64,000 nucleotides of DNA. It comes from Escherichia phage LQ5. The notes beneath the pieces are model-generated. The model worked only from the letters and a program-made list of their open reading frames with translations, had not been told where the DNA came from and did not search any database. Below, piece after piece: positions 1 to 64,000 of the stretch. The stretch lies in sequence record OR677401; one strand, written 5' to 3'. The position numbers and the translations under genes were made by a program. Position 1 is the first letter of the stretch. The number at the start of each line of letters is the position of its first letter.

Positions 1-2
1 CG

Positions 3-479
3 GCTAAATGGTTTACAGAAACATTAAAGAAAGGAATTCGTGGGCACCAGGTATCTAAACCGTCTCCTGGTAAGCTTTATGCTTATATCTATGATGCCAA
101 ACATAAGGATACCCTACCATACTGGGACAAATATCCTTTAATAATTTATCTTGGGTTAGGTAAGCATAATTTAATGTACGGACTGAACTTACACTATATT
201 CCACCTAAAGCACGTCAGCAATTTCTGGAAGAATTGCTGAAGCAATACGCGAGTACGCCTACCATTACGAACTCGACTAAATTAAAAATCGATTGGAGTA
301 AGGTAAAAGGATTCGCTGGTGCAGACGTGATGATTAAGGCTTATATCCCTGGAAATATTAAGGGACCTTTAGTAGAGATAAAACCGTCTGATTGGGCTAA
401 TGTAATAGGATTACCACTTCAGCAATTTGTATCGAAAGGTAAGCGTTACTCAGCTCAGAAAGTTTGGAAGAAGGCATAA
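3..479 (+). CDS. 5'-truncated ORF entering from upstream of the window; by synteny possibly the C-terminal part of a gp2-like DNA end protector
   Basis: Open frame from window edge to TAA at 477-479; no start in window; sits upstream of gp3-like and gp1 homologs. Confidence 0.4.
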
Positions 480-1129
480 TGAATTACCAGAAAATATATT
501 CTTCATTAATTACACGTGCTCAAGGACGAGCACTATCCTGTTATACCGAATCTCATCATATTTTACCTAGATGTATGGGTGGAGGTGATGAATCTACAAA
601 CTTAGTTGATTTAACTCCTGAAGAACATTATTTAGCACATCAACTATTAGTTAAAATGCATCCAGGAAATCCTGGTTTAACTTTTGCAGCTATGACAATG
701 ACTCAAGGCCCTCGTCGTTCTAATAAGCTTTACGGCTGGCTTAAACGTAAGCATTCTGAGAATATCACGGCAACCCAAACAGGAAAGGTTTATTATAATA
801 ATGGCAAGAAGTGTATTAAGCTGTTTCCGGGTGAACCGGTTCCTGAAGGATTTGTAAAGGGCCGAGGATGGAGTCCTACAAAAGGAACCACTCATGATAG
901 GAATAATGGTCATTTTGCCAATAAAGAACTCCAAGCGGAGCTTTCTAAACGGAGATGGGATAAAGCCAGAAAGGAAACTTGTGAACAATTTGGTGTGGAT
1001 ACTATAGAAGAGGCCAAGGATATGGTTCGGGCATTTAAAGCTACATGCCACGAAAGATACTGGATAAAACCAACTATAGCCAAATGGCCTTTTATGACAC
1101 CAGTAAGACTACGTGAATTTATAAAATAA
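479..1129 (+). CDS. HNH homing endonuclease (Mob-like), free-standing
   Basis: ATG at 479 overlaps upstream stop; motif YTESHHILPRCMGGGDESTNLVDLTPEEHYLAH typical of phage HNH endonucleases; paralog of ORF 60287-60943. Confidence 0.8.
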   Translation: MNYQKIYSSLITRAQGRALSCYTESHHILPRCMGGGDESTNLVDLTPEEHYLAHQLLVKMHPGNPGLTFAAMTMTQGPRRSNKLYGWLKRKHSENITATQTGKVYYNNGKKCIKLFPGEPVPEGFVKGRGWSPTKGTTHDRNNGHFANKELQAELSKRRWDKARKETCEQFGVDTIEEAKDMVRAFKATCHERYWIKPTIAKWPFMTPVRLREFIK

Positions 1130-1211
1130 TCTATTATCCCAGCCAGTTATTGAATGGAACAGACCTAGGACCATTATACACTGTCCGGGACTTAAGCAAT
1201 ATAGGAACCCT

Positions 1212-1802
1212 ATGAACGGTTTATTTAACCAAACTAACACTACTAACTTTATCTTAGAGGTTAGTGACGCAGGAATGACGCAGGCATTCAAATTGAACGT
1301 ACAAGATGTAACACTACCGGGTATCCATATTCCGGTCTCAGACGTCCCAGGATCGACCCAGGGCATACATCGTGCTAAGCTGCCAGGTTCTACTGTAGAA
1401 TTCGACCCATTGATTGTGAACTTTCTTGTGGACCGTGAATTGAAATCGTGGCTTGACGTTTATAAGTGGATGTTGTCATTAAACAACTATGTAACCCATG
1501 ATTCAGAAGCCTGGCATCCTAAAGGTCAACCGGAAGCTATCACCCTCCACATCCTTGATAACAACAAACAGAAAATCGTAATGAGCATTCATTACTACGG
1601 CGGTTGGCCATCCGACCTCTCGGAAATCCAGTACTCTTATAAAGAGGATTCTGACCCGGCGATTATCGCCACAGCAACATTCAACTTCAAATCGTTTGCT
1701 GTAGAAATAGATGGTACAATAGTTACAGGTCGTCCACAAATTGATTCGTATGCCGAACAACGAGTGGCTCGTATGTCTATGCATCCATCTATGAGAAAAT
1801 AA
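1212..1802 (+). CDS. tail completion/sheath stabiliser gp3-like (synteny only)
   Basis: 196-aa ORF immediately upstream of gp1 homolog, stop overlaps gp1 start; true start may be internal Met (MTQAFK). Confidence 0.45.
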   Translation: MNGLFNQTNTTNFILEVSDAGMTQAFKLNVQDVTLPGIHIPVSDVPGSTQGIHRAKLPGSTVEFDPLIVNFLVDRELKSWLDVYKWMLSLNNYVTHDSEAWHPKGQPEAITLHILDNNKQKIVMSIHYYGGWPSDLSEIQYSYKEDSDPAIIATATFNFKSFAVEIDGTIVTGRPQIDSYAEQRVARMSMHPSMRK

Positions 1803-2555
1803 TGAAACTAATATCAATTGTAGGAATCAAACGTAGCGGTAAGGATACCGTTGCTAACTATGTAATCGAAAATATGGATTCGGTAAAATTTCAGCTCGCA
1901 GGTCCTATTAAAAAGTATCTGGCTGAAGCCTATGAATACATCTCTGATGACCCTGTATTCGACCGTAGTTACATGCCTAAACTAGATTTTAACTGTTTTG
2001 AAGGTATCGGTTACGACCGTGAAGAAATCATTCCTTTAAAACCATATGATGTGATTGATATCTTTGAAAATGCTATTGTCAAACTGAATAATATCCTTCC
2101 TATTCCAGGAATGGATGTTCGTACCGCATATCATTATGGTCTTACCCCAGTCCAGTATCTGTCTGAAGAAACAAAAGACCAACTGTTTGAAGTAATAAAT
2201 AAAAATAACAATTGGTCAGTACGTCGTCTCATGCAGACCCTTGGGACTGATATTATTGTTAACCAATTTGATAAGATGTATTGGGTTAAGTTGTTCGCTT
2301 TAGACTATTTTGATAAAATATACTCTGATGCGAAATACTATGTCGTACCTGATGTTCGTCAAACACACGAAATTGATTCGCTCAGAGCGATGGGTGCTAC
2401 GATTATTCATGTAGTTCGCGCTGAAACCGGTCAAGTACAAGACTCGCACATCACTGAAGCGGGTCTACCAATTTTACCTGGTGACGTTGTTGTTGAAAAT
2501 AACGGCACTCTTTCTGAACTATACACTACTATTGATAAATTATTAGGAAATAAAA

Positions 2556-2563
<8 letters not shown>
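1802..2563 (+). CDS. 1: deoxynucleoside monophosphate kinase
   Basis: N-terminal P-loop GIKRSGKDT and recalled T4 gp1 blocks (WSVRRLMQ.LGTD, MYWVKLFALDY, HITEAGLPI). Confidence 0.9.
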
Positions 2564-3256
<693 letters not shown>

Positions 3257-3267
3257 TTTAAAAAGGT

Positions 3268-3307
3268 GTTTACAAGGTCTATAGGCATGATACTATAGAC
3301 CTATCAA
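3268..3307 (+). promoter_or_regulatory. early-type promoter cassette: GTTTACA (-35) + conserved TGATACTATAGACCTATCAA box, with inverted repeat GGTCTATAG/CTATAGACC
   Basis: Conserved sequence read directly; repeated at 3835, 12224 with near-identical flanks. Confidence 0.6.
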
Positions 3308-3333
3308 AACAAACTAACCGCACGGAAATCAAA

Positions 3334-3558
3334 ATGAAAACTTATCAAGAATTTATCACCGAAGCTAAAAGACATGAAGATGAACTGCCAATTGTTACAA
3401 AAACCTTTGATGGCACACTGGCTGATTTTAAAAAAGTCCCTAGTGATAAGCTTGCTAAATTGACTGGCTCTATCAATGAAAAAGGTGGCAAGGTCACGTT
3501 TTCTGCTGGCGGCATAGCCAATCTTAAAAAACTTTTGAAAGCCGCTGGCGCTGAATAA
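3334..3558 (+). CDS. internal protein (Ip) with capsid targeting sequence
   Basis: N-terminus MKTYQEFITEA is the conserved T4 internal-protein targeting signal cleaved by the prohead protease. Confidence 0.7.
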   Translation: MKTYQEFITEAKRHEDELPIVTKTFDGTLADFKKVPSDKLAKLTGSINEKGGKVTFSAGGIANLKKLLKAAGAE

Positions 3559-3559
3559 A

Positions 3560-3832
3560 ATGAAATCATACCAAGAATTTATCGCTGAATCTATTCTTAA
3601 TGAAGAAGTAAAAATTAACAAATCTGTTAAGACCATGATTGATAATATAAATCATCTCTATAACATCGATTTGACTAATCACGTAACTTTAGGCAATAAG
3701 CGAAACTTTTTTGTTTTTGATACTTCAGAACTCGACCAGAATCAAATTAACAATATTGAACGTTTTGCTAATGAAAAAGGGCTGCGCCACGAAACAGCTG
3801 GTTATAAAAAGTATGCAATTTATCTAAAATAA
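3560..3832 (+). CDS. internal protein (Ip) with capsid targeting sequence
   Basis: N-terminus MKSYQEFIAES; tandem to previous Ip gene. Confidence 0.65.
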   Translation: MKSYQEFIAESILNEEVKINKSVKTMIDNINHLYNIDLTNHVTLGNKRNFFVFDTSELDQNQINNIERFANEKGLRHETAGYKKYAIYLK

Positions 3833-3834
3833 TT

Positions 3835-3874
3835 GTTTACAAGGTCTATAGGTGTGATACTATAGACCTATCAA
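3835..3874 (+). promoter_or_regulatory. early-type promoter cassette (GTTTACA + TGATACTATAGACCTATCAA)
   Basis: Near-identical copy of cassette at 3268. Confidence 0.6.
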
Positions 3875-3899
3875 AACAAATGAGTGATTGGAGAATAAA

Positions 3900-4085
3900 A
3901 TGAAACGTTGTGAATTAATTAGAAATGTTACTGCACTGGTCGCCGTTACTGCTTTTGGCTTTAGTATGTTTGCAGGATTCATGCTCGATATGCTTTCAAC
4001 TTCCGAGAATATAATCTCTTTAGTAGTGACATTTTTAATTGGTTCAATCTCTTTTGTTATGGATAAAATCTCTAAAGGTGAATAA
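3900..4085 (+). CDS. small hydrophobic membrane protein
   Basis: ATG at 3900 preceded by GGAG; ORF-track start at 3888 is an alternative TTG; hydrophobic 62-aa product. Confidence 0.5.
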   Translation: MKRCELIRNVTALVAVTAFGFSMFAGFMLDMLSTSENIISLVVTFLIGSISFVMDKISKGE

Positions 4086-4486
4086 TGAACGTTGAATATT
4101 ATGTATATGCGGATTATGAAAATAATCCGTCTAAAGATGAAGATAACCGTTTAGGTATTGATGCTTTTGAATCCCCTGCTGCAGCTTGGCAATGGGTTGA
4201 AAGTACTGATATTCCTTACCGTTATATTGAAGTGGTAGACCATGCAGGAAACAAGTATCCTAAGGAAGCATATGTTCCTTCTGGAAAGGTAAATTTCCTT
4301 TTGTTCGCGGGTGATAACTACTATCCACGTGGTGGCTATACCGATTTAATCGCTAAAGCTGCCACTGAAGATGAACTACGTGAAATTGTTAAAGAAAACG
4401 AGAATAAGTTTCTTTACGGCTCCGATCGTTTTGACTGGTGGCAGATTGTTAATGCTAATACCCATACTATTGTAGACGAGGGTTAA
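4085..4486 (+). CDS. hypothetical protein
   Basis: 133-aa ORF, start overlaps upstream stop. Confidence 0.5.
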   Translation: MNVEYYVYADYENNPSKDEDNRLGIDAFESPAAAWQWVESTDIPYRYIEVVDHAGNKYPKEAYVPSGKVNFLLFAGDNYYPRGGYTDLIAKAATEDELREIVKENENKFLYGSDRFDWWQIVNANTHTIVDEG

Positions 4487-4771
4487 ATGCTATACGTTAA
4501 GGTTACTAATCCAGAGAATGGATATAATTCAGACCAGGTTGCAGCAGAGTTACTGATTCGCAACTTTGGCAAAGATGCCGTGCTTGATGTTCAACAGGTT
4601 AATATTGGCCGTAGTTCAAGCGACGTTAAACTCAAAGTTAACGGCCAACGTTATAATTCTGTTAACTTTACTTTTTATACCGCAACTGAAAACGGATTGG
4701 TCGAATACGACATCTTTAAAAATCCTTTGAAGATTGCTTCTATTAAACTTGATTACATTAATATGCTTTAA
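4487..4771 (+). CDS. hypothetical protein
   Basis: 94-aa ORF directly following previous stop. Confidence 0.5.
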   Translation: MLYVKVTNPENGYNSDQVAAELLIRNFGKDAVLDVQQVNIGRSSSDVKLKVNGQRYNSVNFTFYTATENGLVEYDIFKNPLKIASIKLDYINML

Positions 4772-4900
4772 GAATTATGTGATATTATTACTCTATCATT
4801 AATACCCTCTATTACCAAAGGTTCTTCCCTCAAAGAACCTTTCATAATAGACAAGGTCTATTAATTAAACTTACTTTACTTAATTTTATTTGAGGTGTTT

Positions 4901-5167
4901 ATGTTAGTATTAAAATTAGCTTTTTATGACCCTAAAACCAAGACAACAACTACCAAACGTTGTTCTATTTCATATGAATGTCAATTTGGCGAAGTTGAGA
5001 CTGATGGCGAGCCCTTTATGGCAATTGCCGATAGCACATTCGCTAAACCAAAAATAATTCCACTAGTTAACGCTGCGGCTTATCTGGTTGCTCCTGAAGA
5101 AATGACTTATCATACAATTCAGCACATGGCTAAAGATGATAATGCTCCTGCTGGATTTGTAGTTTGA
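4901..5167 (+). CDS. hypothetical protein
   Basis: ATG at 4901 with GAGG 8 nt upstream; ORF-track start 4895 is GTG. Confidence 0.45.
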   Translation: MLVLKLAFYDPKTKTTTTKRCSISYECQFGEVETDGEPFMAIADSTFAKPKIIPLVNAAAYLVAPEEMTYHTIQHMAKDDNAPAGFVV

Positions 5168-5172
5168 TTTAA

Positions 5173-5246
5173 GGCCCTGTAGCTCAATTGGTTAGAGCAT
5201 CCGGCTCATAACTGGCAGGTTTCCGGTTCAAGTCCGGATGGGGCCA
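5173..5246 (+). tRNA. tRNA with CAT anticodon (Met-type gene; probably the AUA-reading Ile tRNA as in T4); no encoded CCA
   Basis: Hand-folded cloverleaf: acceptor GGCCCTG/TGGGGCC, D stem GCTC/GAGC, anticodon loop CTCATAA, T arm TCCGG-TTCAAGT-CCGGA. Confidence 0.75.
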
Positions 5247-5287
5247 TATTTTGAGAACATAAATACTCTTAGAAATAGGAGATATTT

Positions 5288-5953
5288 ATGTTCCATTACA
5301 CTTATAAAATAACAAACAAAATTAATAATAAAATCTATATAGGTGCCCATTCAACCGAAAATTTGAATGATGCATATTTTGGTTCTGGTAAACTCTTAAA
5401 AAAGGCCCAAGCCAAATATGGTATAGAAAATTTCTCTAAAGAAATATTAGAGTTCTTTGACGATAAAACCTCTATGTTTGAGTCAGAAAAGAATATTGTG
5501 ACTGAAGAGTTTTTAAAGCGCCCTGATGTTTATAATTTGAAATTAGGTGGTGAAGGTGGTTGGGACCATTTAAACACTGAAGAATATTTGGATAAAAAGA
5601 AAGAAGCTTCCTTAAAAGGAGTTGCCGCTTTTAAAACCAGATTTGAGAACGACCCAGACCTTAAAGAAAAATATCGTAAAATGGGTTCAGAAAAGTTTAA
5701 ACAACTTTGGGATAATCCTAAGTATAGAGAGAAATTTTCAAATACTAAATCTTTCTTGGGTAAGACCCATTCAGATGAAACCATAAATAAAATGAAAGAA
5801 TCTCACGCCAGAAATAAACATCAACAAGGTGAAAATAATTCCGGATACGGAAAAATGTGGATTCATTCTTTAGAAGAAAAAGTTTCTAAACGTATTAACA
5901 AAACGGATATTATTCCTGAAGGTTGGAATAAAGGCCGTAAAATAAAATTTTGA
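5288..5953 (+). CDS. GIY-YIG homing endonuclease (SegB-like) within the tRNA cluster
   Basis: N-terminal YTYKITNKINNKIYIGAH motif; Lys-rich NUMOD-like C-terminus; lies between the two tRNA genes as T4 segB does. Confidence 0.75.
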   Translation: MFHYTYKITNKINNKIYIGAHSTENLNDAYFGSGKLLKKAQAKYGIENFSKEILEFFDDKTSMFESEKNIVTEEFLKRPDVYNLKLGGEGGWDHLNTEEYLDKKKEASLKGVAAFKTRFENDPDLKEKYRKMGSEKFKQLWDNPKYREKFSNTKSFLGKTHSDETINKMKESHARNKHQQGENNSGYGKMWIHSLEEKVSKRINKTDIIPEGWNKGRKIKF

Positions 5954-5958
5954 ATTAC

Positions 5959-6033
5959 GTCCCGCTGGTGTAATGGATAGCATACGATCCTTCTAAGTTT
6001 GCGGTCCTGGTTCGATCCCAGGGTGGGATACCA
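5959..6033 (+). tRNA. tRNA-Arg (anticodon TCT), CCA encoded
   Basis: Hand-folded: acceptor GTCCCGC/GTGGGAT, anticodon loop CTTCTAA, T arm CCTGG-TTCGATC-CCAGG, 3' ACCA. Confidence 0.8.
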
Positions 6034-6271
6034 AATGAAGACTATTATATAGTCAAGCCGTCGTATGAAGACTGATTACCAGCATTCACCGGCGCAACAA
6101 ACAAGAAACCGGGTCGCTACCGGTAAGTCGTCGGACTGAAGTTCCCTGAATAAGACCCGACTTTAAGGCGTACATGAGTTGACCTCTTAAAGTCCCTTAT
6201 CTCACAGCTGAAACGGCGCACCGAACACTTGCCTAGCAGGTGGAACCCCGACAAGGTTACCCTAGGTTAAA
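6034..6271 (+). ncRNA. candidate stable small RNA(s) downstream of tRNA-Arg (cf. T4 species 1/2 RNAs)
   Basis: ~240 nt with no plausible + strand ORF, several local hairpins (e.g. ACCGG-gtcgcta-CCGGT), ends at an intrinsic terminator. Confidence 0.3.
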
Positions 6272-6299
6272 GGCCCTTCCGAAAGGTTGGGCCTTTTTT
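6272..6299 (+). terminator. intrinsic terminator GGCCC-(12 nt)-GGGCC + T6
   Basis: Hairpin followed by T-run; identical copy at 6897-6925. Confidence 0.7.
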
Positions 6300-6300
6300 G

Positions 6301-6308
6301 TATAAATA
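6301..6308 (+). promoter_or_regulatory. T4-type late promoter TATAAATA
   Basis: Exact TATAAATA about 28 nt upstream of ORF 6337. Confidence 0.45.
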
Positions 6309-6336
6309 TGTAAGTTAAACTAACCTAGGAAATAAT

Positions 6337-6891
6337 ATGAAACTTTTAAAATATTTGAGTTGGGTACTGTTGGTTCCACTGGATTTTATCTCTATGGTTC
6401 TGGCTGTTATCCTTGCACCATTTGTGGTTCCTTTCCACAATAAAAAGACAGGTAAATTACCGTACGGGTTTGATTGGATGATGACATACGATAATCCAAT
6501 TGACGGTGACAAAGGTCATATTAAACGTTGGGCTAAAATCAGGAAAATGCCAGGTGGTGTTTATCTCCAGAGAGTAGCTTGGCTATGGCGAAATAAAGCT
6601 TATAACTTTGCTTATCATAAACTTGGACGCGATTGTAGTTCGGAATTCCATTATCGTGGTAATCCTGACGTAGAATCAGGTTCTCCTGATAAAGCTCATC
6701 ATGGGTGGCTATGGATGTGGAATGACGACGCCTGGGGTGTATTTGCTTCAGTTCCTTATCTTAAGGTTGGTGGAATCACATTTTACCTTCGAGTGTACTG
6801 TGGCTGGAAGCTTAAAAGTCTTTTGTCTCGTAAAATCCCTAAGGCTATGTTAGCCTTCCACATAAACCCATTCCGGTTCTACAAGAACTGA
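6337..6891 (+). CDS. hypothetical protein with N-terminal transmembrane segment
   Basis: 184-aa ORF flanked on both sides by the same 28-nt terminator hairpin. Confidence 0.6.
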   Translation: MKLLKYLSWVLLVPLDFISMVLAVILAPFVVPFHNKKTGKLPYGFDWMMTYDNPIDGDKGHIKRWAKIRKMPGGVYLQRVAWLWRNKAYNFAYHKLGRDCSSEFHYRGNPDVESGSPDKAHHGWLWMWNDDAWGVFASVPYLKVGGITFYLRVYCGWKLKSLLSRKIPKAMLAFHINPFRFYKN

Positions 6892-6896
6892 TTCTA

Positions 6897-6925
6897 GGCC
6901 CTTCCGAAAGGTTGGGCCTTTTTTT
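6897..6925 (+). terminator. intrinsic terminator, duplicate of 6272-6299
   Basis: GGCCC-ttccgaaaggtt-GGGCC + T7. Confidence 0.7.
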
Positions 6926-6949
6926 GTTTCTAAAAAGTTTAAAAAAGAT

Positions 6950-6989
6950 GTTTACTCTTTCGTAGAACATGATACTATAGACCTATCAA
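6950..6989 (+). promoter_or_regulatory. early-type promoter cassette (GTTTACT + TGATACTATAGACCTATCAA)
   Basis: Conserved box read directly. Confidence 0.6.
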
Positions 6990-7013
6990 AACAACAGTGT
7001 GAAGGAGAGTAAA

Positions 7014-7277
7014 ATGGATAATTATGGTGAAGTGTTTAATTTCTTTATGAAATGTGTTCCGGAAGAATTTGGTGCCACAGTTAACGATATTAAGGTTATC
7101 GGTCCTGAACACCCGGTGTATGAAACCTATGCAGTAATGGGTAATGAAGATGGACAGTGGTATACAATTAAAGTTGTGATTAATATGTTCTCAGCTGAAG
7201 GTTACGCCAAATCGTCTACCAAAGTTTACCATGGTAATGATTTTGATGCAGAAAATTATTTCAATAATATGAAATAA
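7014..7277 (+). CDS. hypothetical protein
   Basis: ATG at 7014 after GAAGGAGAG; ORF-track start 6999 is GTG. Confidence 0.55.
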   Translation: MDNYGEVFNFFMKCVPEEFGATVNDIKVIGPEHPVYETYAVMGNEDGQWYTIKVVINMFSAEGYAKSSTKVYHGNDFDAENYFNNMK

Positions 7278-7280
7278 AAC

Positions 7281-7321
7281 GTTTACATGGGCTCATGATT
7301 AAGATATTATGAGCCCATAAT
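7281..7321 (+). promoter_or_regulatory. GTTTACA followed by perfect 10-bp stem-loop ATGGGCTCAT/ATGAGCCCAT enclosing a -10-like TATTAT
   Basis: Inverted repeat read directly; no T-run. Confidence 0.5.
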
Positions 7322-7335
7322 TTGAGGAGAACATA

Positions 7336-7734
7336 ATGAATATCGAAGATAAAGAAATGCAAGAGTTGTATAATTCATTAACACCTGAACAACAAAAATA
7401 TGCCAAAGAACTAGAGAAAGCTCTTACTTTCAACTTGGCAAAAACTGATTGGGCCGCGATGTATGAAGAAAAAACTAGATTAGAAATTGAAGCTGCTGAG
7501 AGAAATGAATGGGTTGTCGAAACCAAGATTTCTGATGGTGGTTGCTCTGTTGAGGTGTCTGCTGTAATTAAAGGTACCCATGGCGAAAAATCATGGGGCT
7601 GGCATAATGAAGCAAACAAACATATTGTTCTCTCAACGTCAAAAACTTATGGCCAAAGGGTTCCTGTATCTAAAGCTATTATTAAGCAAGCTCAATGGGA
7701 AGCCAATGAAATCTGCCTCGCAAAAATGAAATAA
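7336..7734 (+). CDS. hypothetical protein
   Basis: 132-aa ORF with GAGGAGA RBS. Confidence 0.6.
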   Translation: MNIEDKEMQELYNSLTPEQQKYAKELEKALTFNLAKTDWAAMYEEKTRLEIEAAERNEWVVETKISDGGCSVEVSAVIKGTHGEKSWGWHNEANKHIVLSTSKTYGQRVPVSKAIIKQAQWEANEICLAKMK

Positions 7735-7737
7735 AAT

Positions 7738-7773
7738 GTTTACAAACCTCAGAGGACAGGGTATAATGTCCTC
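7738..7773 (+). promoter_or_regulatory. sigma70-like promoter GTTTACA-N17-TATAAT with inverted repeat GAGGACA/TGTCCTC flanking the -10
   Basis: Read directly. Confidence 0.6.
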
Positions 7774-7810
7774 ATGGATTACAAAACGTTAACCAACTGA
7801 AGGAAATACT

Positions 7811-8404
7811 ATGAACACTTTAAAGAAAATCGTTGAATTCATTCGTTCTAAACTGGGCACCGCAATGGCTCAGAACCTGTCAATCGAAGACCAATACACA
7901 AAAGCTGCTTCTACTCTGATTGATAAAATCACTGAACTCCAGACTGCTCATGTTAAGTCTGTGAATGAAGAAAAACGTATTCGTGCATTGGCTAATGAAA
8001 AAGACCAGCTCGCTGCTTCTAAAGAACGTGAAATTCGTAAACTGATTGCCGAAGGCGCTGATGTCCAGGTACATGCTAAACTTGGCCTCCTTTATCGTCG
8101 TACAGCTACCCAGCTTCGTAAGAAAGCCGATGATTATATCGAAATGCGTAATGAAATTAAACTGAAGGTTAAGGAACTTGATGACTCTCGTCAGGAACTA
8201 GCCGTTAAGCTCGAGTACATTCGTGAAACTCGTAATATGGCTGCCCTTGGTATTGCTACTGCCGATGATGTTGTTGAAATCGCTGCACTGACCAAGATTG
8301 ATATTGAAGACACCCTACTGCGTGTAGAAACGTTTAAAGGCCCACAAGTTGGAATGGATACGACTTCTGCTGATATCGAAGACTACATTAATTCACTTAA
8401 GTAA
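7811..8404 (+). CDS. coiled-coil protein, possibly PspA-like
   Basis: 197 aa, heptad-rich charged helices; PspA resemblance is impression only. Confidence 0.55.
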
Positions 8405-8411
8405 TTTTACT

Positions 8412-8434
8412 GGGAGACTTCGGTCTCCCTATTT
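8412..8434 (+). terminator. intrinsic terminator GGGAGAC-TTCG-GTCTCCC
   Basis: UUCG tetraloop hairpin followed by T-rich tract. Confidence 0.6.
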
Positions 8435-8452
8435 GGAGGAGAGGAGAATATT

Positions 8453-8989
8453 ATGGGTTTATATGATAATTTGATATCAAATATTGATTGGTTTAAAAAT
8501 AGTGGTCTTTCCCATGAAACCAATTCAGTTCTTTATAGAATTCGCCAAGACCTAGGCTATTCAAACGATTTCTTAAGCAGAACATCTAGCCGTGGCGATA
8601 CTACCAAATTACCTTTTATTTTTGCTTTAGCTGAAGACCTTTCTTTTGAAGATGCTTTGGAAATTATTGACGTAAATCTGGCTATTCAACGAGTGGAATT
8701 CGCTGGGCTACGCTATTCAGTATACTCTTTAAATGAACCAAGCGATTATAAACAGCTTACTAATGCCGACGATGATTACCATTTAGTATGCTATTTGATG
8801 TTAGAAAATGGTGACCATTTTGGTATGGTCGACCGCCGCCCATCTTACTCTGATATTAAAAATTACGATAAAGACGAGCTTATTATTTTAGCCAATGAGT
8901 ATACATCAGAGATTCGAAAACAACAACGGAAGCTTAATCGTTTTATTGCTGAATGCCGTGAATACGCTAAAGAGGTTCAAAATGTATAA
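8453..8989 (+). CDS. hypothetical protein
   Basis: 178-aa ORF; C-terminal NRFIAECR motif shared with 8982 and 13203 products. Confidence 0.6.
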   Translation: MGLYDNLISNIDWFKNSGLSHETNSVLYRIRQDLGYSNDFLSRTSSRGDTTKLPFIFALAEDLSFEDALEIIDVNLAIQRVEFAGLRYSVYSLNEPSDYKQLTNADDDYHLVCYLMLENGDHFGMVDRRPSYSDIKNYDKDELIILANEYTSEIRKQQRKLNRFIAECREYAKEVQNV

Positions 8990-9332
8990 GCCTAGTAAAA
9001 CCGACCCTGGTTACGCATTAGCAGATTATGATATTGCTATTTCTTTATTCGCTGGACTTGTCACTGGTACGATTGCCGGACTTGTTGGACTAATTGCTGG
9101 TGGAGTCGTTAATGATACGACACAAAACATATTTGAATTGAACCTTGCCTGGATTTGGGTTCCTGCTTTAATAGGGTATTTTATCCCATTGGTCTTTGAT
9201 ATTGCCCAAACCAATAAAATAAACAAGCCACGTAAAAAGAGATATGCTGTATCGATGGCTAATTATAATGAGTATGTAAAACAAACCAAACGTAATGACC
9301 TTGAAACCTTTATTAAGGAATGTAAATCATGA
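8982..9332 (+). CDS. hypothetical membrane protein
   Basis: ATG at 8982 overlaps upstream stop; Gly-rich TM segments; C-terminal ETFIKEC. Confidence 0.55.
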   Translation: MYKPSKTDPGYALADYDIAISLFAGLVTGTIAGLVGLIAGGVVNDTTQNIFELNLAWIWVPALIGYFIPLVFDIAQTNKINKPRKKRYAVSMANYNEYVKQTKRNDLETFIKECKS

Positions 9333-9619
9333 ATAAAATTGAAATCGAAATCCCGGAACACAATGACGAGAAATCTGCAGAAAAGGCTATCTATGCTCTT
9401 CTGAATAAAGTGAATACCATCGAACATGAATGTGAAGCTATTGCCGATAAGTATGGTATCCAATTCGGTACTGGTGATTATGGTTCAGGCCGTACATATT
9501 ATCCTGTCGGTTATGAATGCTCCCAGTGGTTTAAAGATGAAATTGAAAACAACGGTGGTGAAGTTGAAAATGGCGTCGTTACAGTTGGTGCTTGGATCTC
9601 CTCTTCGGCAATGTGCTAA
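9329..9619 (+). CDS. small acidic protein, member 1 of a tandem paralog family (C-terminal W-x-SSS-x-x-C)
   Basis: 96 aa; ends GAWISSSAMC; stop TAA followed by GGA forming the next gene's RBS. Confidence 0.6.
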   Translation: MNKIEIEIPEHNDEKSAEKAIYALLNKVNTIEHECEAIADKYGIQFGTGDYGSGRTYYPVGYECSQWFKDEIENNGGEVENGVVTVGAWISSSAMC

Positions 9620-9628
9620 GGAAACGCT

Positions 9629-9910
9629 ATGATGAATGATTACCATAAAAATAAAGAATTGGCTGAAGCAGTAAATGATATCCATAAAGCTATTCGTCGT
9701 GCCGAGGAAATTGCAAACAAATATGAGACTCATTTTAATATATACCCTGCTCGCGGTATGGGCGGTGACTATTATTCTCCTGGCGCCTTGAAAGCCGACC
9801 TTGCCCACTGGGAAGAATACGGTGAAGCTCAGTACGCTATTGTAAACCAACATGATTACACTACCAGCCTAGAAAATGGTGGTTGGGTGTCCTCTTCTTC
9901 TGAATGTTAA
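9629..9910 (+). CDS. small acidic protein, paralog family member 2
   Basis: 93 aa; ends GGWVSSSSEC. Confidence 0.6.
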   Translation: MMNDYHKNKELAEAVNDIHKAIRRAEEIANKYETHFNIYPARGMGGDYYSPGALKADLAHWEEYGEAQYAIVNQHDYTTSLENGGWVSSSSEC

Positions 9911-9919
9911 GGAAATAAA

Positions 9920-10132
9920 ATGACTATTGATGAAATTGAAAACCAAATCCGTGAATTAGTACGTAAAGGCCAGTCTGTGGCTGACGAAACGGGTGAAGAG
10001 TTCCGTGTTTCTGGTCGTGGAGAATACATTTCTCCAAAGAACCCGGAATATGATGATTACGAATGGGTCCGTGATGACTACGGTATTCCGGAAGGTGAAG
10101 GTTTCTGGTTTACATCCTCTATGTCTTGCTAA
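9920..10132 (+). CDS. small acidic protein, paralog family member 3
   Basis: 70 aa; ends GFWFTSSMSC. Confidence 0.6.
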   Translation: MTIDEIENQIRELVRKGQSVADETGEEFRVSGRGEYISPKNPEYDDYEWVRDDYGIPEGEGFWFTSSMSC

Positions 10133-10143
10133 GGTGATAAAAA

Positions 10144-10368
10144 ATGTCTGATATTAATGAATTAGAAAAAGCTGCACTTGAACTGGCCGCACTGTATAAG
10201 AAAGTAAAAGATATGGCTTCTGCTCAAAGTTTTGGTGTTGAGCTCGACGATTATGACGGTGAAGTTCGTCTCGAAGATTGGCTGAATAGCTCGTGTTATG
10301 GCGAAGAAGCTGGTCGCACCTTCGTTGCTCAGGCCGATGGTAAAATCTGGTATCCGAGCTCATGCTAA
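10144..10368 (+). CDS. small acidic protein, paralog family member 4
   Basis: 74 aa; ends GKIWYPSSC. Confidence 0.6.
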   Translation: MSDINELEKAALELAALYKKVKDMASAQSFGVELDDYDGEVRLEDWLNSSCYGEEAGRTFVAQADGKIWYPSSC

Positions 10369-10589
10369 AATTAAAGAAAAGATACATTCGTAAAATAAAT
10401 GGTCTTCGCGATTATGCCAAAGGTTGGCCGTTAAGTATTATTATGGCTGATAGACACCCGCGTTATAATACTGAGATGACTTATTACAAAAAGTACGATT
10501 CATATTGTCGGTCTAAAGCAGGTCGTTTAGATGGTTCTTATGAAGACTATTTCGGTAAAAAACCTACTCGTATTTCGTTAGGAAAATAA
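10362..10589 (+). CDS. hypothetical basic protein
   Basis: ATG overlaps upstream stop (ATGCTAA). Confidence 0.45.
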   Translation: MLKLKKRYIRKINGLRDYAKGWPLSIIMADRHPRYNTEMTYYKKYDSYCRSKAGRLDGSYEDYFGKKPTRISLGK

Positions 10590-10619
10590 TTTAACCACAT
10601 GGATGTGGTAGGAGGACTT

Positions 10620-10949
10620 ATGCATAAAGATTCAGTATTCAAATATCTTTTGAAAACAAATAAAGAATTCTATATGAATGGACAGGCCTTCTTGTTCGTT
10701 CGTGGTAAACGTGAGATGTTTTACAAATGCGACCTCTCAATGCACCATCATATGTATCACACCCGCGGTGAGCCTATACTGGGGTTCTCTGGTGACGAGA
10801 CTAGACACATAGCTATGTACTACGACCATTTTAAGCTCAATGATTGCGGTGACAACGCTTTGGTCTGGAACCCGTCTTGGCGTCGTTGGGATACAGTAGA
10901 CAATGATAAATTATTTTTAGAATATTGCAGAAGTGATGTACAACTCTAG
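10620..10949 (+). CDS. hypothetical protein
   Basis: Likely start at internal ATG 10620 after AGGAGGA; ORF-track start 10599. Confidence 0.5.
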   Translation: MHKDSVFKYLLKTNKEFYMNGQAFLFVRGKREMFYKCDLSMHHHMYHTRGEPILGFSGDETRHIAMYYDHFKLNDCGDNALVWNPSWRRWDTVDNDKLFLEYCRSDVQL

Positions 10950-10992
10950 AAAATCATGTTACTATTACCCTACACAAACATGAGGAGAACAT

Positions 10993-11232
10993 ATGTGGTA
11001 TTACGCTCCGATGTCCGATAAGTCTAATGAACCGGTACGCATTACTCGCGCCAAGTTTAAAAAGATTTATGGCTTCTCTTATAAGAAGTCTGATTACGGT
11101 GTTCGTTTTGAAGATGCCCACTGTATCAATGACCCTTATGCTGAAGAAATCTCTAATGAGATAATTCCTATCATTAAGAATAATTCTGATGATATGTGGG
11201 AATTGCATAACGATTACGTCGCTGAAATTTAA
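10993..11232 (+). CDS. hypothetical protein
   Basis: 79-aa ORF with GAGGAGAA RBS. Confidence 0.5.
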   Translation: MWYYAPMSDKSNEPVRITRAKFKKIYGFSYKKSDYGVRFEDAHCINDPYAEEISNEIIPIIKNNSDDMWELHNDYVAEI

Positions 11233-11251
11233 GTTTACTGAGGAAAATATT

Positions 11252-12211
11252 ATGATGTTAGTTATTGGTTCTCGTGCACTGCACCACGCTGGTCTGATTG
11301 AAAGTAAGCATATCGAAAATTCTGATTGGGATTTCATTGCCGACCAAGGCTCATGGAATCACTTTAAAGCACGTATGTTCGGCGCCCATGTACACGTTGA
11401 CAATCCTGGTGTCCAGGCTTTCAAATGTATGCATAATGGTAAAGAAACCTATTTTGAAGCTTATATCGTTCGTGCTCTGACTAACGTACGAGAAATTACC
11501 GGTGAGCTTCAAGACGAAGATTTCACTTCAAGCTATCGTCTCCTGAAATATGCTGAAAATCATATTAAAAAGGACCGTCTTACTGGTTTCTATTGGGCCA
11601 CCCCTGATATCTGTCTGGCTATCAAAACCTCTCATCGTTTCCTTAAGAATAATCCGTTCTTCTTGAAAACTATGTCACACATCAAATACCTTCGTAATAA
11701 AGGTATCACCCTTAACGAAGAACTCCAGGAAATTATGCTGCAACGTCAAAAAGAAACGTTGAGCTATTCTCACCCTAAATTGGACGTAAACAAATCATCG
11801 TTCTTTAATGATACCATTTATACGCTGGACCATGACTCTATTCATGAAGCAGTGGCATTGGCAGGGCGCCCTGCATATACCTTTTATATGAAGGAAGGTT
11901 CTGAAGTCATGACCTCTCGTGAGAAGTTCGAGGCTTTGCCTGAAGCTATTAAACTGGCTGGTGTGTATGAAGAAACTTGTGTCCTGGCACTAGAACGTTC
12001 ACAGGTTCCTAATGACTTCAATATTTCACCATCATTAAGTTTCTATATGGCCCTTGAGAAAGTGTGCACCTCAATCACTTCAGGTTGGTTCCGCACTTAT
12101 GCATGGGAAAACTACCAAGCTGTAGTGAATATGTATAAGACTTTAGGTGAAAACGACTACATTGAACGGTTTAAGCGTAACCAACATTTAATTCGTCCTT
12201 TCGAAAAATAA
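11252..12211 (+). CDS. hypothetical protein (~320 aa)
   Basis: ATG at 11252 after GAGGAAA; ORF-track start 11189 lies in upstream gene. Confidence 0.6.
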   Translation: MMLVIGSRALHHAGLIESKHIENSDWDFIADQGSWNHFKARMFGAHVHVDNPGVQAFKCMHNGKETYFEAYIVRALTNVREITGELQDEDFTSSYRLLKYAENHIKKDRLTGFYWATPDICLAIKTSHRFLKNNPFFLKTMSHIKYLRNKGITLNEELQEIMLQRQKETLSYSHPKLDVNKSSFFNDTIYTLDHDSIHEAVALAGRPAYTFYMKEGSEVMTSREKFEALPEAIKLAGVYEETCVLALERSQVPNDFNISPSLSFYMALEKVCTSITSGWFRTYAWENYQAVVNMYKTLGENDYIERFKRNQHLIRPFEK

Positions 12212-12223
12212 TTGCACAAAACA

Positions 12224-12263
12224 GTGTACAAGGTCTATAGGTGTGATACTATAGACCTATCAA
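12224..12263 (+). promoter_or_regulatory. early-type promoter cassette (GTGTACA + TGATACTATAGACCTATCAA)
   Basis: Near-identical to cassettes at 3268 and 3835, including the downstream leader. Confidence 0.6.
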
Positions 12264-12289
12264 AACAACAGAGTGAAATGGAGAATAAA

Positions 12290-12502
12290 ATGAAACTTTC
12301 TAACCAAGCAATCAACATGTTAAACGAAGTTCGTGCAGCTGGTGCTAAATGCCTGATGGTTAACACTCGTGACGGTGACCTTCGTCAAGCATTTGGTGAA
12401 TTGAAATCTGCTGACCTGGTTAAATGTTCAGTTGGTATTGGTAACGCACTTCGTGTATCCTTATCCCCTAAAGGTAAAATGTACTTTTTCAACAAAAAGT
12501 AA
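12290..12502 (+). CDS. hypothetical small protein
   Basis: ATG 12290 after GGAGAATAAA; ORF-track start 12212 lies inside the promoter cassette. Confidence 0.55.
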   Translation: MKLSNQAINMLNEVRAAGAKCLMVNTRDGDLRQAFGELKSADLVKCSVGIGNALRVSLSPKGKMYFFNKK

Positions 12503-12516
12503 GTGAGGAAAATATT

Positions 12517-13203
12517 ATGAATAGTTCTAAAGTGTTTAATAGTCAAGCTCGTGCAGTAGGCGGTTTTGCTCATGCAATTAAAAACGACCAGATTAAAAAC
12601 GAGCCTATGTTCTTTAACTGTGATTTGAATTTTGCTTTTGATAATGGCGGCCCAATTACTCGTAGCTTTATCCAAAATCTTCCTGACGATTGGAAAGACT
12701 CGGATGTAGTATTTGATTCCCGTGTACACATGTTAATGCCTGGCTGGTATCCTGCTATCCCAGGTTATCACCATGATGATGTACCACGTCCGGATATTCC
12801 GGTGGGTCAACACTTTATTACCGCAGGGCAACCTGATTATGATAATCCTCGATACCATTCTGAACATATTCTTGGTCTTGTTAACGCTGATGTGTGTCCT
12901 ACTCATTTTGCAACCGGAACTGCACAGTTCAGTCAGATTCCTGAAGGCGAACTTATCTATCGCCAGTGGCATAAAGAAGTTCTGGAAAAAATTGAGTCCA
13001 ATGAATTAACCAAGTGGGATGCTCCTGACCGCACGTTACTCCAGTTTGATTGGCAAACATGGCATACAGGTTCTCGTGCAGTAAGTAACGGGTGGCGCTG
13101 GTTTGGTCGTGTGTCTCGTAATACAGACCGTGTTAAAAAGATTACAAATGAAATCCGCGTTAATGCTCAAGTATATCTGGAATTCCCTATGGAGGGCTGG
13201 TAA
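12517..13203 (+). CDS. hypothetical protein
   Basis: 228-aa ORF with GAGGAAA RBS. Confidence 0.6.
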   Translation: MNSSKVFNSQARAVGGFAHAIKNDQIKNEPMFFNCDLNFAFDNGGPITRSFIQNLPDDWKDSDVVFDSRVHMLMPGWYPAIPGYHHDDVPRPDIPVGQHFITAGQPDYDNPRYHSEHILGLVNADVCPTHFATGTAQFSQIPEGELIYRQWHKEVLEKIESNELTKWDAPDRTLLQFDWQTWHTGSRAVSNGWRWFGRVSRNTDRVKKITNEIRVNAQVYLEFPMEGW

Positions 13204-13796
13204 TGGCCCTTTATGAACCTGGTTGTATGGGTATTGATACAAACTTCATCCGTCGGTCGGAAAATGCTGGAATTATTATCCCAAGTGGTGAGACTATGAT
13301 TATTAAAAAGTCCTGGCGAAATATTGATGATGGTGATGAAGGAATTTCAGCCAGTACAATAGATTGGTCAGGTTGTACTGCCGAAATGAAACAGCTTTTA
13401 ATTGAGGAATATAAAATGGGCTATATTGTAAACGGCTGGCAACCAGTAAAGAAAATCACTCGCACTGACGATAAGTATATTTGTCTCCAAGATGGAAAGG
13501 CCAGGCTCATTGATACTGAATGGCTTACGTTCGGACGATATGTTGTAGCGTATTTTATTACTTTACTTCCAATGTTAGTGCTGAGTTCATTTTTAATCGA
13601 TGCCAACTGGAATGATGCGCTAGAACGAACTATTATTGGCGCTGGATTAATGAACCTTGCCGCCGCTGGCGCTGCTTTAAGTATTTGGTGCTTGGCTATT
13701 GAAATGCCATGGCGTTTACGTCGTCAACAACGTCTTTACGACGAAGGTAAAATCAAACAGAATTTAAATGAGTTTATTGAGGAATGCCGTAAATGA
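13203..13796 (+). CDS. hypothetical membrane protein
   Basis: Start overlaps upstream stop; hydrophobic segments; C-terminal NEFIEECRK. Confidence 0.55.
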   Translation: MALYEPGCMGIDTNFIRRSENAGIIIPSGETMIIKKSWRNIDDGDEGISASTIDWSGCTAEMKQLLIEEYKMGYIVNGWQPVKKITRTDDKYICLQDGKARLIDTEWLTFGRYVVAYFITLLPMLVLSSFLIDANWNDALERTIIGAGLMNLAAAGAALSIWCLAIEMPWRLRRQQRLYDEGKIKQNLNEFIEECRK

Positions 13797-14029
13797 GTAT
13801 TGCAATTTATATTAAATCTGAGTCATGTGATTCTTACCTGTATTCCTATGATACCGGAACATCAGAAGAGAAAATTAAAGAAGACTTAGAAAGCGATATG
13901 GATATGTTCTGTCCTATTGGTGACTATATGCTTCAAGTGTCTGATAGTGAAAGTCCATCATCAGAAAATAGACTTCAAATTATTATGCAAGATATTTTTA
14001 AACAATCATGGGAACGAGACGATGAGTAA
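13793..14029 (+). CDS. hypothetical acidic protein
   Basis: 78-aa ORF, coupled start. Confidence 0.5.
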   Translation: MSIAIYIKSESCDSYLYSYDTGTSEEKIKEDLESDMDMFCPIGDYMLQVSDSESPSSENRLQIIMQDIFKQSWERDDE

Positions 14030-14471
14030 GAAAGTGAAAGAACTATCTGCCGGTATTTTATTCATGACCGTTGATAAAGAACTGGTCATGGGCCGTGTAA
14101 CAGGCTCTCGTAATCCAGAGAATATGCGTCATAAATGGGACATTCCTAAGGGTCATGTCGAACCAGGCGAAGAGCCTATTCAAGCGGCAATGCGCGAAAC
14201 CGAAGAAGAGATTGGATTCACAGCATACGATCCTGCATTCCTGAAAGACCTAGGTGAGTTCAAATATTCAAGCAATAAGAATCTACATCTGTTCTTATAT
14301 ACAGTGCCTGTGGAACACGAGCAGTTCAAGGATTGCAAATGTACGGCTTACCATACATTCCCTGATGGTCGTACTATTCCTGAATTCGATGCGTTCGCCT
14401 TGATTAAACGTCCGCAATGGGAATATGTCATGGGTAAGTCGATGTTTAAGGTTTTAGATTCGCTCTTTTGA
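14022..14471 (+). CDS. nudE: Nudix hydrolase (NudE-like)
   Basis: Nudix box GHVEPGEEPIQAAMRETEEEIGF; immediately upstream of lysozyme e; start 14022 overlaps upstream stop. Confidence 0.75.
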   Translation: MSKKVKELSAGILFMTVDKELVMGRVTGSRNPENMRHKWDIPKGHVEPGEEPIQAAMRETEEEIGFTAYDPAFLKDLGEFKYSSNKNLHLFLYTVPVEHEQFKDCKCTAYHTFPDGRTIPEFDAFALIKRPQWEYVMGKSMFKVLDSLF

Positions 14472-14499
14472 TATAAATACCTCCTATACTCAGGAGGTA
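14472..14499 (+). promoter_or_regulatory. late promoter TATAAATA followed by hairpin ACCTCCT/AGGAGGT that sequesters the lysozyme RBS
   Basis: Same arrangement as T4 gene e, where early read-through transcripts are translationally silent. Confidence 0.6.
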
Positions 14500-14501
14500 T
14501 T

Positions 14502-14990
14502 ATGGATATTTTTGATATGTTACGTCAAGACGAAGGTCTTGATTTAAATCTTTATAAAGACACTGAAGGTTATTGGACTATTGGTATTGGCCAATTGATT
14601 ACTAAGAACCCTTCTAAAGATGTTGCTCGTGCTGAACTTGATAAGCTTATGGGTCGAGTTTGTAATGGTCGTATTACTATGGCTGAAGCCGAGCAACTCT
14701 TTAATCGATCGGTTGAAAATGCTCGTAGAGCTATTCTGCGTAATCCTAAATTGAAACCTGTTTATGATGTATTGGACGAAGTTCGTCGTTGTGCACTGAT
14801 TAATATGGTATTCCAAATGGGTGAAGCAGGTGTAGCAGGGTTCACTAACTCTTTACGTATGCTCCAACAGAAACGTTGGAACGATGCGGCAGTTAACCTG
14901 GCTCAATCCCGTTGGTATAAACAAACTCCTAATCGTGCTAAGCGTGTTATCGCCACCTTTAAAACCGGCACATGGGCTGCTTATAGATAA
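14502..14990 (+). CDS. e: lysozyme (endolysin)
   Basis: Strong match to recalled T4 lysozyme ([48 protein letters not shown]). Confidence 0.92.
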
Positions 14991-14995
14991 AAGCA

Positions 14996-15035
14996 GTTTA
15001 CATCTCCTAGAATTGTGATAGTATATCTACAGTTA
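14996..15035 (+). promoter_or_regulatory. degenerate early-type promoter cassette
   Basis: GTTTACATCTCC followed by TGATAGTATA box variant. Confidence 0.4.
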
Positions 15036-15077
15036 CTTGAACAGACCAATTAAAATATTTACCTTTAAGGAACCCGT

Positions 15078-15674
15078 ATGAAAACGTATAAAGAATTTAT
15101 CGCCGAAGCTTCTGTAGGAAAGGTCCAAGGCATTAATAAAGATGAGTGGACTTACAAAGGAAACGGCGTTGACAACCCAGGAAATGGTTTTAACGCTAAA
15201 ACAGCTCCTATTGAACGGTACTTGGCTACAAAAGCTTCCGACTTTAAAGCTTTCGCCTGGGAAGGACTTCGCTGGCGTAACGACCTAAATATTGAAGTTG
15301 ACGGACTTAAATTTGCTCATATTGAAGATGTTGTTGCTAGTAACTTAGATGCAGCTTTTGTTAAAGCTGACGGTGACCTTCGTCGCTGGAATTTAAAACT
15401 GTTCTCTAAACGGAAAGGCCCGGTATTTGTACCTAAAGCAGGTAAATGGACTATTGATAATAAATTGGCTAAAGCAGTTAACTTCGCCGGTCTTGAATTT
15501 GCCAAGCACAAATCAACATGGAAAGGTCTTGATGCAATGACTTTCCGTAAAGAATTTGCCGATGTTATGGCTAAAGGCGGCTTTAAGGCAGAAATAGATA
15601 CCTCTAAAGGTACGTTTAAAGACGCTAATATTCAGTACGCTTACGCCGTTGCTAATGCAGCCCGTGGTAATTAA
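15078..15674 (+). CDS. internal protein (IpIII-like) with capsid targeting sequence
   Basis: N-terminus MKTYKEFIAEA; 198 aa. Confidence 0.7.
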   Translation: MKTYKEFIAEASVGKVQGINKDEWTYKGNGVDNPGNGFNAKTAPIERYLATKASDFKAFAWEGLRWRNDLNIEVDGLKFAHIEDVVASNLDAAFVKADGDLRRWNLKLFSKRKGPVFVPKAGKWTIDNKLAKAVNFAGLEFAKHKSTWKGLDAMTFRKEFADVMAKGGFKAEIDTSKGTFKDANIQYAYAVANAARGN

Positions 15675-15698
15675 TAAAGCCGATACTTGATAAAAGTT

Positions 15699-15749
15699 GT
15701 TTACATCTCCTGTAGTCATGATACTATAGACCTATCAACTACAGGAGAT
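15699..15749 (+). promoter_or_regulatory. promoter/stem-loop cassette: GTTTACA, arms ATCTCCTGTAG/CTACAGGAGAT flanking the conserved box; 3' arm holds the RBS
   Basis: Perfect 11-bp inverted repeat read directly. Confidence 0.65.
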
Positions 15750-15754
15750 TAAAA

Positions 15755-16171
15755 ATGACTCGTATCAACCTTACCTTAGTATCTGAATTGGCTGACCAAC
15801 ACTTAATGGCTGAATATCGTGAATTACCACGTGTTTTCGGTGCAGTTCGTAAGCATGTTGCTAATGGTAAACGTGTCCGTGATTTCAAAATCAGTCCTAC
15901 TTTTATCCTTGGCACAGGCCATGTTACATTCTTTTACGATAAGCTTGAATTTTTACGTAAGCGACAAATTGAGCTTATAGCCGAATGTTTAAAACGTGGT
16001 TTTAATATCAAGGATACTACTGTCCAGGACATTAGTGACATTCCTCAGGAATTCCGTGGTGACTATACTCCACACGAAGCTTCTATTGCTATATCTCAGA
16101 CCCGTTTGGATGAAAAAATTGCACAGCGTCCTACCTGGTACAAACATTATGGCAAGGCTATTTACGCTTAA
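15755..16171 (+). CDS. denV: endonuclease V (pyrimidine-dimer DNA glycosylase)
   Basis: 138 aa, near-identical to recalled T4 DenV ([35 protein letters not shown]). Confidence 0.95.
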
Positions 16172-16214
16172 TTAAATCCGTGATAGAATACTTCTATCAA
16201 CTTAAGGAATAACA

Positions 16215-16574
16215 ATGAAAACTTATCAAGAATTTATTACTGAATCTACTCAGCGCATTAACGAAGCTATGTCTCCTGAACAATTGGCTAAGGCTAAAGA
16301 AGGGCTGAACCCATCTGAAGTTTTTAAAGTTACAGGTAAAGACTTTGCTTCCATGGCCACTAACCAAAGTCTGGCTAAAGAACTTAAATCTAAATCTAAC
16401 TTCATTCATGCTACGTGGAATGGTGATTCTCTTACTTCAATAAGTGTGTACAATAAAAAAGGTCTCCTTAAGAGTTCTTATGGCGCGGATGCCATCCGTG
16501 TTTCTAAATCAGATTGGCATAAAAACACTACTAAAGCAGAAAAACCTCATAACCCGGCACTAGACCATCTTTAA
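16215..16574 (+). CDS. internal protein (Ip) with capsid targeting sequence
   Basis: N-terminus MKTYQEFITES. Confidence 0.7.
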   Translation: MKTYQEFITESTQRINEAMSPEQLAKAKEGLNPSEVFKVTGKDFASMATNQSLAKELKSKSNFIHATWNGDSLTSISVYNKKGLLKSSYGADAIRVSKSDWHKNTTKAEKPHNPALDHL

Positions 16575-16582
16575 GGCTTAAT

Positions 16583-16840
16583 ATGAAAACTTACCAAGAA
16601 TTTATTACAGAATCCACTTTAGTTTCTAAACGTTGGAATATGATTGTAAACGTTAAACCTTCCGGCACTGAAGTTTCTATGGCCGACCCTAATGATGACG
16701 AACTTGAGCACGCTTTTAGCTCTAAAGAAACTGACGAGAAAGTGGTTAAGCAACTGGTTGCTGATGCAGATCAACTTCGTAAAGTAGCAGATGTTGTTAA
16801 GCTGTTTACTAAGAAAGGTTTTAAACACGAAGAACGTTAA
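16583..16840 (+). CDS. internal protein (Ip) with capsid targeting sequence
   Basis: N-terminus MKTYQEFITES. Confidence 0.7.
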   Translation: MKTYQEFITESTLVSKRWNMIVNVKPSGTEVSMADPNDDELEHAFSSKETDEKVVKQLVADADQLRKVADVVKLFTKKGFKHEER

Positions 16841-16989
16841 TTAGCATTTTAAATGGGAGCAACCTGGACCTCACAATTCTGTGAGGGACTCCCGCCAACC
16901 TGTAATAAGGTCGAGCCCAAGTGCGGTAATGGGTAAATGCAGAAAGGGACGAATTAATGTGCCAAGGAACGGCCCTCAAAGGAAATACT
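16841..16989 (+). other. structured non-coding leader or small RNA candidate
   Basis: 150 nt without ORF; nested hairpin GGGAG...CCTCACA-attc-TGTGAGG...CTCCC. Confidence 0.35.
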
Positions 16990-17517
16990 ATGAAATTTTT
17001 AACTCCCATTTATCTAACCTTAATGCACGCCTTCGCTGAACGCGCCATTGAACGTTTAGACTCAGACCAATATACCTGGTATGAACCTGCTTCAAGAATG
17101 CAAGAGTTTGGTACTCTTCGACTTGATGGCGGACGCCAAACAGGTAAAACAAGTGCCCTTGCTCAGTTCGCCGCTGATTGGGTTTCCAAGGGTAATGATG
17201 TGATTGTTATGTCGAGTTCTTCGCATCGCTCGCGAGAAATTTGTAATGTAATAAAACAGGTTTCTAAGGCACACCCACATCTCCAAGTCGAAGGTCCTGG
17301 TTTTGTTGTCTATGATACTGTGCGCAGTTTCCTTGATGAAGACAATTTCCATAAGTATCGTGGACTATCTGTTACTCGATTATTGATTATTATCGAAGAG
17401 CCAATGCGCCTTCCAGCGATGGATAAGTTCTATGAAGCTTACCAGGTAATGATTAATAAATTTATGTGCCAAGGCGACAAGCCTTTGCCTCTGTTCTTTG
17501 TGATAGGAATGCAATGA
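16990..17517 (+). CDS. small P-loop NTPase
   Basis: Walker A GGRQTGKTS and Walker B-like LLIIIEEP; ATG 16990 after AAAGGAAA. Confidence 0.6.
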   Translation: MKFLTPIYLTLMHAFAERAIERLDSDQYTWYEPASRMQEFGTLRLDGGRQTGKTSALAQFAADWVSKGNDVIVMSSSSHRSREICNVIKQVSKAHPHLQVEGPGFVVYDTVRSFLDEDNFHKYRGLSVTRLLIIIEEPMRLPAMDKFYEAYQVMINKFMCQGDKPLPLFFVIGMQ

Positions 17518-17810
17518 TGACTGATGAAGAACTTTTTGAGTTCTGTTATTTCTCACGTAAGGTTCGAAGAGAGGACCTTACTGCAAATTTCGAATATGCT
17601 TATTTCTATCCATTAGAATATGTATTCATGACAGGGCCCTTTAAGGGCTCTCGTTTTAGATGTCATGCTCCTAGTATCCGATTAATGAAACAGGTTCCTT
17701 ACTTCACTCTCGAGTTCATCTCAGGGCCTTGTAAGGGTATTATTGCTCGTAGTCTCTTGACTTATGACCAAGAGATTCATATGATTTCTGATTGGAAAAA
17801 ATATGTCTAA
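17514..17810 (+). CDS. hypothetical protein
   Basis: Start overlaps upstream stop (ATGATGA). Confidence 0.5.
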   Translation: MMTDEELFEFCYFSRKVRREDLTANFEYAYFYPLEYVFMTGPFKGSRFRCHAPSIRLMKQVPYFTLEFISGPCKGIIARSLLTYDQEIHMISDWKKYV

Positions 17811-18021
17811 ATTGACAATTGAAGGTTCTGAAGAAGCTCTGAAAAGATTTGTTGAATGGCTTAATGGACCAGGTGAACAAGACTTTCTGGAAGTCTGGGA
17901 TGGCGGTCGGTGGAATGGTAAAGAAATGATTTACCCGACTACCTATATCTCCGTGCAAGGTTGGACTGAAGGCCTTCGTTTGGTAGAATATGATATCGCA
18001 ACTGGCGAGGAAGTGAAATGA
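17803..18021 (+). CDS. hypothetical protein
   Basis: 72-aa coupled ORF. Confidence 0.5.
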   Translation: MSKLTIEGSEEALKRFVEWLNGPGEQDFLEVWDGGRWNGKEMIYPTTYISVQGWTEGLRLVEYDIATGEEVK

Positions 18022-18296
18022 TTGAAGATATCAAGGGTTATAAGCCGCATACCGACGATAAAATCGGTAAAGTAAACGCTATCAAAGATGCTGAAGTTCG
18101 TCTTGGGTTAATGTTTAAAGCTCTGGAAGAAGAACATGTTACTCATTATATGAACTTAGATACCGAAGAGGTTTCTGAACAAGAACTAGACCAGGCTCAT
18201 GAACGCATCACCCAGATTCGTAATGCAATTGACCGTCTGAAAGAAGCAAGCATGTGGGCGTGTCGTTCCGTTTTCCAACCCGAGGAAAAATACTGA
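18018..18296 (+). CDS. hypothetical acidic protein
   Basis: 92-aa coupled ORF. Confidence 0.5.
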   Translation: MIEDIKGYKPHTDDKIGKVNAIKDAEVRLGLMFKALEEEHVTHYMNLDTEEVSEQELDQAHERITQIRNAIDRLKEASMWACRSVFQPEEKY

Positions 18297-18505
18297 TGAA
18301 AATTGAAAGTTTACAAGATTTCCAGCGTATCATCGGTGAAGCCTGTACTGGCTACCACAAATACTTGCTTGATGACCGAATGGCCTGTCTTGAAGAAGGT
18401 GAAGTACAGTATGCAGCCCAACGCCTTGAACAGGTGAAAGAGTTTTACCCTGTACTGGTAGAAATTTGTTCAGCTGCTGGAAAACTTACCCCATTCCAAG
18501 AATAA
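18296..18505 (+). CDS. hypothetical protein
   Basis: ATG 18296 overlaps upstream TGA; ORF-track start 18254. Confidence 0.5.
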   Translation: MKIESLQDFQRIIGEACTGYHKYLLDDRMACLEEGEVQYAAQRLEQVKEFYPVLVEICSAAGKLTPFQE

Positions 18506-18509
18506 AGCA

Positions 18510-18560
18510 GTTTACATCTCCTGTAGACGTGGTACTATAGACCTATCAACTACAGGAGAT
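18510..18560 (+). promoter_or_regulatory. promoter/stem-loop cassette, same arms as 15699
   Basis: GTTTACATCTCCTGTAG ... TGGTACTATAGACCTATCAA ... CTACAGGAGAT. Confidence 0.65.
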
Positions 18561-18566
18561 TACAAA

Positions 18567-19025
18567 ATGTCAGAAATTAATTCAGAAGTATTCATCCGCC
18601 GCAATAAATTACGTCGTCAGTTCGAAACCGAATTCCGTGAACTGAATACGTCCATCAAAAAAGCCGCCATCAAGAGCGGAGTCCCAGCCTTCTTTATTAA
18701 GTACTCTAATCACTTGTTGGACCGTGCTATCCAACGTGAAATCGACGAAAAATACGTTTTTGCTTTATTCAAGCAACTCCATAACCATGTTAAAGAAATT
18801 CATGAATTTTTAATCCAGGAACCTCTACCTGATGTAGAATCCGAAATTGTCCCTGGTAAAGTGTATCGTCCATTGCGTCTCGAAATTACCGATAAAACCT
18901 TATGGCTAGGTATGACAGTAGACCGTAAACATCCTGATAAAGGATATTCCCTTAAATGTCGTATGGCATTTGTTAACTCTAAACGTTTAGAAGGTAAAAC
19001 CAGCACGAAAGTAATCTATCTTTAA
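18567..19025 (+). CDS. regB: RegB-like endoribonuclease (tentative)
   Basis: 152 aa; size and position between denV and tk as in T4; sequence match from memory only. Confidence 0.5.
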   Translation: MSEINSEVFIRRNKLRRQFETEFRELNTSIKKAAIKSGVPAFFIKYSNHLLDRAIQREIDEKYVFALFKQLHNHVKEIHEFLIQEPLPDVESEIVPGKVYRPLRLEITDKTLWLGMTVDRKHPDKGYSLKCRMAFVNSKRLEGKTSTKVIYL

Positions 19026-19037
19026 TAATGAGGTCTC

Positions 19038-19577
19038 ATGAAAAAAGTATTAGCCACTTTACTATTGACAGTTAGTATGTCTGCCCATAGCGTAGAGCCT
19101 ACTTTCAGTAATGAACAACTCGATAATTTACATTATGCGTATGCTTTCGGTGAACAATACCAAAAGTCGGGAAAGTTCAAAGAAAACCCTAATCAAAAAG
19201 GATTAGGATATATTATGGCCGGATTACTATGGCAGGAATCATCTGCCGGAATTAATCAGGGTTTAAATAAAGATAAGCACCATGCTTATGGCATGTTCCA
19301 AAATTACTTGCCTACGTTAAGAAGTCGTGTTCAACAGGTAGGTTGGAAGATGTCTGATAAAGAAATAATCCGTATGGTCCAAAAACGACAGAACAGTGCC
19401 TCTTGGGCCTACATTGAACTGTCTTATTGGATTGATGTTCACAAAGGTGACCTGAGAAAAGCGATTGCTTCTTATAATGCGGGCTGGAACGTCAAAGTAG
19501 GCAGTAAATATGCTTCTGAAGTTCTAGAAAAGGCCAATTATCTAAAATCTAAAAAGATGTTTGAGGCGGTGTATTAA
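19038..19577 (+). CDS. secreted protein with lytic-transglycosylase-like motif
   Basis: Signal peptide MKKVLATLLLTVSMSA; motif ASYNAG. Confidence 0.5.
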   Translation: MKKVLATLLLTVSMSAHSVEPTFSNEQLDNLHYAYAFGEQYQKSGKFKENPNQKGLGYIMAGLLWQESSAGINQGLNKDKHHAYGMFQNYLPTLRSRVQQVGWKMSDKEIIRMVQKRQNSASWAYIELSYWIDVHKGDLRKAIASYNAGWNVKVGSKYASEVLEKANYLKSKKMFEAVY

Positions 19578-19934
19578 ATGATTAAGCAGATGACTATAGC
19601 GCTTATGTTGATTGCTCCGGGAGTATTAGCGTCACAAGTTGGTGATAGTAATAATTCAATTGTCGAGTATGCTACCCGTACAGCAAAAGATTATTGTCAT
19701 CCGAGCAATACTGAATGCATTATCGAATTCAGTTCAAAAATCACAGCTGCTTTTAAAGATGGCCAGAACGACGTAGAGCATCGCCGAATGAAAGAGAAAA
19801 CTCTTTCTAAAAGATACGAGCAACGTCTAAACGTTACTGAATGTATTCCATCTGATAAAAAGTACAAAGAAATGTGCGCGTCTATGGTAGACAGACTCGT
19901 TGACTCATACAACCGAGGATTAAACTCTAAATGA
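19578..19934 (+). CDS. secreted hypothetical protein
   Basis: Signal-peptide-like N-terminus; several Cys. Confidence 0.5.
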   Translation: MIKQMTIALMLIAPGVLASQVGDSNNSIVEYATRTAKDYCHPSNTECIIEFSSKITAAFKDGQNDVEHRRMKEKTLSKRYEQRLNVTECIPSDKKYKEMCASMVDRLVDSYNRGLNSK

Positions 19935-20398
19935 TTATTGATTATATTAAGGGCGATATCGTCGCCCTGTTTCTTCAAGGTAATAATGTTGCACACGGGT
20001 GCAACTGTTTCCACACAATGGGTTCAGGTGTAGCTGGGCAATTGGCTAAGGCTTATCCGCCTATTCTCGCTATCGATAAAACTACTTATTTAGGCAATTT
20101 GGCAAAACTTGGCACGTTTACTCAAGCTACAGGTAATAATGGCCAAATTTGCTATAATTTATATACCCAATACGAACCAGGCCCTAATCTTGATTATGGT
20201 GCTTTAGTAAACTGTATGATAGAATTAAATCAACAAGCAAAAGGTCTTTTGTTTAAACCAAGAATTTATATCCCTCGCATCGGTTGTGGTATTGCTGGTG
20301 GTGATTGGGACAAGGTTTATCAATTGATTAATTTGTTTACTCCTGATATTAATTTAGTGGTGGTAGATTATGAAAGCACATTACCCGCATCCGTTTGA
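19931..20398 (+). CDS. macro-domain protein (ADP-ribose binding/processing)
   Basis: Motifs GDIV...NCFHTMGSGVAGQLAKAYP and IPRIGCGIAGGDWDKV resemble macro-domain signatures. Confidence 0.65.
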   Translation: MIIDYIKGDIVALFLQGNNVAHGCNCFHTMGSGVAGQLAKAYPPILAIDKTTYLGNLAKLGTFTQATGNNGQICYNLYTQYEPGPNLDYGALVNCMIELNQQAKGLLFKPRIYIPRIGCGIAGGDWDKVYQLINLFTPDINLVVVDYESTLPASV

Positions 20399-20582
20399 CC
20401 CTAAAAATAAAGCGGAAATTATTCGACACTGGACTGAAACACGAGTAACTAAATGCCCTATAAAAAGTCAACACAACACCGATAAATGGTATATTGGTGA
20501 ATATGTTGAGTATACTTTTATAGATAAAAATAAACGTAAACAGCATGTAGAAGAATATTGCTTAAAGGTGCAATGGTTATGA
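20370..20582 (+). CDS. hypothetical protein
   Basis: 70-aa ORF overlapping macro gene end. Confidence 0.45.
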   Translation: MKAHYPHPFDPKNKAEIIRHWTETRVTKCPIKSQHNTDKWYIGEYVEYTFIDKNKRKQHVEEYCLKVQWL

Positions 20583-20752
20583 GTCTGAGTAAAGAACAGA
20601 AAGATAAATTGTTTGAGCTTATCCATGAGCTTATGGAACTCAACATAGAATGTGAATTTGATAACTCTCTGGATTGGGATTGGAGAGGTGGTGAAGAGGA
20701 TGAGTTTTCTAAAAAGGAAAATGAATTAATTGCTTATGTAAATAGTCTTTAA
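20573..20752 (+). CDS. hypothetical acidic protein
   Basis: Probable ATG 20573; ORF-track start 20558 is alternative. Confidence 0.4.
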   Translation: MVMSLSKEQKDKLFELIHELMELNIECEFDNSLDWDWRGGEEDEFSKKENELIAYVNSL

Positions 20753-20761
20753 GAAGGTAAT

Positions 20762-21334
20762 ATGGCTCAACTTTATTTTCATTATGCGGCGATGAATTCC
20801 GGGAAAACCGCTTCATTGCTAACGGCAGCTCATAACTACAAAGAACGTGGTATGGGCGTACTCCTTTTAAAGCCTGCGATAGACAATAGAGAATCAAGCC
20901 ATAGCATTTCGTCTCGTATAGGGATTAGTCAAGAGGCTAATGCCGTGACTCCGGATATGGACCTATACGAGTTCTATCGTTGGGCTGAATCTCAAAAAGA
21001 TATCCACTGCGTATTTGTGGATGAAGCACAGTTCTTAGAACCTGCACAGATAAAACAACTGGCAAAGATAGTAGACAATTATAATGTTCCGGTTATGTGC
21101 TATGGGCTAAGAACTGATTTTCAGGGTAAACTGTTTCCTGGCTCTGCTGAATTACTCGCTACGGCAGATAAACTCGTTGAGTACAAAGGTGTGTGCCATT
21201 GTGGCCGTAAAGCTACTATGACTGCTAGGGTCCAGGATGGTATCGCAATTAAGGACGGCGCCCAAGTTTCTATAGGTGGCAACGATTCTTACGTGTCATT
21301 GTGCAGGAAGCACTGGATAGAAATAACGAGTTGA
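20762..21334 (+). CDS. tk: thymidine kinase
   Basis: Match to recalled T4 Tk (YAAMN.GK.ASLL.AAHNYKERGM.VL.LKPAID). Confidence 0.9.
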   Translation: MAQLYFHYAAMNSGKTASLLTAAHNYKERGMGVLLLKPAIDNRESSHSISSRIGISQEANAVTPDMDLYEFYRWAESQKDIHCVFVDEAQFLEPAQIKQLAKIVDNYNVPVMCYGLRTDFQGKLFPGSAELLATADKLVEYKGVCHCGRKATMTARVQDGIAIKDGAQVSIGGNDSYVSLCRKHWIEITS

Positions 21335-21341
21335 GGGTATT

Positions 21342-21620
21342 ATGGACCTAAATTCAAAGATTTTAATTCTAGCGTTCGCTGTGGCTATTTCTTATATTGT
21401 TCTTTCGCCTATCATGGATGATGTGGCTTACAAAAGAGAGATAGAGGTTGTAGCAGCGACGTATAATGCTAATAATAAAGAATGTCCTAATAAAAATGGG
21501 ATGGATTTAATTAAAGCGCATTATATGCTTTCCATTACCTCGCCTATACAGAGGAATTGGGTTGAATATAATTTTAACGACGTGTTCTATTCTTATTGTC
21601 GTAAGCTTAAAAAGCTATAA
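21342..21620 (+). CDS. hypothetical membrane protein
   Basis: 92-aa ORF with N-terminal hydrophobic segment. Confidence 0.5.
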   Translation: MDLNSKILILAFAVAISYIVLSPIMDDVAYKREIEVVAATYNANNKECPNKNGMDLIKAHYMLSITSPIQRNWVEYNFNDVFYSYCRKLKKL

Positions 21621-21623
21621 ATA
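21616..21623 (+). promoter_or_regulatory. T4-type late promoter TATAAATA
   Basis: Exact octamer ~90 nt upstream of rI-like gene. Confidence 0.4.
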
Positions 21624-21712
21624 ATAATACTAACCGTAGAGCTTTAGCTTTTGGTAATCGCTATCGGTTAAGGCCGAAAGGCAAATAGTATAAAACAACA
21701 AAGGACTTTTGT

Positions 21713-22006
21713 ATGGGTATTTTCCGTACAGCGGCTTGTATCCTTATGGCGGGATGTTTAAGCCCTACAGTTTCACTAGCAAATGGTGCCAATGATAAAT
21801 TGATGGATGCATTTGCTAGTAGTGCGATGCCTGTTTATGCGCAAATGAGTAGACCCAGCGTAAAGGCCTCCGAAGACTATTGGGCCTATGTTACGGCTTC
21901 CTGGAAGATTTCAAGTTGTCGGACTATAGAAGCGTGTTCAATTGAAGGTCGGGCCATCGGAGAGCGTTATGTAAAACTAATGAAGGTGGAAGATGAAGTT
22001 CAATGA
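21713..22006 (+). CDS. rI: rI-like lysis-inhibition regulator (periplasmic antiholin)
   Basis: 97 aa as T4 RI; signal-like N-terminus; position after tk. Confidence 0.6.
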   Translation: MGIFRTAACILMAGCLSPTVSLANGANDKLMDAFASSAMPVYAQMSRPSVKASEDYWAYVTASWKISSCRTIEACSIEGRAIGERYVKLMKVEDEVQ

Positions 22007-22376
22007 TTTCGTACCCAGTCGAGGGTCTGAAGTGGATTCTTATATTGGTTGGCTACTGGTTTCTTTAGCCTATTTTAAGTCAGCCCATTTAGAAACCAAA
22101 AGCTATGCAAGACACAAAGCGTATGACTTCTATTATGTAGAAGTTCAAGGACCGCTGGACCAATTTAGTGAGCAATATCTTGGATTCAGTGGCAAAGAAT
22201 ATAAAGCATCATTACCGTCTGCTTCAGACTTGCCTAAGGACCCGGTAGATTTTCTTGACGAGCTTCTTAAAGCATCTGATAAAATCTATGATACCCTTCC
22301 TAAGGCCATCCAGTCGACTTTGGACGATATCACTGGCGTCTTTTACCAGACTAAGTATTTGCTGACGTTAGAATAA
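21993..22376 (+). CDS. hypothetical protein
   Basis: 127-aa coupled ORF. Confidence 0.5.
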   Translation: MKFNDFVPSRGSEVDSYIGWLLVSLAYFKSAHLETKSYARHKAYDFYYVEVQGPLDQFSEQYLGFSGKEYKASLPSASDLPKDPVDFLDELLKASDKIYDTLPKAIQSTLDDITGVFYQTKYLLTLE

Positions 22377-22381
22377 TCAAA

Positions 22382-22407
22382 GGTCTCACTTCGGTGGGAC
22401 CTTTTTT
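22382..22407 (+). terminator. intrinsic terminator GGTCTCAC-TTCG-GTGGGACC + T6
   Basis: Read directly. Confidence 0.7.
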
Positions 22408-22416
22408 CGTTTAGGT

Positions 22417-22456
22417 GTTTACATCCTCTAGGAACATGATACTATAGACCTATCAA
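22417..22456 (+). promoter_or_regulatory. early-type promoter cassette (GTTTACA + TGATACTATAGACCTATCAA)
   Basis: Read directly. Confidence 0.6.
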
Positions 22457-22473
22457 CTAATGAGGAGAACAGT

Positions 22474-22710
22474 ATGAAACTTACAAGTACTACGGTTTCA
22501 TTAGAATATGAAATCAACGGTCGTATCCTTGAGATTAAGATATTCGACGACCGAAGTATCTTCGCTGATTATCGAGGATACAGAATTCGTCTAGAAAAGG
22601 ACGAGCTCAAGGAACCGTGGCTCCTTAAAGACACATTAAAGGGTTGTGGATGTAAACTGAAGACTACCCAAGCCCAAGAATTAATTTCTACTATCAACAA
22701 ATACTGGTGA
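22474..22710 (+). CDS. hypothetical protein
   Basis: 78-aa ORF with GAGGAGAA RBS. Confidence 0.55.
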   Translation: MKLTSTTVSLEYEINGRILEIKIFDDRSIFADYRGYRIRLEKDELKEPWLLKDTLKGCGCKLKTTQAQELISTINKYW

Positions 22711-22714
22711 TATT

Positions 22715-22897
22715 ATGTTAACTACTGAACAGATTGAACAAATCCTTAAACTGGCTACTGCTATTGAACGTGATTCTTATGATAGTGCAGTAGAACATTG
22801 CGAAGGCTATTCATATTCCGCAATAGAGCAGTGTAAACGAGATTTGGATAACTCTAAAGCGGCATTGGTTGAGTATCTTAATGAGTTGAAAGCGTAA
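22715..22897 (+). CDS. hypothetical protein
   Basis: 60-aa ORF. Confidence 0.5.
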   Translation: MLTTEQIEQILKLATAIERDSYDSAVEHCEGYSYSAIEQCKRDLDNSKAALVEYLNELKA

Positions 22898-22922
22898 TGG
22901 CTGATGGCACAGGAGCCTGAAG

Positions 22923-23018
22923 ATGATTTACTATCTTGAACCTTGGGCTTGGTCAACAATGATTATAGGCCCTATTTTAATCGGTTTATTCTTTTCATGG
23001 TTAGTGAGGAAATTGTAA
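22923..23018 (+). CDS. very small hydrophobic peptide (31 aa)
   Basis: ATG 22923 after CAGGAGCC; stop abuts next gene's ATG; below ORF-track cutoff. Confidence 0.4.
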   Translation: MIYYLEPWAWSTMIIGPILIGLFFSWLVRKL

Positions 23019-23216
23019 ATGTTATACGATCCAAATGGTTGTTCTGAAGATGGTGTGATTGCCCTTTTAGCAGATGTTGAAGAATCTGACGATGACGTCT
23101 TTGTTAAAGATTGGGAAGAAAAAGGTGGAATTACGCTCCAACAAGAAAATGATATGATTTGTCTGAATGCAGACCAAGTCGAAGAGCTTTATAGTATTTT
23201 AAAACATAACCGTTGA
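23019..23216 (+). CDS. hypothetical acidic protein
   Basis: 65-aa ORF. Confidence 0.5.
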   Translation: MLYDPNGCSEDGVIALLADVEESDDDVFVKDWEEKGGITLQQENDMICLNADQVEELYSILKHNR

Positions 23217-23226
23217 GGAATAGAAA

Positions 23227-23787
23227 ATGATTATTGAAACAACTGAATTGTTTGGCGAACTGTCCGCTGAAGTAGTTAATAACGCAATTGAGCTTTCACA
23301 AGAAGACGATAAAATCGTACTGACTATCGCTGATATTAAACCGCTTTATGATTTAATGGTTTTAGATAGACACGATTATCTTAACGGTCGGGCTAGTGCT
23401 CCTATCGATATCAATGATGATATGTTTGCCTATATCTATAAAAATGAAACCGGGTTTAATCTGGAAAATGGTATTGAATGTCTGAGCATCAGCGATTCTG
23501 ATAAATTCTTTGATTGTATTTTCAAACTGTTCCAGGAAGAATGCAAGCCGGAAGTTGAATGGAAAGTCCCTGGCCAAGATGCCGTGATTCGTTCTAGTGA
23601 AACCTTTGAAGGTGATGAAGAAGAACTGAATTATGATACTGAATTAACCGTGTATCAACATCAGGGCCGTGATTTGTTATCCTTGACCCAAAGACACGAT
23701 GGTGAAAGTGAAGTGGTATTTACTAAAGACGAACTAAAAGTTTTAGTCTCTTATCTGAACTCTGTTATCCCAACTATGAACTCTTAA
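23227..23787 (+). CDS. hypothetical acidic protein
   Basis: 186-aa ORF. Confidence 0.55.
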   Translation: MIIETTELFGELSAEVVNNAIELSQEDDKIVLTIADIKPLYDLMVLDRHDYLNGRASAPIDINDDMFAYIYKNETGFNLENGIECLSISDSDKFFDCIFKLFQEECKPEVEWKVPGQDAVIRSSETFEGDEEELNYDTELTVYQHQGRDLLSLTQRHDGESEVVFTKDELKVLVSYLNSVIPTMNS

Positions 23788-23797
23788 GGAAAATATT

Positions 23798-24256
23798 ATG
23801 ATTATGATTATCAATGCAAACTCTTGGCACGCTAAACTTCATGACCGTTTTTATGACAGTCATTCTCGACCGCACTCTTTATGTGCTTACTTCTGGAAAA
23901 TGGTTTGGGCTTGTTTTGCTTGTGCTGTTGTTGCAGGTAGTACGCTTTTTGGATTAACTGTTGCAGGTGTTGGTGTATTAGAGCATTTCTTTGTATTAAG
24001 TACCCCTGTTCTGTTGAGTCTAGGGTTTGTTTTAGGATTGGTTGCAATAGCTCTTATTATTGCGCTATCCATTGGTTTGGCATTCGGTGTGATGAATTTA
24101 CACGCATGGTATGATGCCCGTAGAGAAGAAAAGGAATGGCAACGTATTCAAGCTGAGCGTGAAGGCCGAGAAACTAAAGAAAATATCGTTATTCAATACA
24201 TTAAAGCTCGTAAATCTAAGGTCTGTCCGGTAATCCACTTCGAGGACAAAGAATGA
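23798..24256 (+). CDS. membrane protein
   Basis: Long hydrophobic stretches; 152 aa. Confidence 0.55.
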   Translation: MIMIINANSWHAKLHDRFYDSHSRPHSLCAYFWKMVWACFACAVVAGSTLFGLTVAGVGVLEHFFVLSTPVLLSLGFVLGLVAIALIIALSIGLAFGVMNLHAWYDARREEKEWQRIQAEREGRETKENIVIQYIKARKSKVCPVIHFEDKE

Positions 24257-25263
24257 GAACAGTTATGAAAGGCTACTTCGGTAGCCACCTTTATGGAACA
24301 AGTACTCCAGAATCTGATGTTGATTTTAAAGAAATCTTTGTTCCACATCCGCGTGATATTCTGTTAGGTACGGCTATGAACCATACCAACCTGAATACGA
24401 ATAACACTGCTTCCAAAAACACTAAAGATGATGTTGACCACGAGCTTTACAGTCTGAAATATTTCTTTAAACTGGCTGCTGAAGGCGAAACCGTTGCTCT
24501 GGATATGCTCCACACTCCACCTGAAATGGTGGTTAAATCTGATTTACCTGATGTATGGAAATTTATCCAAGACAATCGTTCACGGTTCTATACAACCAAC
24601 ATGAAAGCCTATTTAGGGTACGTCCGTAAGCAAGCTTCTAAATATGGTGTTAAAGGTTCTCGTCTGGCTGCTCTGCGTGGTGTACTGGCAATCGTTAACC
24701 AGATTCCTGAACAGTGGGTTGACTATCAAGAAGGAATCCCTGATAGACTTCGTCGTACTAAGGTAGAAGATATCAAACACAGACTCCCTGAAAATGAGTT
24801 CTGTGAATGGGTATTCCATAACCATGAGAAAACAGGCCCTCAAACGTTCTATACTGTTCTAGGACGTAAGTACCAAACTACTTTGTCTTTAATCGAGCTC
24901 AAGCAATCTCTGAATAAGCTTGATGCTGAATATGGCGAACGTGCTCGTAAGGCTGAAGCTAATGAAGGTATCGATTGGAAAGCTCTGAGCCATGCTTATC
25001 GGGCTGGATATCAATTGTTGGAAATCTACCAAACAGGCGACCTGGTATTCCCATTGCGCGAAGCCTCTATCATTAAGCTGATTAAGGCCGGTGAACTTCC
25101 ATTTAAAGAGGTCCAAGAACTTCTTGAAGACACTGTTGACCTGGTTGAAGTCCTGGCCCTGCAAGCCGCTAAGAACGGTATGCCTGCTAAGGTAGATATG
25201 AAGTTCTGGGACAAGTTTGTTGAAGAGGTATACCTTGACAACCACAACTCTTATTATCGATAA
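24253..25263 (+). CDS. Pol-beta-superfamily nucleotidyltransferase with large C-terminal helical domain
   Basis: N-terminal GS-x3-G-x5-SDVD motif (GSHLYGTSTPESDVDF); 336 aa. Confidence 0.6.
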   Translation: MRTVMKGYFGSHLYGTSTPESDVDFKEIFVPHPRDILLGTAMNHTNLNTNNTASKNTKDDVDHELYSLKYFFKLAAEGETVALDMLHTPPEMVVKSDLPDVWKFIQDNRSRFYTTNMKAYLGYVRKQASKYGVKGSRLAALRGVLAIVNQIPEQWVDYQEGIPDRLRRTKVEDIKHRLPENEFCEWVFHNHEKTGPQTFYTVLGRKYQTTLSLIELKQSLNKLDAEYGERARKAEANEGIDWKALSHAYRAGYQLLEIYQTGDLVFPLREASIIKLIKAGELPFKEVQELLEDTVDLVEVLALQAAKNGMPAKVDMKFWDKFVEEVYLDNHNSYYR

Positions 25264-25270
25264 CGAAGAA

Positions 25271-25459
25271 ATGAAGGTCTTTTTATCATATGGAAGACCC
25301 CATAAAACCCGACGTTGGTATCTTGAAGCTGTCTGTAAAGAAACCGGACGTCGAGTCAATATCAAGTACGTGTGCAAACCTACGCCTAAACAGACAAGAC
25401 AATTTGTTAACTGGGCTATAAATGATATACGCTTCCATAATTTTTGGAGCGCAATTTAG
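25271..25459 (+). CDS. small basic protein
   Basis: ATG 25271 right after NTase stop; 62 aa, Lys/Arg-rich. Confidence 0.35.
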   Translation: MKVFLSYGRPHKTRRWYLEAVCKETGRRVNIKYVCKPTPKQTRQFVNWAINDIRFHNFWSAI

Positions 25460-25480
25460 GAACCTTCGGGTTCCTTTTTT
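25459..25480 (+). terminator. intrinsic terminator GGAACC-TTCG-GGTTCC + T6
   Basis: Identical hairpin at 61751-61772. Confidence 0.75.
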
Positions 25481-25499
25481 GGGTTTAGTGCAAAAAAGA

Positions 25500-25539
25500 G
25501 TTTACACCTTCGTAGAGCATGTTATTATGGACCTATCAA
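25500..25539 (+). promoter_or_regulatory. early-type promoter cassette (GTTTACA + TGTTATTATGGACCTATCAA variant)
   Basis: Read directly. Confidence 0.55.
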
Positions 25540-25565
25540 ATCTACTGAGTGAAATGGAGAATATA

Positions 25566-26546
25566 ATGTTAACTATCAAAATCAACAAAGGTATCTATCG
25601 CGGTAATGTAATCTCTGGTACGTTCATGAGTTCAGGTAAAACCTGGTTCCCTAATAAAATTCATGAATCCGAAGCTCACCTCGGTGATGGCAAGGTATTC
25701 GTACAGATTGATGGTGTTGAACGTGGTGTATGGGTATTCAAATGTGATATCGAAACCGAAGGCGCACCAGCTCCTGCAATGGTTACTGAATCCGCTGAAG
25801 AAATGAAACACCGTATCAACAAACGTTTTAAAGTAATGAACATGATGACTAACGGAATCATCGATGGTAAAATTCGTTCCCTTATAATCTCTGGTGCCGC
25901 AGGTATTGGTAAAACATATTCTTTGGATAAAGCATTACAGAATGCCCACGAAAATGAAACTATCGAATATAAATCAATCAACGGAAAGATTAGTGGAATC
26001 GGTCTTTACGAGCAGCTTTGGAATAACCGCGGCCCTAATAGTGTTCTTCTTATTGATGATGTTGATGTATTCTCTGATATGGATATCCTGAACCTGTTAA
26101 AAGCAGCATTGGATACTGGTGAAAAACGTAAGGTGTGCTGGAGCACTTCAAGTTCTTATCTTGATGATAAAAATATCGATAAAGAATTTGAGTATGAAGG
26201 CACCATCGTGTTCATCACCAACGTTGATATTGACCGTGAATTAGAGCGTGGAACTAAACTTGCTCCACACCTCCAGGCTTTAGTATCGCGTTCAGTTTAC
26301 TTAGACCTCGGAGTTCACTCGAACGAAGAGATTATGGTTCGTGTTGAAGACGTTATCCTGTCCACTGATATGATGCAAAACCGTGGTCTGACTGATGCCG
26401 AGACTTACCAAGCTTTAGCATGGATGAAGGCTAATGTATCTCGTCTTCGTAACGTATCATTACGTACAGCTCTTTATCTGGCGGACTTCATTGCCACCGA
26501 TAAAAATGACTGGAGCGAAATCGCTGAAGTTACACTTCTGAAATAA
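25566..26546 (+). CDS. AAA/P-loop ATPase with ~130-aa N-terminal domain
   Basis: Walker A ISGAAGIGKT, Walker B VLLIDDVD; ATG 25566 after GGAGAATATA. Confidence 0.6.
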   Translation: MLTIKINKGIYRGNVISGTFMSSGKTWFPNKIHESEAHLGDGKVFVQIDGVERGVWVFKCDIETEGAPAPAMVTESAEEMKHRINKRFKVMNMMTNGIIDGKIRSLIISGAAGIGKTYSLDKALQNAHENETIEYKSINGKISGIGLYEQLWNNRGPNSVLLIDDVDVFSDMDILNLLKAALDTGEKRKVCWSTSSSYLDDKNIDKEFEYEGTIVFITNVDIDRELERGTKLAPHLQALVSRSVYLDLGVHSNEEIMVRVEDVILSTDMMQNRGLTDAETYQALAWMKANVSRLRNVSLRTALYLADFIATDKNDWSEIAEVTLLK

Positions 26547-26555
26547 GGGTGAATT

Positions 26556-26897
26556 ATGTTTGAACAATTTATTTACAATCTTTATAACGCAGGTCAGACT
26601 TTTTCCAAAGCTATGAAACAGTCTGTTGAAGACTATACTAATGAATGTAGTACTAAGTTTTCTGAGAAATTCTATAAAAATCCGTGTAGTGGAGGAGACT
26701 TCAGGAGACTGCGCTTGGCCGTTAACACCCAGGCCTTAATAAATCTAGACCGCAAGCAGGTAAAGTTGGCAGGCGACTTCCGAGATGAACTCTGCGCCAT
26801 CAGGAATGAATATCGCATTCGTATTGAACACCAACGGAAAGAGAACACTCAATCCGCATGGTTTAGTGGTCAAGCCGGTGAAAAAAGTTTCTATTAG
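26556..26897 (+). CDS. hypothetical protein
   Basis: 113-aa ORF. Confidence 0.5.
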   Translation: MFEQFIYNLYNAGQTFSKAMKQSVEDYTNECSTKFSEKFYKNPCSGGDFRRLRLAVNTQALINLDRKQVKLAGDFRDELCAIRNEYRIRIEHQRKENTQSAWFSGQAGEKSFY

Positions 26898-26899
26898 TT

Positions 26900-26950
26900 G
26901 TTTACATCTCCGGTAGAAATGATACTATAGACCTATCAACTACTGGAGGT
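26900..26950 (+). promoter_or_regulatory. promoter/stem-loop cassette with arms ATCTCCGGTAG/CTACTGGAGGT
   Basis: Inverted repeat around conserved box; one G-T position relative to 15699 copy. Confidence 0.6.
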
Positions 26951-26954
26951 TATC

Positions 26955-27479
26955 ATGAACGCTAAAGATATTTTTTCACTGATTAATTTTAATAATGGTA
27001 ATTTCAAATCTGAAAAACAAAGCAAGTTCTTTAACGACGTTGCTTGCGGTAATGAGATTACCGTATCTGGAGGAGAGATTTACAAAAGCCGTTGGAACTG
27101 GATTGCTGTCATCGATTCAGTCGGTATTGTAGAGCTCTATAAAAACACTAACAAAAAACGTACTCTTCACTGGAGTCGTGAAACCAACCAAGCTTATCAA
27201 GCTGAACGTAACAAACGTTTAATGCCTACCGAATCCGACCTGGCAAACGTTAAATCTGATATCGCTTATTTCGATAATCTGATTGCTGAACAACAAGCTG
27301 TTATTGATAAGTTTGACGAAATCAAAGCTTGTAAAGAGATTCCTGAATTCATGCGGGAATCAGTAAACGAACAGTACGCCCTCACTTCAGGTCGTATCGA
27401 GCAGTACAAATCACAACGAGCTGAACGCCAAGCTCTGCTTCAGAAATTTGAAGAGCGTTTAAAGACGGTTCTCGCATAA
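26955..27479 (+). CDS. hypothetical protein with C-terminal coiled coil
   Basis: 174 aa; C-terminal segment similar to that of 27543 product. Confidence 0.6.
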   Translation: MNAKDIFSLINFNNGNFKSEKQSKFFNDVACGNEITVSGGEIYKSRWNWIAVIDSVGIVELYKNTNKKRTLHWSRETNQAYQAERNKRLMPTESDLANVKSDIAYFDNLIAEQQAVIDKFDEIKACKEIPEFMRESVNEQYALTSGRIEQYKSQRAERQALLQKFEERLKTVLA

Positions 27480-27482
27480 ACG

Positions 27483-27505
27483 CTTTATACCAAGGATGGT
27501 ATAAT
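27483..27505 (+). promoter_or_regulatory. sigma70-like promoter (CTTTATA ... GGTATAAT)
   Basis: Read directly; downstream leader ACTGAGGAAATTATTATG shared with gene at 35356. Confidence 0.5.
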
Positions 27506-27542
27506 GGTTCTAGGTTCTTAATTACTTACTGAGGAAATTATT

Positions 27543-28385
27543 ATGTCACAGGCAATTAATCAAATTCGTTCTGAAGTTAAAAAAGTTGTTAAATTTGGTC
27601 GTATTCCGAGTTCTAAAGAAGTGGTTGAAAAGGTTCTATATATGATGTGGGACAAGTTCAACGTTTGTACTGTTAAAGATGACTTCACTAAAATCTTTGA
27701 CAAGACCAGGTCGTTTACCTTAGAAGACCGGGTCATGAAAACTCTTCGTAAAACAGGTATGTTGTCTCGTGCTAATGCCAAAATTATTCTTAAAAATTAT
27801 AACAAAGGCTACGACCTCTATGGTCGTTTAATCCAGGCGATGTCATTTGACGAAGTGGTTCAAGACCTTCATGCCAACCAACGACGTCTACTAGCACTAG
27901 GTGCTCGCCTTGCAAAAGGTCAAGATAAACAAATGACCTTTAAGACCAATGGTTCAGGCGATTGGATTATCTTTAATATTGTTAACCACCCCGGAAATGA
28001 AAATGAGTATACCATTTCAACTTTTAGTGGTTGTCAATATGACAACTGGAAGTTCCATCTCCGATTAGCCTTGTCCGAATTAGAACAGCACGGTGTTCTT
28101 AGTTTTGGTGATGCCGAAACTGGGGTGGGTCAGCGTATTAAACTTTATAAAATTAAAGACCTGGCTGAAGAGCATTCAGAACAAGCTCCTAAACCGGAAC
28201 CTGTGCCAGTGCGCAGCAATGAGAAGCATCAAGCCCAGATTGAGTATTTTAGCAATTTGCTTACTTGCTTGAATGTTACAATTCAACAACAAGATGATGA
28301 GATTTTCCGACTCTCTGGTCTGAATGCCAAAGCCAAGGCTGAACGTCAAAAATATATCGATATCCTAAATCTTCTTAAGGATTAA
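27543..28385 (+). CDS. hypothetical protein with C-terminal coiled coil
   Basis: 280 aa; N-terminus MSQAI shared with 35356 ORF. Confidence 0.6.
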   Translation: MSQAINQIRSEVKKVVKFGRIPSSKEVVEKVLYMMWDKFNVCTVKDDFTKIFDKTRSFTLEDRVMKTLRKTGMLSRANAKIILKNYNKGYDLYGRLIQAMSFDEVVQDLHANQRRLLALGARLAKGQDKQMTFKTNGSGDWIIFNIVNHPGNENEYTISTFSGCQYDNWKFHLRLALSELEQHGVLSFGDAETGVGQRIKLYKIKDLAEEHSEQAPKPEPVPVRSNEKHQAQIEYFSNLLTCLNVTIQQQDDEIFRLSGLNAKAKAERQKYIDILNLLKD

Positions 28386-28387
28386 TT

Positions 28388-28603
28388 ATGGAAATTATTG
28401 GTTTTATTCTTGCTTATCTTGTGATAGGATTTATTACTGCTTTGATTGCGCATAAAACAGGCGCGTGGAACCCGGTTAAAATTGAATCAAGCTATGATGC
28501 GGTATTCATTACATTTGTATGGCCAGTATTTTGCTTTGCCTGGTTATGTATGCTAATTCTGTGGCCTATCGCTAAACTCTATGAAAAATTATTTGGACTC
28601 TGA
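28388..28603 (+). CDS. small membrane protein
   Basis: 71 aa, two hydrophobic helices. Confidence 0.5.
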   Translation: MEIIGFILAYLVIGFITALIAHKTGAWNPVKIESSYDAVFITFVWPVFCFAWLCMLILWPIAKLYEKLFGL

Positions 28604-28604
28604 T

Positions 28605-29474
28605 ATGAACATTAAAACACGTAAAGAATATTCCATCTATGACCATGACACGACTCGTCGTATCGCTATCGATCGGCTGGCAGACTTTGGCCATATTTGT
28701 AATGGTAATTATACTTATGGTGTAGGTCGTAAAGGGACTTATATTAGTTCTTTGAACGATTATTGCCGTTGCCCTGCTCATTTATTTGGTGCAACACTGC
28801 GAGCTAATATCAAAGACCTCTTGGCTACCGCAGGACGTATTTCTACGGTTCCTGTCAATATCAAGAATATTAATTTTACGGCTCGTAACCTAGTCATTAA
28901 TATTCTGCCTGACGGTATTCAAGTTCGTTTCCGTCCTACCTCAAAAGGTAATAAGGCCCTTCGTGAAGCATTCGAAACCTTATTCAGAGAGGCAATGACC
29001 CGTATTAAGGCAGTAGAATCATATAAAGTTACAACCGATGAATATGCTGATTGTTTTGAGCGGGCTGATGCAGTGTATTTTAATGTTAAACTAACTCGTG
29101 AATATCTTTTGTCTTATGCCCCTTATCAATCCCAACAAAAGGACCCACAAATGGAACGTCGTATCTCTGCAGTATCATGTGACAGTGTAGGCCAGTATGC
29201 GGCCTATGACAAATTCAAAACCACTGCTGTACCAAGCCCATTCAATTCCGAACCGTATCATTGGAAAATTAAACCCGAGAATTCTTTGGTGGTTACTAAC
29301 CCTACGATGAAACCTATCGAGAAGTATCATGAGGACCACCTCCAGGAATCAATCCACCGTTTAAACGGCCAGATCGAAGATGAGAAAAAGAGTATCCAAG
29401 ACGTATTGATTCGCATCAAGAACATGGAACTCCAGCGTGACAAGCTCCGCGCGGCAGTATTAGCTCTAAAATAA
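28605..29474 (+). CDS. hypothetical protein with C-terminal coiled coil
   Basis: ATG 28605 just after upstream TGA; ORF-track start 28581. Confidence 0.55.
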   Translation: MNIKTRKEYSIYDHDTTRRIAIDRLADFGHICNGNYTYGVGRKGTYISSLNDYCRCPAHLFGATLRANIKDLLATAGRISTVPVNIKNINFTARNLVINILPDGIQVRFRPTSKGNKALREAFETLFREAMTRIKAVESYKVTTDEYADCFERADAVYFNVKLTREYLLSYAPYQSQQKDPQMERRISAVSCDSVGQYAAYDKFKTTAVPSPFNSEPYHWKIKPENSLVVTNPTMKPIEKYHEDHLQESIHRLNGQIEDEKKSIQDVLIRIKNMELQRDKLRAAVLALK

Positions 29475-29475
29475 T

Positions 29476-29505
29476 GTTTACATCCAAGGATGGATGGAGT
29501 ATAAT
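29476..29505 (+). promoter_or_regulatory. sigma70-like promoter GTTTACA-N17-TATAAT
   Basis: Read directly. Confidence 0.55.
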
Positions 29506-29531
29506 CTTTTAAATCTACTGAGGAGAATATC

Positions 29532-30542
29532 ATGACTCGTACTGAATACATCAATGCCTTTACTACGTATATCACTACCAACACCCCTCCGTTAACCCCA
29601 TACGAGGTAATAGTTTCTAATATCAATAAATGGGTCGACCAAATTGATGATGCATTATCGCGCTGTTTCAAAGCTGAAATCGAAAAGATTGCAGGCCGTT
29701 TGTGCATTCATGATATCATTAAAACATTTAAAGGTTCTCGACTGCTTTCGCGCCTGGTCAATAAGGACATCCTTTCTGAGTTCGGTAAAGAGAAATACCC
29801 AGGTTCCAACCGTGTTGTTAACTACAAATGGTTTGGTGATACCATAAAAGGTTATATCAAAATTAAAGGTATGGACCCTAATAGTTTATTTCCGCAACGT
29901 TGGGTTAGCGAATTCAAGGCTAACTCTGCATTAATTCTCAAAGCGGCCTCTAAAACTATAGTTTCCGGTGATTGTCGTACTATTCACCCGATGGCTAATT
30001 GCATGATTAAAACAAATAGTTATAAAGGAAAAGCTATTATTTCTGTTATTTGGTCACCTAATAGGAAACCTAAAGATGATGCGGAAGTTGTAAAGTATCA
30101 AGATATTGCTTACGATACCTTGAATACTATCGAACAAGCTTTAGCTCTGATGGATACCGTAGAGAAATATGAGACCCAAGAAGTTAAACACCACTTAGGC
30201 TGGAAAGGATATGAAGTCTTAGTAACAGTCCGTGAAATCAAATGTACCGTTCCAAAAACTGATGCTGAAATTTACCAAGAAAAATGTGAGGAAATTGTGA
30301 ACACTGATAAAGAGCCTGCTACATTAGAAGATTTGATTAACGACTTGAACAGCCCTATCATGGCCCCTACACCAATTACTAAATCCAAGTTACCAGAAGT
30401 CGTTGCCTTGGAAAAAGCGTATAAAGACGCCCTTGCTATCAACAAAAAACTGACTGGCCAATATACCGCCGCCAAGAAACTTTGGGAAGAGTCTACCAAT
30501 CGTTTAGACCGTCTTGAACAGGCTCTGGAGCTGCTGAAATGA
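29532..30542 (+). CDS. hypothetical protein with C-terminal coiled coil
   Basis: 336-aa ORF with GAGGAGAA RBS. Confidence 0.6.
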   Translation: MTRTEYINAFTTYITTNTPPLTPYEVIVSNINKWVDQIDDALSRCFKAEIEKIAGRLCIHDIIKTFKGSRLLSRLVNKDILSEFGKEKYPGSNRVVNYKWFGDTIKGYIKIKGMDPNSLFPQRWVSEFKANSALILKAASKTIVSGDCRTIHPMANCMIKTNSYKGKAIISVIWSPNRKPKDDAEVVKYQDIAYDTLNTIEQALALMDTVEKYETQEVKHHLGWKGYEVLVTVREIKCTVPKTDAEIYQEKCEEIVNTDKEPATLEDLINDLNSPIMAPTPITKSKLPEVVALEKAYKDALAINKKLTGQYTAAKKLWEESTNRLDRLEQALELLK

Positions 30543-30760
30543 AATACCAATTAGCTGAAGATATTGACCAAACTATTCCTGATTGGAATGCCATTATTAA
30601 AATTGTCGAACGTCGTGAAAAAGCTTCTAAGAACGTTCCGAACTGTCCGGAATGTGGAACTGAACAGGTTCAATTGGTCCATTGGCAGACTAGTAATCTT
30701 CGTTACAAATGCCGCCATTGTAAACATAAATTTGAGCGAGAAGAAAATGGCAAAGCGTAA
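30539..30760 (+). CDS. small zinc-ribbon protein
   Basis: CPECG ... CRHCKHKF cysteine pairs; 73 aa. Confidence 0.5.
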
Positions 30761-30983
30761 AGAATATGTAGAGGCTGCCGATAAGGCAGTCCGCGAACTT
30801 ACTCTAGCTTATTATAAAGAGCACGGTAAATTTCCGGACAGTTATTCAGTATTGAAATCTGCTTTAACTCGCTCGTATAATAATATACTATCTGATGTGT
30901 ATAATTTAAAATATGAGCACATGGAAAAATACGGAACAGAACTCGACCGTTCTGAAGCATTCAAACAAATATTAGGAATTTAA
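30747..30983 (+). CDS. hypothetical protein
   Basis: ATG 30747; overlaps upstream gene end by 14 nt. Confidence 0.45.
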
Positions 30984-30984
30984 A

Positions 30985-31248
30985 ATGTTTAAAGTTTATG
31001 GTTATGATTCAAATATTCACCGTTGTGTTTTCTGTGATAATGCCAAACGACTGCTTGAGGTTAAGAAACAACCTTACGAATTCATTAACGTGATGCCTGA
31101 AAAAGGTGTGTTTGATGATGAGAAGATTGCCGAACTCCTGGCTGCTCTTGGACGCGAATCTCAGGTAGGTTTGACTATGCCTCAGGTATTTGCTCCGGAC
31201 GGAACTTCTATTGGTGGCTTTGACCAACTGCGAGCTTATTTCAAATGA
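30985..31248 (+). CDS. nrdC: thioredoxin/glutaredoxin NrdC
   Basis: 87 aa, near-identical to recalled T4 NrdC (MFKVYGYDSNIH.CV.CDNAKRLL). Confidence 0.92.
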   Translation: MFKVYGYDSNIHRCVFCDNAKRLLEVKKQPYEFINVMPEKGVFDDEKIAELLAALGRESQVGLTMPQVFAPDGTSIGGFDQLRAYFK

Positions 31249-31406
31249 TTGAATTAATGTTGGTTGTTTTGTATCTTATCATCGGTATTGGTTATGCTAA
31301 GACCCTAGCTAAATTAGATGATTCAGGTGACTTTTGTTCATGGCTGACGTCTATGATTTGTTGGCCTTTATTTCTGGTTGGTGCTTCATTCTGGAACTTC
31401 AAATGA
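31245..31406 (+). CDS. small hydrophobic peptide (53 aa)
   Basis: ATG overlaps nrdC stop (ATGA); below ORF-track cutoff. Confidence 0.4.
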   Translation: MIELMLVVLYLIIGIGYAKTLAKLDDSGDFCSWLTSMICWPLFLVGASFWNFK

Positions 31407-31591
31407 CTGAATTTGATACAGCTTATGGAACCTGCGCAAGAGAGTTTACAAGTGAGTTTGATACTCCTGCGCCTAGTAAAGAAACCGTATTGGCAAATCT
31501 CCCGGATTGGTTAAAAGAAGAAGCCAACGAATGGGGCTGGACTGATACTTGTGTACGTGACCAGCTATTTGAATTTATGGTGGAATTATGA
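31403..31591 (+). CDS. hypothetical acidic protein
   Basis: ATG 31403 overlaps previous TGA; ORF-track start 31334. Confidence 0.4.
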   Translation: MTEFDTAYGTCAREFTSEFDTPAPSKETVLANLPDWLKEEANEWGWTDTCVRDQLFEFMVEL

Positions 31592-31896
31592 TTGAATTAA
31601 ACGAACAAACCATTTTTCTAGGTGATGGTACCGAAGATGACCTAGAGTATAAACTATACGAATATATGGTTTGGCTGGCTAAAGCAGAAGGTGTAGACTT
31701 TGCTGTAGCTCATCCATATGGCGAGAACACCGTTGTAATCGGTGGCACTGCTTATGAAGTCCAATGGCAATACGTTGGCCTTGAATCTGAAGAATTTGAA
31801 GAAGATGAACACGGTGATTGGCATCCAGTCGGTCCTTGGTACTGGGAACACGGTGAACCTGATTTTGAAGTAAGTAGTTGGTGGTGTGACAGTTAA
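31588..31896 (+). CDS. hypothetical acidic protein
   Basis: 102-aa coupled ORF. Confidence 0.5.
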   Translation: MIELNEQTIFLGDGTEDDLEYKLYEYMVWLAKAEGVDFAVAHPYGENTVVIGGTAYEVQWQYVGLESEEFEEDEHGDWHPVGPWYWEHGEPDFEVSSWWCDS

Positions 31897-31942
31897 GCCA
31901 TGGTATGTCGCTCGGTGGAAAACTACCGAGCCAGAGGAACCT

Positions 31943-31972
31943 GTTTACAACGATTCCGAAATAGAGTATAAT
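31943..31972 (+). promoter_or_regulatory. sigma70-like promoter GTTTACA-N17-TATAAT
   Basis: Read directly. Confidence 0.5.
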
Positions 31973-32018
31973 GAACCTTCAAACAATGATTTAATTGATA
32001 TGGAATATGGGTTTTACT

Positions 32019-32204
32019 ATGAAAACTGAACTGATTTATACTGAAAAGTTAAATGGCGGTAAAGTCTGGAAACTTCTTATTAAAGGAAGTCCTACTGATC
32101 AGTTTATGGCCACTTGTGTAGGGTTATACACCCGTCCTACTAAAAAGATGATTCGTCAATTTAAACGGTTGCATCGCTCGTTTTATAGTACATTTGAAAA
32201 ATAA
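32019..32204 (+). CDS. hypothetical basic protein
   Basis: ORF-track start 31995 is TTG; ATG 32019 preferred but no clear RBS. Confidence 0.35.
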   Translation: MKTELIYTEKLNGGKVWKLLIKGSPTDQFMATCVGLYTRPTKKMIRQFKRLHRSFYSTFEK

Positions 32205-32235
32205 TAAATACCCTTATCTAATAATGGTAAGGGTA
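32203..32235 (+). promoter_or_regulatory. late-promoter-like AATAAATA plus hairpin TACCCTTA/TAAGGGTA over the RBS of the GIY-YIG gene
   Basis: 8-bp inverted repeat read directly. Confidence 0.45.
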
Positions 32236-32241
32236 TAGGTC

Positions 32242-33315
32242 ATGCAAGATTTCGGGCATTGGGCGGTATTTGAAGAAGTTGATATTAAAAATTATATTGG
32301 ATTTGTGTATGTAATCACTTTTGAAGATGGCAAAAAATATGTCGGTGCTAAAAAGATTTGGAAACGAATCAAAGCTGCACCTTGCACATTTAAACGTGGT
32401 CCTAAAAAAGGGTTTGAGGAATCTGATTGGAAAACCTATACCTCATCATCCAATGAATTGAACGCAATGATAGAAAAGGGTATAAGTCCAAAAGAATATC
32501 TTATTGTAGGATGGTACCCTACTTGGGGTAAAACTCTTATGGCAGAAATGGAAATGCAATTAGCCAATGATGTTTTACGAGACCCTATGTGGCTCAATAA
32601 ACAAATTGGCGGGCATTTCAACCCTAACTGCTTTGACGATTTAACAGAGGATGATATTGCAAGATGGATGGAATTTGATAAAGGGAATGAGCATGTTTCT
32701 TGGCCTATGATGTATAAAATTGGCCAGAAAACCAAGTACGTTAAACCTGATGAAGTTAGTGAGTATATTAAATCTGGATGGCAATTTGGTCGTTCTAAAA
32801 TGGAAAAACATTCTGTTACCTATAATTGCTCTAAATTTACTATATGGGACTATGAAGAAAACAAGCCGGTGGAAGTAATAAATCAAAACGAATTCGCTCG
32901 TAATAATGATTTAAGTAGCAACCATTTAACAAGGCTTCTTCAAGGAACCCTCGACCTAATTAAAGACCGATGGGGCCTTCCACCAGATATTGCTCGTCAG
33001 CGTTATAAATTTCAGGACGTTTCTTCAGGAACAAAATTTTTATCCAATTCCGAGTTAGAAGAATTTTACGGTATGACTCGCGGTCAGGCTAACAAAGCTA
33101 TTAAAGATGGAAGAGCTGTTAAATTAGTAGTCGAAAGCAAAGAAGACCATATTAAAAAACTTGGCTCTATCGAATTGGTAAAAACCGAAAAGACAAAAGT
33201 TACGTCTCAAGTAATGCTTAACAGTTTTAAAGATATAGTTAATCCTATGACTACTGCCGAAAAATCAGAAATGATTGAATGGTTGGAAAGTTATATAACT
33301 TATTTGAAATCTTAA
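32242..33315 (+). CDS. GIY-YIG homing endonuclease (Seg-like), free-standing
   Basis: N-terminal YIGFVYVITFEDGKKYVGAKK motif; 357 aa. Confidence 0.7.
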   Translation: MQDFGHWAVFEEVDIKNYIGFVYVITFEDGKKYVGAKKIWKRIKAAPCTFKRGPKKGFEESDWKTYTSSSNELNAMIEKGISPKEYLIVGWYPTWGKTLMAEMEMQLANDVLRDPMWLNKQIGGHFNPNCFDDLTEDDIARWMEFDKGNEHVSWPMMYKIGQKTKYVKPDEVSEYIKSGWQFGRSKMEKHSVTYNCSKFTIWDYEENKPVEVINQNEFARNNDLSSNHLTRLLQGTLDLIKDRWGLPPDIARQRYKFQDVSSGTKFLSNSELEEFYGMTRGQANKAIKDGRAVKLVVESKEDHIKKLGSIELVKTEKTKVTSQVMLNSFKDIVNPMTTAEKSEMIEWLESYITYLKS

Positions 33316-33331
33316 TGAGGAAATCGCTTAA

Positions 33332-33454
33332 ATGATTAATTTTTATGGCTATACATTTTATGCTTTAGCCGAATCTCTGAACGATGCGGTTCGTATTATG
33401 GGTGTTGAGTATCCTGCTCAATGGTTATTTGTTGTAACTAACATGTGGGTTCTT
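33332..33454 (+). CDS. small ORF (40 aa)
   Basis: ATG 33332 after GAGGAAA; fills gap before next gene. Confidence 0.3.
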
Positions 33455-33456
33455 TA

Positions 33457-33672
33457 ATGAACAAATTTCGTAATGCTGTTTCTGATATCCTGGCCAATAT
33501 TACATTAGTTCTGTTTATCGTATGCCTTTTAATCCTGGCTATTCCGTTTGGATTGCTGTTCATGATTATTGGTGCTCTGAGTACTGAAAAAGGTCTTGAA
33601 GGGTCTGAGTTCGAAAAACGAATCCAGGCTGTTCATAGTGTTATTGCAAAAATGATGAAGGTGAAAGAATGA
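33457..33672 (+). CDS. small membrane protein
   Basis: ATG 33457; ORF-track start 33445 is GTG. Confidence 0.45.
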   Translation: MNKFRNAVSDILANITLVLFIVCLLILAIPFGLLFMIIGALSTEKGLEGSEFEKRIQAVHSVIAKMMKVKE

Positions 33673-33980
33673 AACGTTTTGAAGAATATGTAGCTTTGAA
33701 TTGGACCGCTTGGGACAAGTTTGGTGATGATTGGTACTTCCATGACTGTGACCTGAACCCGGAATTCTTTAAAGGTAAGGAAGAAGACCTCAAGGACATC
33801 TACGCTTTATCAGAGATTCATGGTATTAAACCTACTGTCTATTTCTCTTTTGATGATACCGGGTTCCTTGTACAGATTTATGTTCCTTATGAAACTGTTG
33901 ATGACGAAGCTGTTTGTGAAGAAGTTCTAAAAACCTGGGACTACCAAGGAGTTATTTCCTGTGGACCAAAAGTTAACTAA
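33669..33980 (+). CDS. hypothetical acidic protein
   Basis: 103-aa coupled ORF. Confidence 0.5.
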   Translation: MKRFEEYVALNWTAWDKFGDDWYFHDCDLNPEFFKGKEEDLKDIYALSEIHGIKPTVYFSFDDTGFLVQIYVPYETVDDEAVCEEVLKTWDYQGVISCGPKVN

Positions 33981-34278
33981 AATTGAGATTTACGGTATCC
34001 CTGAGACAGTCATGCGCTGTCCAGGGTGCATTGCTGTTCTATCGCTCCTAAATTCCCTTTCTATCCCATATACTTTCTATCCTGTGATTAACCAGACGCC
34101 GTCAGGCGCAGTATATGACAAGCCTCTTATAGTATCATTGGCCAAACGTGCAGGCTTCAAGAGCTTAGCGATACGCTATCCTGTCATATTTGTCGATAAT
34201 AAGAAAATAGAAAATATTCCTGCCTTCAAATCGCTTTTGATTGAACTTGGTTATGACCGAGATTTAATTGAAGATTAG
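33961..34278 (+). CDS. glutaredoxin/NrdH-like redox protein (CPGC)
   Basis: KIEIYG strand followed by CPGC motif; probable GTG start. Confidence 0.45.
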   Translation: MDQKLTKIEIYGIPETVMRCPGCIAVLSLLNSLSIPYTFYPVINQTPSGAVYDKPLIVSLAKRAGFKSLAIRYPVIFVDNKKIENIPAFKSLLIELGYDRDLIED

Positions 34279-34279
34279 T

Positions 34280-34333
34280 GTTTACTTCCTCTCCTCACGT
34301 GTTATAGTCTATCCTATCAACACATGAGGAGAA
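34280..34333 (+). promoter_or_regulatory. promoter/stem-loop cassette variant (GTTTACT; arms CTCCTCACGTG/CACATGAGGAG)
   Basis: Read directly. Confidence 0.5.
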
Positions 34334-34337
34334 CATT

Positions 34338-34520
34338 ATGACTATCCAAGATAAAGAAATTAAAGCCGACCAGTATTATTTGGTAAATGGGCGTGCGGTT
34401 CGTGTAATTGCTGCTAGCGATTCAGACGTATGGTACCGTGTACTAGACCATAGAAATATTCCATTGATGGTATGTGACCGTAGTTTGTTTTGTTCGATAG
34501 CTAAGGAAATTAAATTATGA
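34338..34520 (+). CDS. hypothetical protein
   Basis: 60-aa ORF with GAGGAGAA RBS. Confidence 0.5.
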   Translation: MTIQDKEIKADQYYLVNGRAVRVIAASDSDVWYRVLDHRNIPLMVCDRSLFCSIAKEIKL

Positions 34521-34771
34521 GCCTGAAATTACACTCAATGAAAAATATCATTACCCTTAATCTGGATGATGAGCGCCTGATTTTTCTCACCGTCACTGAT
34601 AAGAATATTGAAATTGCAAATGGTCCTAAGACTTATTGTTGCCCAGTGAAGAATTGGAAACATGTAACCTTTTTGACCCTGTGCGACCGTCTGAAAGATA
34701 TTAAGTTAGATTTGGATGTCAAAGATGTCCAATACATTAAAAATCTTATTGGATACAAACTGCTGAGGTAA
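34517..34771 (+). CDS. hypothetical protein
   Basis: 84-aa coupled ORF. Confidence 0.5.
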   Translation: MSLKLHSMKNIITLNLDDERLIFLTVTDKNIEIANGPKTYCCPVKNWKHVTFLTLCDRLKDIKLDLDVKDVQYIKNLIGYKLLR

Positions 34772-34773
34772 CT

Positions 34774-35067
34774 ATGGGTAAAACTATTCGTCGTAAAGAA
34801 TTGTCTGTAAAAGATTTTTATTATTCCGGACGTCGTAAAGCACCGGACGGCGTAAGTCAGGAACTGGTTGAAGAAAATATCTTCCGTTCTGACAAGTGGA
34901 AACGTATGCGCGGTGTTGATTCTGAAGTTAAGAACGAAATGAACCGCCAGCTTCGTAAAGAAGTGAGAAAGCTGAAAAAAGATGTTTACAATGACGATGA
35001 ACCTGATTACAATACTTCTCATCGAGTTGCAAAACGTAAATCAAACGAGTGTTATCGTTACAGCTGA
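34774..35067 (+). CDS. hypothetical basic protein
   Basis: 97-aa ORF. Confidence 0.5.
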   Translation: MGKTIRRKELSVKDFYYSGRRKAPDGVSQELVEENIFRSDKWKRMRGVDSEVKNEMNRQLRKEVRKLKKDVYNDDEPDYNTSHRVAKRKSNECYRYS

Positions 35068-35074
35068 GGAAAAT

Positions 35075-35287
35075 ATGAATCCACAATCTTTATTGTCACA
35101 ACGTATTGCTGAAGAACGTCGTCAATTCTTTGAAAATATGAGAGCCCAAGGTATTGATGACGAACGTTTTCTAATTTGGTTTTGGGACCACAAGCACTCA
35201 AGCTGCTCCGGTGCTTTGTTACTTTCCGCTGGAATGATGTACGAAGGCTGGAAAGGTGCATTAAAATATAAATTGAAACAGCAATAA
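35075..35287 (+). CDS. hypothetical protein
   Basis: ATG 35075 after GAGGAAAA; ORF-track start 34982. Confidence 0.45.
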   Translation: MNPQSLLSQRIAEERRQFFENMRAQGIDDERFLIWFWDHKHSSCSGALLLSAGMMYEGWKGALKYKLKQQ

Positions 35288-35322
35288 TTTACAAACTCTT
35301 GGGACCAGAGTATAATGGTCCC
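35288..35322 (+). promoter_or_regulatory. sigma70-like promoter TTTACA-N17-TATAAT with inverted repeat GGGACCA/TGGTCCC around the -10
   Basis: Read directly. Confidence 0.55.
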
Positions 35323-35355
35323 ACGGATTATAAATTTTTAACTGAGGAAATTATT

Positions 35356-35685
35356 ATGTCACAAGCTATTAAAAACGTACTGAACTCTTTCGCTTTCGAT
35401 AAAGTAAACGAACTGATGAATACCGGTTTTGTGACTCCTGAAATTCTTGACCAATGGGTTGCTGAACTGCTGCCAATCATGCACTCTAAAGACCAGAAAA
35501 TTGGTAAGAACGGTATTCGTGAAATCCTGGTTCAATATATCCTTGATGAATTCGATGTCGCTGCCTTTGGTGTAGAATCTAAAGCTTGGGCCCCTGGTGA
35601 AATCACGGATAAAACCATCCGTCGTATGAAAAACCAACGTAAGAAAAAATTCGTTGACCTGAAAATTGTTAAGGCAGCGAAATGA
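35356..35685 (+). CDS. hypothetical protein
   Basis: ATG 35356; N-terminus MSQAI and leader shared with 27543 gene. Confidence 0.55.
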   Translation: MSQAIKNVLNSFAFDKVNELMNTGFVTPEILDQWVAELLPIMHSKDQKIGKNGIREILVQYILDEFDVAAFGVESKAWAPGEITDKTIRRMKNQRKKKFVDLKIVKAAK

Positions 35686-35948
35686 TTAAAATAAAACTCT
35701 CTAATTACGATAAAAACTTGGAAATGATTGCTATGAAAGAAGAACTCTTGAATGATGTCCACTTTACAGGTTATGCAGTTCAATTTAATGGTGATGGGAC
35801 TCTCCAGATTGAGGGTGACCACTTTATCATCGAATACGAATTTAAACAGTATTGGCTGTATGCAAAAGATGAGGTTGGCGGTGTTGATTACGTCGACGAG
35901 TTCGATAACCTAGATGATGCCTTGGAAGGAGCTCGATTCCTACAATGA
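35682..35948 (+). CDS. hypothetical acidic protein
   Basis: 88-aa coupled ORF. Confidence 0.5.
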   Translation: MIKIKLSNYDKNLEMIAMKEELLNDVHFTGYAVQFNGDGTLQIEGDHFIIEYEFKQYWLYAKDEVGGVDYVDEFDNLDDALEGARFLQ

Positions 35949-36208
35949 AACCCATATCCACCACCCTCGCCTACGAAGGTCTCGGATTTTTCTTAATAGA
36001 TAACTGTATGGATGTTGAGTTTGTTTGTGGTGAGACTTCTTTAGTATGGAAGTCTCATATTTCCAAATACAACCATCGTGAATATCCAAGTCTTTTTAAA
36101 GAATTTTGTGGATATATGTCTGAACATGGATGTACTGATACAATTTCTTATTCCGAGTTCACACAAATCCTTGAAACCGTATTTCAGGCTTATTGCTTAC
36201 TCCGTTGA
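35945..36208 (+). CDS. hypothetical protein
   Basis: 87-aa coupled ORF. Confidence 0.5.
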   Translation: MKPISTTLAYEGLGFFLIDNCMDVEFVCGETSLVWKSHISKYNHREYPSLFKEFCGYMSEHGCTDTISYSEFTQILETVFQAYCLLR

Positions 36209-36243
36209 TGCTTTAAAAGGGTCTTCAAATACTATGATATAAT
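36209..36243 (+). promoter_or_regulatory. promoter-like region upstream of gene 55 (TGATATAAT)
   Basis: Extended -10 TGATATAAT with box resembling the conserved cassette. Confidence 0.4.
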
Positions 36244-36274
36244 AGACCTATGATTTGAGTTATCTGAGGTAACA

Positions 36275-36832
36275 ATGACCGAAATTAAACTGACTAAAAA
36301 TAACTATGTAAATAATAAGGAGCTTCTGAAAGCTATCACCCAATGGAAAACAGAACTCAGAGAAAATACCGATCCTAATAAAATAGTTCGCCAGAACGAC
36401 GTTATCGGCTTGGCTATTATGCTCATTGCTGAAGGACTAAGTAAACGTTTCAACTTCTCAGGATATACCCAATCTTGGAAGCAAGAAATGATTGCTGATG
36501 GAATCGAAGCTTCGATTAAAGGTCTTCACAACTTCGACGAAACAAAATACGACAACCCACATGCATATATCACTATGGCTTGTTTTAATGCCTTCGTTCA
36601 GCGTATCAAAAAAGAACGTAAAGAAATGGCAAAGAAATATAGCTACTTCGTCCATAATGTCTATGACAGTAATGATGACGACATGGTAGGTATTGCAGAT
36701 GAAACCTTTATCCAAGATATCTACGACAAAATGACTCAGTATGAAACCTCTTTAACTAAAGCACCAGGGTCTGATAAGAGTGCCGAACCTAAAGTTGGTG
36801 AATTGGATTTTTTATATGGAACATCAGATTAA
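36275..36832 (+). CDS. 55: late-transcription sigma factor gp55
   Basis: 185 aa, very strong match to recalled T4 gp55 ([51 protein letters not shown]). Confidence 0.95.
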
Positions 36833-37046
36833 TATCACTCCACTTTTAGATGGAATGGAAGACTTCGAAGCACTCCCTTATTTTATTAAATTGATATTAC
36901 GGGATGTTAAAGGCCTTCCTATTGATATTGACCCACTTAACGTCAGGAATATTGAATTCACTTCTCCTGATAATAACGTAGATTATCGTTATCATGTTGA
37001 GAACGCTAATTTCTACTTCACTATTGAATTGACTCCAAAGGATTAA
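36816..37046 (+). CDS. hypothetical protein
   Basis: ATG 36816 overlapping gp55 end; ORF-track start 36780. Confidence 0.45.
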
Positions 37047-37047
37047 T

Positions 37048-37359
37048 ATGCAAAGCCATGACATTTCTCAATTGACCGATGAGCAAATTGAAGAAGCCCA
37101 GCAACGTTTAGAAGAGCACAATATTAAAGAAGCTAATTCTCAAGCGGCTAAGATTCTTAAGAAGAATGCTCGTGAAATCCGTCGTTTAAATCTCCATGCC
37201 CAAGGCGCTGTACTTGAAAACAACTTTGAAGCATATAAGTACGCTTTAATTAAATTACGCGGTATTTACCGTCAACCTGTTACTGATGAACTTGTTCAAT
37301 TGATGTGGGAATCTACCCGCAAACAAATTTGGGAAATCGTCAATGGCCCTAGTAAATAA
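37048..37359 (+). CDS. hypothetical protein
   Basis: 103-aa ORF. Confidence 0.5.
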   Translation: MQSHDISQLTDEQIEEAQQRLEEHNIKEANSQAAKILKKNAREIRRLNLHAQGAVLENNFEAYKYALIKLRGIYRQPVTDELVQLMWESTRKQIWEIVNGPSK

Positions 37360-37543
37360 ACCCTTTAAACGGCTTCTTATTGGGGCCGCCTTTAGACTTC
37401 GCTCATACAGTAATATCTGTATTAAGCAGTCCGAAACCGAATATAAAATGGTCGGCCAGTATTCCGATGGAATTTTTCGGATTGAGCCTGTAGCCAAGGT
37501 TTGGGTAGATTCTCATCAACTTAAGAAATGGTGGCAACGATGA
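37343..37543 (+). CDS. hypothetical basic protein
   Basis: 66-aa ORF, weak RBS. Confidence 0.35.
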   Translation: MALVNKPFKRLLIGAAFRLRSYSNICIKQSETEYKMVGQYSDGIFRIEPVAKVWVDSHQLKKWWQR

Positions 37544-37601
37544 TAACGTGGACAGGTGGCTAATGAAAGACGAATACGAAAAAGTTTAAGAGGTTGTATG
37601 A

Positions 37602-37775
37602 ATGACGAATTCGATGGATTTTGATAAGATTAAATCTGACAAAAACGAGATGATACTTCAATTTGAAGCCGCTCGTATTAAAGCAGAAAATGAAGGTACT
37701 ATTACCTATAAGCCTATCAAGTTCAGGTCTAATCACGAACCTCTGTACGGTGTATTAGTTGGTAAAGGAGCTTAG
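37602..37775 (+). CDS. small ORF (57 aa)
   Basis: ATG 37602 after AAGAGG; stop inside terminator loop; below ORF-track cutoff. Confidence 0.4.
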   Translation: MTNSMDFDKIKSDKNEMILQFEAARIKAENEGTITYKPIKFRSNHEPLYGVLVGKGA

Positions 37776-37786
37776 GCTCCTTTTTT
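37767..37786 (+). terminator. intrinsic terminator GGAGC-TTAG-GCTCC + T6
   Basis: Read directly. Confidence 0.7.
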
Positions 37787-37809
37787 GCTTTCTAAACGGA
37801 TGATAAAAT
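37786..37809 (+). promoter_or_regulatory. MotA-type middle promoter (TGCTT box, 13 nt, TAAAAT)
   Basis: TGCTT at 37786-37790, -10 TAAAAT at 37804-37809; same spacing as promoter at 60257. Confidence 0.45.
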
Positions 37810-37815
37810 AAATCT

Positions 37816-38670
37816 ATGAAATACATTACATACCTGACAATATATTCCGGGACTAAGCTTCCACCGTTTTATATAGGGTCCACTACTTTAGAGAAGCATT
37901 TAAAAGGATACCATGGGAGCGTCCTTTCTAAAGCATATAAAGAAATCTATAACAAGGAGCTTTTAGAGCATCCTGAATTATTTGACTCATGTATTGTAAG
38001 TGAACACCCTACAAGAGAAGAGGCTTTAGAAGCTGAAAGAATGTACCAGTTAAGAACCGATGCGGCCCAAAATCCTCTATTCTTTAATATGGCTGTCGCA
38101 GCTCCTAAAGGATTCTTTGGGCTTTCGCTACCTAAAGAGCAACACCCTCTTTACGGCTCTCATAATGCTAAAGGATATATTCATTCCTATAATCCTGTTA
38201 CATTAGAACAAACCTTTGCACCTACAGTCCCCGAAGGATACGTAGAAGGTCGTTCTCCTAATTATAAAGCGTCTAGTCATAATAAGGGTAAGAAGTGGTA
38301 TAACAATGGCGTTGATAAAGGATTATTTGTAGAAGGAAAACAACCTGAATCTTGGGTCCTTGGCAGTTTTCTAACCGATGAACATAAGAAAAACTTGAAA
38401 AAGACCGATGGGATATATGACCCTGATATTCAAAAAGAATTAAAAGAGCTTTGGATTTCTACTGGATTTTTGCCACCGTATAAATTTAGAGAAATAGCTT
38501 TAGCTAAAGGTTTTATGGATGGTAATTATCACAATTTGGTTTATAAAATTTTTAAGCCTACAGTTACAATTACTAGACCTAAGAAAATCTGGGCTAATGA
38601 CGGCATAAAAAGCTTTATGATTTCTGAGATAGAATTTAATAGTGAAATACATTATAAAGGTAGATTATGA
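37816..38670 (+). CDS. GIY-YIG homing endonuclease (Seg-like), free-standing
   Basis: N-terminal YITYLTIYSGTKLPPFYIGST motif; Lys-rich C-terminal half. Confidence 0.7.
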   Translation: MKYITYLTIYSGTKLPPFYIGSTTLEKHLKGYHGSVLSKAYKEIYNKELLEHPELFDSCIVSEHPTREEALEAERMYQLRTDAAQNPLFFNMAVAAPKGFFGLSLPKEQHPLYGSHNAKGYIHSYNPVTLEQTFAPTVPEGYVEGRSPNYKASSHNKGKKWYNNGVDKGLFVEGKQPESWVLGSFLTDEHKKNLKKTDGIYDPDIQKELKELWISTGFLPPYKFREIALAKGFMDGNYHNLVYKIFKPTVTITRPKKIWANDGIKSFMISEIEFNSEIHYKGRL

Positions 38671-39689
38671 AAATTTTGAATATAGGTGATTTGCATATCG
38701 GAGTAAAAGCCGATGACCCTTGGATTCAGGAAATCCAGCTTAACGGTATTAAACAGGCTGTAGAATATTCTAAAGCAAACAATATTGATACATGGATTCA
38801 ATATGGTGATTGGTTCGATGTACGCAAGGCTATCACCCATAAATGTATGGAATTTAATCGCGGTCTGGTGGAAATTATCAGCGATGCAGGTATTAAAGTC
38901 CATGTTATAATTGGTAACCATGATGCAACGTTTAAAAATAGCATAACTCCTAATGCGGTTTCTGAACTTCTTACTCAGTATGAAAATTTTACTGTTTACG
39001 AGAAACCTACTACGGTTAACTTTGATGGCACCGAAATTGATTTGATTCCATGGATGTGTGAAGAAAACACGACCGATATCATGGACCATATCAAAAATAC
39101 CACAGCAGATTTCTGTATAGGTCACTGGGAATTAAATGGTTTCTATTTCTATAAAGGAATGAAATCTCATGGTTTAGAACCTGATTTCCTTAAGAAGTAT
39201 AAGCAAGTATGGTCTGGCCACTTCCACACCATTTCTGATGCGGCAAACGTTAAGTATATTGGTACGCCCTGGACCCTAACTGCGGGTGATGAGAACGACC
39301 CTCGTGGCTTCTGGATTTTCGATACAGAAACCCATAAAATGGATTTCATCATCAATGAAACTTGTTGGCACCGTAAGATTCATTACCCGAATGCGACTAT
39401 CGATTACAAAGATTTTACAAATATTGCGGTTCGTGTTATAGTCGATAAAATTGATGACGGGCTTACTAAGTTCGAATCAGAGCTTGAAAAGGTTGTCCAC
39501 TCTTTGCGTATTGTGTCTAAGGTAGATAACAGTGTTGATATCGATGATTCTGAAGAGGAAGATGAAGTTAAGTCCCTCTTGGATATGATGTATGATTATA
39601 TCGATGCCCTCCCTGATGGCCACACTGAAGACGATGTTAAAGCCCTTAAGACTATGGCCGCACAACTTTATAATGAGGTTACACGATGA
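38667..39689 (+). CDS. 47: recombination endonuclease subunit gp47 (Mre11/SbcD-like)
   Basis: 340 aa; strong match to recalled T4 gp47 (GDLHIGVKADD, IQYGDWFDVRKAITHK, GHWELNGFYFYKGMKSHGLEPDFLK). Confidence 0.92.
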   Translation: MKILNIGDLHIGVKADDPWIQEIQLNGIKQAVEYSKANNIDTWIQYGDWFDVRKAITHKCMEFNRGLVEIISDAGIKVHVIIGNHDATFKNSITPNAVSELLTQYENFTVYEKPTTVNFDGTEIDLIPWMCEENTTDIMDHIKNTTADFCIGHWELNGFYFYKGMKSHGLEPDFLKKYKQVWSGHFHTISDAANVKYIGTPWTLTAGDENDPRGFWIFDTETHKMDFIINETCWHRKIHYPNATIDYKDFTNIAVRVIVDKIDDGLTKFESELEKVVHSLRIVSKVDNSVDIDDSEEEDEVKSLLDMMYDYIDALPDGHTEDDVKALKTMAAQLYNEVTR

Positions 39690-39949
39690 CTTTAGATGAA
39701 TTCAAAAAATCAGGCCTTGAACTAGAACACGACTGCATCGTTATTGATGACGATAACCAAACGAATATCATTAAGTTCTGGTTTGAAGCCGTGAGCACTC
39801 GCGATACCAACGAGCTTATTAAAGTTTATGTTGCTACTGATTGGGCTGTGGAATTTAGCTTTAATGTAATGGTAGATGATACTCCAGAAACATTAATTCA
39901 TATGGCTGAATCATGCATCAAGGATGCTTATAATGATGAAAATGTATAA
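39686..39949 (+). CDS. hypothetical acidic protein
   Basis: 87-aa coupled ORF between 47 and 46. Confidence 0.55.
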   Translation: MTLDEFKKSGLELEHDCIVIDDDNQTNIIKFWFEAVSTRDTNELIKVYVATDWAVEFSFNVMVDDTPETLIHMAESCIKDAYNDENV

Positions 39950-40148
39950 ACATGATTTTCATATTGGCGATGGCTGGTTCGGTAATGTAGAATGGGACGT
40001 GGATGGTTCTTGGTATACCGGAACTATGTATGTCACTTCTGAATATTCTGAAGGTGTTTCATGGGCCATGGAACTTGACGACGTGTTTGCTTCTTCCGAA
40101 GAAATGCTAGAATATGCTGAACAAACAATTCGTGAGAACAATACATGA
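39924..40148 (+). CDS. hypothetical acidic protein
   Basis: 74-aa ORF; start uncertain. Confidence 0.4.
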   Translation: MLIMMKMYKHDFHIGDGWFGNVEWDVDGSWYTGTMYVTSEYSEGVSWAMELDDVFASSEEMLEYAEQTIRENNT

Positions 40149-41827
40149 AGACTTTTAAGTTAAAGAAAGTAACGTATAAAAATATTATGTCGGTAGGCCA
40201 GCAACCTATTACAATCCAACTTGACAAGGTCCAAAAGACCTTAGTCACCGGTAAAAATGGTGCTGGGAAATCTACGTTCCTTGAAGCCGTTACATTTGCT
40301 CTGTTCGGTAAGCCTTTTCGTGATGTTAAGAAAGGGCAGTTGATTAACTCAAGTAATAAGAAAGACCTTTTGGTCGAACTGTGGATGGAATATGATGGCA
40401 AAGAATACTACATCAAACGTGGGCAAAAACCGAACGTTTTTGAAATCTCTTGTGGCGGTGAACGTCTTGATGAATCTGCCAGCAGTAAAGACTTCCAAGC
40501 AGAATTTGAACAGCTTATCGGAATGTCCTATGCAAGCTTCAAACAGATTGTCGTACTTGGTACAGCAGGGTATACCCCTTTCATGGGTTTGTCGACCCCT
40601 GCGCGCCGAAAGCTTGTGGAAGACCTCTTAGAGGTTTCTGTATTAGCGGATATGGATAAGTTGAACAAATCTTTGATTCGCGAGACTAATAGCCAAATCC
40701 AAGTAATAGACGTTAAGCAGGATTCTATTACCCAACAGATTAAAATTTATAATGACAACGAAGAACGTCAACGTAAATTATCCGGCGAGAACGCAGCAAG
40801 ACTACAAGTAATGTATGACGAGCTCGTTAAAGAAGCCAGGACTGCGAAGGGCCATATAGAAAAACTAACTGATGAATTACTCAATGTCATTGTCGACGAT
40901 GACCCTAGCAACTCCATGAGTGACCTGAGCAATAAAGGGTTTGCAATCAAGAATGATATGGCAACCTTTACTAAGGTCGTGAAATTATACGAAACCGGTG
41001 GTAGTTGTCCTACATGTATGCAAGGATTGGAAGAGCATGGAAATATCCTTACTAAAATTAAGGATAAGAACTTTGAGCTTCAAAAATCTTTGGATAAGAT
41101 TAACGAGCAATACCAAGAGCTCAAACTTATTAAAGACCAAGTAACTGAGCAACGTAATAAAGCGCTGGCTATTAAATCTCAGATAGCTACTCATAAGCAA
41201 CAAGCTGTTACTGCTGTAGAGAAAGCTAAAAAGGTTAAAGTATTAATCGACCAAGCCGCTGCTGAGTTCGTAAGTAATGCCGAAGAGATTGCAGCGCTTC
41301 AAGCAGAGCTTGATAAAATCGTCTCTACCAAATCGTCCTTGGTAATGGAAAAATACCATCGTGGAATTCTGACAGAAATGTTGAAGGATACAGGTATTAA
41401 AGGTTCCATTATTAAGAAATACATTCCTATCTTTAATAAGCAGATAAATTCTTATTTGAAGATTATGGAAGCCGACTACGTCTTTACACTAGACGAAGAG
41501 TTCAATGAGACGATTAAATCACGTGGGCGTGAAGACTTTAGTTATGCTTCATTTTCACAGGGTGAGAAAGCACGTATTGATATCGCACTACTTTTTACAT
41601 GGCGTGATATTGCTTCTAAGGTATCAGGTGTTAATATCAGCACGTTAATTCTTGATGAGGTATTTGACAGTGCTACTGACGCTGAAGGCGTTAAGACCAT
41701 TGCAACCATCTTGAATAGCCTTGAGGATACGAACGTGTTCATTATCTCTCACCGAGACCATGACCCACAAGCATATGGCCAACATCTTCAAATGAAGAAA
41801 GTTGGACGATTCACGGTGTTGGAATGA
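40145..41827 (+). CDS. 46: recombination endonuclease subunit gp46 (Rad50/SbcC-like ATPase)
   Basis: 560 aa; Walker A GKNGAGKST, coiled-coil middle, signature/Walker B near C-terminus. Confidence 0.92.
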   Translation: MKTFKLKKVTYKNIMSVGQQPITIQLDKVQKTLVTGKNGAGKSTFLEAVTFALFGKPFRDVKKGQLINSSNKKDLLVELWMEYDGKEYYIKRGQKPNVFEISCGGERLDESASSKDFQAEFEQLIGMSYASFKQIVVLGTAGYTPFMGLSTPARRKLVEDLLEVSVLADMDKLNKSLIRETNSQIQVIDVKQDSITQQIKIYNDNEERQRKLSGENAARLQVMYDELVKEARTAKGHIEKLTDELLNVIVDDDPSNSMSDLSNKGFAIKNDMATFTKVVKLYETGGSCPTCMQGLEEHGNILTKIKDKNFELQKSLDKINEQYQELKLIKDQVTEQRNKALAIKSQIATHKQQAVTAVEKAKKVKVLIDQAAAEFVSNAEEIAALQAELDKIVSTKSSLVMEKYHRGILTEMLKDTGIKGSIIKKYIPIFNKQINSYLKIMEADYVFTLDEEFNETIKSRGREDFSYASFSQGEKARIDIALLFTWRDIASKVSGVNISTLILDEVFDSATDAEGVKTIATILNSLEDTNVFIISHRDHDPQAYGQHLQMKKVGRFTVLE

Positions 41828-42015
41828 GTGATTTTATAACAGGCCAGCATTTGTTGGCCGTTCCTGAACTAAAGCGGTATGTTTTAGTTAATAACTTCTC
41901 TGGAGACGAACATCTTGTTACTGAAGATTATCTCCGAAATGCTTTTACGACAGAGTATGATAAAATCATGTCGAACAGGAACCCTGCCTGGTTCGTTTAT
42001 GAATACTTTGATTAA
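41824..42015 (+). CDS. hypothetical protein
   Basis: 63-aa coupled ORF. Confidence 0.5.
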   Translation: MSDFITGQHLLAVPELKRYVLVNNFSGDEHLVTEDYLRNAFTTEYDKIMSNRNPAWFVYEYFD

Positions 42016-42077
42016 ACGTTAAGTGCTTTAAAATATTGATTTATAATACATCTACCAACCAAATGAGAGAAAATATT

Positions 42078-42491
42078 ATGTTTGCTAACGCTATTACTGT
42101 TAAAGATATCCAAGTTAAAACCATTCGTACCGATTCCAACCCGCACAATCAAAATCGTATTCGTAAATCATGGGTACTGAATATTGATACCAACTCTGCA
42201 CGTCGTCTGCAGTCTCTTCCACAAGAAACTAAGTTCATGCTCTACGGTATCATTGATAACGACGTATCTGATAAGTGGGTAGAAATCATGCGTCGTCATT
42301 ATAACGATTCGCTGGCCGCAGGTGCTAAACTGGTTATCGACCGTGATGGTTCTGAACGTCTCGAAGATGATTATTGCGTAGATTTTGACGAACAGTTGCT
42401 TGAAGCCGGTGCTATTGTTGCTTCCCAGATTCCAGAGTATATTGAATCTCTGCCTGAATCCATTCGTAAACAAATGATCGTTATTGCTTAA
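42078..42491 (+). CDS. rpbA: RNA polymerase binding protein RpbA-like
   Basis: 137 aa directly upstream of gene 45 as in T4; ATG 42078 after GAGAGAAAA. Confidence 0.55.
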   Translation: MFANAITVKDIQVKTIRTDSNPHNQNRIRKSWVLNIDTNSARRLQSLPQETKFMLYGIIDNDVSDKWVEIMRRHYNDSLAAGAKLVIDRDGSERLEDDYCVDFDEQLLEAGAIVASQIPEYIESLPESIRKQMIVIA

Positions 42492-42515
42492 TTTTTGACT
42501 TGATAAGGAAACATT

Positions 42516-43214
42516 ATGAAATTCTCTAAAGAAACTCTGAACATTCTGAAAAACTTCTCCAGTATTAACCCAGGTATCATGCTTAAGCCTGGTAACACTA
42601 TTCTAACTCGTTCAGTAACGGGTGCAAGTTATGGTGAAGCTACTGTAAGCGATACCTTTGATATCGAAGCCGCAATCTATGATTTGAACGGCTTCTTAAG
42701 TATTCTGTCATTGGTATCTGATAGTGCTGAAGTTTCGGTAAGTGAAGACCAAACCACCTTAATTATTAAAGACCAACGTTCAACTATTAAATGGCCTATT
42801 GCCGACCCAAGTACAATTGCATTCCCAAGCAAAGCTATTCCATTCCCGGTGGCTGAAGTTATTTTTGACCTTAAAGCCGAAGATTACCAACAGTTGATGC
42901 GTGTGTCCTCTGGATTGAGTATTGATACATTTGCTATCACTGTAGACAACGGTAAAATTGTAATCAATGGCTACAAACAAGTTGATGATAAGGACCTGGC
43001 ACGTCCATTGTATTCCTTAGTGGTTGCAGACCATGATGGTCCTGAATTCAAATTCATTATCAACAAAACCAATATGAAAATGATGCCTGCTGATTACCAT
43101 GTATTGCTATGGGCTCGTGGTGAAGGTCAGGATGCTCGTTTCGCAGCCAAGTTTGAAGGTTCACAAGCTTCTTATGTATTGGCTATGGAAGCAGGCTCAA
43201 GCCACTCGTTCTAA
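42516..43214 (+). CDS. 45: sliding clamp gp45
   Basis: 232 aa; strong match to recalled T4 gp45 (INPGIMLK.G, TIKWPIADPSTIAFP, KFIINKTNMKMMPADY). Confidence 0.95.
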   Translation: MKFSKETLNILKNFSSINPGIMLKPGNTILTRSVTGASYGEATVSDTFDIEAAIYDLNGFLSILSLVSDSAEVSVSEDQTTLIIKDQRSTIKWPIADPSTIAFPSKAIPFPVAEVIFDLKAEDYQQLMRVSSGLSIDTFAITVDNGKIVINGYKQVDDKDLARPLYSLVVADHDGPEFKFIINKTNMKMMPADYHVLLWARGEGQDARFAAKFEGSQASYVLAMEAGSSHSF

Positions 43215-43780
43215 TGTACATTTGCTATCATAATACAATAACAAATACCAAAACTAAGGATGTCTACCATTATTTCGGTAGACACCGTGTTACTCCTGAA
43301 GAATATTATGGTACTGGTAAATTTGTTAAGAAATGCAAACGAGAAAATGCTATAACTCCTGGTGTTTGGGAGTTTAGTATTGAGGTTGTCCACAAAGCGG
43401 ATACATTTAAAGAAGCCAAACTTATTGAAGAGGCACTTGTTAAAGAAGGTATTGCCAAGTATGGTTCACGTTGTGTTAATAAAGCTCCCGGTGGTCCGGG
43501 TGGTGTAGATTTCCACAGTGCTGAATCTAAACGTAAGATGTCTATCAGCCGAACCGGAAAATCAAGAACATTTTCCGAAAGCCATAAGCTTAATTGCTCT
43601 AAATGGCAACGCTCTGAAATATGGCAGAATTATGAAGAGCTCCGTAAGATTTGGATAGAACTTGGTATGCCTAAAAAGGGTAGATTTAGTACGCTTTTAC
43701 AAAATTATGGATATAATTATTCTGCAAACGAATTGAATAAAATTGTTAAACATTTTAATGAGGAAAATAATAATGAGTAA
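43214..43780 (+). CDS. homing-endonuclease-like ORF inserted between genes 45 and 44
   Basis: 188 aa; Lys/Ser-rich NUMOD-like repeats (SAESKRKMSISRTGKSRTFSESHK); no T4 gene at this position; family unassigned. Confidence 0.5.
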   Translation: MYICYHNTITNTKTKDVYHYFGRHRVTPEEYYGTGKFVKKCKRENAITPGVWEFSIEVVHKADTFKEAKLIEEALVKEGIAKYGSRCVNKAPGGPGGVDFHSAESKRKMSISRTGKSRTFSESHKLNCSKWQRSEIWQNYEELRKIWIELGMPKKGRFSTLLQNYGYNYSANELNKIVKHFNEENNNE

Positions 43781-44750
43781 AGTGGTAAATGGTTTAACTA
43801 TTAATGAAAATGACTTCATGTGGGAACAGAAATATCGTCCGGGTACTTTATCTGAATGTATTCTGCCTGCACATGATAAAGAAACTCTCCAAGCCATTGT
43901 TAATAAGGGTCTAATCCCTAACATTATCCTAGTCTCTGCTTCACCAGGCACAGGTAAAACTACCGTAGCTAAAGCATTGTGTGCTGATACAAATTCAGAT
44001 ATGCTTTTTGTTAACGGTTCCGACTGCCGTATTGATTTCGTTCGTAATGAACTTACTCGTTTTGCATCTTCCAAATCTATCGAAGGTAAACGTAAGGTAA
44101 TTGTTATCGACGAATTCGACCGCGCAGGTGTTGCTGAAGCTCAACGTCACCTTCGTTCATTCTTAGAGGCCTATTCCTCAAACTGTTCTGTAATTATTAC
44201 AGCAAACAATATTGATGGTATTATCGGCCCACTTCAATCCCGTTGTCGTGTTATTAAATTTGGTGAAGCCACTCCAGCCGACCAAACATCCATGATGAAA
44301 GAAATGATTCATCGTGCTGTAGCAATCTGTAAAAACGAAAATATCGAAGTCGAAGACCTTAAAGTTATTGCTGCCTTAGTTAAACAAAACTTTCCTGACT
44401 TCCGTAAAACAGTTAACCAACTGGACCGTTACTCATCCGGTGGTAAAATCGATACAGGCATTTTGAGTATTGTAATGAATACCAATTCGCCTATCGATGA
44501 AGTAGTGGCTGCACTTAAAGATAAAAACTTTAAAGAACTCCGTGCATTAGCTCCACGCCATGTCAATGACTATTCCAACTTTATTATGTCGCTGGCTAAC
44601 GAACTCTATGGTAAATTGCCTGGGCCAAGCATTGTTAGAATGTACGAAATTGTCGGTGAAAATAACCAATACCATGGTATTGCGGCCAACCCAGAAATTC
44701 ACATGACTTATCTGTTCATCCAACTTGCTCTGGAGCTCCAATGGCTATAA
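43773..44750 (+). CDS. 44: clamp loader large subunit gp44
   Basis: Strong match to recalled T4 gp44 (EQKYRP, SPGTGKTTVAKALC, RKVIVIDEFDR, YEIVGENNQYHGIAAN); start 43773 overlaps upstream stop. Confidence 0.95.
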   Translation: MSKVVNGLTINENDFMWEQKYRPGTLSECILPAHDKETLQAIVNKGLIPNIILVSASPGTGKTTVAKALCADTNSDMLFVNGSDCRIDFVRNELTRFASSKSIEGKRKVIVIDEFDRAGVAEAQRHLRSFLEAYSSNCSVIITANNIDGIIGPLQSRCRVIKFGEATPADQTSMMKEMIHRAVAICKNENIEVEDLKVIAALVKQNFPDFRKTVNQLDRYSSGGKIDTGILSIVMNTNSPIDEVVAALKDKNFKELRALAPRHVNDYSNFIMSLANELYGKLPGPSIVRMYEIVGENNQYHGIAANPEIHMTYLFIQLALELQWL

Positions 44751-45313
44751 GTCTTTTTGATGATGACGTCGAACTGAACGAACATGAAGTTGCTTGGAAA
44801 TCACGTAATGACGCTGCAATTCAAGCCTTGGCCGATTCATTTAAAGAAAAGGCTGAAAACGAACTGTTCGCTATTATGAACGATATCACGTATGGTAAGA
44901 ACCAACGTAACCTGGCTCAATCGGAAAACTATAATCAATTTTGGCTCGATAATAGTTTGAGCCAACATGTGGATTGCATTATGCAAGCTGCAATGGTTAA
45001 CTGTTTGAAACTTGATGACCAAAGTCATTTCAACTATCTTTTACACGCAGTTCCTAAGGGTAAGAGATTTGGTAAATGGGCTAAGGCCCGTGATGATGAA
45101 GTTAGTGTAGTTTTTATTACTCGTTTATTGATGAAATACCATTCAATTAATAATGATGACGCTTATCGTTATCTCGAGACTTATAAAATTAAAGGACATC
45201 TTCCAGCGGTTCTTAAGAAGATGAAAGGGCTGGTTACTGACGAGTTCCTGAAATCCGTAACCAAAAATGTTAAAGAACAAAAAGACTTGAAAAAGAAAGC
45301 ATTGGAATGGTAA
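44741..45313 (+). CDS. 62: clamp loader small subunit gp62
   Basis: 190 aa, coupled to gp44 end; T4 gene order 44-62-regA. Confidence 0.85.
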   Translation: MAISLFDDDVELNEHEVAWKSRNDAAIQALADSFKEKAENELFAIMNDITYGKNQRNLAQSENYNQFWLDNSLSQHVDCIMQAAMVNCLKLDDQSHFNYLLHAVPKGKRFGKWAKARDDEVSVVFITRLLMKYHSINNDDAYRYLETYKIKGHLPAVLKKMKGLVTDEFLKSVTKNVKEQKDLKKKALEW

Positions 45314-45319
45314 ATTAAA

Positions 45320-45682
45320 ATGATTGAAATTACTCTGAAACAACCTGAAGACTTCTTGAAAGTGAAAGAGACCCTAACTCGTATGGGTATCGCTAATAAT
45401 AAAGAAAAGAAACTATATCAATCCTGCCACATTCTGCAAAAGCAAGGGCTATATTATATCGTCCACTTTAAAGAGATGTTACGTATGGATGGCCGCCAAG
45501 TTGATATCGATGGTGAAGACTATCAACGTCGAGATTCAATTGCCCAGCTTCTTAAGGAGTGGGGACTGATTGATATCGTAGACGACTCTGAGCTGTTCGA
45601 AATCACTAATAATTTCCGTGTCATTTCCTTTAAGCAGAAAAATGACTGGGAACTACTGTCTAAATACACAATCGGTAATTAA
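45320..45682 (+). CDS. regA: translational repressor RegA
   Basis: 120 aa, near-identical to recalled T4 RegA (MIEITLK.PEDFLKVKETLTRMGIANNK). Confidence 0.92.
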   Translation: MIEITLKQPEDFLKVKETLTRMGIANNKEKKLYQSCHILQKQGLYYIVHFKEMLRMDGRQVDIDGEDYQRRDSIAQLLKEWGLIDIVDDSELFEITNNFRVISFKQKNDWELLSKYTIGN

Positions 45683-45692
45683 ATTAAGCAAA

Positions 45693-45712
45693 GGGACTTC
45701 GGTCCCCTTTTT
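45693..45712 (+). terminator. hairpin GGGAC-TTCG-GTCCC + T-run between regA and 43
   Basis: Read directly; may also be part of a gene 43 translational operator. Confidence 0.55.
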
Positions 45713-45770
45713 GGAGTATAATAATTCATCAACAAACAAAAGACAATCACTCGTCTATAAAGGAAATGAA

Positions 45771-48482
45771 ATGCAAGAATTCTATTTGACAGTCGAACAA
45801 ATCGGTGATAATATTCTCGAACGTTACATCGATAAAAATGGTAACGAACGTAGTCGTGAAGTTCCATACAAGCCTACAATGTTTATGCATGCTAATCCAG
45901 AGCAAGCCGTAAAATACATTGATATCTATGGTAAGGGTTGTGTTAAGAAAGAATTCGACTCTATGCGTGATGCATCCCAATGGATGAAACGTATGGATGA
46001 TATGGGCCTCGAAGCCCTGGGTATGGACGACTATAAATTAGCCTATTTGTCTGATACCTATCGTAAAGAAATCAAATATGATTCTTCTAAGATTCGTATT
46101 GCTAACTTCGACATCGAGGTAACATCTCCTGATGGATTCCCTGAACCAGCTCAGGCTAAACATCCTATCGATGCCATTACCCACTACGACTCGATTGACG
46201 ATAAATTCTATGTATTCGACCTTTTAGTTTCGCCTTATGGTACTGTTGAAGAGTGGTCGATTAAAATCGCTGAGAAACTCCAAGACGAAGGTGGTGACGA
46301 AGTTCCACAGGAAATCATTGACAAAATCGTTTATCTTCCGTTTAATTCTGAAGAAGAAATGATGCTTGAGTACTTGAATTTCTGGCAACAGAAAACTCCT
46401 GTGATTTTGACTGGATGGAACGTTGAGTCGTTTGACGTACCGTACGTTTATAACCGTCTGAAAAATCTGTTCGGTGAGAACACTGCTAAGCGATTAAGCC
46501 CACATCGTAAAACTCGTGTTAAAGTTATTGAGAACATGTACGGTGCTCGTGAAATCATTACATTGTTCGGTATCTCTGTTCTGGATTATATCGACCTCTA
46601 TAAAAAATTCAGCTTCACCAACCAGCCTTCTTATTCTCTGGATTATGTTTCTGAATATGAATTGAAAGTGGGTAAGTTGAAATATGATGGTCCAATCTCT
46701 AAGTTACGTGAGACGAACCACCAACGATATATTTCCTATAACATTATCGACGTATATCGTGTAGTGCAGATTGATATGAAGCGTCAGTTCATTCTTCTGA
46801 GTTTGGACATGGGTTATTATGCCAAGATGCAGATTCAGTCGGTGTTCAGTCCAATTAAGACTTGGGACGCTATTATCTTTAATAGCCTTAAAGAGCAAGG
46901 CAAGGTAATTCCACAAGCTCGTTCACACGTGGTTCAACCTTATCCCGGTGCTTTCGTTAAGGAACCTATTCCTAACGCTTACAAATATGTAATGAGTTTC
47001 GACCTTACATCTCTGTACCCGAGTATCATTCGACAAGTGAATATAAGCCCAGAGACCATCGCAGGGACATTCGCTAACGCACCGATACATGAATATATTG
47101 CCGGAACAGCTCCGCGTCCTAGCGACGTCTACAGTTGCTCTCCTAACGGCATGATGTACTATAAAGACCGCGATGGTGTGATTCCTACAGAAATCACCAA
47201 GGTGTTCTTACAACGTAAAGAACATAAAGGTTATATGCTTGCAGCTCAACGTAATGGTGAGTTAATTAAAGAAGCATTAGAAAATCCTAATCTCTCGGTT
47301 GATAGTCCACTGGATATCGATTATCGTTTTGACTTCTCTGACGAAATCAAAGCCAAGATTAAAACGCTGTCAGCACCTTCTTTAAGAGAAATGTTGTTCA
47401 GAGCTGAACGTACCGAAGTTGCAGGTATGACTGCTCAGATTAACCGTAAGTTGCTTATCAACTCCCTTTATGGTGCACTTGGTAACGTATGGTTCCGTTA
47501 TTACGACCTCAGGAACGCAACTGCAATCACATTGTTTGGTCAAATGGCCCTCCAATGGATTGAACGTAAGGTTAACGAATATCTGAATAGCGTGTGTAAG
47601 ACTGAAAACCAGAAGTTCGTGCTCTATGGTGATACTGACTCCATTTATGTTAAGGCGGATGCAATCATCAATAAAGTAGGCGAAGACAAATTCCGTGATA
47701 CTAACCACTGGGTTGACTTCTTAGATAAATTTGCACGTGAACGTATGGAACCGGCTATTGATGCAGGCTTCCGTGAGATGTGCGAGTACATGAACAACAA
47801 ACAGCACTTGATGTTCATGGACCGAGAAGCTATCGCAGGTCCTCCACTTGGTTCTAAAGGTCTTGGTGGATTCTGGACAGGTAAGAAACGTTATGCACTG
47901 AACGTTTGGGACATGGAAGGTACTCGTTATGCCGAACCGCACTTGAAAATCATGGGTCTCGAAACCCAGAAATCAAGTACACCTAAAGCAGTTCAGAAAG
48001 CTCTGAAAGAATGTATCCGTCGTATGCTTCAGGAAGGCGAGGCCTCTTTGCAAGAATATTTCAAACAGTTTAATAAGGAATTTAACGAACTAAACTATGT
48101 AAGCATTGCAGCAGTATCCAGTGCTAACAACATCGAGAAATATAATGAAGGTGGATTCCCGGGTTCTAAATGTCCATACCACATCAAAGGTTGCTTAGCT
48201 TACATGCGTGCTTCTGCAGGTGATTTGACTATGCCTCGTATCGTTGATGGTGAAAAGGTATATGTACTGCCACTTAAAGAAGGCAACCCGTTTGGTGAAG
48301 CTTGTATGGCATGGCCGTCAGGTATTGAACTTCCGGTTCAGATTCGTGACCAAGTCCTCCGTTGGATGGACTACAACGTACTGTTCCAAAAGACCTTTAT
48401 CAAACCTCTGACCGGTTTTACTGAGTCTGCTAAAATCGACTACGAGAAAAAAGCAACATTATTTGATATGTTCGACTTTTAA
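45771..48482 (+). CDS. 43: DNA polymerase gp43 (family B)
   Basis: 903 aa, collinear with recalled T4/RB69 gp43 incl. exonuclease FDIEVT and polymerase YGDTDS motifs; uninterrupted. Confidence 0.97.
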   Translation: MQEFYLTVEQIGDNILERYIDKNGNERSREVPYKPTMFMHANPEQAVKYIDIYGKGCVKKEFDSMRDASQWMKRMDDMGLEALGMDDYKLAYLSDTYRKEIKYDSSKIRIANFDIEVTSPDGFPEPAQAKHPIDAITHYDSIDDKFYVFDLLVSPYGTVEEWSIKIAEKLQDEGGDEVPQEIIDKIVYLPFNSEEEMMLEYLNFWQQKTPVILTGWNVESFDVPYVYNRLKNLFGENTAKRLSPHRKTRVKVIENMYGAREIITLFGISVLDYIDLYKKFSFTNQPSYSLDYVSEYELKVGKLKYDGPISKLRETNHQRYISYNIIDVYRVVQIDMKRQFILLSLDMGYYAKMQIQSVFSPIKTWDAIIFNSLKEQGKVIPQARSHVVQPYPGAFVKEPIPNAYKYVMSFDLTSLYPSIIRQVNISPETIAGTFANAPIHEYIAGTAPRPSDVYSCSPNGMMYYKDRDGVIPTEITKVFLQRKEHKGYMLAAQRNGELIKEALENPNLSVDSPLDIDYRFDFSDEIKAKIKTLSAPSLREMLFRAERTEVAGMTAQINRKLLINSLYGALGNVWFRYYDLRNATAITLFGQMALQWIERKVNEYLNSVCKTENQKFVLYGDTDSIYVKADAIINKVGEDKFRDTNHWVDFLDKFARERMEPAIDAGFREMCEYMNNKQHLMFMDREAIAGPPLGSKGLGGFWTGKKRYALNVWDMEGTRYAEPHLKIMGLETQKSSTPKAVQKALKECIRRMLQEGEASLQEYFKQFNKEFNELNYVSIAAVSSANNIEKYNEGGFPGSKCPYHIKGCLAYMRASAGDLTMPRIVDGEKVYVLPLKEGNPFGEACMAWPSGIELPVQIRDQVLRWMDYNVLFQKTFIKPLTGFTESAKIDYEKKATLFDMFDF

Positions 48483-48484
48483 GT

Positions 48485-48526
48485 GTTTACATACCACAAG
48501 GAACGTGGTAGTATCCTTCCTATCAA
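48485..48526 (+). promoter_or_regulatory. early-type promoter cassette variant
   Basis: GTTTACA + TGGTAGTATCCTTCCTATCAA. Confidence 0.5.
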
Positions 48527-48544
48527 CTACATGAGGAAATTACA

Positions 48545-48781
48545 ATGGAAGCTTTAATCGTTAGTGCTGGTGTTTTAGGATTCGGTTCTCTGGTTATTAT
48601 GTTCATCGGTTACTTTTTACCATGGATTCTGGCTCTTCTGCGAGGCACTCGTAGTAATGTCGGAATTTTCTTCCTTAATCTCCTGTTAGGCTGGACGATG
48701 ATTGGTTGGGTAGTGGCTTTAATCTGGGCTATCGTCGCTGAACGTAAATCAAACGCACAAATCATTATTGTTAAGCAATGA
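48545..48781 (+). CDS. imm: superinfection immunity protein Imm-like
   Basis: 78-aa two-TM protein with LLGWTMIGWVVALIWA motif; position after gene 43. Confidence 0.7.
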   Translation: MEALIVSAGVLGFGSLVIMFIGYFLPWILALLRGTRSNVGIFFLNLLLGWTMIGWVVALIWAIVAERKSNAQIIIVKQ

Positions 48782-48915
48782 AAATAATTATTTTATTTCT
48801 TATAATGACTGCCTTTACCATTTATTGGGCAGTGGCAATTCCGCCAATGATTCCGACACTAATCATCGGATGGATTATTCTTATAGCACAAATTAAGTAT
48901 AACTGTTTTAATTGA
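48778..48915 (+). CDS. small hydrophobic peptide (45 aa)
   Basis: ATG overlaps imm stop; below ORF-track cutoff. Confidence 0.45.
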   Translation: MKIIILFLIMTAFTIYWAVAIPPMIPTLIIGWIILIAQIKYNCFN

Positions 48916-48922
48916 GGATATT

Positions 48923-49423
48923 ATGAAAAAGTTAATTATCGCAATGAGTATGCTCCTATCAGGTTGTGCGGTCCAATATGGTGATGCAGTTTCGGCTGAT
49001 GAAGTTGGTAAAGCTCGTATCGCAGCTGAACAGAAACAATTCGATGGCGAAATGAAATTCCGTGCAGGTTCTGGACTTGTGTACACCCGAGCCAATAATC
49101 AATGTGGTAATAACTGTGCAAAATATGCTCAAAGGGAAATCGAATTCCAACGTGAACAAGAGTCTAAGCGTGAAGCGGTACTAGCCAAACACCAGGCAGA
49201 AATGAAGCGTCAAGATGATTTGTACAAAAAGCAGAAACTGTATGCGATGTGCGTAAACCATATCAATCTACAGATTTCCATCCACGAGGCTCGTTATTAC
49301 GAAATGCTCGAAACCGAGAGCTTCGGTAAAGCTCGTGATTATAAGAAACAAATCGATAAGCTCAAGACCAAAGCACCGGCGGCAATAAAACAGTGTATTG
49401 AAATCGGTAAAGATAAGATTTAA
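48923..49423 (+). CDS. lipoprotein
   Basis: Signal peptide with lipobox LLSGC; 166 aa. Confidence 0.6.
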   Translation: MKKLIIAMSMLLSGCAVQYGDAVSADEVGKARIAAEQKQFDGEMKFRAGSGLVYTRANNQCGNNCAKYAQREIEFQREQESKREAVLAKHQAEMKRQDDLYKKQKLYAMCVNHINLQISIHEARYYEMLETESFGKARDYKKQIDKLKTKAPAAIKQCIEIGKDKI

Positions 49424-49439
49424 GCAATACCAATTTATT

Positions 49440-49470
49440 AAAAATAGTGTATAATGTACCTACATTCACT
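49440..49470 (+). promoter_or_regulatory. promoter (TGTATAAT) overlapping palindrome AATGTA-cc-TACATT
   Basis: Read directly upstream of the sugar-activation operon. Confidence 0.45.
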
Positions 49471-49483
49471 TGAGGAACAGATA

Positions 49484-51157
49484 ATGAAAAAGGTTGTTAT
49501 TTTAGGCGCGGGTCTTGGCTCACGGTTGTATCCAATTACCAACGAAATCCCGAAGGTACTGGTTAACTACAAACAACATACTGTATTAAAACATTTGTAT
49601 GATTTGTATAGTAATCAATCAGATGAAATTATTCTGGTTATTCACAGCAAATTTAACGACCTCGTTAAAGGCTATATTAAATCCATTAACATGATTAATA
49701 GTGATAAGCCCAAATTCACTATTCGTAACGTTGATGTTGCCAATGGTTCGGCTCATGCTATCGATTGCATTGCCGAAGATATCATTGGGCACAATGTCTT
49801 GTTTAACTGGTGTGATATTATTCCTGAAGGTCATAAAGTTGAGTGGGATAACGACTACTGTTATACCTATGGGACTGACTGTCGTTTTACATTTGAAGAA
49901 CCGTACTTGCGTGAAATTGGTACCGGTGGTGGTGTGGTTGGTTTGTATCAGGTTGCTAATTGGACAGGCTTCAACCGTTCTAATTATGGCGAAGACCTTG
50001 CTGATAACCTGGATTCGATGGTCCATTTGACCGAACGTAAGCTGGACTTTGTAGTTGATGTCGGTGACAAATTGAAACTGGCTAAGGCCCATGAAGATTC
50101 TGAAATTAACCGTGAATTTAATAAATTAGAGTTCACTGAGAATCTAGCTATTAAAGTACCTACAAACGAATTAGGTAAAGAAATCCAATCTAAAGAAATC
50201 AATTGGTACAATTCTATTGATTCTGAATTCGTTCCTAGCATTGTAGACTTTGCTCCAGGTGAATTCATTAAAATGGAACGTATCTTTGGTCGAACCATGG
50301 CAGATGCCTACCGGTTTATGTCTAAAGAAACTAAAGTCCTAATGGTTTATAAGGTTATTAGTGCATTACGTTCGTTCGGTGGAACTATCGATAATCCGTC
50401 CGATGAGCAATGGTATTCTGATGTTAAGAAAGAAGTATTGGACAAGGTCCTTATTCGTAATGCTTCTATTGCCGGATTGATTGAAGGCTTTGCTCCACAG
50501 GGTATTACCCATGTTAACGACTTCAAGGTAGGCGACCCAGAAAAACTTCTTCGTCACGCCTTAGAAATTCTGTCTGAACATAAAGAACCGTACCAACTTA
50601 TTCATGGCGACCCGCACTACAGTAATATTATGTTGTCGGACGAAGGTAATATTAAAATCATCGACCCACGTGGTTATTTTGGTAATAGTTCTAAAGGCCC
50701 TGCGATTTATGATGAAGCTAAGGTGCTTTATTCTATCGATGGTTATGACAAATTTAACTCTGACCCTCTATGGGGCGGATTAACTCGTAACGGAACTCGT
50801 GTATTCGTTGATATTGAAAAGGTTATGCCTTTAGATGATATTCCGATGTGTACATTTAAGCACAAGCTCTGGATTGCCGTTATTTGGATGGCATTGGCAG
50901 GTTACTTTAAAAATAACCCTCTGAAAGCTCTGGGCGCTTATTACAATGGGCTATATCAACTGAGTGTGCTGCTGAAGCGGCATCCTCGTAAGCGTAAGCT
51001 TATCACAGGTGAATTCGTTGATGAAGTTCGCGACCCTATCACGGCTCAAATTATCACTCGTTGTCCTGATAAGTGGGTTTTGCTTGACCAAGAAACTGGT
51101 GTAAAATATAAACCTACAGGTTCTACCGAACTCCACAAACAATGGAAGAAAATTTAA
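49484..51157 (+). CDS. bifunctional sugar-1-phosphate nucleotidyltransferase / APH-fold sugar kinase
   Basis: N-terminal ILGAGLGSRLYPIT..PKVLV; C-terminal HGDPHYSNIM ... IIDPRG kinase catalytic loop; ATG 49484. Confidence 0.7.
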   Translation: MKKVVILGAGLGSRLYPITNEIPKVLVNYKQHTVLKHLYDLYSNQSDEIILVIHSKFNDLVKGYIKSINMINSDKPKFTIRNVDVANGSAHAIDCIAEDIIGHNVLFNWCDIIPEGHKVEWDNDYCYTYGTDCRFTFEEPYLREIGTGGGVVGLYQVANWTGFNRSNYGEDLADNLDSMVHLTERKLDFVVDVGDKLKLAKAHEDSEINREFNKLEFTENLAIKVPTNELGKEIQSKEINWYNSIDSEFVPSIVDFAPGEFIKMERIFGRTMADAYRFMSKETKVLMVYKVISALRSFGGTIDNPSDEQWYSDVKKEVLDKVLIRNASIAGLIEGFAPQGITHVNDFKVGDPEKLLRHALEILSEHKEPYQLIHGDPHYSNIMLSDEGNIKIIDPRGYFGNSSKGPAIYDEAKVLYSIDGYDKFNSDPLWGGLTRNGTRVFVDIEKVMPLDDIPMCTFKHKLWIAVIWMALAGYFKNNPLKALGAYYNGLYQLSVLLKRHPRKRKLITGEFVDEVRDPITAQIITRCPDKWVLLDQETGVKYKPTGSTELHKQWKKI

Positions 51158-51516
51158 TGCATCTGTGTTTTGATATCGATAATACCATTACTCACTGGCA
51201 AGATGACCGTGATTACGAAAACTTTAAACCGGACACCGAAATGGTGTCCATGATTAATAAGCTTTATGATGAAGGGTACGAGATTACCTTGTTCACTGCC
51301 CGTGGTATGACTTCATGCGGCCCGGGTCGAATCTTGGTTGAAGTAGTTCCTGCATTAGTTAAGAACCTTGAAAAGATTGGATTGAAATATCACAATCTGC
51401 TTACACATAAGCCGAGTTATACTTTTATCATCGATGACCGAGCAATCCGTCCTGACCACTTTAAAGAAATGGTTCGTGAAGGAACTCTTGAAACCTATAA
51501 GGCATATCATCCGTGA
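51157..51516 (+). CDS. HAD-superfamily phosphatase
   Basis: DxDxT motif FDIDNTIT near N-terminus; ATG 51157 overlaps upstream TAA. Confidence 0.65.
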   Translation: MHLCFDIDNTITHWQDDRDYENFKPDTEMVSMINKLYDEGYEITLFTARGMTSCGPGRILVEVVPALVKNLEKIGLKYHNLLTHKPSYTFIIDDRAIRPDHFKEMVREGTLETYKAYHP

Positions 51517-52049
51517 AACCAAAAATCATTGTTATCGACGGCCCGGATAATTCCGGGAAGTCTACTTTAATTGAATCACTTTTATCTGATAAGAAATATC
51601 GTCTTATCGATTTCCCTAAAAAGATTAACGGCAAATGCATTTCATTAGGGACTGATAATGACAAGGCTTTAGTCGAGACGTTGTATAAGTTTTTAGACCC
51701 TAATTTTGTCTACATCTTAGACCGTGGGTATCCTAGTAATATTGTTTACTCTGGATTCCTTCGTGGTGAAATGGACCCTTATGTAGAATTAGCAGATTGG
51801 ATTGATTTCAAAAAAGAATTCAATATCATTGAGATTATTTTAACCCGTAATCCATTAGATGAAGACTTTGAAGATGACCTTATTAAATTAACCAAAGATG
51901 AGTTCAACCTAACTATCCAGCAATATGAAACATGTTTTGAAAACGTGTTTAAAATCTTAAATCACGACGGCCATAATAACTTGCTTAACGTCGATATGGT
52001 AGAATTAAAACGTCTGAATGAATATATTGAAAATAAGGTGAATAAATGA
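51513..52049 (+). CDS. P-loop nucleotide/nucleoside kinase-like protein
   Basis: Walker A IVIDGPDNSGKST; probable GTG start overlapping upstream stop. Confidence 0.55.
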   Translation: MKPKIIVIDGPDNSGKSTLIESLLSDKKYRLIDFPKKINGKCISLGTDNDKALVETLYKFLDPNFVYILDRGYPSNIVYSGFLRGEMDPYVELADWIDFKKEFNIIEIILTRNPLDEDFEDDLIKLTKDEFNLTIQQYETCFENVFKILNHDGHNNLLNVDMVELKRLNEYIENKVNK

Positions 52050-52744
52050 AACACATTACCGCTGTTAGTTTTGAAAACGCGTTTAAGCAAATGAACGAAG
52101 AAATCCTGGAAGCTCCACAGTTTGCAGTTGATTCTCGTATCGGCCGTTGTTATGAAATTGGTTCTGCTTCGGTAGAAGTACTGGATGCAAGCACCTATAA
52201 ATTCACCGACCCTCGTATTAATCGTATCAACTATGATTATGCCGAATCCTTTTGGAAGTTTATGATTTCTGGTGGTACTGACGCTGCTGAAGCATTTAAG
52301 GAATATCCTAATGTTGCTAAGTTCATTGATAAGCCGAAAAGTGACGTATTGCCTGCAAACTTCAACACTTTCTATGGACCTCGAATTGTGGCCCAACTCC
52401 CGGCCCTACTTAAAGAGCTTAAAGAGAAGCCTAACTCAAGACGAGTTGTGTTCCAAATTCTCCAAGAACAAGACCAGGCCCTCCTTGATTCTGACGAATC
52501 CTTAGAATACCCATGTACCGATTCGGTGACATATTATATTCGTGATGGACGTCTGTATGCACATACTCATATGCGTTCACAGAACTGTGCTATCGTTATG
52601 CAGCTGGATTTCTATCTGCAGGGTAAACTGATGGCCTTTATTGCTGAACAGTGTGGTGTTGGTCTGGGTACGTATTCCCATACTATGGTTAGTGCACACG
52701 TATTTGAACGTGATTTTGACTACGTTCGAGGATTCCTGAAATGA
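52046..52744 (+). CDS. 42: thymidylate-synthase-family pyrimidine hydroxymethylase (gene 42 position; divergent)
   Basis: Core PCTDSVTYYIRDGRLYAHTHMRSQN parallels recalled T4 gp42 FMCTNTVQYLIRD...NMRSND. Confidence 0.6.
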   Translation: MKHITAVSFENAFKQMNEEILEAPQFAVDSRIGRCYEIGSASVEVLDASTYKFTDPRINRINYDYAESFWKFMISGGTDAAEAFKEYPNVAKFIDKPKSDVLPANFNTFYGPRIVAQLPALLKELKEKPNSRRVVFQILQEQDQALLDSDESLEYPCTDSVTYYIRDGRLYAHTHMRSQNCAIVMQLDFYLQGKLMAFIAEQCGVGLGTYSHTMVSAHVFERDFDYVRGFLK

Positions 52745-53634
52745 GTTTGTTTATCGTTCCTATTTTCAGTATGCGTAGTTACGAAACAGGTGAATATGCC
52801 GTCCTTAAGGACGGTAATTTTCAACTCCATTTAAACCGTGCTTGCCCAGGTGATTATCTGGCTTATCCTAGAAATTCGAGCGATATCAAAGAATGCATTG
52901 AATTATTTCCTGAACTGAATTTTGTACCGCTTTGGTATAAAGAAAATGCTTATGAAACTCGTAAACATTTTTGGTCTGAAAACGAGTTCGTTGTTGATTC
53001 GTTAATCGAATACTATGACTGCTCAGGATTGGTAACCGATATCACAGGTTATGATGGCACTCAGACTGTACAATTCAACTTTAACATTACAATGGACCCT
53101 GAAGTTCCTCGTTATTATATCGACGAGTTTATTGATACCGACGTGTCCTCAGTTGAACGTTCGATTTATACCACAGTCCTGAATCAATGTCAGAAAGACG
53201 TCCTGGTGTCACGAGGTGCGTCCTCTGATAAGATTTTTGTAGACCAAAAGGTAATTAATCCGGCAGTAATTGAGCGTTACTCTGAAGGCCTAGCGCCTAT
53301 TAAAATTGATGGTATTTTCCACCCATTCCGTATTTCGGATAAGTGTTATCAATTCGAAAGAGTTGTAGACCAAGCTGCGGCTGAAGGTGCTCGTCTTTAT
53401 ATCACCGACCCGAATGATTCATTTAAGCGTGAAGACTATCGTCCTGATGTAGAGATTATTAAATTCAAACCGAGTAAGGTTGAATATTATCAGATTCTGA
53501 AATCAAGACCTCATATCATTTATCATGAGAATCCCGGTTTAGTATTCCATCCTGGTCTGGCTGAATTCATTTATTTCGGTGCCCATATCCATTCTGAGCA
53601 CGAAATGCCAAGTTATGAGGACGTGGTCCTTTAA
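52741..53634 (+). CDS. uncharacterised protein in the beta-glucosyltransferase position; putative DNA sugar transferase
   Basis: 297 aa, coupled to hydroxymethylase; no similarity to recalled T4 beta-gt. Confidence 0.5.
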   Translation: MSLFIVPIFSMRSYETGEYAVLKDGNFQLHLNRACPGDYLAYPRNSSDIKECIELFPELNFVPLWYKENAYETRKHFWSENEFVVDSLIEYYDCSGLVTDITGYDGTQTVQFNFNITMDPEVPRYYIDEFIDTDVSSVERSIYTTVLNQCQKDVLVSRGASSDKIFVDQKVINPAVIERYSEGLAPIKIDGIFHPFRISDKCYQFERVVDQAAAEGARLYITDPNDSFKREDYRPDVEIIKFKPSKVEYYQILKSRPHIIYHENPGLVFHPGLAEFIYFGAHIHSEHEMPSYEDVVL

Positions 53635-53649
53635 CGCTGTAAATGTGAA

Positions 53650-53660
53650 GTGATATAATT
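53650..53660 (+). promoter_or_regulatory. promoter-like extended -10 (TGATATAAT) upstream of uvsX
   Basis: Read directly. Confidence 0.35.
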
Positions 53661-53711
53661 ACCCTATCTTAAAACGTGAGTAAAATATAATGATGCCTAT
53701 GGAAAAATATA

Positions 53712-54884
53712 ATGTCTGATTTAAAATCCCGTTTGATTAAAGCTTCTACTTCTAAAATGACTGCCGACCTGACCAAATCTAAATTGTTTAATGGTCGTGA
53801 CGAAGTTCCTACTCGTATCCCTATGCTGAATATTGCATTAGGCGGTGCGTTGAATGCAGGCTTACAATCAGGTTTGACAATCTTTGCTGCTCCATCTAAA
53901 CACTTTAAAACGTTGTTTGGACTTACCATGGTTGCGGCATATATGAAGAAATATCCAGACGCAATTTGTTTGTTCTACGACTCTGAGTTTGGTGCTTCAG
54001 AATCTTATTTCCGTTCGATGGGTGTTGATTTAGAACGTGTGGTTCATACACCAATCCAGTCAGTCGAACAGCTTAAAGTTGATATGACCAACCAATTAGA
54101 AGAAATTACTCGTGGCGAAAAGGTTATTATCTTTATCGACTCTATCGGTAACACTGCTTCTAAGAAAGAAACCGAAGATGCTTTGAACGAGAAAGTTGTA
54201 GGTGATATGACTCGTGCTAAATCACTGAAATCTCTGTTCCGTATCGTAACACCTTATCTGACCATCAAAGATATCCCTTGTGTAGCAATTAACCATACGG
54301 CTATGGAAATTGGTGGAATGTACCCTAAAGAGATTATGGGTGGTGGTACTGGTATTCTGTACTCTGCTTCTACCGTGTTCTTTATCTCTAAACGTCAGGT
54401 TAAAGATGGTACTGAGCTCACTGGTTATGACTTCACACTGAAGGCCGAGAAATCTCGTACGGTTAAAGAGAAATCAACGTTCCCGATTACAGTGAACTTC
54501 GAAGGTGGTATCGACCCATTCAGTGGATTGCTTGAAATGGCTACTGATATCGGCTTTGTCGTGAAACCTAAAGCTGGTTGGTATAATCGTGCATTCCTTG
54601 ACGAAACCACAGGTGAAATGGTTCAAGAAGAAAAAGCATGGCGTGCTAAAGCTACCGATTGTGTCGAGTTCTGGGGACCGCTGTTTAAACATGCCCCGTT
54701 CCGTGAAGCAATCGAGAATAAGTATAAGCTCGGTGCAATTAATTCTATTAAAGAAGTTGACGATGCAGTGAACGACCTTATTAACTCTCGTGTCTCTAAG
54801 AACGTTGCTGTTAAATTAGGTGGTAATGCCCAAAGCGCCGCTGATATCGAAAACGATTTAGAAGAGATGGATTTAGATGACTGA
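53712..54884 (+). CDS. uvsX: recombinase UvsX (RecA-like)
   Basis: 390 aa, strong match to recalled T4 UvsX (MSDLKSRLIKASTSK, GEKVIIFIDSIGN, MGGGTG). Confidence 0.95.
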   Translation: MSDLKSRLIKASTSKMTADLTKSKLFNGRDEVPTRIPMLNIALGGALNAGLQSGLTIFAAPSKHFKTLFGLTMVAAYMKKYPDAICLFYDSEFGASESYFRSMGVDLERVVHTPIQSVEQLKVDMTNQLEEITRGEKVIIFIDSIGNTASKKETEDALNEKVVGDMTRAKSLKSLFRIVTPYLTIKDIPCVAINHTAMEIGGMYPKEIMGGGTGILYSASTVFFISKRQVKDGTELTGYDFTLKAEKSRTVKEKSTFPITVNFEGGIDPFSGLLEMATDIGFVVKPKAGWYNRAFLDETTGEMVQEEKAWRAKATDCVEFWGPLFKHAPFREAIENKYKLGAINSIKEVDDAVNDLINSRVSKNVAVKLGGNAQSAADIENDLEEMDLDD

Positions 54885-55206
54885 TTTATCTGATTTAGAT
54901 AATTTTGTTAAAGATACCGAAGAGGGTCCTAGTGACCCTCGTTATTATGAGAAATCATTAGATATAATCCGTAAGTCAATGGGATCGGTTAAGCAGGAAA
55001 TTATGCTTACTTTACCCGATGGCACTGCTCACATCGTTTATGTGATGAATATTGTTATTGAGAAAGATGGAAAAGTGTCGGTTGATTTCGGAACACCTTC
55101 CGAAGACCGAAAAGAAGAGCTGGCGCTTCATGTAGAAAAATGTGTTACAATGCAAATACAAGAAGAACTGGATAAAATTAAATCTAAGAGGTGGTGGAAG
55201 TGGTAG
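54877..55206 (+). CDS. 40: gp40-like head vertex assembly chaperone (synteny)
   Basis: 109-aa ORF between uvsX and 41. Confidence 0.55.
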   Translation: MTDLSDLDNFVKDTEEGPSDPRYYEKSLDIIRKSMGSVKQEIMLTLPDGTAHIVYVMNIVIEKDGKVSVDFGTPSEDRKEELALHVEKCVTMQIQEELDKIKSKRWWKW

Positions 55207-56630
55207 AAACTATTTTGGCTCAACTGCTAGGCAATAGTGATTATTTCACTAAGGTCTGGCCTTATATGAATGATTCTTATTTTGACCAGGGTCCTGCAAA
55301 GACCCTTTTCAAAGAAATTAAAAAACATGTCAATGAATATAATGCAGTGCCTTCTAAGAACGCATTGAGCATTGCATTAGATAACAGTACGCTTTCAGAA
55401 GTTGAACACCAAGGCGCTAAAGAGCTTTTAAGTTCGCTGAATGCCGGACCTGAAGACCAAGAATGGTTGGTTAAAGAGACGGAGAAATACGTTCAGAAAG
55501 CAGCGATGTATAATGCAACTTCAAAAATCATTGAAATCCAAACTAATGCCGACCTTCCGGTTGAGCAACAAAATAGAAAACTTCCAGGTATTGGTGCTAT
55601 TCCGGATATCATGCGTGATGCATTATCGATTTGTTTCGATTCTGAATTAGGTCATGACTGGATGGATGACTATGAAGAACGATTCAAAAGTTATTCCGAT
55701 AAAGCACGTAAGGTTCCATTCCGTCTTAATATTCTGAATAAGATTACCAAGGGTGGTGCTGAGTTTGGTACTGAAAACGTATTGTTGGCAGGAACAAACG
55801 TAGGTAAGTCTCTTGGTCTTTGTTCATTGGCTGCTGATTACCTTCAATCTGGTTACGATGTTCTTTATATCTCCATGGAGATGGCAGAGGAAGTATGTGC
55901 TAAGCGTATCGATGCCAACCTTCTGGACGTGTCGCTGGATGATATCGATGATGGTCACGTCTCGTGGCCTGAATATAAAGCTAAGATGGATAAATGGCGT
56001 TCAACTGCTACTTTAGGTCGTTTAAAGATTAAACAGTATCCTACTGGCGGTGCTAATGCCGATACATTCCGTGCATTATTAAACGAATACAAGCTCAAAC
56101 AAAACTTTGTCCCACAGGTCGTTATCGTTGACTACTTGGCTATCTGTGCATCGTCTCGTACGAAAGTTTTCTCTGAAAACAGTTACGGATTGATTAAGAT
56201 GGTTGCTGAAGAACTACGTGGACTTGCAGTAGAGAAGAAATTACTGTTGTGGACTGCAGCCCAGACTACTCGTGGTGCGAACGTTGCAGCCGAAATCGAT
56301 ATGGCCGATATTGCTGAATCCTTTGGTATTGCACATACTGCAGACTTCATGTTGGGTGTGGTCGAGACAGAAGAGTTCGCTCAGATGGGTATGCAGATGG
56401 TTAAGCAGCTTAAATCTCGTTATGGTGATAAGAGCTACTACAACAAATTTAAGATTGGTGTTAAGAAAGGAAATCAACGTTGGTATGAAGTTGAAGACGA
56501 TTCCAACCCAGGTCCAGTGAACACGGTACGTGAGGCTACAGGTGAGATGAATCGCCAAGCCGAGGTCAATCGACAGACGCGTGTTAATAGAAGTGATTTG
56601 GACGATTTAGCAGCATCTATCAAATTTTAA
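55200..56630 (+). CDS. 41: replicative DNA helicase gp41
   Basis: GTG at 55200 gives MVETILAQL aligning with T4 MVEIILSHL; Walker A GTNVGKSLG; ORF-track start 55191. Confidence 0.93.
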   Translation: MVETILAQLLGNSDYFTKVWPYMNDSYFDQGPAKTLFKEIKKHVNEYNAVPSKNALSIALDNSTLSEVEHQGAKELLSSLNAGPEDQEWLVKETEKYVQKAAMYNATSKIIEIQTNADLPVEQQNRKLPGIGAIPDIMRDALSICFDSELGHDWMDDYEERFKSYSDKARKVPFRLNILNKITKGGAEFGTENVLLAGTNVGKSLGLCSLAADYLQSGYDVLYISMEMAEEVCAKRIDANLLDVSLDDIDDGHVSWPEYKAKMDKWRSTATLGRLKIKQYPTGGANADTFRALLNEYKLKQNFVPQVVIVDYLAICASSRTKVFSENSYGLIKMVAEELRGLAVEKKLLLWTAAQTTRGANVAAEIDMADIAESFGIAHTADFMLGVVETEEFAQMGMQMVKQLKSRYGDKSYYNKFKIGVKKGNQRWYEVEDDSNPGPVNTVREATGEMNRQAEVNRQTRVNRSDLDDLAASIKF

Positions 56631-56650
56631 GGAGCTTCGGCTCCTTTTTT
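56631..56650 (+). terminator. intrinsic terminator GGAGC-TTCG-GCTCC + T6
   Basis: Read directly after gene 41 stop. Confidence 0.75.
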
Positions 56651-56660
56651 GTTTTTAAGG

Positions 56661-56700
56661 GTTTACATCTCCTGTAGGCGTGATACTATAGACCTATCAA
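56661..56700 (+). promoter_or_regulatory. early-type promoter cassette (GTTTACA + TGATACTATAGACCTATCAA)
   Basis: Read directly. Confidence 0.6.
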
Positions 56701-56713
56701 CTTGGAGAACAAA

Positions 56714-57031
56714 ATGAAAACCATCGACTGTAAAGCAGAATATAAAGTGTATTATCACGGAAGTTGTAGTGTTGCTAATATCGGTAATATGCTTTGTCCT
56801 CCTGAGGAGACAGGAGTTCTGTCTGAAACCGGTCGTAAGAAAAACCTAAATCGTGTGTTCTTTACTGAAGATATCGGTTTGGCTAAGATTTATGCTGGAC
56901 GTGCAGCTCGTTCAGTGGGAGGAGAACCCCGTCTTTATCGTGTAATTGCTCCGGTGGATGTGGTTTGTTTAAATGATACTAAAGGCGCTACGGTTTATCA
57001 TGCTGAATGGGCCTTCTGCGAGGAAATCTAA
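56714..57031 (+). CDS. hypothetical protein
   Basis: ATG 56714 after GGAG; ORF-track start 56702. Confidence 0.5.
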   Translation: MKTIDCKAEYKVYYHGSCSVANIGNMLCPPEETGVLSETGRKKNLNRVFFTEDIGLAKIYAGRAARSVGGEPRLYRVIAPVDVVCLNDTKGATVYHAEWAFCEEI

Positions 57032-57226
57032 ATGTCTGAATCAATTAAAGTAAAATTTGTCGGCCATTTCGCCAACGGTGATACCGCTACCAAAGAAGCT
57101 TCAGTGCGTGAAAACGATATCGTGTGGGTGACTACCCAATTCGCTGAAGTCAATAATATTTTGGTTAAGGCGTATGTCGACGACGTAGAAGTTTATGAAC
57201 ATGATGCCCGTATTGAGGAAATCTAA
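57032..57226 (+). CDS. dmd: Dmd-like antitoxin (inhibitor of RnlA/LsoA-type toxins)
   Basis: 64 aa; VKFVGHF ... VWVTTQFAEVNNILVKAYVDD parallels recalled T4 Dmd. Confidence 0.55.
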   Translation: MSESIKVKFVGHFANGDTATKEASVRENDIVWVTTQFAEVNNILVKAYVDDVEVYEHDARIEEI

Positions 57227-57367
57227 ATGGAAGAATTTGAATGTGTAGTATGTGGTTGTTCGGTCTGTGAAGACCAGGCAGTATTTGATGCTTGGGACAA
57301 CGCAACCTGTTTAGACTGTGACAGCGAATTCGAAGAAATTGCTCATAAACATGAAGGCGAGGAATAA
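57227..57367 (+). CDS. small zinc-ribbon peptide (46 aa)
   Basis: CVVCGCSVC ... CLDCD; abuts dmd stop and next gene start; below ORF-track cutoff. Confidence 0.45.
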   Translation: MEEFECVVCGCSVCEDQAVFDAWDNATCLDCDSEFEEIAHKHEGEE

Positions 57368-57607
57368 ATGAATATCGTACTAATGAAACCAACTCCTAGC
57401 TCTTTTTGGAATAAATCTTTCGGTAAGCATAATATGTTTATCCAACGTACCGTAAACAACTGGGAACTAGTTCTTTCAGTGGGCCACAACGATTATGAAC
57501 AAGAATACGTAGAGTTCTTCGAATTTCCTGTGAAGCCCACTAAGCGTCAGATTCGTCAGACAAAACGTAAATTCCGTAAAATTTCTTTGGAAGATTCATT
57601 AAAATAA
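57368..57607 (+). CDS. hypothetical basic protein
   Basis: 79-aa ORF. Confidence 0.5.
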   Translation: MNIVLMKPTPSSFWNKSFGKHNMFIQRTVNNWELVLSVGHNDYEQEYVEFFEFPVKPTKRQIRQTKRKFRKISLEDSLK

Positions 57608-57608
57608 A

Positions 57609-57649
57609 GTTTACAACGGTCTATGGTAGTGATACTATGGACCTATCAA
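57609..57649 (+). promoter_or_regulatory. early-type promoter cassette (GTTTACA + TGATACTATGGACCTATCAA)
   Basis: Read directly. Confidence 0.6.
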
Positions 57650-57666
57650 CTACCGAGGAGAACATT

Positions 57667-57960
57667 ATGAAAAAGTTATTAATCGCAGCAATCCTTACAG
57701 TAGCGTCATGTGGCACGGCTCCAGTTACGGCTGGATTGGATAAAGACCTTTGTGAATGGTCTATGACTGCAGACCAAGAATCGGTTGAACATCAGATTTA
57801 TGCTGATATCATGAACATCACTAAACGCGACCGCCCTGATATGGTTAAAGAAGTGTCAGACCAATTGGCTTCAAGCGGTGTTATGCAATATAACTATGTT
57901 TTGTATTGCGATGCCAATTTCGATAACAAAAATATCGTTAAAGAGGTGACAGGTGAATAA
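57667..57960 (+). CDS. sp: Spackle (Sp) periplasmic superinfection-exclusion protein
   Basis: Signal/lipobox MKKLLIAAILTVASC then GLDKDLCEWSMTADQ ... GVMQYNYVLYCD matching recalled T4 Sp; ATG 57667. Confidence 0.7.
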   Translation: MKKLLIAAILTVASCGTAPVTAGLDKDLCEWSMTADQESVEHQIYADIMNITKRDRPDMVKEVSDQLASSGVMQYNYVLYCDANFDNKNIVKEVTGE

Positions 57961-58393
57961 GATTAACAGAAATTTAGTTATCAAAAAACTTCGTTGTAAA
58001 AATCCAAATGCACAAGCATACAGGATGTTTTGGAGCGACGACCACCAATACCTAGGTTATTTTCTTGTTGATAGCGATGATCGAATTACAATGGCTCATA
58101 AACTTCTTAACAGAGAATTAAACCATTGGCAAGAACTTATTGCGGTGAGGTCTAAATTATTTTCTCGCAATACAATGCACCAATTGGTTTATTTTTTCGC
58201 CGAAGGTATTCCTGACAAGGTTGAGTTTGATGGATTCGAATTTAAAGACATCCTCCCAGACAACGAATTGAACGACCGCGTTAATATGGACATCCCTAGC
58301 AAGTATATCAAAAACAGTCTGTTGAAAATTCTGGAAGCTCCGGTTTATTCAATAGATGACCAGATTTTTAATGCCTTTATGAATCGAGGTTAA
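57953..58393 (+). CDS. hypothetical protein
   Basis: 146-aa ORF. Confidence 0.5.
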   Translation: MNKINRNLVIKKLRCKNPNAQAYRMFWSDDHQYLGYFLVDSDDRITMAHKLLNRELNHWQELIAVRSKLFSRNTMHQLVYFFAEGIPDKVEFDGFEFKDILPDNELNDRVNMDIPSKYIKNSLLKILEAPVYSIDDQIFNAFMNRG

Positions 58394-58394
58394 T

Positions 58395-58616
58395 ATGTTT
58401 GTCTTAACTCAATTCTCTAAAGCCGTGTATAGTTACTCTTGTCAGTGGGAAGTCTTTATCGATTCTCCTTCACCTAAGTATGGTGTTTTTGGACGAGTAA
58501 CTACTCAAGCTTATGTCGCACGGCCGACTAAGCGCCAGCTTCGTAAACTTAAAAAGGCCCATCGCCAACTGATTGAGAGAAGGGAACAATATGAGTGCAA
58601 TGTGTACGGGCTCTAA
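58395..58616 (+). CDS. hypothetical protein
   Basis: 73-aa ORF. Confidence 0.5.
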   Translation: MFVLTQFSKAVYSYSCQWEVFIDSPSPKYGVFGRVTTQAYVARPTKRQLRKLKKAHRQLIERREQYECNVYGL

Positions 58617-58782
58617 GATTTCTGTATTCGAATTATTCGAAGAGTATGAAATCGTATCAAAGGACCAAGAAGCTATCCATATTATTGCCGGTGATGGTGT
58701 GACTTGGATTATTCCACTTTACCACGAAGATACGTACGAAGTCACTGATGCAAATGGTGATAAAGCTATTTTCGTAATATAA
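58591..58782 (+). CDS. hypothetical acidic protein
   Basis: ATG 58591 after GAAGGGAA; ORF-track start 58573 is TTG. Confidence 0.4.
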   Translation: MSAMCTGSKISVFELFEEYEIVSKDQEAIHIIAGDGVTWIIPLYHEDTYEVTDANGDKAIFVI

Positions 58783-58785
58783 ATA
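58778..58785 (+). promoter_or_regulatory. T4-type late promoter TATAAATA
   Basis: Exact octamer 14 nt upstream of small ORF 58799. Confidence 0.45.
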
Positions 58786-58798
58786 AGGCCAGGAGCCT

Positions 58799-58960
58799 AT
58801 GAAATCTTTTAAAGAAGTTATGAACGAAGATATGGTCGCAGGCGATGCAGGTGGAAACCCATCTAATATTGCCTCCGGAACTACCTCAGGCGCAGTCGTC
58901 AACAAAGGGCCTGAACAAATCCCATCTAAAAAGCGTAAAGAAAAATCCGAAAACGAATGA
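58799..58960 (+). CDS. small Gly/Ser-rich basic protein (53 aa)
   Basis: ATG after AGGAGCC; late promoter upstream; below ORF-track cutoff. Confidence 0.45.
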   Translation: MKSFKEVMNEDMVAGDAGGNPSNIASGTTSGAVVNKGPEQIPSKKRKEKSENE

Positions 58961-58986
58961 TATAATGGCTCTATTAATTTAGAGCC
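58961..58986 (+). promoter_or_regulatory. TATAAT followed by stem-loop GGCTCTA/TAGAGCC upstream of gene 61
   Basis: Read directly. Confidence 0.4.
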
Positions 58987-58998
58987 CAAGGAAAAATA

Positions 58999-60027
58999 AT
59001 GTCATATGTCGATAGAGAATTTGCTGTACGTGCCTTGAATTACCAACCTAAATTCAGACAAGTAACCGGTAGTGATTTTAAATTAAACTGCCGTTGTCGT
59101 GTATGTGGCGACTCCCTAAAAGATGAAAACAAAGCTCGTTTTTGGGCCTATCCGGCCAATGACGGCTCCGTAATGCTGCACTGTTTTAACTGTGACTATT
59201 CAGCAGGAATTAAGAAGTATCTATACGAATATGAGCCTGATTTATATCGAGAATATATTCTTGAGAAACATAAAGAGCAATCGTTCGGGAGACAAGCTGC
59301 ACCTAAGGTGGAGATATCAGAAAAGATTAAAGCCAAGATGCCTGTCATCGAAAAGCTTAATTTCTGTGAACGTCTGGATAGAATGCCAAAGGACCATCCT
59401 ATTATCAAATATGTAACACTACGTTGCATTCCTGAAAACAAATGGAATCGCTTATGGTTTACTAAAGAATGGCCGGCATTGGTGAACTCTGTCAATCCAG
59501 GGACCTATTCTAAAGAAATGCCTGAGCCTCGTTTGGTTATTCCAATTTTCAATAAGAATAAACAAATTGAAAGTTTTCAGGGTCGAGCCTTACGTAAAGA
59601 TGCTCCACAAAAATATATTACAATAAAAGCTCATGACCAAGCTACAAAAATATATGGAATGGATACAGTTGACGAACGTCAGTTGGTGTGGGTAATGGAA
59701 GGCCCTATTGACTCTTTGTTTGTTCCGAATGCAATAGCAATTACTGGCGGGTCGTTGGACTTGGCTATGGTTCCATGTAAAGAAACTCGTGCCTGGGTAA
59801 TGGACAATGAACCCCGCCATCCTGACACAATTAAGCGTATGCAACGATTAGTTGATGCTGGCGAAAGGGTTCTATTCTGGGACAAGGCTCCATGGCCTTC
59901 TAAAGATATAAATGATATGATTATGAAAGATAAAGCTGATATAAATGATGTACTGGCATATATGAAAGCTAATATAGCCCAAGGTTTAATGGCAAAAATG
60001 AGACTTTCAAAATATTCTAAAATTTAG
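58999..60027 (+). CDS. 61: DNA primase gp61
   Basis: 342 aa; zinc ribbon CRCRVCGD ... CFNC, and PRLVIPI, EGPIDSLF, DNEPRHPDTIKRM blocks matching recalled T4 gp61. Confidence 0.92.
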   Translation: MSYVDREFAVRALNYQPKFRQVTGSDFKLNCRCRVCGDSLKDENKARFWAYPANDGSVMLHCFNCDYSAGIKKYLYEYEPDLYREYILEKHKEQSFGRQAAPKVEISEKIKAKMPVIEKLNFCERLDRMPKDHPIIKYVTLRCIPENKWNRLWFTKEWPALVNSVNPGTYSKEMPEPRLVIPIFNKNKQIESFQGRALRKDAPQKYITIKAHDQATKIYGMDTVDERQLVWVMEGPIDSLFVPNAIAITGGSLDLAMVPCKETRAWVMDNEPRHPDTIKRMQRLVDAGERVLFWDKAPWPSKDINDMIMKDKADINDVLAYMKANIAQGLMAKMRLSKYSKI

Positions 60028-60224
60028 GCAGGAACTCCGCTAAAGAATCCAATTATGCTTAATACGTGTTCCATTGTAACCGCTGGTAAAATTATCCCTT
60101 GGCTAGCGGCTACAGGGACTACTAGAAGATTCCAAAGGAATACGTCTAGCGCAAGAAAACCTAACATCATTTTCTTGTCTTTCTTTTCGGCCAATTTCCA
60201 GATTTGGTAAAAAATACTGCCCAT
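60024..60224 (-). CDS. antisense small membrane protein (66 aa)
   Basis: Only convincing minus-strand gene: AGGAGG 5 nt before ATG; T4-type late promoter TATAAATA upstream on minus strand. Confidence 0.55.
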   Translation of the reverse strand: MGSIFYQIWKLAEKKDKKMMLGFLALDVFLWNLLVVPVAASQGIILPAVTMEHVLSIIGFFSGVPA

Positions 60225-60245
60225 GTTATCCTCCTGTTAAATTAA

Positions 60246-60253
60246 TATTTATA
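60246..60253 (-). promoter_or_regulatory. T4-type late promoter TATAAATA (minus strand)
   Basis: Reverse complement of TATTTATA at 60246-60253, ~20 nt upstream of minus-strand gene. Confidence 0.5.
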
Positions 60254-60254
60254 A

Positions 60255-60281
60255 CTTGCTTTACAAATTAATGATACAATT
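60255..60281 (+). promoter_or_regulatory. MotA-type middle promoter (TGCTT box, 13 nt, TACAAT)
   Basis: TGCTT at 60257-60261, -10 TACAAT at 60275-60280. Confidence 0.45.
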
Positions 60282-60286
60282 ATCCC

Positions 60287-60943
60287 ATGAATTACGAAAA
60301 AATATACCAGGAATTAATATCTAAAGGAAAATTAAGAGGTTCTAAGCGGTCTTTATCATATTATACGGAAGAACACCATGTTATACCTAGATGTATGAAT
60401 GGTTCTGATGATAAAAACAATTTAGTTGCTTTATTGCCAAGAGAACACTTTGTAGCTCATAGGCTTTTAACAAAAATATATCCCGAAGTAAAAGGTCTAC
60501 ATTATGCTGTTAATTTAATGAGATATAATAAAGGAGTTAAATTAACTAGTAGAACTATAGCCACGTTAAGAGAAAATAACGCTAAAGCATTTTCAGGAAA
60601 AAATAACCCGATGTTTGGTAAACCTTCCTGGATTAGAGGGATGAAAACTCCTGAAGAAACTAAAGCCAAAATGCGCCTGGCTCATAAAGATAAAATTATA
60701 TCTGATGAAGCCAAGGCCAATATGAGTAAAGCTAGAAAAGGAAGATTTAGTGGTAAAGATTCCCCTAGATATGGTTTACCGAATCCTAGGCGTGGAGAAA
60801 TATGGAATAGTTACGATATGCTTTACGAATTATGGGTTTACAATAATAAACCTAAACGCACCAAATTTAATAAAATAGCTGTTGATAATGGATATCCTGA
60901 TATTTGTTATCGACGAATGATAGAAAACTTTAATAGGAAATAA
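60287..60943 (+). CDS. HNH homing endonuclease (Mob-like), free-standing
   Basis: YTEEHHVIPRCMNGSDDKNNLVALLPREHFVAH; paralog of 479-1129. Confidence 0.8.
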   Translation: MNYEKIYQELISKGKLRGSKRSLSYYTEEHHVIPRCMNGSDDKNNLVALLPREHFVAHRLLTKIYPEVKGLHYAVNLMRYNKGVKLTSRTIATLRENNAKAFSGKNNPMFGKPSWIRGMKTPEETKAKMRLAHKDKIISDEAKANMSKARKGRFSGKDSPRYGLPNPRRGEIWNSYDMLYELWVYNNKPKRTKFNKIAVDNGYPDICYRRMIENFNRK

Positions 60944-60947
60944 TATA

Positions 60948-61469
60948 ATGGCATTTTTTAACGAATGTAGTGGTTTGATTTCTGGTGTTGATAAAGCTGA
61001 GGAAGCTTATTTTAATGCTCTGATTCATGAAGATAAAGACCCTCTGCAGGTTATGCTTGATATGCAGAAATCATTACAGGTCCGTTTGGCTACTGAAAAA
61101 TCTGAATTTAACTCTAACCCCGATGAACTGGCTACTGCAGGTCAAGTTGTCGATTGGCTTCGCAACCAGAAAGATTATATTGATGACGAATTCCGTGAAC
61201 TGTTGACTTCTCTTGGTGGCATGAGCAATGGCGAAAAAGATGCATCTGCAGTATGGAAGCCTTGGAAAGCTCAACATGCTGAACGTCGTGAAACCCTGAT
61301 TAACGATTTGTCTCCTGAAGACCAGCTCGAAATTAAATTCGAAATGATTGATATTCTGCACTTTGTTCTGAATATGTTCCAAGGTCTTGGACTGACTGCT
61401 GAAGAAATCTTTAAACTGTATTACCTGAAAAATGCCGAGAACTTTGCTCGCCAGGACCGAGGTTATTAA
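60948..61469 (+). CDS. 56: dCTPase/dUTPase gp56
   Basis: 173 aa, strong match to recalled T4 gp56 (DPLQVMLDMQ, DDEFRELLTSLG, SPEDQLEIKFE, EEIFKLYYLKN). Confidence 0.92.
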   Translation: MAFFNECSGLISGVDKAEEAYFNALIHEDKDPLQVMLDMQKSLQVRLATEKSEFNSNPDELATAGQVVDWLRNQKDYIDDEFRELLTSLGGMSNGEKDASAVWKPWKAQHAERRETLINDLSPEDQLEIKFEMIDILHFVLNMFQGLGLTAEEIFKLYYLKNAENFARQDRGY

Positions 61470-61471
61470 GT

Positions 61472-61479
61472 TATAAATA
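61472..61479 (+). promoter_or_regulatory. T4-type late promoter TATAAATA upstream of soc
   Basis: Exact octamer ~30 nt before soc ATG. Confidence 0.5.
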
Positions 61480-61510
61480 CACCTGTAATTAAACAACAAA
61501 GGAGTTAATT

Positions 61511-61744
61511 ATGGGTGGTTTCGTTAATATTAAAACCTTTACGCATCCGGCTGGTGAAGGTAAAGAAGTTAAAGGTGTTGAAGTATCTGTCCCGTTTGAA
61601 ATCTATTCAAACGAGCATCGTATTGCGAATGCACACTATCAGACATTTCCTTCTGAAAAGGCGGCATACACTACTGTAGTAACTGATGCAGCCGATTGGC
61701 GAACTAAGAACGCGGCGATGTTTACGCCTACCCCAGTAGTTTAA
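61511..61744 (+). CDS. soc: small outer capsid protein Soc
   Basis: 77 aa; VNIKTF ... AHYQTFPSEKAAY matching recalled T4 Soc. Confidence 0.8.
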   Translation: MGGFVNIKTFTHPAGEGKEVKGVEVSVPFEIYSNEHRIANAHYQTFPSEKAAYTTVVTDAADWRTKNAAMFTPTPVV

Positions 61745-61750
61745 TTATAA

Positions 61751-61772
61751 GGAACCTTCGGGTTCCTTTTTT
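61751..61772 (+). terminator. intrinsic terminator GGAACC-TTCG-GGTTCC + T6
   Basis: Identical to 25459-25480. Confidence 0.75.
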
Positions 61773-61782
61773 GGTTTTAAGG

Positions 61783-61815
61783 GTTTACTTTCTAAGAAGG
61801 TTATGTTAAGATGGT
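61783..61815 (+). promoter_or_regulatory. early-type promoter (GTTTACT ... TAAGAT)
   Basis: Read directly; weaker match. Confidence 0.4.
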
Positions 61816-61838
61816 CTTATCTTATAGAGGAGAATGCT

Positions 61839-62048
61839 ATGTTAAATCGTTGGATTAAACCAAATAAAACTTTAGATGAAATTATCGCTAATCATGTATT
61901 GAAAAAGTACTTCTATACGCCTTGGTATACCGAAGTTATTGTCCATTCATTTATGATGCATGAAGACGGTTCTATCGAATTTAATGCCGAAATCCGTCAC
62001 GAGACTGATGATATCGATAAAGTTGAATTTAAACGAGGTTTCCTATGA
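61839..62048 (+). CDS. hypothetical protein
   Basis: ATG 61839 after AGAGGAGAA; ORF-track start 61803. Confidence 0.5.
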   Translation: MLNRWIKPNKTLDEIIANHVLKKYFYTPWYTEVIVHSFMMHEDGSIEFNAEIRHETDDIDKVEFKRGFL

Positions 62049-62362
62049 TTCGTTGGCTTAAGAATTTTTTCAAGACCAAACCTGGTGAAGGGGTGGTTCC
62101 TATCTCAGGTCTGAAGGAATATGTTTATGTGGGCGATGGTATGATGGAAGAAGTTATACGGCAACCTGAAAAAGCAGGTAATGTGGGCCTGGGCACCCTT
62201 CCTTTGAATTCTAAAAAGTTTAAAGAGCATCTAGAAGCTCGTCGCACAAGCCATATTGATACCACTCCTATTATGGTTGCGGCTGCTGTTAGTTCATGGA
62301 CTGGTGATTCTTCTTATTCTGACTCAGGAAGCTGTGGCTCATCGTCCGGCTCGTGTGATTGA
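62045..62362 (+). CDS. hypothetical protein
   Basis: 105-aa coupled ORF. Confidence 0.5.
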   Translation: MIRWLKNFFKTKPGEGVVPISGLKEYVYVGDGMMEEVIRQPEKAGNVGLGTLPLNSKKFKEHLEARRTSHIDTTPIMVAAAVSSWTGDSSYSDSGSCGSSSGSCD

Positions 62363-62562
62363 TGAAACCTTTATCATGGCTTAAAGATTGGCTAGACCGT
62401 CCTGGTGATTATCTTGATGACGGGTGGTTGGACCAAGCTAATGCAGAAATGAAACGCGAGTCCGAAGAATGGATTCTTAAAGGTATCCGTGAAGAACGCG
62501 AAAAGAAATTAGAACGCGAAGCTCTTAGAATTATGCGTGACATCTATGGGGATAAATCATGA
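62359..62562 (+). CDS. hypothetical protein
   Basis: 67-aa coupled ORF. Confidence 0.5.
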
Positions 62563-62726
62563 CTACTGAAGAGGCCGAAAAACAAGCTAAAGAGGCACTG
62601 GATTTGCTTCTTAAAATTGGTAGTAAAATGATGGAAGAAAACGAGAAATACATCCAAGAAAATAAAATTCCGGATGGTCCTTTAGTAGGTAAACTAAAAA
62701 GAGGAAAATATAATGAAAGTCTATGA
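62559..62726 (+). CDS. small ORF (55 aa)
   Basis: ATG overlaps upstream TGA; stop overlaps next ATG; below ORF-track cutoff. Confidence 0.45.
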
Positions 62727-63204
62727 ACTCGAATTCCATGTACGTGATTCTGCCGGACAAACGCGACCTTATGATGCTACGGCATGTCTTATCCTTGTCG
62801 ATAATGGCACGAATTCTATAACCCAGTTAGAAACACGATTAAAAGATATTAAGCTTCCAGAAAATATTATGATGAAGGCGTATCATAATAAAAATGTTGA
62901 TGTTGCTGAAGGTTGTCCTTTTAGCCTGGCTGAAGCATTACATATCAAGGGTTATCGTTATCCGGCGGACCCATACGCCGAAGGAACCATGGATATTTTC
63001 TATAAGGATAGAGATAAAATGGCAAATGAGCGTCTTAAAGGTCGTACATATTTGATTTCCGCTACCGAAGACCTTACTGAAGTCGAACGTCAGATTTGGA
63101 AACACTTTGATATTGGATTGCGCTTTACCATGACTGAAGACGCTATTTGCGATGCTAAGGCGCGAGCTCGTATGTATGGCTACGGTCCTATCGGTGGTTA
63201 CTAA
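62713..63204 (+). CDS. hypothetical protein
   Basis: 163-aa ORF after GAGGAAAATATA. Confidence 0.55.
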
Positions 63205-63392
63205 TGGACTTGTTTGATATGTTCGTCATTCCGGACCCTGAGCCTGAAACAACTCAGGAGCCGCCTGTTGACCTTGTCAACGAACTTGATATGATTATAC
63301 AGAAGCATGGTTTTAAGTTGCCTAAAGATGTTCTTAGTGACCTAGCTTCTTATTACTTAGACCCTCCACCCTGGGCTCCTTGGGTAAAATAA
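63204..63392 (+). CDS. hypothetical acidic protein
   Basis: 62-aa coupled ORF. Confidence 0.5.
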   Translation: MDLFDMFVIPDPEPETTQEPPVDLVNELDMIIQKHGFKLPKDVLSDLASYYLDPPPWAPWVK

Positions 63393-63394
63393 AG

Positions 63395-63445
63395 TTTTAC
63401 ACCTCCTCCCTTCATGTTATAATGACCTCTAAATCACTGGAGGTC
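63395..63445 (+). promoter_or_regulatory. promoter (TTTTACA-N-TATAAT) with downstream hairpin GACCTC/GAGGTC covering the RBS
   Basis: Read directly. Confidence 0.5.
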
Positions 63446-63447
63446 AT

Positions 63448-64000
63448 ATGAACATCGAACAAAAATGTCTTTATCAAGACCGAATCAATTCCAAATTCTC
63501 AAAACACGAACAGAATCTTTTAGAAAAATGTCTGGATGCTAAAAAAGACCCTAACTTCCATTACGACCTTGACAAACTGGTTCGCAAGCATGTTACTTCA
63601 GCGGTTCCAGTAGAGTTGTATCGTGGGATTACCACCAGAGAACTTGAGCAATTAGAGCTCCTTTCAGTAGGGTGTCAATGGTCTCCTGGTCGAGTTACTT
63701 CTTTTAGTACACAATACTCACAGGCTCGTCAGTTCGCAGGGGCATGGGAATATGGAACCAGAACCATTTTAAGTCTCAGGAATGCACCGTTCATTTTCGA
63801 CTACTATAACCATGCTATCGACCTTGTTCTTGCAGGGAATGTAGATGAGCTTGAAATAGATGAAACCCGTATAGACCTCTACGATATGGTCGAAACTGAA
63901 TGTGAGTTCATGGTCTCCAGCCAATCACGATTTGAGATTGTGGAAATCGAAACTATCAAAAGGGACCCGTACGAAATCGAGTACAAAACAATTCATTTAA
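63448..64000 (+). CDS. Mod-type ADP-ribosyltransferase, 3'-truncated by window end
   Basis: R-S-ExE arrangement (YRG ... SFSTQ ... ECEFM); position after soc as T4 modB/modA; no stop in window. Confidence 0.55.
   Translation, partial: MNIEQKCLYQDRINSKFSKHEQNLLEKCLDAKKDPNFHYDLDKLVRKHVTSAVPVELYRGITTRELEQLELLSVGCQWSPGRVTSFSTQYSQARQFAGAWEYGTRTILSLRNAPFIFDYYNHAIDLVLAGNVDELEIDETRIDLYDMVETECEFMVSSQSRFEIVEIETIKRDPYEIEYKTIHL

Follow-up and report, generated by a model that had tools for sequence, protein, structure and literature searches.

Early promoters with a putative Shine-Dalgarno-masking arm in a T4-like Escherichia phage

Promoter cassettes repeated along 64,000 nucleotides of Escherichia phage LQ5 (the whole stretch analysed, hereafter the window) are a real element and a variant of known systems, whose new part is the predicted masking of the Shine-Dalgarno sequence (SD) at early promoters, recurrent as well as conserved. 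The best explanation overall, to which we give a probability of about 0.6, is that of early promoters carrying an arm that masks the SD on read-through RNA. Masking built into early promoters has, apparently, not been described before. The window comes from a JS98-group T4-like phage (Dhakavirus) with 98.8% identity to Shigella phage PSD9, and its gene map runs from 3/57A through e, denV, regB, tk, nrdC, 55, 46 and 43 to modB. The regB gene itself lies inside it, behind one SD-pairing hairpin. At gathering score, Rfam families matched two tRNAs only in the whole window, and none of the cassettes.

A family of T4-type early promoters

A search of both strands of the window for the box TGATACTATAGACCTATCAA, with up to three mismatches allowed, found it 11 times, always on the + strand, where 0.01 matches were expected; the repeated cassettes proposed in an earlier note on this DNA are therefore real. 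The boxes start at 3288, 3855, 6970, 12244, 15719, 18530, 22437, 25520, 26920, 56681 and 57630. GTTTAC(A/T) stands upstream of every one of them, an SD and an ATG follow 18-31 nt downstream, and GGAG is present in every cassette leader. The earlier note had listed 13 sites with GTTTACA and a box, of which 11 hold, while those at 34280 and 48485 have only the CCTATCAAC part. Its distance of 14-16 nt between the two elements has to be corrected to 13 nt (14 at 57609), and the GTTTACA that it placed at 12224 reads GTGTACA in the window and GTTTACA in relatives.

Judged by its sequence, the box is the extended -10 to +5 segment of T4-type sigma-70 early promoters. These are defined by a GTTTAC -35, a spacer of 16-18 nt, a TG-extended -10 close to TATAAT and an AT-rich upstream region; the window promoters have TTTACA, a 16-nt spacer, the TG-extended -10 TACTAT and AT-rich sequence upstream of the -35, for example aaaataatttaaaaagg. 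The T4 denV promoter is an identical cassette, exact box included, and ATCAAC at +1 recurs among T4 early promoters. A complete cassette would thus consist of the AT-rich upstream sequence, the GTTTACA -35, the TG-extended TACTAT -10, a start at the A of ATCAAC and a short GGAG leader, its 20-nt box being held near-identical between copies, presumably by recombination or gene conversion between promoters. The window has about nine more early promoters without a complete box (7282, 7739, 10937, 14997, 16161, 29477, 35288, 61784 and 63396).

Hairpin layouts and predicted folds of the two transcripts

At least 12 of the 22 promoters have a stem of -15 to -21 kcal/mol, and the hairpins fall into three layouts. 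In layout 1 the spacer pairs with the box and the stem ends at the predicted +1; in layout 2 the spacer pairs with the SD (denV, regB, nrdC.8 and the 60-aa orf34338); in layout 3 it is the -10/+1 segment that pairs with the SD (modB). Pairing of the SD is strong at 15700, 18511, 26901, 34281 and 63396, and partial at 57610, 56662, 48486 and 29477; the promoters at 3269, 3836 and 12225 show none, their spacer AGGTCTATAG having its partner CTATAGACCT within the box. The SD is paired in no more than about a quarter to a third of the promoters. Most cassettes, namely those of layout 1 and those behind terminators, leave it unpaired, and the mechanism does not cover the whole family. The claim that the 3' arm contains the SD in several copies is accordingly right for a subset, the layout 1 copies pairing inside the box instead.

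The denV cassette (15699..15757, + strand, as are all those below) has its GTTTACA -35 followed by a box at 15719-15738 with a TACTAT -10, a predicted +1 at 15734 and an ATG at 15755. Its arms, ATCTCCTGTAG at 15705-15715 and CTACAGGAGAT at 15739-15749, the latter including the SD GGAG, form exactly the inverted repeat described previously; the read-through fold reaches -20.7 kcal/mol, and the probability that the SD is unpaired is 0.00 in read-through RNA against 0.32 in the promoter's own RNA. The same repeat stands before regB (18510..18569; arms 18516-18526 and 18550-18560, box 18530-18549, ATG 18567). Before the nrdC.8 homologue (26900..26957, ATG 26955), ATCTCCGGTAG at 26906-26916 pairs with CTACTGGAGGT at 26940-26950, again exactly as described, two of the pairs being G.U; the SD is unpaired at 0.00 in read-through and 0.26 in own RNA, and relatives carry TCTCCAGTAG, in which a G.U of the window is a Watson-Crick pair.

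The promoter of orf34338 (34280..34340) has a diverged box, TATAGT...CCTATCAAC. Its arms TCTCCTCACGTG (34290-34301) and CACATGAGGAGA (34321-34332) pair at 11 of 12 positions, giving -21.6 kcal/mol and SD values of 0.00 versus 0.78, with 2% of shuffles as low. At modB (63395..63450, ATG 63448) the 5' arm ATGACCTC(TA), at 63422-63431, extends from the end of the -10 to +1, and the 3' arm (TG)GAGGTCAT, at 63438-63447, covers the SD up to the ATG; the SD is unpaired at 0.00 in read-through and 0.46 in own RNA. T4 modB has this layout with different arms.

Three cassettes would be weaker members of the masking subset. That before sp (57609..57669; one box mismatch, 14-nt gap) has its main hairpin between spacer and box, plus a GGTAG/CTACC contact beside the SD (0.02 versus 0.27). 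The diverged cassette before imm (48485..48547) masks partially (0.11 versus 0.47). The box cassette of the 105-aa orf56714, upstream of dmd (56661..56716), follows a terminator and shows 0.09 versus 0.74; its 3' arm is shortened (CTTGGAGA), and a relative has a perfect TCTCCAGTAG/CTACTGGAGA stem.

Across the five strong promoters (denV, regB, nrdC.8, orf34338 and modB), the predicted probability of an unpaired SD is thus 0.00 in read-through RNA, a value that at most 2% of promoter-shuffled controls match. In own-promoter RNA it is 0.26-0.78 at four of the five; the exception is regB (0.02), whose SD is poorly accessible with 30 nt of coding sequence, in a structure that is weak. Own-transcript structures are weak overall: including up to 30 nt of coding sequence gives about 0 to -5 kcal/mol, and including 60 nt gives -6 to -9. 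The 5' arm is found either in the interval from -35 to -10 or in that from -10 to +1, with +1 predicted from sigma-70 geometry. Being upstream of the predicted +1, it cannot be part of any transcript from that promoter, and the SD of such a transcript should therefore be free. The models hence agree with a ribosome-binding site sequestered on long transcripts and an arm absent from the proximal one: the idea that the SD is hidden in read-through and free in embedded-promoter RNA is borne out by five closed and four open folds, the own RNA of regB staying low.

The remaining stems raise the question of transcription termination. Layout 1 is found at an internal-protein-locus gene (3268..3336), where AGGTCTATAG at 3275-3284 pairs with CTATAGACCT at 3293-3302 in the box; this stem of -16.8 kcal/mol ends at +1 and leaves the SD unpaired, with no difference between read-through and own RNA. 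Box search and folding place a second copy at 3835..3902 and a third, with the -35 variant TGTACA and its true ATG at 12290, at 12224..12292. The stems could be terminators or attenuators, as for the promoter-early-stem-loop elements (PeSLs) of phages RB49 and phi1, stopping transcription and not translation. The stem-loop of PeSL211/210 lowered downstream lacZ as much as rrnB T1 did (PMC2839356), and some such role is needed for layout 1 stems, which end at +1, cannot act on the SD and covary too. As an account of the stems in general it is distinctly unlikely: the SD-pairing ones have loops of 21-27 nt and no U-tract, and their 3' arm is placed relative to the start codon, not to the promoter. 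A scan for intrinsic terminators (G+C-rich stem, 3-8 nt loop, U-tract) called none at the SD-pairing stems 15700, 18511 and 26901.

True terminators were found at 22379-22404, 25458-25475 and three further places, and canonical ones sit just upstream of other cassettes. That before e.8 (6950..7016) has one upstream and weak SD pairing; the cassette at 22417..22476, behind the first of the two located above, forms a partial TCCTC/GAGGA plus TAG/CTA stem; that of the nrdC.10 homologue (25500..25568, three box mismatches) lies behind the second. Upstream terminators and strong SD hairpins tend to exclude one another, but not significantly (0/5 versus 5/17). Among the other promoters, two at 7282 and 7739 (7281..7813) have G+C-rich stems around the -10, TGGGCTCAT/ATGAGCCCA and GAGGACA/TGTCCTC, which resemble RB49 PeSLs. 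At 35287..35358 a GGGACC/GGTCCC stem encloses the -10, and the sequence from TTTACA through GGTCCC (spacer, -10 and discriminator) matches the T4 motB promoter. The promoter before an ipIII-like gene (14996..15080) has a degenerate TCTCCTAGA spacer.

Covariation of the arms and junctions at the cassettes

Had the arms failed to covary across related phages, the earlier proposal would have fallen; they do covary, and strongly so for denV and regB across T4-like genera. In other genera, orthologues of these two genes have the same design although their arms are unrelated, for example in the pairs ATCTCCGTTTG/CAAACGGAGAT, TTCCTCCAAG/CTTGGAGGAA, TTCTCCTGTAGATG/CATCTACAGGAGAA, TTTCTCCTCTTTATG/CATAAAGAGGAGAAA and ATGTCCTCCTA/TAGGAGGACAT. 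Paralogous pairs are TGTAG/CTACA, AGTAG/CTACT, ATTAG/CTAAT and TTT/AAA, with 82% pairing, compared with 35-54% after sliding of the partner; being from close paralogues, these covarying arm types amount to few independent events. Each non-SD stem position shows three to five pair types. Layout 1 stems covary as well (AGGTCTATAG/CTATAGACCT, AGGGCTAT/ATAGCCCT and GGGCCAT/ATGGCCC). Pairing of each 5' segment with its own leader exceeds that with permuted partners (p=0.00015 in the window, <5e-5 in T4). Of 69 distinct cassettes, 17 reach -10 kcal/mol or below, with z from -3.0 to -7.4 and 15 of them at -4 or below.

Comparison with close relatives places 6 of 22 junction events next to a cassette, where about 1.7 are expected; junctions lie at 3254, 3830-3890, 14995, 18503, 25485 and 63396. 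Against phage WG01, an indel junction at 3248-3254 lies beside the 3268 cassette, the extra Ip7 gene of WG01 is inserted exactly at the 3835 cassette (window 3830-3890 corresponding to WG01 8075-8506), and an extra WG01 ORF ends exactly at the -35 of the 14996 promoter. Also against WG01, an indel junction ends at 18503 by the regB cassette, and a replacement junction at 25485 by that of nrdC.10. At modB, the -35 is the exact position of the junctions with IME08 and JS98. Chimeric cassettes exist (JS98 nrdC.8), and different upstream genes adjoin the same cassette in different phages. Together, the indel junctions and chimeras sustain the suggested link to PeSL-type cassettes and recombinational shuffling. 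Because the cassettes share near-identity over 40-60 bp, they would also be places where crossovers add, remove or replace genes.

The inverted repeats might act in DNA, as a recombination cruciform or hairpin or as the site of a dimeric protein, or be a by-product of concerted evolution and a preference for pyrimidine-rich spacers. A recombination protein recognising PeSL stems has been speculated upon (PMC2839356), which like the junctions and chimeras would suit a role in DNA, and CT-rich sequence 3' of the -35 is common in T4 early promoters. We nevertheless consider this hardly probable at all. Mismatches in the stems are of the G.U type 14 times and of the A.C type once (9 versus 1 without jumbo-phage terminators), which fits pairing of sense-strand RNA only. 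The arms are complementary outside the SD core too, and the match of each promoter is specific to its own leader. Furthermore, the 5' arm shifts between the spacer and the -10/+1 segment while the 3' arm, whose position is set by the start codon and not by the promoter, always covers the SD; and the arms are wholly different between genera, unlike a protein operator.

The upstream genes bear on translational coupling, in which the downstream gene on read-through RNA would be translated only when the 5' arm is melted by a ribosome finishing the ORF before it. At regB, nrdC.8 and orf34338 the stop codon of that ORF precedes the 5' arm by just 10-12 nt, and terminating ribosomes might partly open the stem. 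As the purpose of the hairpins, coupling is very unlikely: the stop at denV lies about 30 nt upstream, a terminating ribosome covers only some 5-7 nt beyond the stop, short of the arms, and the upstream genes of one cassette differ among phages, which leaves no stable coupling partner.

A proposed promoter-gene module and its relation to known systems

We now propose the following for the early promoters with an SD-masking arm. In the subset formed by denV, regB, nrdC.8, orf34338 and modB, the 5' arm lies inside the promoter and is complementary to the SD region. Read-through RNA, which has both arms, would fold into a hairpin of 10-12 bp, at about -17 to -21 kcal/mol, with the SD buried in it; RNA from the gene's own promoter would begin 3' of the 5' arm, form no masking hairpin and keep the SD free. 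As the SD would be free in own-promoter RNA only, translation would be tied to the gene's own immediate-early promoter, and each promoter with its gene would be a self-contained, insulated module. The analysis itself shows the sequence architecture, the predicted folds, the covariation between genera, the G.U bias and the junctions beside cassettes; from these we infer the start sites, the translational block and the purpose of that block. Two side effects would be likely: on read-through RNA the GGAG would be protected from RegB, and the untranslated cistron would be subject to Rho-dependent polarity, the latter being a possible, indirect form of termination within the main model.

Shielding could also be the main function, the hairpins protecting GGAG from the RegB endoribonuclease or stabilising long transcripts and not blocking ribosomes; read-through polycistronic RNA would stay intact at the junctions and promoter-proximal RNA would be cleavable. 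GGAG is in every leader, regB follows one such hairpin, and the T4 denV SD is RegB-resistant in vivo (PMC1702504). That resistance was, however, ascribed to the sequence 3' of GGAG, and a grafted A-rich sequence made it cleavable in vivo (PMC1702504), and the stem of layout 3 reaches over the AUG (L215, L201), which points to control of initiation. A hairpin that hides GGAG from RegB also hides it from ribosomes, so the two effects are inseparable by sequence; shielding is compatible with the main explanation and may act alongside it, and is unlikely to be the principal role.

A wider claim, which we hold at somewhat less than even odds, is that T-even phages, T4 included, have a sizeable class of immediate-early promoters with an in-promoter anti-SD arm, so that both translatability and RegB cutting are set by the promoter of origin, and that the design is kept at denV, regB, nrdC.8 and modB across genera while arm sequences are wholly replaced. 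If true, such promoters and their genes would be insulated modules portable by recombination, and could partly explain the long-known patterns of immediate-early versus delayed-early proteins and the class of structured GGAG that resists RegB. A recurrent early-promoter version with phylogenetic support would add a layer to early gene control: expression would be linked to the promoter from which the RNA came, and selected genes, among them those of the nuclease RegB and the ADP-ribosyltransferase ModB, would be silent on read-through RNA. It would also give a functional reason for promoter cassettes to travel with their genes in modular shuffling, and offer synthetic biology compact natural parts that combine a promoter with a translational insulator. 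In T4, the standard against which gene regulation in phages is compared, denV has the same cassette, so that the proposal is directly testable there.

As promoters, the cassettes share with T4 early promoters of the UP/-35/TGn/-10 class the common GTTTAC -35, the TG-extended -10, the AT-rich upstream sequence and the position before early genes (PMC2988021; PMC1524935). The Dhakavirus lineage has homogenised one -10/+1 variant, TGATACTATAGACCTATCAA, over about 11 promoters in 64 kb, whereas T4 homogenises a different one, TGGTACTATACAACTATCAACTAC.

The PeSLs of RB49 and phi1 (Arbiol et al. 2010, PMC2839356) are likewise repeated intergenic units, each consisting of an early promoter, a stem-loop, an SD and an ATG and placed ahead of a small accessory gene. 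Their architecture of a repeated promoter and a stem-loop ending in SD and ATG is present in the window; in both systems stems lie between or over the -35 and -10, and cassettes bound the indels and replacements between relatives. PeSL-like elements are known from T-even internal-protein loci (PMC2839356; Repoila et al. 1994, cited there), and two window copies flank internal-protein genes. Homology to the RB49/phi1 PeSLs, with their E. coli-consensus promoter and GGGG...CCCC stems, was tested and not found: the box cassettes have the T4-type consensus and AT-rich or mixed stems, with GGGC/GCCC-type stems only at 7282 and 35288. The PeSL report itself calls the T-even elements analogues, not homologues, and describes PeSL stems as terminators or attenuators, often polyG/polyC, with SD pairing not mentioned (PMC2839356).

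RegB/S1 sites share with the window's 3' arms, that of regB included, the GGAG cleavage motif. They consist of GGAG and A-rich 3' sequence in unstructured RNA, whereas the GGAG of the window is predicted to be structured in one transcript class only.

In T4, leader hairpins of the genes e, soc, 49 and I-TevI likewise bury the SD or AUG on long transcripts, an embedded or adjacent promoter giving an armless, translated RNA (PMC3014915). The T4 reviews consulted list hairpins masking the ribosome-binding site for these four genes only, all with late or middle promoters. There, the promoter is a late (gp55) or middle one, and the arrangement keeps late genes silent on early read-through RNA; in the window, neither a late (TATAAATA) nor a middle promoter was found as the embedded one, which is of the immediate-early sigma-70 type, with the arm in its spacer. 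The logic would therefore be reversed in time, and the SD-masking design of the window, compared with that of the four T4 genes, is repeated before many genes and has been retained from genus to genus.

Box, promoter and genome context

The conserved box, TGATACTATAGACCTATCAA (20 nt), recurs 11 times in the window at no more than three mismatches, on the plus strand only, against 0.01 matches expected by chance. GTTTAC(A/T) stands ahead of each box, and 18-31 nt downstream comes an ATG with a Shine-Dalgarno sequence (SD) of the GGAG type, which agrees with the earlier note in its claim that GTTTACA and a conserved box stand ahead of genes. The gap between the two is 13 nt (14 at 57609) and not the 14-16 nt proposed there, and its list of copies holds except that 34280 and 48485 retain just CCTATCAAC of the box and 12224 reads GTGTACA. 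At 12224-12230 the -35 is TGTACA, where the orthologous cassette of relatives (L123, L148) has TTTACA; it may be a promoter-down change. A relaxed scan adds about nine early promoters to the window that lack the full box.

Read as a promoter, the cassette comprises TTTACA, a 16-nt spacer, TG-n-TACTAT and AGACCT, with A as the seventh base after the -10. By its sequence it is a T4-type "UP/-35/TGn/-10" early promoter, a class described for T4 (PMC2988021), of which the box is the -10 to +5 segment. The same search, applied to the first 78 kb of T4 (NC_000866), finds that the T4 denV promoter, GTTTACATCTCCTGTAGGTATGATACTATAGACCTATCAACTACAGGAGAACACTAAAATG, is the same cassette with the box exact, and that ATCAAC occurs repeatedly at +1 among T4 early promoters. 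T4 also has a homogenised core variant of its own, TGGTACTATACAACTATCAACTAC, at four or more promoters, those of e.8, nrdC.10, nrdC.8 and imm.1 among them (L280/L281). As T4 homogenises a different core, the box is a lineage-specific, homogenised form of the T-even early-promoter core and not a separate element; the parallel between TGGTACTATACAACTATCAACTAC and the Dhakavirus box suggests that promoter cores evolve in concert within each lineage.

A spacer variant common in relatives (L132, L136, L157, L162, L171 and others), TCTGCTTTAAACA, forms a short inverted repeat with the -35, GTTTA...TAAAC, and holds TGCTTTA, the MotA-box consensus of T4 middle promoters. The distance from MotA box to -10 is usually 11-13 nt; here it is only 7 nt, which makes a middle promoter implausible.

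Judged from its sequence, the phage is a T4-like Dhakavirus (JS98 group); in database comparison the window shares 98.8% identity with Shigella phage PSD9 and about 98% with Escherichia phages WG01 and QL01. The plus strand carries all window genes, in the T4 early-region order, as taken from the WG01 and IME08 annotation of the matching stretch: 3, 1, 57A/B, internal proteins, trna.x, e.x, e, ipIII, denV, vs.x, regB, vs, tk, rI, nrdC.x, then 55.x, 55, 47, 46, 45, 44, 62, regA, 43, imm, uvsX, 41, dmd, sp, 61, 56, soc, mrh, modA.x and modB. An Rfam search of the window returned tRNAs and no other family. There are two tRNA genes, Met-CAT (5173-5246) and Arg-TCT (5959-6033); T4 has eight. Between them lies a GIY-YIG ORF (5288-5953), absent from WG01, that recalls segB of the T4 tRNA cluster. 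The place that gene 49 (endonuclease VII) has in WG01 and T4 is taken by a 357-aa SegE-like GIY-YIG homing-endonuclease ORF (32242-33315; Pfam PF19835, E=5e-34), and tblastn with WG01 gp49 finds no gene 49 homologue in the whole window. PSD9, E33, ABTNLS3, Bp7, FB and 005 match that stretch at 91-98% identity over 88-100%. Three further ORFs have neither a counterpart in WG01 nor a Pfam match: 464-1129 (221 aa) between genes 2 and 3, 37816-38670 (284 aa) near 47, and 43214-43780 (188 aa) between 45 and 44; their positions suggest insertions of the homing-endonuclease type.

Hairpin layouts and SD accessibility

Folding from the -35 to shortly past the ATG yields three layouts among the window promoters. 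In the first, the spacer AGGTCTATAG pairs with CTATAGACCT within the box, so that the stem ends at +1 and leaves the SD unpaired. It occurs at promoters 3269, 3836 and 12225 (hairpins at 3275-3302, 3842-3869 and 12231-12258), in a variant form at 57610, and in relatives (L181-L190). Comparable G+C-rich stems lie around the -10 of promoters 7282, 7739 and 35288. First-layout stems covary across genera (AGGTCTATAG/CTATAGACCT, AGGGCTAT/ATAGCCCT, GGGCCAT/ATGGCCC). They end exactly at the predicted start, have no U-tract, do not touch the SD and do not resemble intrinsic terminators. Their sequence variation indicates that these stems, made of spacer and -10/+1 segment, are under selection.

In the second layout the spacer has as its partner the SD region right after the box: 15705-15715 with 15739-15749 at denV, 18516-18526 with 18550-18560 at regB, 26906-26916 with 26940-26950 at nrdC.8 (two G.U pairs), and 34290-34301 with 34321-34332 at orf34338. 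Both inverted repeats quoted in the earlier note, at denV and nrdC.8, lie exactly where it had placed them. The stems are 10-12 bp long, with folding energies of about -18 to -22 kcal/mol. In the third layout, found at modB, the segment between -10 and +1 pairs with the SD (63422-63431 with 63438-63447).

A terminator scan finds no intrinsic terminator at the SD stems, and that reading of them was rejected. Canonical intrinsic terminators do stand directly upstream of five promoters (6951, 22418, 25501, 56662 and 61784), and none stands ahead of a strong SD-pairing case; this anticorrelation is a non-significant trend (0/5 vs 5/17).

Partition-function folding was used to compare read-through RNA, begun 60 nt before the -35, with own RNA, begun at the predicted +1; accessibility is the unpaired probability averaged over the SD core. 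In read-through RNA the value is 0.00 at denV, nrdC.8, orf34338, modB and regB. In own RNA it is predicted to reach 0.32, 0.26, 0.78 and 0.46 at the first four, which supports the idea that read-through hides the ribosome-binding site and own RNA does not; regB is closed in both, its 0.02 in own RNA coming from a weak structure (-4.6 kcal/mol). The effect is weaker at sp (0.02 and 0.27), orf56714 (0.09 and 0.74), imm (0.11 and 0.47) and promoter 29477 (0.17 and 0.61), and the remaining window promoters have the same accessibility in both RNAs. When promoter segments are shuffled, at most 2% of trials reach the low values of the five strong cases. The read-through hairpins fold at about -17 to -21 kcal/mol; the short transcripts have weak minimum-energy structures, about 0 to -5 kcal/mol when no more than 30 nt of coding sequence is included and -6 to -9 when 60 nt is.

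In T4, too, the SD is closed in read-through RNA at denV, regB, nrdC.8, modB and motB.2 (0.00) and nearly so at nrdC.10 (0.06), and unpaired at 0.38-0.87 in the own RNA of those genes. According to these models, SD masking is therefore general in T-even phages, gene-specific, and not peculiar to the window.

Specificity and covariation of the arms

Cassettes of relatives were collected with a 26-base pattern, used in place of a 14-mer scan of viral contigs whose matches were mostly chance. Across 69 distinct cassettes from the window and about 15 related contigs, duplex energies between a spacer and its own leader are bimodal. Seventeen cassettes reach -10 kcal/mol or lower, with z of -3.0 to -7.4 against shuffled spacers (-4 or lower in 15 of the 17); the others carry no signal of spacer-leader complementarity. 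Pairing of a 5' segment with its own leader also beats permuted pairs, in the window (25 promoters, p=0.00015) and in T4 (26 promoters, p<5e-5).

The arms covary among related phages, in paralogues and orthologues alike. Among box-cassette paralogues, the part of the stem outside the SD varies in step: TCTCCTGTAG/CTACAGGAGA, TCTCCAGTAG/CTACTGGAGG, TCTCCATTAG/CTAATGGAGA, ATCTCCTTT/AAAGGAGAT. In a set of 16 such sequences, chosen solely on the 5'-arm half that complements the SD, 82% of cells are paired, against 35-54% with the partner slid by 1-3 columns, and both sides change at pairs 13-45, 14-44 and 7-51. These paralogues represent only a few independent covariation events.

More independent evidence comes from the upstream regions of regB, denV and nrdC.8 in other T4-like genera, where the design is retained with unrelated arm sequences. 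Orthologues of denV use the second layout (ATCTCCGTTTG/CAAACGGAGAT; TTCCTCCAAG/CTTGGAGGAA; TTCTCCTGTAGATG/CATCTACAGGAGAA, 14 bp; TCTCCTGTG/CACAGGAGA) or the third (TAGTGTTCTC/GAGAACACTA; ATGTCCTCCTA/TAGGAGGACAT; GATGTCTTCC/GGAGGACATC, with U.G); those of regB include TTTCTCCTCTTTATG/CATAAAGAGGAGAAA (15 bp) and, in T4, TTTCCTCTTGACTG/CAGTTAAGAGGA. In nearly all cases the 3' arm ends -2 to +8 nt from the ATG, while the 5' arm shifts between the spacer and the -10/+1 segment. A scan for modB orthologues returned close relatives only, with no arm variation. MAFFT and RNAalifold, run on 14 promoters of different genes and genera, gave no structure because the arms, differing in length and position, were misaligned.

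Ungapped stem searches anchored on the SD give 3-5 pair types at each non-SD stem position and, among in-stem mismatches, 14 of G.U type against 1 of A.C type (9 against 1 leaving out jumbo-phage terminators); as these counts are fitted to the structure, only the pair-type variety and the G.U bias serve as evidence. Such a bias is what selection on the sense-strand RNA would be expected to leave, and DNA pairing would not yield it.

Proposed function, shuffling and known systems

Since a sigma-70 transcript excludes its own -35 to -10 sequence, own RNA would lack the 5' arm and its SD would be free. Both arms would be present in RNA arriving from an early, middle or late promoter further upstream, which would bury the SD and so confine translation of denV, regB, nrdC.8, modB and others to the brief period of early-promoter firing. 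Full-text literature searches found no T4 start-site dataset; we infer the start sites, the translational block and its biological purpose. Structure inhibits RegB, which cuts GGAG where the SD is unstructured (PMC3014915 sections 8 and 10; PMC1702504), so read-through RNA would probably be protected at masked SDs. An untranslated cistron would presumably be exposed to Rho-dependent polarity, which could give the attenuator effect reported for a stem of the PeSL, the promoter-early stem-loop of RB49/phi1 (PMC2839356). At three genes the upstream stop codon lies 10-12 nt ahead of the 5' arm, so a translational coupling effect is possible there.

The suggestion that cassettes are sites of recombinational shuffling gains support from comparison with WG01 and IME08. 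Of 22 insertions, deletions or replacements, six begin or end at a promoter cassette, against roughly 1.7 expected from the space cassettes occupy: 3248-3254, 3830-3890 (an extra Ip7 gene in WG01), 14975-14995, 18294-18503, 25257-25485 and 63390-63396. Other window indels are homing-endonuclease insertions, unrelated to cassettes. The regB, denV and modB cassettes have differing upstream neighbours among phages, switching at the -35; the modB orthologue scan places the JS98 junction there. The nrdC.8 cassette of JS98 (L164/L277) is chimeric: across the box it combines the spacer of another JS98 cassette (TCTCCATTAG; in full, TCTCCATTAGACA) with the CTACTGGAGG leader, so that the stem is weakened to -11 kcal/mol from about -17. 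In another contig the same leader follows a first-layout spacer. Such chimeras suggest crossovers or conversion tracts inside the box and, with the junctions, fit the PeSL model of modular shuffling, whose authors also noted sequences resembling PeSLs in JS98 and analogues at the internal-protein loci of T-even phages (PMC2839356).

Anti-SD arms that recur from gene to gene, covary between genera and lie within the spacer or -10/+1 segment of early promoters were not found in T4 reviews, the PeSL paper, a five-genome comparison, the RegB papers or full-text searches; an earlier single-gene mention in the older T4 literature, outside that scope, is possible. We regard the finding as of moderate interest, and early-promoter SD masking is directly testable in T4. 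T4-type early promoters and PeSL-like elements are cassette classes already known, as is the masking of a ribosome-binding site that an internal promoter relieves. T4 e, soc, 49 and I-TevI are established cases of this logic, with a late promoter lying in the 5' arm (PMC3014915 section 29), whereas here it is immediate-early promoters that contain the design.

Follow-up and report, generated by a model that had tools for sequence, protein, structure and literature searches.

The ip genes have been described as a class since 1994, and Repoila et al. (1994) are said to have reported the polymorphic ip genes of T-even phages. Internal proteins (Ips) are the earliest-acting phage counter-defence, and every one solved so far has uncovered a specific restriction system. 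The T4 proteins Ip1, Ip2, and Ip3 were found to inhibit a different GmrSD type IV restriction enzyme each, those of ECOR21 and ECOR17 in the cases of Ip2 and Ip3, respectively (PMC12373910), and IPIII is needed on ECOR17 and functions in the cytoplasm even without its capsid-targeting signal (CTS) (PMC9391042). When ten non-T4 ip genes were combined with eight active GmrSD systems, no new inhibitory interaction was found (PMC12373910); therefore, some Ips may not be inhibitors of type IV restriction. According to the part of PMC2839356 that cites Comeau et al. 2007, there are more than 30 Ip variants. The elements at the IP loci, which are T4 early promoters with AT-rich palindromes, have been classed as analogs, not homologs, of PeSLs (PMC2839356). 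The CTS, this number of Ip variants, the two loci, shuffling, and GmrSD inhibition are already covered by the literature, and the DNA analysed here adds no new principle: the class, leader, loci, and shuffling are textbook for T-even phages. What is new here is limited to two unnamed members of this known gene class, which start at positions 16215 and 16583.

The window (the whole 64-kb stretch of LQ5 DNA that was analysed) comes from a Dhakavirus, that is, a JS98/WG01/PSD9-like T-even phage. The motif MK(T/S)Y(Q/K)EFI(T/A)E opens five ORFs on the + strand, starting at 3334, 3560, 15078, 16215, and 16583, as shown in Table 1. A degenerate DNA pattern of the leader matched five times in the 64 kb, compared to 0.01 matches expected from shuffles, and a six-frame scan of the window with looser protein patterns gave no additional motif-bearing ORFs. 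When the bodies (from residue 11 onwards) were compared pairwise by blastp in a five-sequence database, no similarity better than E = 0.09 was obtained. Residues Y4, F7, I8, and E10 are present in all five ORFs, and the residue following the cleavage-site Glu is A in 3334 and 15078 and S in 3560, 16215, and 16583, in line with the small residue expected there in gp21 sites (L/I-x-E, then A, S, or G). The original prediction of five leader-bearing ORFs at exactly these starts, with mutually unrelated bodies and in two clusters, was thus borne out, the first cluster (3334-3832) consisting of two adjacent genes and the second (15078-16840) of three genes split by denV. Its identification of the leader with the prohead signal of T4 internal proteins is supported by the MKTYQEFIAE sequence with which T4 IPII and IPIII begin (PMC9026906, section 2.6).

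Table 1. Internal-protein genes, promoters, neighbouring genes, and DNA-modification genes in the window. Residues given after the leader are the first of the body.
Feature	Coordinates	Strand	Length	Leader	Remarks
57B	2801-3256				left neighbour of cluster 1
T4-early-type promoter cassette with embedded palindrome (AGGTCTATAG...CTATAGACCT)	3260-3313	+			upstream of Ip8
ip8-family internal protein gene	3334-3558	+	74 aa	MKTYQEFITE	then AKRHEDEL; mature body 64 aa, pI 9.6
ip9-family internal protein gene	3560-3832	+	90 aa	MKSYQEFIAE	then SILNEE
Promoter/palindrome cassette, right copy	3827-3880	+			bounds ip8-ip9 module; drives trna.4-like gene
trna.4-like gene	3888-4085				right neighbour of cluster 1
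e	14502-14990				left neighbour of cluster 2
T4-early-type promoter TTTACA-16-TAGTAT with TG	14997-15024	+			upstream of ipIII
ipIII ortholog	15078-15674	+	198 aa	MKTYKEFIAE	then ASVGK; mature body 188 aa, pI 9.6
denV	15755-16171				inside cluster 2, ip genes on both sides
T4-early-type promoter TTTACG-17-TAGAAT with TG	16161-16189	+			overlaps denV end; upstream of 16215
Unnamed Ip family gene	16215-16574	+	119 aa	MKTYQEFITE	then STQRINE, then A
Unnamed near-orphan Ip family gene	16583-16840	+	85 aa	MKTYQEFITE	then STLVSK; mature body 75 aa, pI 6.1
vs.8	16957-17517				right neighbour of cluster 2
NTP-transferase/kinase fusion	49454-51157
Thymidylate-synthase homolog	52046-52744

The two clusters lie at 57B–trna.4 and e–denV–vs.8, where T-even phages classically carry their polymorphic internal-protein genes; these loci are syntenic with those of T4, IME08, JS10, PSD9, and RB15. 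The closest relative is WG01, with 97.5% DNA identity at cluster 2. As in the polymorphic T-even ip genes (Ip4-Ip13 and others), small leader-bearing ORFs lie in these two loci with early-promoter/stem-loop flanks, and their number, order, and identity differ among phages: locus 1 of RB15 (Z35082.1) reads Ip5-Ip9-Ip7-Ip8, whereas LQ5 has only Ip8-Ip9, in that order. Neither cluster has a late promoter immediately before it, and the nearest TATAAATA is at 14472, before gene e; the early-promoter arrangement of ip genes is also found in T4.

A repeat search showed that cluster 1 is flanked by a 54-nt direct repeat (91% identity) formed by the two promoter/palindrome cassettes, and a promoter scan placed a TTTACA-16-TACTAT promoter with TG at 3269-3296 in the left copy. 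Residues 1-57 of the 3334 protein are 86% identical to RB15 Ip8 (Z35082.1) and VR5 "ip8", and the protein matches phrog_8765, "internal virion protein" (E = 8e-27); the gene, with a dN/dS of 0.19-0.26, is assigned by this similarity to the Ip8 family. Similarly, the 3560 protein matches phrog_7673, "internal head protein" (E = 6.5e-56), and groups with RB15 Ip9 and IME08 "Ip9", which identifies its gene by homology as an Ip9 family member. Because only 1 nt separates the ip8 stop from the ip9 start and no promoter of its own was found for ip9, the two genes are probably co-transcribed.

In cluster 2, the 15078 protein aligns with the whole of T4 IPIII at 87% identity (E = 1.5e-129) and matches phrog_5341 (E = 4e-114), its counterparts are annotated as IpIII in JS10, PSD9, QL01, MX01, and AnYang, and the promoter at 14997-15024 hardly differs from the promoter region of T4 ipIII. 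The gene (dN/dS 0.22-0.24) is therefore placed, on sequence grounds, in the IpIII family. The likeness to T4 IPII/IPIII includes a leader identical or nearly identical to MKTYQEFIAE, the same e/denV-adjacent locus, and the same early-promoter arrangement. In contrast to T4, where the order is e-ipIII-ipII-denV, there is no IPII ortholog in the window, and denV separates ipIII from the other two ip genes. The similarity of the 3334, 3560, 16215, and 16583 proteins to T4 IPs is limited to the leader region, and the bodies of 16215 and 16583 are unrelated to T4 IPs. Cluster 1 occupies the locus between 57B and trna.4 that in T4 holds IPI* (Ip1, which inhibits the GmrSD of E. coli CT596), and T4 IPI* shares the delivery logic and is likewise a small, compact mature protein, of α/β type. 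However, the leader of T4 IPI is longer and divergent, at 19 residues (MKTFKEFTSTTTPVSTITE), there is no sequence similarity of T4 IPI to any of the five bodies, and the IPI* fold was not seen when models of 16583 or 16215 were compared with the PDB by Foldseek.

The two unnamed genes lie side by side, the 16583 start being 8 nt past the 16215 stop. The promoter upstream of 16215 is kept in AnYang, QL01, and PSD9 in the alignment, and no promoter of its own was found for the 16583 gene. The 16215 protein has a second gp21-type site (I-N-E, then A) at residues 15-17 and matches phrog_3966, "unknown function" (E = 1e-26). Its family occurs in 90 phage records, "hypothetical" in all, and the Mosigvirus copies (about 36% identity) have the leader and the same locus; dN/dS is 0.03-0.39. 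The AF2 model of the 16215 protein was of moderate confidence and had no fold match in a Foldseek search against the PDB. The 16583 family was found in only six phage records, again always "hypothetical", as one cluster among 5.8 billion proteins and as two representatives, both with the leader, among 1.84 billion proteins; the distant representative sits in the same slot, before vs.8. The AF2 model of the 16583 protein (pLDDT 92.5) has a compact fold of a β sheet plus two helices, with no match in PDB or BFVD except its own ortholog: the best Foldseek E-value against the PDB was 0.67 (TM < 0.4), which is not significant, and no phage internal protein was among the best 50 PDB matches. The mildly acidic body of 16583 (pI 6.1) contrasts with the classically basic IPs. 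No sequence match guides the assignment of either body, and no retrieved record gives an Ip name for either family. Both proteins can be re-annotated as internal proteins, and that of 16583, with its confident unmatched fold, could act as bait for a host target.

We consider it highly probable that the proposal holds as a whole, namely that the window contains five ip genes whose products are packaged by the CTS, cut by gp21, and injected as anti-defence proteins, with cassettes shuffled by recombination. By analogy with T4, from which packaging, cleavage, and injection in LQ5 are inferred, the 10-residue N-terminal CTS would bind each protein to the gp22/gp67/gp68 scaffolding core during prohead assembly, and the prohead protease gp21 would cut after Glu10 (I-x-E, then A or S), so that the mature body is set free within the head. 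The proteins would remain with the packaged DNA in hundreds of copies and be ejected into the cell alongside it, and because they are ejected together with the DNA, injected Ips would act before any phage gene expression. The protease and scaffold genes fall outside the 64-kb window; the annotation of WG01, checked as a proxy, lists a head maturation protease along with two head scaffolding proteins and one prohead core protein.

Given the RB69-type cytosine glycosylation cluster that the window encodes, the phage DNA could plausibly be attacked by type IV restriction enzymes (PMC13326640). In WG01, no α- or β-glucosyltransferase was annotated in the 48 kb examined, which included the T4 counterpart region, and a phosphosugar isomerase and kinase were annotated. 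Arabinosyl-5-hydroxycytosine has been predicted for Dhakaviruses (PMC13326640), and the DNA of this lineage probably carries arabinosylated 5-hydroxycytosine, not glucosyl-hmC; therefore, the T4 target assignments may not transfer. A homolog whose target is known exists for just one of the five proteins, the IpIII ortholog, which by orthology is most likely an inhibitor of an ECOR17-type GmrSD, a two-component type IV restriction enzyme. By analogy, Ip8, Ip9, and the 16215 and 16583 proteins would most likely be specific inhibitors of other first-line defences against sugar-modified cytosine DNA. Since Ips occur here alongside a genome predicted to contain arabinosyl-cytosine, restriction systems that target this modification may be worth seeking. 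It is a tentative possibility that the 16583 and 16215 proteins inhibit a kind of defence that has so far not been connected with Ips, such as a nuclease for arabinosylated 5-hydroxycytosine; if so, they would be handles for finding that defence.

The original prediction had seen in the five genes a candidate set of injected anti-defence proteins, and this reading gains support from the inhibition of GmrSDs by Ip1, Ip2, and Ip3 (PMC12373910) and the activity of leaderless IPIII in the cytoplasm (PMC9391042). The canonical leader and loci and the three named families support the interpretation as internal proteins. A related reading is that the proteins are injected effectors of which some have non-restriction targets, such as immune systems of other kinds or functions in host take-over. 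The Alt protein, which is packaged likewise, has ADP-ribosyltransferase activity directed at RNA polymerase (PMC9026906), and the 16583 and 16215 bodies have no guiding fold or sequence match. However, the three Ips whose function has been solved all inhibit GmrSDs (PMC12373910), and the small bodies (64-109 aa, IpIII excepted), in which no enzymatic domain was found, fit stoichiometric binders better than enzymes, so that we regard non-restriction targets as rather unlikely.

It is less probable still, and in our view improbable, that the packaged proteins are mainly structural, whether they accompany the condensed DNA as basic counter-ions or spacers or help the scaffolding core to assemble. 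The mature bodies are basic or near-neutral in four of the five (pI 9.6, 8.0, 9.6, and 9.5), a T4 head contains about 360 copies of each IP, and polyheads accumulate in IPIII-minus and IP0 mutants (PMC9026906). A structural role nevertheless leaves unexplained the 14 or more unrelated bodies that are swapped between close relatives, the tight purifying selection on each specific fold (dN/dS 0.03-0.39), and the acidic, well-folded body of 16583. Furthermore, the T4 IPs are non-essential, all three have specific anti-restriction targets (PMC12373910), and host-expressed IPIII without the CTS rescues infection (PMC9391042).

Conservation of the leader was evaluated across the window and 13 loci, which together gave 48 CTS ORFs. 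Three residues (M1, K2, and F7) were invariant, Y4 was present in 46 and each of E6, I/L8, and E10 in 47 of the 48, and residue 11 was A or S in 41; from residue 12 on, the sequences were highly variable. Mutagenesis of T4 IPIII has tied the aromatic residues 4 and 7 to targeting and residues 8 and 10 to processing (PMC9026906, section 2.6), and the best-conserved leader residues coincide with these targeting (Y4, F7) and gp21 cleavage (I8, E10) residues. The codons differ in the same 48 ORFs (four for Thr3, two for Tyr4, and two for Ile8); because the amino acids are kept while the codons vary, the leader is under protein-level selection and not maintained by DNA homology alone. Both ip9 and the 16583 gene retain the leader though they lack a promoter of their own. 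It is thus very unlikely that the shared N-terminus has simply hitch-hiked on a mobile cassette of promoter, ribosome-binding site, and leader that serves recombination and efficient translation initiation, without being a targeting signal or being cleaved. In favour of this reading, the SD-plus-leader DNA block marks the breakpoints, promoter cassettes are directly repeated around cluster 1, and PeSL-like elements at IP loci have been proposed to mediate shuffling (PMC2839356); it would not, however, account for the constant amino acids, their match to the residues required in T4 (PMC9026906), the leaders in promoterless genes, the high identity of IpIII to the protein that served to define the CTS, or the protease and scaffold of the relative WG01. 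As to whether the leader comes only from a duplicated promoter/leader cassette, the cassette is real, as the 54-nt repeat shows, but protein-level selection coexists with it.

The leader of these proteins doubles as a recombination anchor for the swapping of gene cassettes. The SD-plus-leader block and the early-promoter/palindrome cassettes are patches of homology at the DNA level, and in the alignment the insertion/deletion and swap breakpoints lie at the SD-plus-leader repeat. The arrangement resembles the PeSL cassettes of RB49/phi1-type phages, in which direct repeats of a promoter and stem-loop flank small accessory genes and mark breakpoints, with the difference that in LQ5 the coding leader itself is a second homology patch. 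Recombination at these patches inserts, deletes, and swaps ip cassettes within and between both loci and so gives rise to differences among phages in the set of proteins that would be injected. One leader heads 14 unrelated body families in 12 loci plus the window, and Ip7 is found in either locus.

The original prediction that five plus-strand ORFs of the window begin with the roughly ten-residue capsid targeting sequence (the leader) of the T-even internal proteins (Ips) was upheld in full as an observation, and the ORF list agreed at each coordinate. The leader, written as a degenerate nucleotide pattern, matched only these five ORF sites in 64 kb, versus 0.01 expected from dinucleotide-preserving shuffles, and a six-frame scan of the whole window with looser protein patterns gave no sixth copy. 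The bodies of the proteins (residue 11 to the end) had also been described as mutually unrelated, and all-against-all blastp without the first ten residues bore this out, with a best E of 0.09 in a five-sequence database. When bodies were compared with homologs, dN/dS was 0.03 to 0.39 for all five genes, which are therefore constrained coding sequences.

Features of the internal-protein loci, the repeated cassettes and the hypermodification cluster
Feature	Coordinates	Strand	Description
ip8 ORF	3334-3558	+	74 aa, start MKTYQEFITE
ip9 ORF	3560-3832	+	90 aa, start MKSYQEFIAE
ipIII ORF	15078-15674	+	198 aa, start MKTYKEFIAE
16215 ORF	16215-16574	+	119 aa, start MKTYQEFITE
16583 ORF	16583-16840	+	85 aa, start MKTYQEFITE
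Promoter/palindrome cassette, left copy	3260-3313		54-nt direct repeat, brackets ip8-ip9
Promoter/palindrome cassette, right copy	3827-3880		54-nt direct repeat, 91% identical to left copy
Promoter/palindrome cassette, denV copy	about 15697-15745		TGATACTATAGACCTATCAA core shared by denV promoter region
Promoter/palindrome cassette, related copy	57609-57649		before gene near 57.6 kb
NTP-transferase + aminoglycoside-phosphotransferase-like kinase fusion	49454-51157	+	567 aa
Thymidylate-synthase homolog	52046-52744	+	in hypermodification cluster

Both clusters are 96-98% identical in DNA to those of JS98/IME08/WG01/QL01/PSD9-like phages (genus Dhakavirus, Tevenvirinae). Cluster 1 (ip8 and ip9) is bounded by 57B (2801-3256) and a trna.4-like gene (3888-4085), where T4 has ipI. 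Cluster 2 is bounded by e (14502-14990) and vs.8 (16957-17517), with genes on both sides of denV (15755-16171), where T4 has ipIII and ipII. Phage IME08 has a further leader ORF (205 aa, MKTYNEFLNE...) at its positions 4520-5137, downstream of tRNA genes, which is a third location beyond the two classical IP loci. It has no counterpart in the window, where no extra leader ORFs were found at that or any other location.

The 15078 protein is the T4 IPIII ortholog (87% identity over the full length, E = 1.5e-129). The 3560 protein is Ip9, on the basis of phrog_7673 'internal head protein' (E = 6.5e-56), the IME08 annotation and its grouping with RB15 Ip9, and the 3334 protein is Ip8, with residues 1-57 86% identical to RB15 Ip8, an ip8 annotation in VR5 and a match to phrog_8765 'internal virion protein'. 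The RB15 record (GenBank Z35082.1, 'RB15 DNA for Ip5, Ip9, Ip7, Ip8') has 57B and trna.4 at its ends. No Pfam family was above threshold for any of the five proteins. The 16215 protein belongs to phrog_3966 ('unknown function') and was found in 90 phage records, all annotated hypothetical, 12 at >=90% identity and 78 at 28-38%, those of the latter that were listed being RB69-like Mosigvirus coliphages; in the one copy examined, from Mosigvirus APCEc01, the homolog starts MKTYQEFITE and is placed after denV. The 16583 protein was found in six phage records, all at >=97.6% identity and annotated hypothetical; in a set of 5.8 billion proteins it makes up a single cluster, and among 1.84 billion its body has only two representatives. 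The distant one of these two (50% identity, start MKTYQEFITE) comes from a 119-kb T-even contig with five leader ORFs around denV, where its gene is likewise the last before vs.8. Apart from the 28-38% relatives of the 16215 protein, sequence searches with the two proteins returned near-identical phage proteins and this one leader-bearing relative, and nothing else, and by these searches the 16583 protein appears as a near-orphan.

The capsid targeting sequence was reportedly described by Mullaney and Black in 1996. To evaluate its conservation we compared 48 leader ORFs, drawn from 13 related loci and from the window itself. It was found that M1, K2 and F7 are invariant and that Y4 (46/48), E6, I/L8 and E10 (47/48 each) are nearly so, the sole exception at E10 being T4 IPI with its 19-residue leader. 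At position 11, 41 of the 48 have A or S, and divergence is free from residue 12. The alternative that the leader is merely a duplicated DNA cassette was rejected on the evidence of its codons, which vary (Thr3 ACT/ACG/ACA/ACC, Tyr4 TAT/TAC, Ile8 ATC/ATT), even among the window's own five copies, while the amino acids are fixed; selection has therefore acted on the peptide, and the pattern is more than the copying of DNA. Constraint is greatest at those positions for which amber-suppression mutagenesis of T4 IPIII showed a part in capsid targeting (residues 4, 7) or in processing (residues 8, 10) (PMC9026906 section 2.6). Moreover, ip9 and the 16583 gene lack a promoter of their own, starting 1 nt and 8 nt past the upstream stop, respectively, and have kept the leader. 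The protease and scaffold genes lie beyond the window and were checked in the close relative WG01, in which a head maturation protease, two head scaffolding proteins and a prohead core protein are annotated. Taken together, leader conservation, codon variation, agreement with the T4 mutagenesis, retention of the leader by promoterless genes and the WG01 protease and scaffold strongly suggest that the five LQ5 proteins are targeted to the capsid and cleaved after Glu10. From residue 11 onward the sequences are AKRHEDELPIVTK in Ip8, SILNEEVK in Ip9, ASVGK in IpIII, STQR in the 16215 protein and STLVSK in the 16583 protein. Candidate additional sites of the type cut by the prohead protease gp21 are L-N-E at 13-15 of Ip9, I-N-E followed by A at 15-17 of the 16215 protein (AMSPEQLAK past this second site) and I-N-E at 47-49 of Ip8. 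A literature search for a Dhakavirus virion proteome gave nothing relevant.

The cassette idea is also true in another sense, namely the modular shuffling already proposed for the IP loci in PMC2839356, which mentions over 30 variants of the IPs and, at the two loci, elements similar to PeSLs (mobile promoter plus stem-loop cassettes). Polymorphic ip genes, two loci and flanking promoter elements are credited to Repoila 1994 as that work is cited in PMC2839356, PMC3012670 and PMC12373910. In 12 loci and the window, the one leader is followed by bodies of 14 unrelated families, and Ip7 occupies locus 1 in RB15 and WG01 but locus 2 in five further phages. Breakpoints were aligned between the window and AnYang, QL01 and PSD9. 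QL01 lacks the 16215 gene, the gap falling exactly between two copies of TTAAGGnnTAAT-ATG-plus-leader, and both AnYang and QL01 have Ip7 in place of the 16583 gene, with homology stopping just past leader codon 11 and returning about 60 nt after the stop. Early promoters of the T4 type (TTTAC[AG], 16-17 nt, TAnnAT, with TG ahead), close to those before T4 ipI, ipII and ipIII, precede ip8, ipIII, denV, the gene at 16215 and the one that follows ip9; no late promoter (TATAAATA) is directly upstream of the ip genes, the nearest being at 14472, before e. The repeated cassettes consist of an early promoter with an embedded palindrome (GTTTACA...TGATACTATAGACCTATCAA) and are probable recombination hot spots resembling PeSL. 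In the 116-nt spacer between the 16583 gene and vs.8 (16841-16956), the block CCTGTAATAAGGTCGAGCCCAAGTGCGGTAA is identical in four phages, even with a different upstream gene. An RNA element in this spacer was dropped as a candidate because its predicted fold was no better than that of shuffled sequence (z = -0.6); it had no Rfam match, and an Rfam scan of 1-18000 gave two tRNAs and nothing else.

Anti-restriction roles of the T4 IPs are said to have been described by Bair in 2007, Srikant in 2022 and Silas in 2025. Ip1, Ip2 and Ip3 inhibit, without cross-protection, the type IV restriction enzyme GmrSD of CT596, that of ECOR21 and the two-gene GmrSD of ECOR17, respectively, and ten further ip genes gave no new interactions with active GmrSD systems (PMC12373910). 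Growth of T4 on ECOR17 needs IPIII, and host-expressed IPIII lacking the leader rescues infection (PMC9391042). As an IPIII ortholog, the 15078 protein probably has the same role as Ip3, whereas for Ip8, Ip9 and the 16215 and 16583 proteins an anti-defence role would follow by analogy with these T4 proteins. The original interpretation, a set of candidate injected anti-defence internal proteins, was judged right. Observation and interpretation are both correct, yet they re-derive a well-documented system, and the only new element is that two unannotated gene families (16215 and 16583) are recognised as Ips.

AlphaFold was used to predict both bodies. The mature 16583 body gave a confident model (pLDDT 92.5, pTM 0.78; three of five models at >=90) with four β strands, two helices and a C-terminal strand. 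Foldseek found no significant match for it in the PDB (best E = 0.67, TM < 0.4) and only its own WG01 ortholog in BFVD (TM 0.95), so that it is, as modelled, a confident fold without a detectable match. The 16215 body model was moderate (pLDDT 65.7), with no PDB match. Because neither model has a meaningful fold match, the mechanism is not readable from structure; since neither the models nor Pfam suggest an enzymatic domain, the predicted structures fit small stoichiometric binders.

An RB69-type cytosine hypermodification cluster at about 48900-53650 (+) adjoins the DNA polymerase gene; it includes the NTP-transferase/kinase fusion and the thymidylate-synthase homolog, and the ORFs flanking these two had no Pfam match. 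In WG01, no alpha- or beta-glucosyltransferase is annotated in the 48 kb examined, which span T4's glucosyltransferase region, and the region corresponding to the cluster has a phosphosugar (phosphoheptose) isomerase and a thymidylate kinase. Dhakaviruses are among the lineages predicted to make arabinosylated 5-hydroxycytosine, like RB69 (PMC13326640), and the gene content of the cluster points to such DNA in LQ5. The restriction systems met by LQ5 may, on this prediction, differ from those targeting glucosyl-hmC.

Elsewhere in the window, four tandem paralogous small ORFs (96, 93, 70 and 74 aa) at 9329-10368 (+) all belong to phrog_899, of unknown function, and have in common an invariant W-x-x-S-S-(x-x)-C at the C terminus, ending exactly at the stop codon, as well as F, Y, W and G at conserved positions. 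At 5173-6033 (+), tRNA-Met (cat, 5173-5246) and tRNA-Arg (tct, 5959-6033) surround a GIY-YIG-type homing endonuclease ORF (5288-5953), which we take to be reminiscent of segB and its setting amid the tRNA genes of T4. Between the two IP loci, the hyperplastic region also encodes two conserved phage proteins of unknown function, one of 184 aa with DUF7338 (6337-6891, +) and one of 340 aa with DUF7277 and DUF7275 (11189-12211, +).

Follow-up and report, generated by a model that had tools for sequence, protein, structure and literature searches.

A homologue of T4 rnaD, without rnaC, downstream of tRNA-Arg in a Dhakavirus phage

Stable RNAs in the tRNA cluster of T4

Phage T4 encodes two stable RNAs, rnaC and rnaD, in its tRNA cluster; they have been known for fifty years and were among the first RNAs to be sequenced. 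The T4 precursor of species 2 and species 1 RNA is processed by RNase E, RNase P and RNase III, and T4 mutants in which the tRNA region is deleted still grow on laboratory hosts. In the T4 genome (NC_000866), rnaD (species 2 RNA) is 119 nt long (71171..71053) and is annotated as misc_RNA; the order of elements is segB, tRNA-Arg, rnaD, rnaC (139 nt) and terminator. A single T4 precursor of ~1.75 kb is reported to cover the tRNAs, segB and the species I and II RNAs, and to stop after species I (PMC2330249). A multi-omics study of 2022 assigns RNAC and RNAD to the late RNAs and reports Northern-blot validation, with RNAC as the sole riboprobe target described (PMC9697503). No function has been assigned to either RNA in the literature searched (PMC3014915). 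The one functional hint that the literature gave dates from 2025: a T4-like phage (BW1) grown on E. coli ECOR34 acquired one shared SNP, mapped to rnaD, in three of three lines, and the virulence index (RBG) rose from 0.17 to 0.98 in the same adaptation (PMC12685909). As estimated from the coordinates in that paper, the SNP lies about 73 nt from the 5' end of rnaD, in its variable apex; it suggests a host-specific role, and it could also act in cis or be standing variation.

We consider here the corresponding locus of a T4-like phage of the genus Dhakavirus, in a 64-kb stretch of DNA that was analysed as a whole and is called the window below. The finding is real and largely already known: rnaD is present without rnaC in a T4-like phage. 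It is no new kind of element but a further member of a known RNA family, with lineage-specific traits that a few dozen sequenced phages have in common, and the value of the comparison lies in the experimental handles that it gives. These are a covariation-supported structure for an RNA family missing from Rfam, an extension of that family to further genera of Tevenvirinae by covariance-model search, a conserved core that carries three unrelated apex versions, natural rnaC-less lineages that amount to ready-made knock-outs, and a lineage that carries an additional mini-element resembling rnaD. Combined with the adaptive SNP already published, these handles define simple experiments that could finally assign rnaD a function, and they would correct the many genome records that place hypothetical proteins over rnaD.

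The rnaD homologue and its conserved structure

In the window, tRNA-Met (5173-5246, + strand; ARAGORN and Rfam) is separated from tRNA-Arg by a gene for a segB-like GIY-YIG homing endonuclease of 221 aa (5288-5953), whose protein sequence shows 76% identity to T4 SegB. The tRNA-Arg, with anticodon UCU (5959-6033, + strand; ARAGORN; 46.5 bits with the Rfam tRNA model), has an encoded CCA ending at 6033 and is identical to T4 tRNA-Arg at 74 of 75 nt. This upstream neighbour is probably co-transcribed with the region that follows it (6034-6271), and the next gene downstream (6337-6891) encodes a DUF7338 protein. The 6034-6271 region matches 748 phage records, T4-like without exception, with Escherichia phage AnYang (Dhakavirus) as the best match (98.6%).

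An earlier sequence-only reading had described this region as free of any plausible ORF, rich in hairpins and equivalent in position to the small-RNA genes of T4, and it proved right on these points. The ORFs that overlap the region are 21-45 aa long, the longest (45 aa) being on the minus strand with a TTG start and the longest on the + strand having 24 aa, and the stop-free runs inside it extend to 49 codons at most. The stretch 6034-6300 folds at -83.1 kcal/mol (z = -3.1), a stability reached by none of 200 shuffles, and five hairpins are predicted, at 6040-6054, 6057-6095, 6108-6124, 6127-6221 and 6226-6242. In both genomes, segB, tRNA-Arg, a small-RNA region and a homologous terminator follow one another. 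The G+C content of 6034-6271 is 48%, compared with 39% window-wide, which corresponds to the 99.8th percentile among all 238-nt segments; the GC maximum of the whole 64 kb begins at 6056. The only other 238-nt segments that are equally GC-rich lie at 24932-25171, 47730-47971 and 59660-59898. At the gathering threshold, the two tRNAs alone are found by Rfam in the window, and within 6034-6300 there is no match to Rfam models (hammerhead, YrlA/Y RNA, riboswitches and the rest) at E up to 10 and none with ARAGORN. Rfam contains a family for neither rnaC nor rnaD, by model searches of the window and of the T4 RNAs.

BLAST, alignments, a covariance model and the consensus structure all identify the segment 6101-6222 on the + strand as the counterpart of T4 rnaD (species 2 RNA) in this Dhakavirus phage, homologous to it in sequence and structure. 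The suggestion that the T4 pair of stable RNAs is encoded here therefore holds for one member: in alignment with T4, rnaD is recovered at 94% identity over its 5' 52 nt and 89% over its 3' 27 nt, with an unrelated middle, whereas rnaC is unmatched in the window. Covariance folding, also proposed earlier as a check, gave a fold that is backed by compensatory changes. The model used (R1) was built from an alignment (A3) of 27 distinct homologues and scores 126 bits on 6101-6222 (E 2e-31); no second significant copy of rnaD was found in the window with it. By homology to the RNAs expressed in T4, the locus would give rise to a discrete stable transcript.

Covariation supports a fold of two hairpins for rnaD, a short one on the 5' side and then a long, irregular one. 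All of its elements are on the + strand. A 7-nt leader starts at 6101 and is followed by the hairpin H1, which has a 5-bp stem (6108-6112/6120-6124) and the loop GUCGCUA. The long hairpin is closed by the 7-bp helix P2 (6127-6133/6214-6221), which includes a conserved U-G pair; above it lie an internal loop, with GACUGA (6134-6139) opposite GAAA (6210-6213), the 4-bp helix P3 (6140-6143/6206-6209), a CCC bulge (6144-6146), the 8-bp helix P4 (6147-6154/6196-6204) and the variable apical hairpin (6155-6195). The AAGUCGUCG/CGGCGC helix and the UCCCUGA/UCAC internal-loop region make up a conserved core, and the apex is freely replaceable.

The copies in T4 and in the window occupy the same strand and the same place after segB and tRNA-Arg, and H1, P2, P3, P4 and the internal loops are alike in both. 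They differ by compensatory changes in P3 (A-U for U-A) and in P4 (A-U for G-C), and the apex in the window is of the type found in JS98 and VR25, unrelated in sequence to the apex of T4. The flanks differ as well. The CCA of tRNA-Arg is 1 nt from rnaD in T4 and is followed by a 67-nt insert in the window, and on the 3' side rnaD is followed by rnaC in T4, compared with a 3' hairpin directly in the window.

For alignment A3, homologues were gathered from phage records, IMG/VR and metagenomes, and chance matches from pattern scans of viral and metagenome contigs were removed by requiring the H1 motif. RNAalifold and per-sequence folding concur on the consensus structure. Across the 27 sequences, 97.5% of cells are paired, compared with 30-50% when the partners are slid, and compensatory changes are seen at five pairs; the alignment has a covariation score of 0.141, shuffled alignments have one of 0.069 +/- 0.007, and none of 500 shuffles reaches the observed value. 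It is important to note that the structure rests on covariation because the thermodynamic signal of rnaD alone is weak (z -1.2), and stability was for this reason discarded as evidence. The invariant G-U pairs are consistent with an RNA read from the + strand; in an RNA of the minus strand they would turn into A-C mismatches.

An rnaD-like sequence is present in 734 phage records. Its apex occurs in three unrelated versions (T4-type, JS98/window-type and IME341-type), each of which folds as a hairpin. The apex versions and the variants of the flanking helix appear in mosaic combinations, which points to recombination within the rnaD gene. Model R1 also detects divergent homologues in Moonvirus KM16 (E 6e-9), Moonvirus NM4.3 (E 5e-6), Karamvirus KaAlpha (E 3e-6) and Kanagawavirus IME523 (E 0.005); the last is the weakest of the four, and the other three are significant. 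On their loci the hits lie at 549-653 (L065), 461-564 (L066), 1039-1140 (L067) and 1163-1264 (L064). In the divergent Moonvirus, Karamvirus and Kanagawavirus cases, rnaD is always within a tRNA cluster and rnaC is not adjacent; for example, about 850 nt separate the two genes in KM16. When KM16, NM4.3 and KaAlpha are added to A3, 12 of 24 pairs are compensatory and no shuffle out of 500 matches this, in an alignment that was fitted to the model and is thereby biased towards the structure. The distant homologues keep the helices and the motifs AAGUCGUC, UCCCUG, UCA(C/A)A and GGCGC. The sequences of the internal loops, which are invariant in close genera, change in these phages, and this makes a single protein-binding site common to all of them less plausible.

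The annotation of this locus varies among relatives. Few GenBank records of relatives annotate rnaC or rnaD, and in many of them, such as those of CLB_P2, AR1, G50 and JS09, a hypothetical protein is annotated over rnaD. The record of AnYang has no annotated tRNA genes in the 5.4-kb stretch examined. In two T4-like contigs (L018 and L061), rnaD is followed by ...CACC(T/C)TTTTA(T/C)GGAGT, which replaces rnaC or the usual 3' block.

Several other identities for the RNA were considered and rejected. A hammerhead ribozyme, to which CUGA...GAAAC bears some likeness, is excluded as there is no match to an Rfam hammerhead at E up to 10, helix I is missing, and the position equivalent to U7 is base-paired and covarying. 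A kink-turn or loop-E motif at GACUGA/GAAA is a misfit in strand arrangement by inspection, and the loops differ in distant homologues. ARAGORN and Rfam find nothing that would make rnaD tRNA-like or Y-RNA-like. A host-derived sequence or host mimicry was set aside after a BLAST search against 5,426 E. coli genomes gave no match.

The insert, the rnaC position and the terminator

Between tRNA-Arg and rnaD lies a lineage-specific insert of 67 nt (6034-6100, + strand), which alignment shows to be missing in T4 and T6. Only 26 phage records contain it, with 98.5-100% identity, and all of those checked are Dhakavirus phages with a T4-type tRNA-Arg. The insert is predicted to form two hairpins (6040-6054 and 6057-6095) followed by an A/C-rich tail, and its fold has an energy of -16.4 kcal/mol (z -3.06). 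Within it, the 9-nt sequence ATGAAGACT is directly repeated, at 6035 and 6065.

The insert resembles rnaD in its arrangement. It mirrors rnaD in having an AAUGA-type leader, a hairpin, AAG(C/U)CGUCG, GACUGA, UCAC and CGGCGCA(A/C)CAA, of which AAGYCGUCG, GACUGA, UCAC and CGGCGCAMCAA are collinear matches between the two, and its predicted closing helix equals P2 pair for pair, the U-G pair included. A local alignment of the insert with rnaD gives z 3.8 (reached by 6 of 3000 shuffles) when scored for long gaps, and z 1.6-3.0 (by up to 228 of 3000) under other schemes. Model R1 scores 8.2 bits on the insert (E 2.9). The broader model R2 scores 12.6 bits (E 0.21 window-wide), its best match after rnaD itself, next to a 12.2-bit match elsewhere in the window; the R2 match to the insert spans the model from end to end with the middle deleted. 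The alignment shuffles and both models are thus suggestive and not significant, and we do not regard the insert as an established duplicate. Judged by its sequence, it may be an internally deleted copy of rnaD, an unproven origin towards which we lean slightly.

The junction between tRNA-Arg and rnaD differs among relatives, and at least four layouts exist within Dhakavirus. In JS10 and SHP1, a tRNA-Arg of another type is followed by rnaD, and rnaC is lacking. In the window and in AnYang, the order is segB, T4-type tRNA-Arg, insert and rnaD, again without rnaC. QL01, read from tRNA-Arg onward, has the T4-type tRNA-Arg, the insert, rnaD and rnaC. In 04086, the T4-type tRNA-Arg comes 5 nt after tRNA-Met, with segB not between them, and is followed by the insert, rnaD and rnaC. 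Outside these layouts, a gene of ~115 codons lies between tRNA-Arg and rnaD in G50 and in Mosigvirus phages, in which rnaD is conserved. The presence of inserts in several layouts marks the tRNA-Arg/rnaD junction as a recurrent insertion point. The tRNA-Arg of the window, part of the segB/tRNA-Arg segment 5288-6033, differs from that of JS10 and SHP1, which lack segB. A T4-like tRNA-Arg beside segB fits co-conversion of flanking DNA during homing.

On the 3' side, T4 rnaC has no BLAST match in the 64-kb window (E 1e-3, word size 7), nor is rnaC homology, including the tRNA-like T arm GGTTCGAATCC, found there. Alignment to T4, T6 and QL01 places the junction at the position of T4 rnaC at 6223-6225 (+ strand). 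The window reads ...GGCGCACC-GAA directly into CACTTGCC, which in T4 starts 4 nt beyond the end of rnaC. The segment that is missing between GAA and CACTTGCC, made up of a spacer, the 139-nt rnaC and CAAA, amounts to about 146 nt. The body of rnaC is gone, but the 3' flank that it has in T4 (CACTTGCC...GGAACCCCGACAAGG and the terminator) is retained in the window at 6226-6299. Across phage records rnaC is common, being present in 748 of them and, in 681, at least 95% identical (95-100%) to that of T4. The contiguous rnaC-less junction occurs in about two dozen of the records listed, including JS98, JS10, IME08, AnYang, CLB_P2, VR5 and MX01.

The retained flank begins with a conserved 3' block (6226-6256, + strand), in which the hairpin CACUUGC-CUA-GCAGGUG (6226-6242) is followed by GAACCCCGACAAGG. 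The block sits just downstream of rnaC in T4 and is nearly invariant in all 31 readable loci, with rnaC present or not, so that there is too little variation for a covariation test. An intrinsic terminator of the tRNA/small-RNA unit follows on the + strand (6269-6299), as judged by its fold and by its homology to the terminator after T4 rnaC. It has an outer stem of 8 bp (6269-6276/6289-6296), an inner CC-GAAA-GG stem and a U6 run to 6299, and a simple terminator scanner misses it because the outer loop is larger than 8 nt. The sequence-only reading had also predicted such a terminator, but within 6034-6271; the terminator is real and starts at the end of that interval instead of lying inside it.

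In T4 rnaC (L004 1909-2047), GGTTCGAATCC agrees with the core of the site that SegB recognises, GGTTCRANTCC (PMC2330249). The same RNA gives a weak match to a tRNA-Sec-like covariance model (E 0.9) by way of an acceptor-like stem and the T arm. A link between the loss of rnaC and self-cleavage by SegB was considered and rejected: by inspection, the T arm of tRNA-Met still fits GGTTCRANTCC, and JS10, with no segB between its tRNA genes, is likewise without rnaC.

Proposed precursor processing, possible functions and the adjoining gene

By analogy with T4, a single precursor very probably carries the stretch 6034-6299 together with tRNA-Met, segB and tRNA-Arg and terminates at 6269-6299. RNase P would cut this precursor at the 5' end of the tRNA, and cuts of the RNase E type would fall just 3' of the CCA and in the A-rich linker at ~6090-6107. 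Trimming would then be halted by H1 and P2, leaving a stable RNA of ~120 nt. Since the loss of rnaC has also removed the cleavage site on its 5' side, the 3' end of this RNA would be made at the GAA/CAC linker, or rnaD would stay fused; in the alternative case, rnaD would be joined to the 3' hairpin and the terminator in an RNA of ~200 nt. The insert might appear as a separate RNA of ~65 nt or as a 5' extension of rnaD (~190 nt). An rnaD homologue processed from a T4-like precursor is overall the best explanation of the locus, and we give it a probability of about 0.85.

A comparable case is known from the host. The 3' external transcribed spacer of the E. coli glyW-cysT-leuZ operon yields stable fragments that arise from processing of a tRNA precursor and end at the operon terminator. 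The spacer RNAs and rnaD (the latter by our proposal) are both stable precursor fragments from the end of an operon. However, the two are unrelated in sequence, and rnaD, which is situated inward of the terminator hairpin, has a conserved fold that is much more elaborate.

What such an RNA does is a separate matter. In rnaD, the core is conserved, changes in the helices are compensated and the apex can be replaced. This pattern would suit an RNA whose core is the site of recognition, probably for a protein. We tentatively propose that rnaD could act in trans as a protein-binding RNA by means of this core and modulate the efficiency of infection in a host-specific manner, and that it is no base-pairing regulator; this is a possibility to work from and falls short of a probability. 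The main alternative, possible though we are inclined to doubt it, is that the region acts purely in cis within the tRNA operon, guiding RNase cleavage and shielding the tRNA-Arg precursor from 3' exonucleases, with the fragments as by-products. Such a role would agree with the location of rnaD homologues, which is always within tRNA clusters and usually directly after a tRNA, with the near invariance of the 3' hairpin, linker and terminator, and with the clean loss of rnaC that some phages tolerate; in addition, fifty years have brought no trans function to light (PMC3014915). Against it, rnaD is conserved in G50 and Mosigvirus even where the ~115-codon gene parts it from tRNA-Arg, the gap of ~850 nt between rnaD and rnaC in KM16 is hard to reconcile with it, and a mere spacer would have no need of a fold that 12 covarying pairs preserve in seven genera. 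The adaptive rnaD SNP likewise points to a phenotype, although a cis effect could produce one.

Other explanations give the RNA more specialised tasks. One of them extends the protein-binding proposal: rnaD would be a modular host-interaction RNA, in which a conserved protein-binding core carries a recombining hypervariable apex that determines how well the phage grows on a given host, for instance through evasion or titration of a defence factor. We consider this unlikely at present; if it were true, the phage of the window would combine a particular apex with a tandem, internally deleted second copy at 6034-6100 that serves as an additional decoy, and would do without rnaC. Less likely still is that rnaD, or the trailer 6226-6299, is a base-pairing regulator or sponge like the leuZ spacer, reaching its targets through the apex or through the single-stranded GAACCCCGACAAGG. 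The trailer does have the general shape of an Hfq-dependent sRNA (a hairpin on the 5' side, then conserved single-stranded sequence, then a terminator that ends in a U-tail), and a variable apex could suit a target-matching module, but the nucleotides of the apex are mostly buried in a stable hairpin, and matches of at least ~22 nt to E. coli are found in none of the 5,426 genomes. That the region works as a tRNA mimic or decoy, diverting anticodon nucleases of the host or other defences aimed at tRNAs, is very improbable. The setting in a tRNA cluster would suit it, as phage tRNAs can neutralise defences (PMC13096335), and the 5-bp stem and 7-nt loop of H1 resemble an anticodon or T arm; T4 rnaC, moreover, is weakly tRNA-like (tRNA-Sec model, E 0.9). 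However, neither ARAGORN nor the Rfam tRNA models, even at E up to 10, find a match in 6034-6300, the H1 loop GUCGCUA is without the T-loop A58 and purine-37 signatures, and the tRNA-like partner, rnaC, is the very RNA that the window lacks. Finally, that the region encodes small proteins, as many GenBank annotations imply, is hardly credible. Automated hypothetical-protein annotations do cover the homologous stretch in many records, and the window has ORFs of 21-45 aa, but these ORFs are without conserved frames, the apex versions differ by non-multiples of three (118 to 125 nt in total), substitutions come as compensating helix pairs, and T4 rnaD was sequenced as an RNA and carries a misc_RNA annotation.

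Downstream of the unit, the 29-nt terminator sequence AGGCCCTTCCGAAAGGTTGGGCCTTTTTT is exactly duplicated at 6271-6299 and 6896-6924, on the two sides of the DUF7338 gene. With exact repeats on either side, this gene looks like a cassette bracketed by direct repeats. The T4 late-promoter consensus TATAAATA is seen directly 3' of the terminator. In a read-through transcript, the 9-nt arms CCTAGGTTA and TAACCTAGG pair and reach the AGGA ribosome-binding site of the DUF7338 gene; the promoter and the two arms occupy 6261-6269, 6301-6308 and 6321-6329. The read-through RNA folds at -38.7 kcal/mol (z -3.9), and an RNA that begins after the late promoter is predicted to be unstructured. The logic of arm pairing and late promoter is the same as in the T4 genes e, soc and 49 (PMC3014915), and the pairing arms are retained, with one G-U pair, in JS10-type phages.
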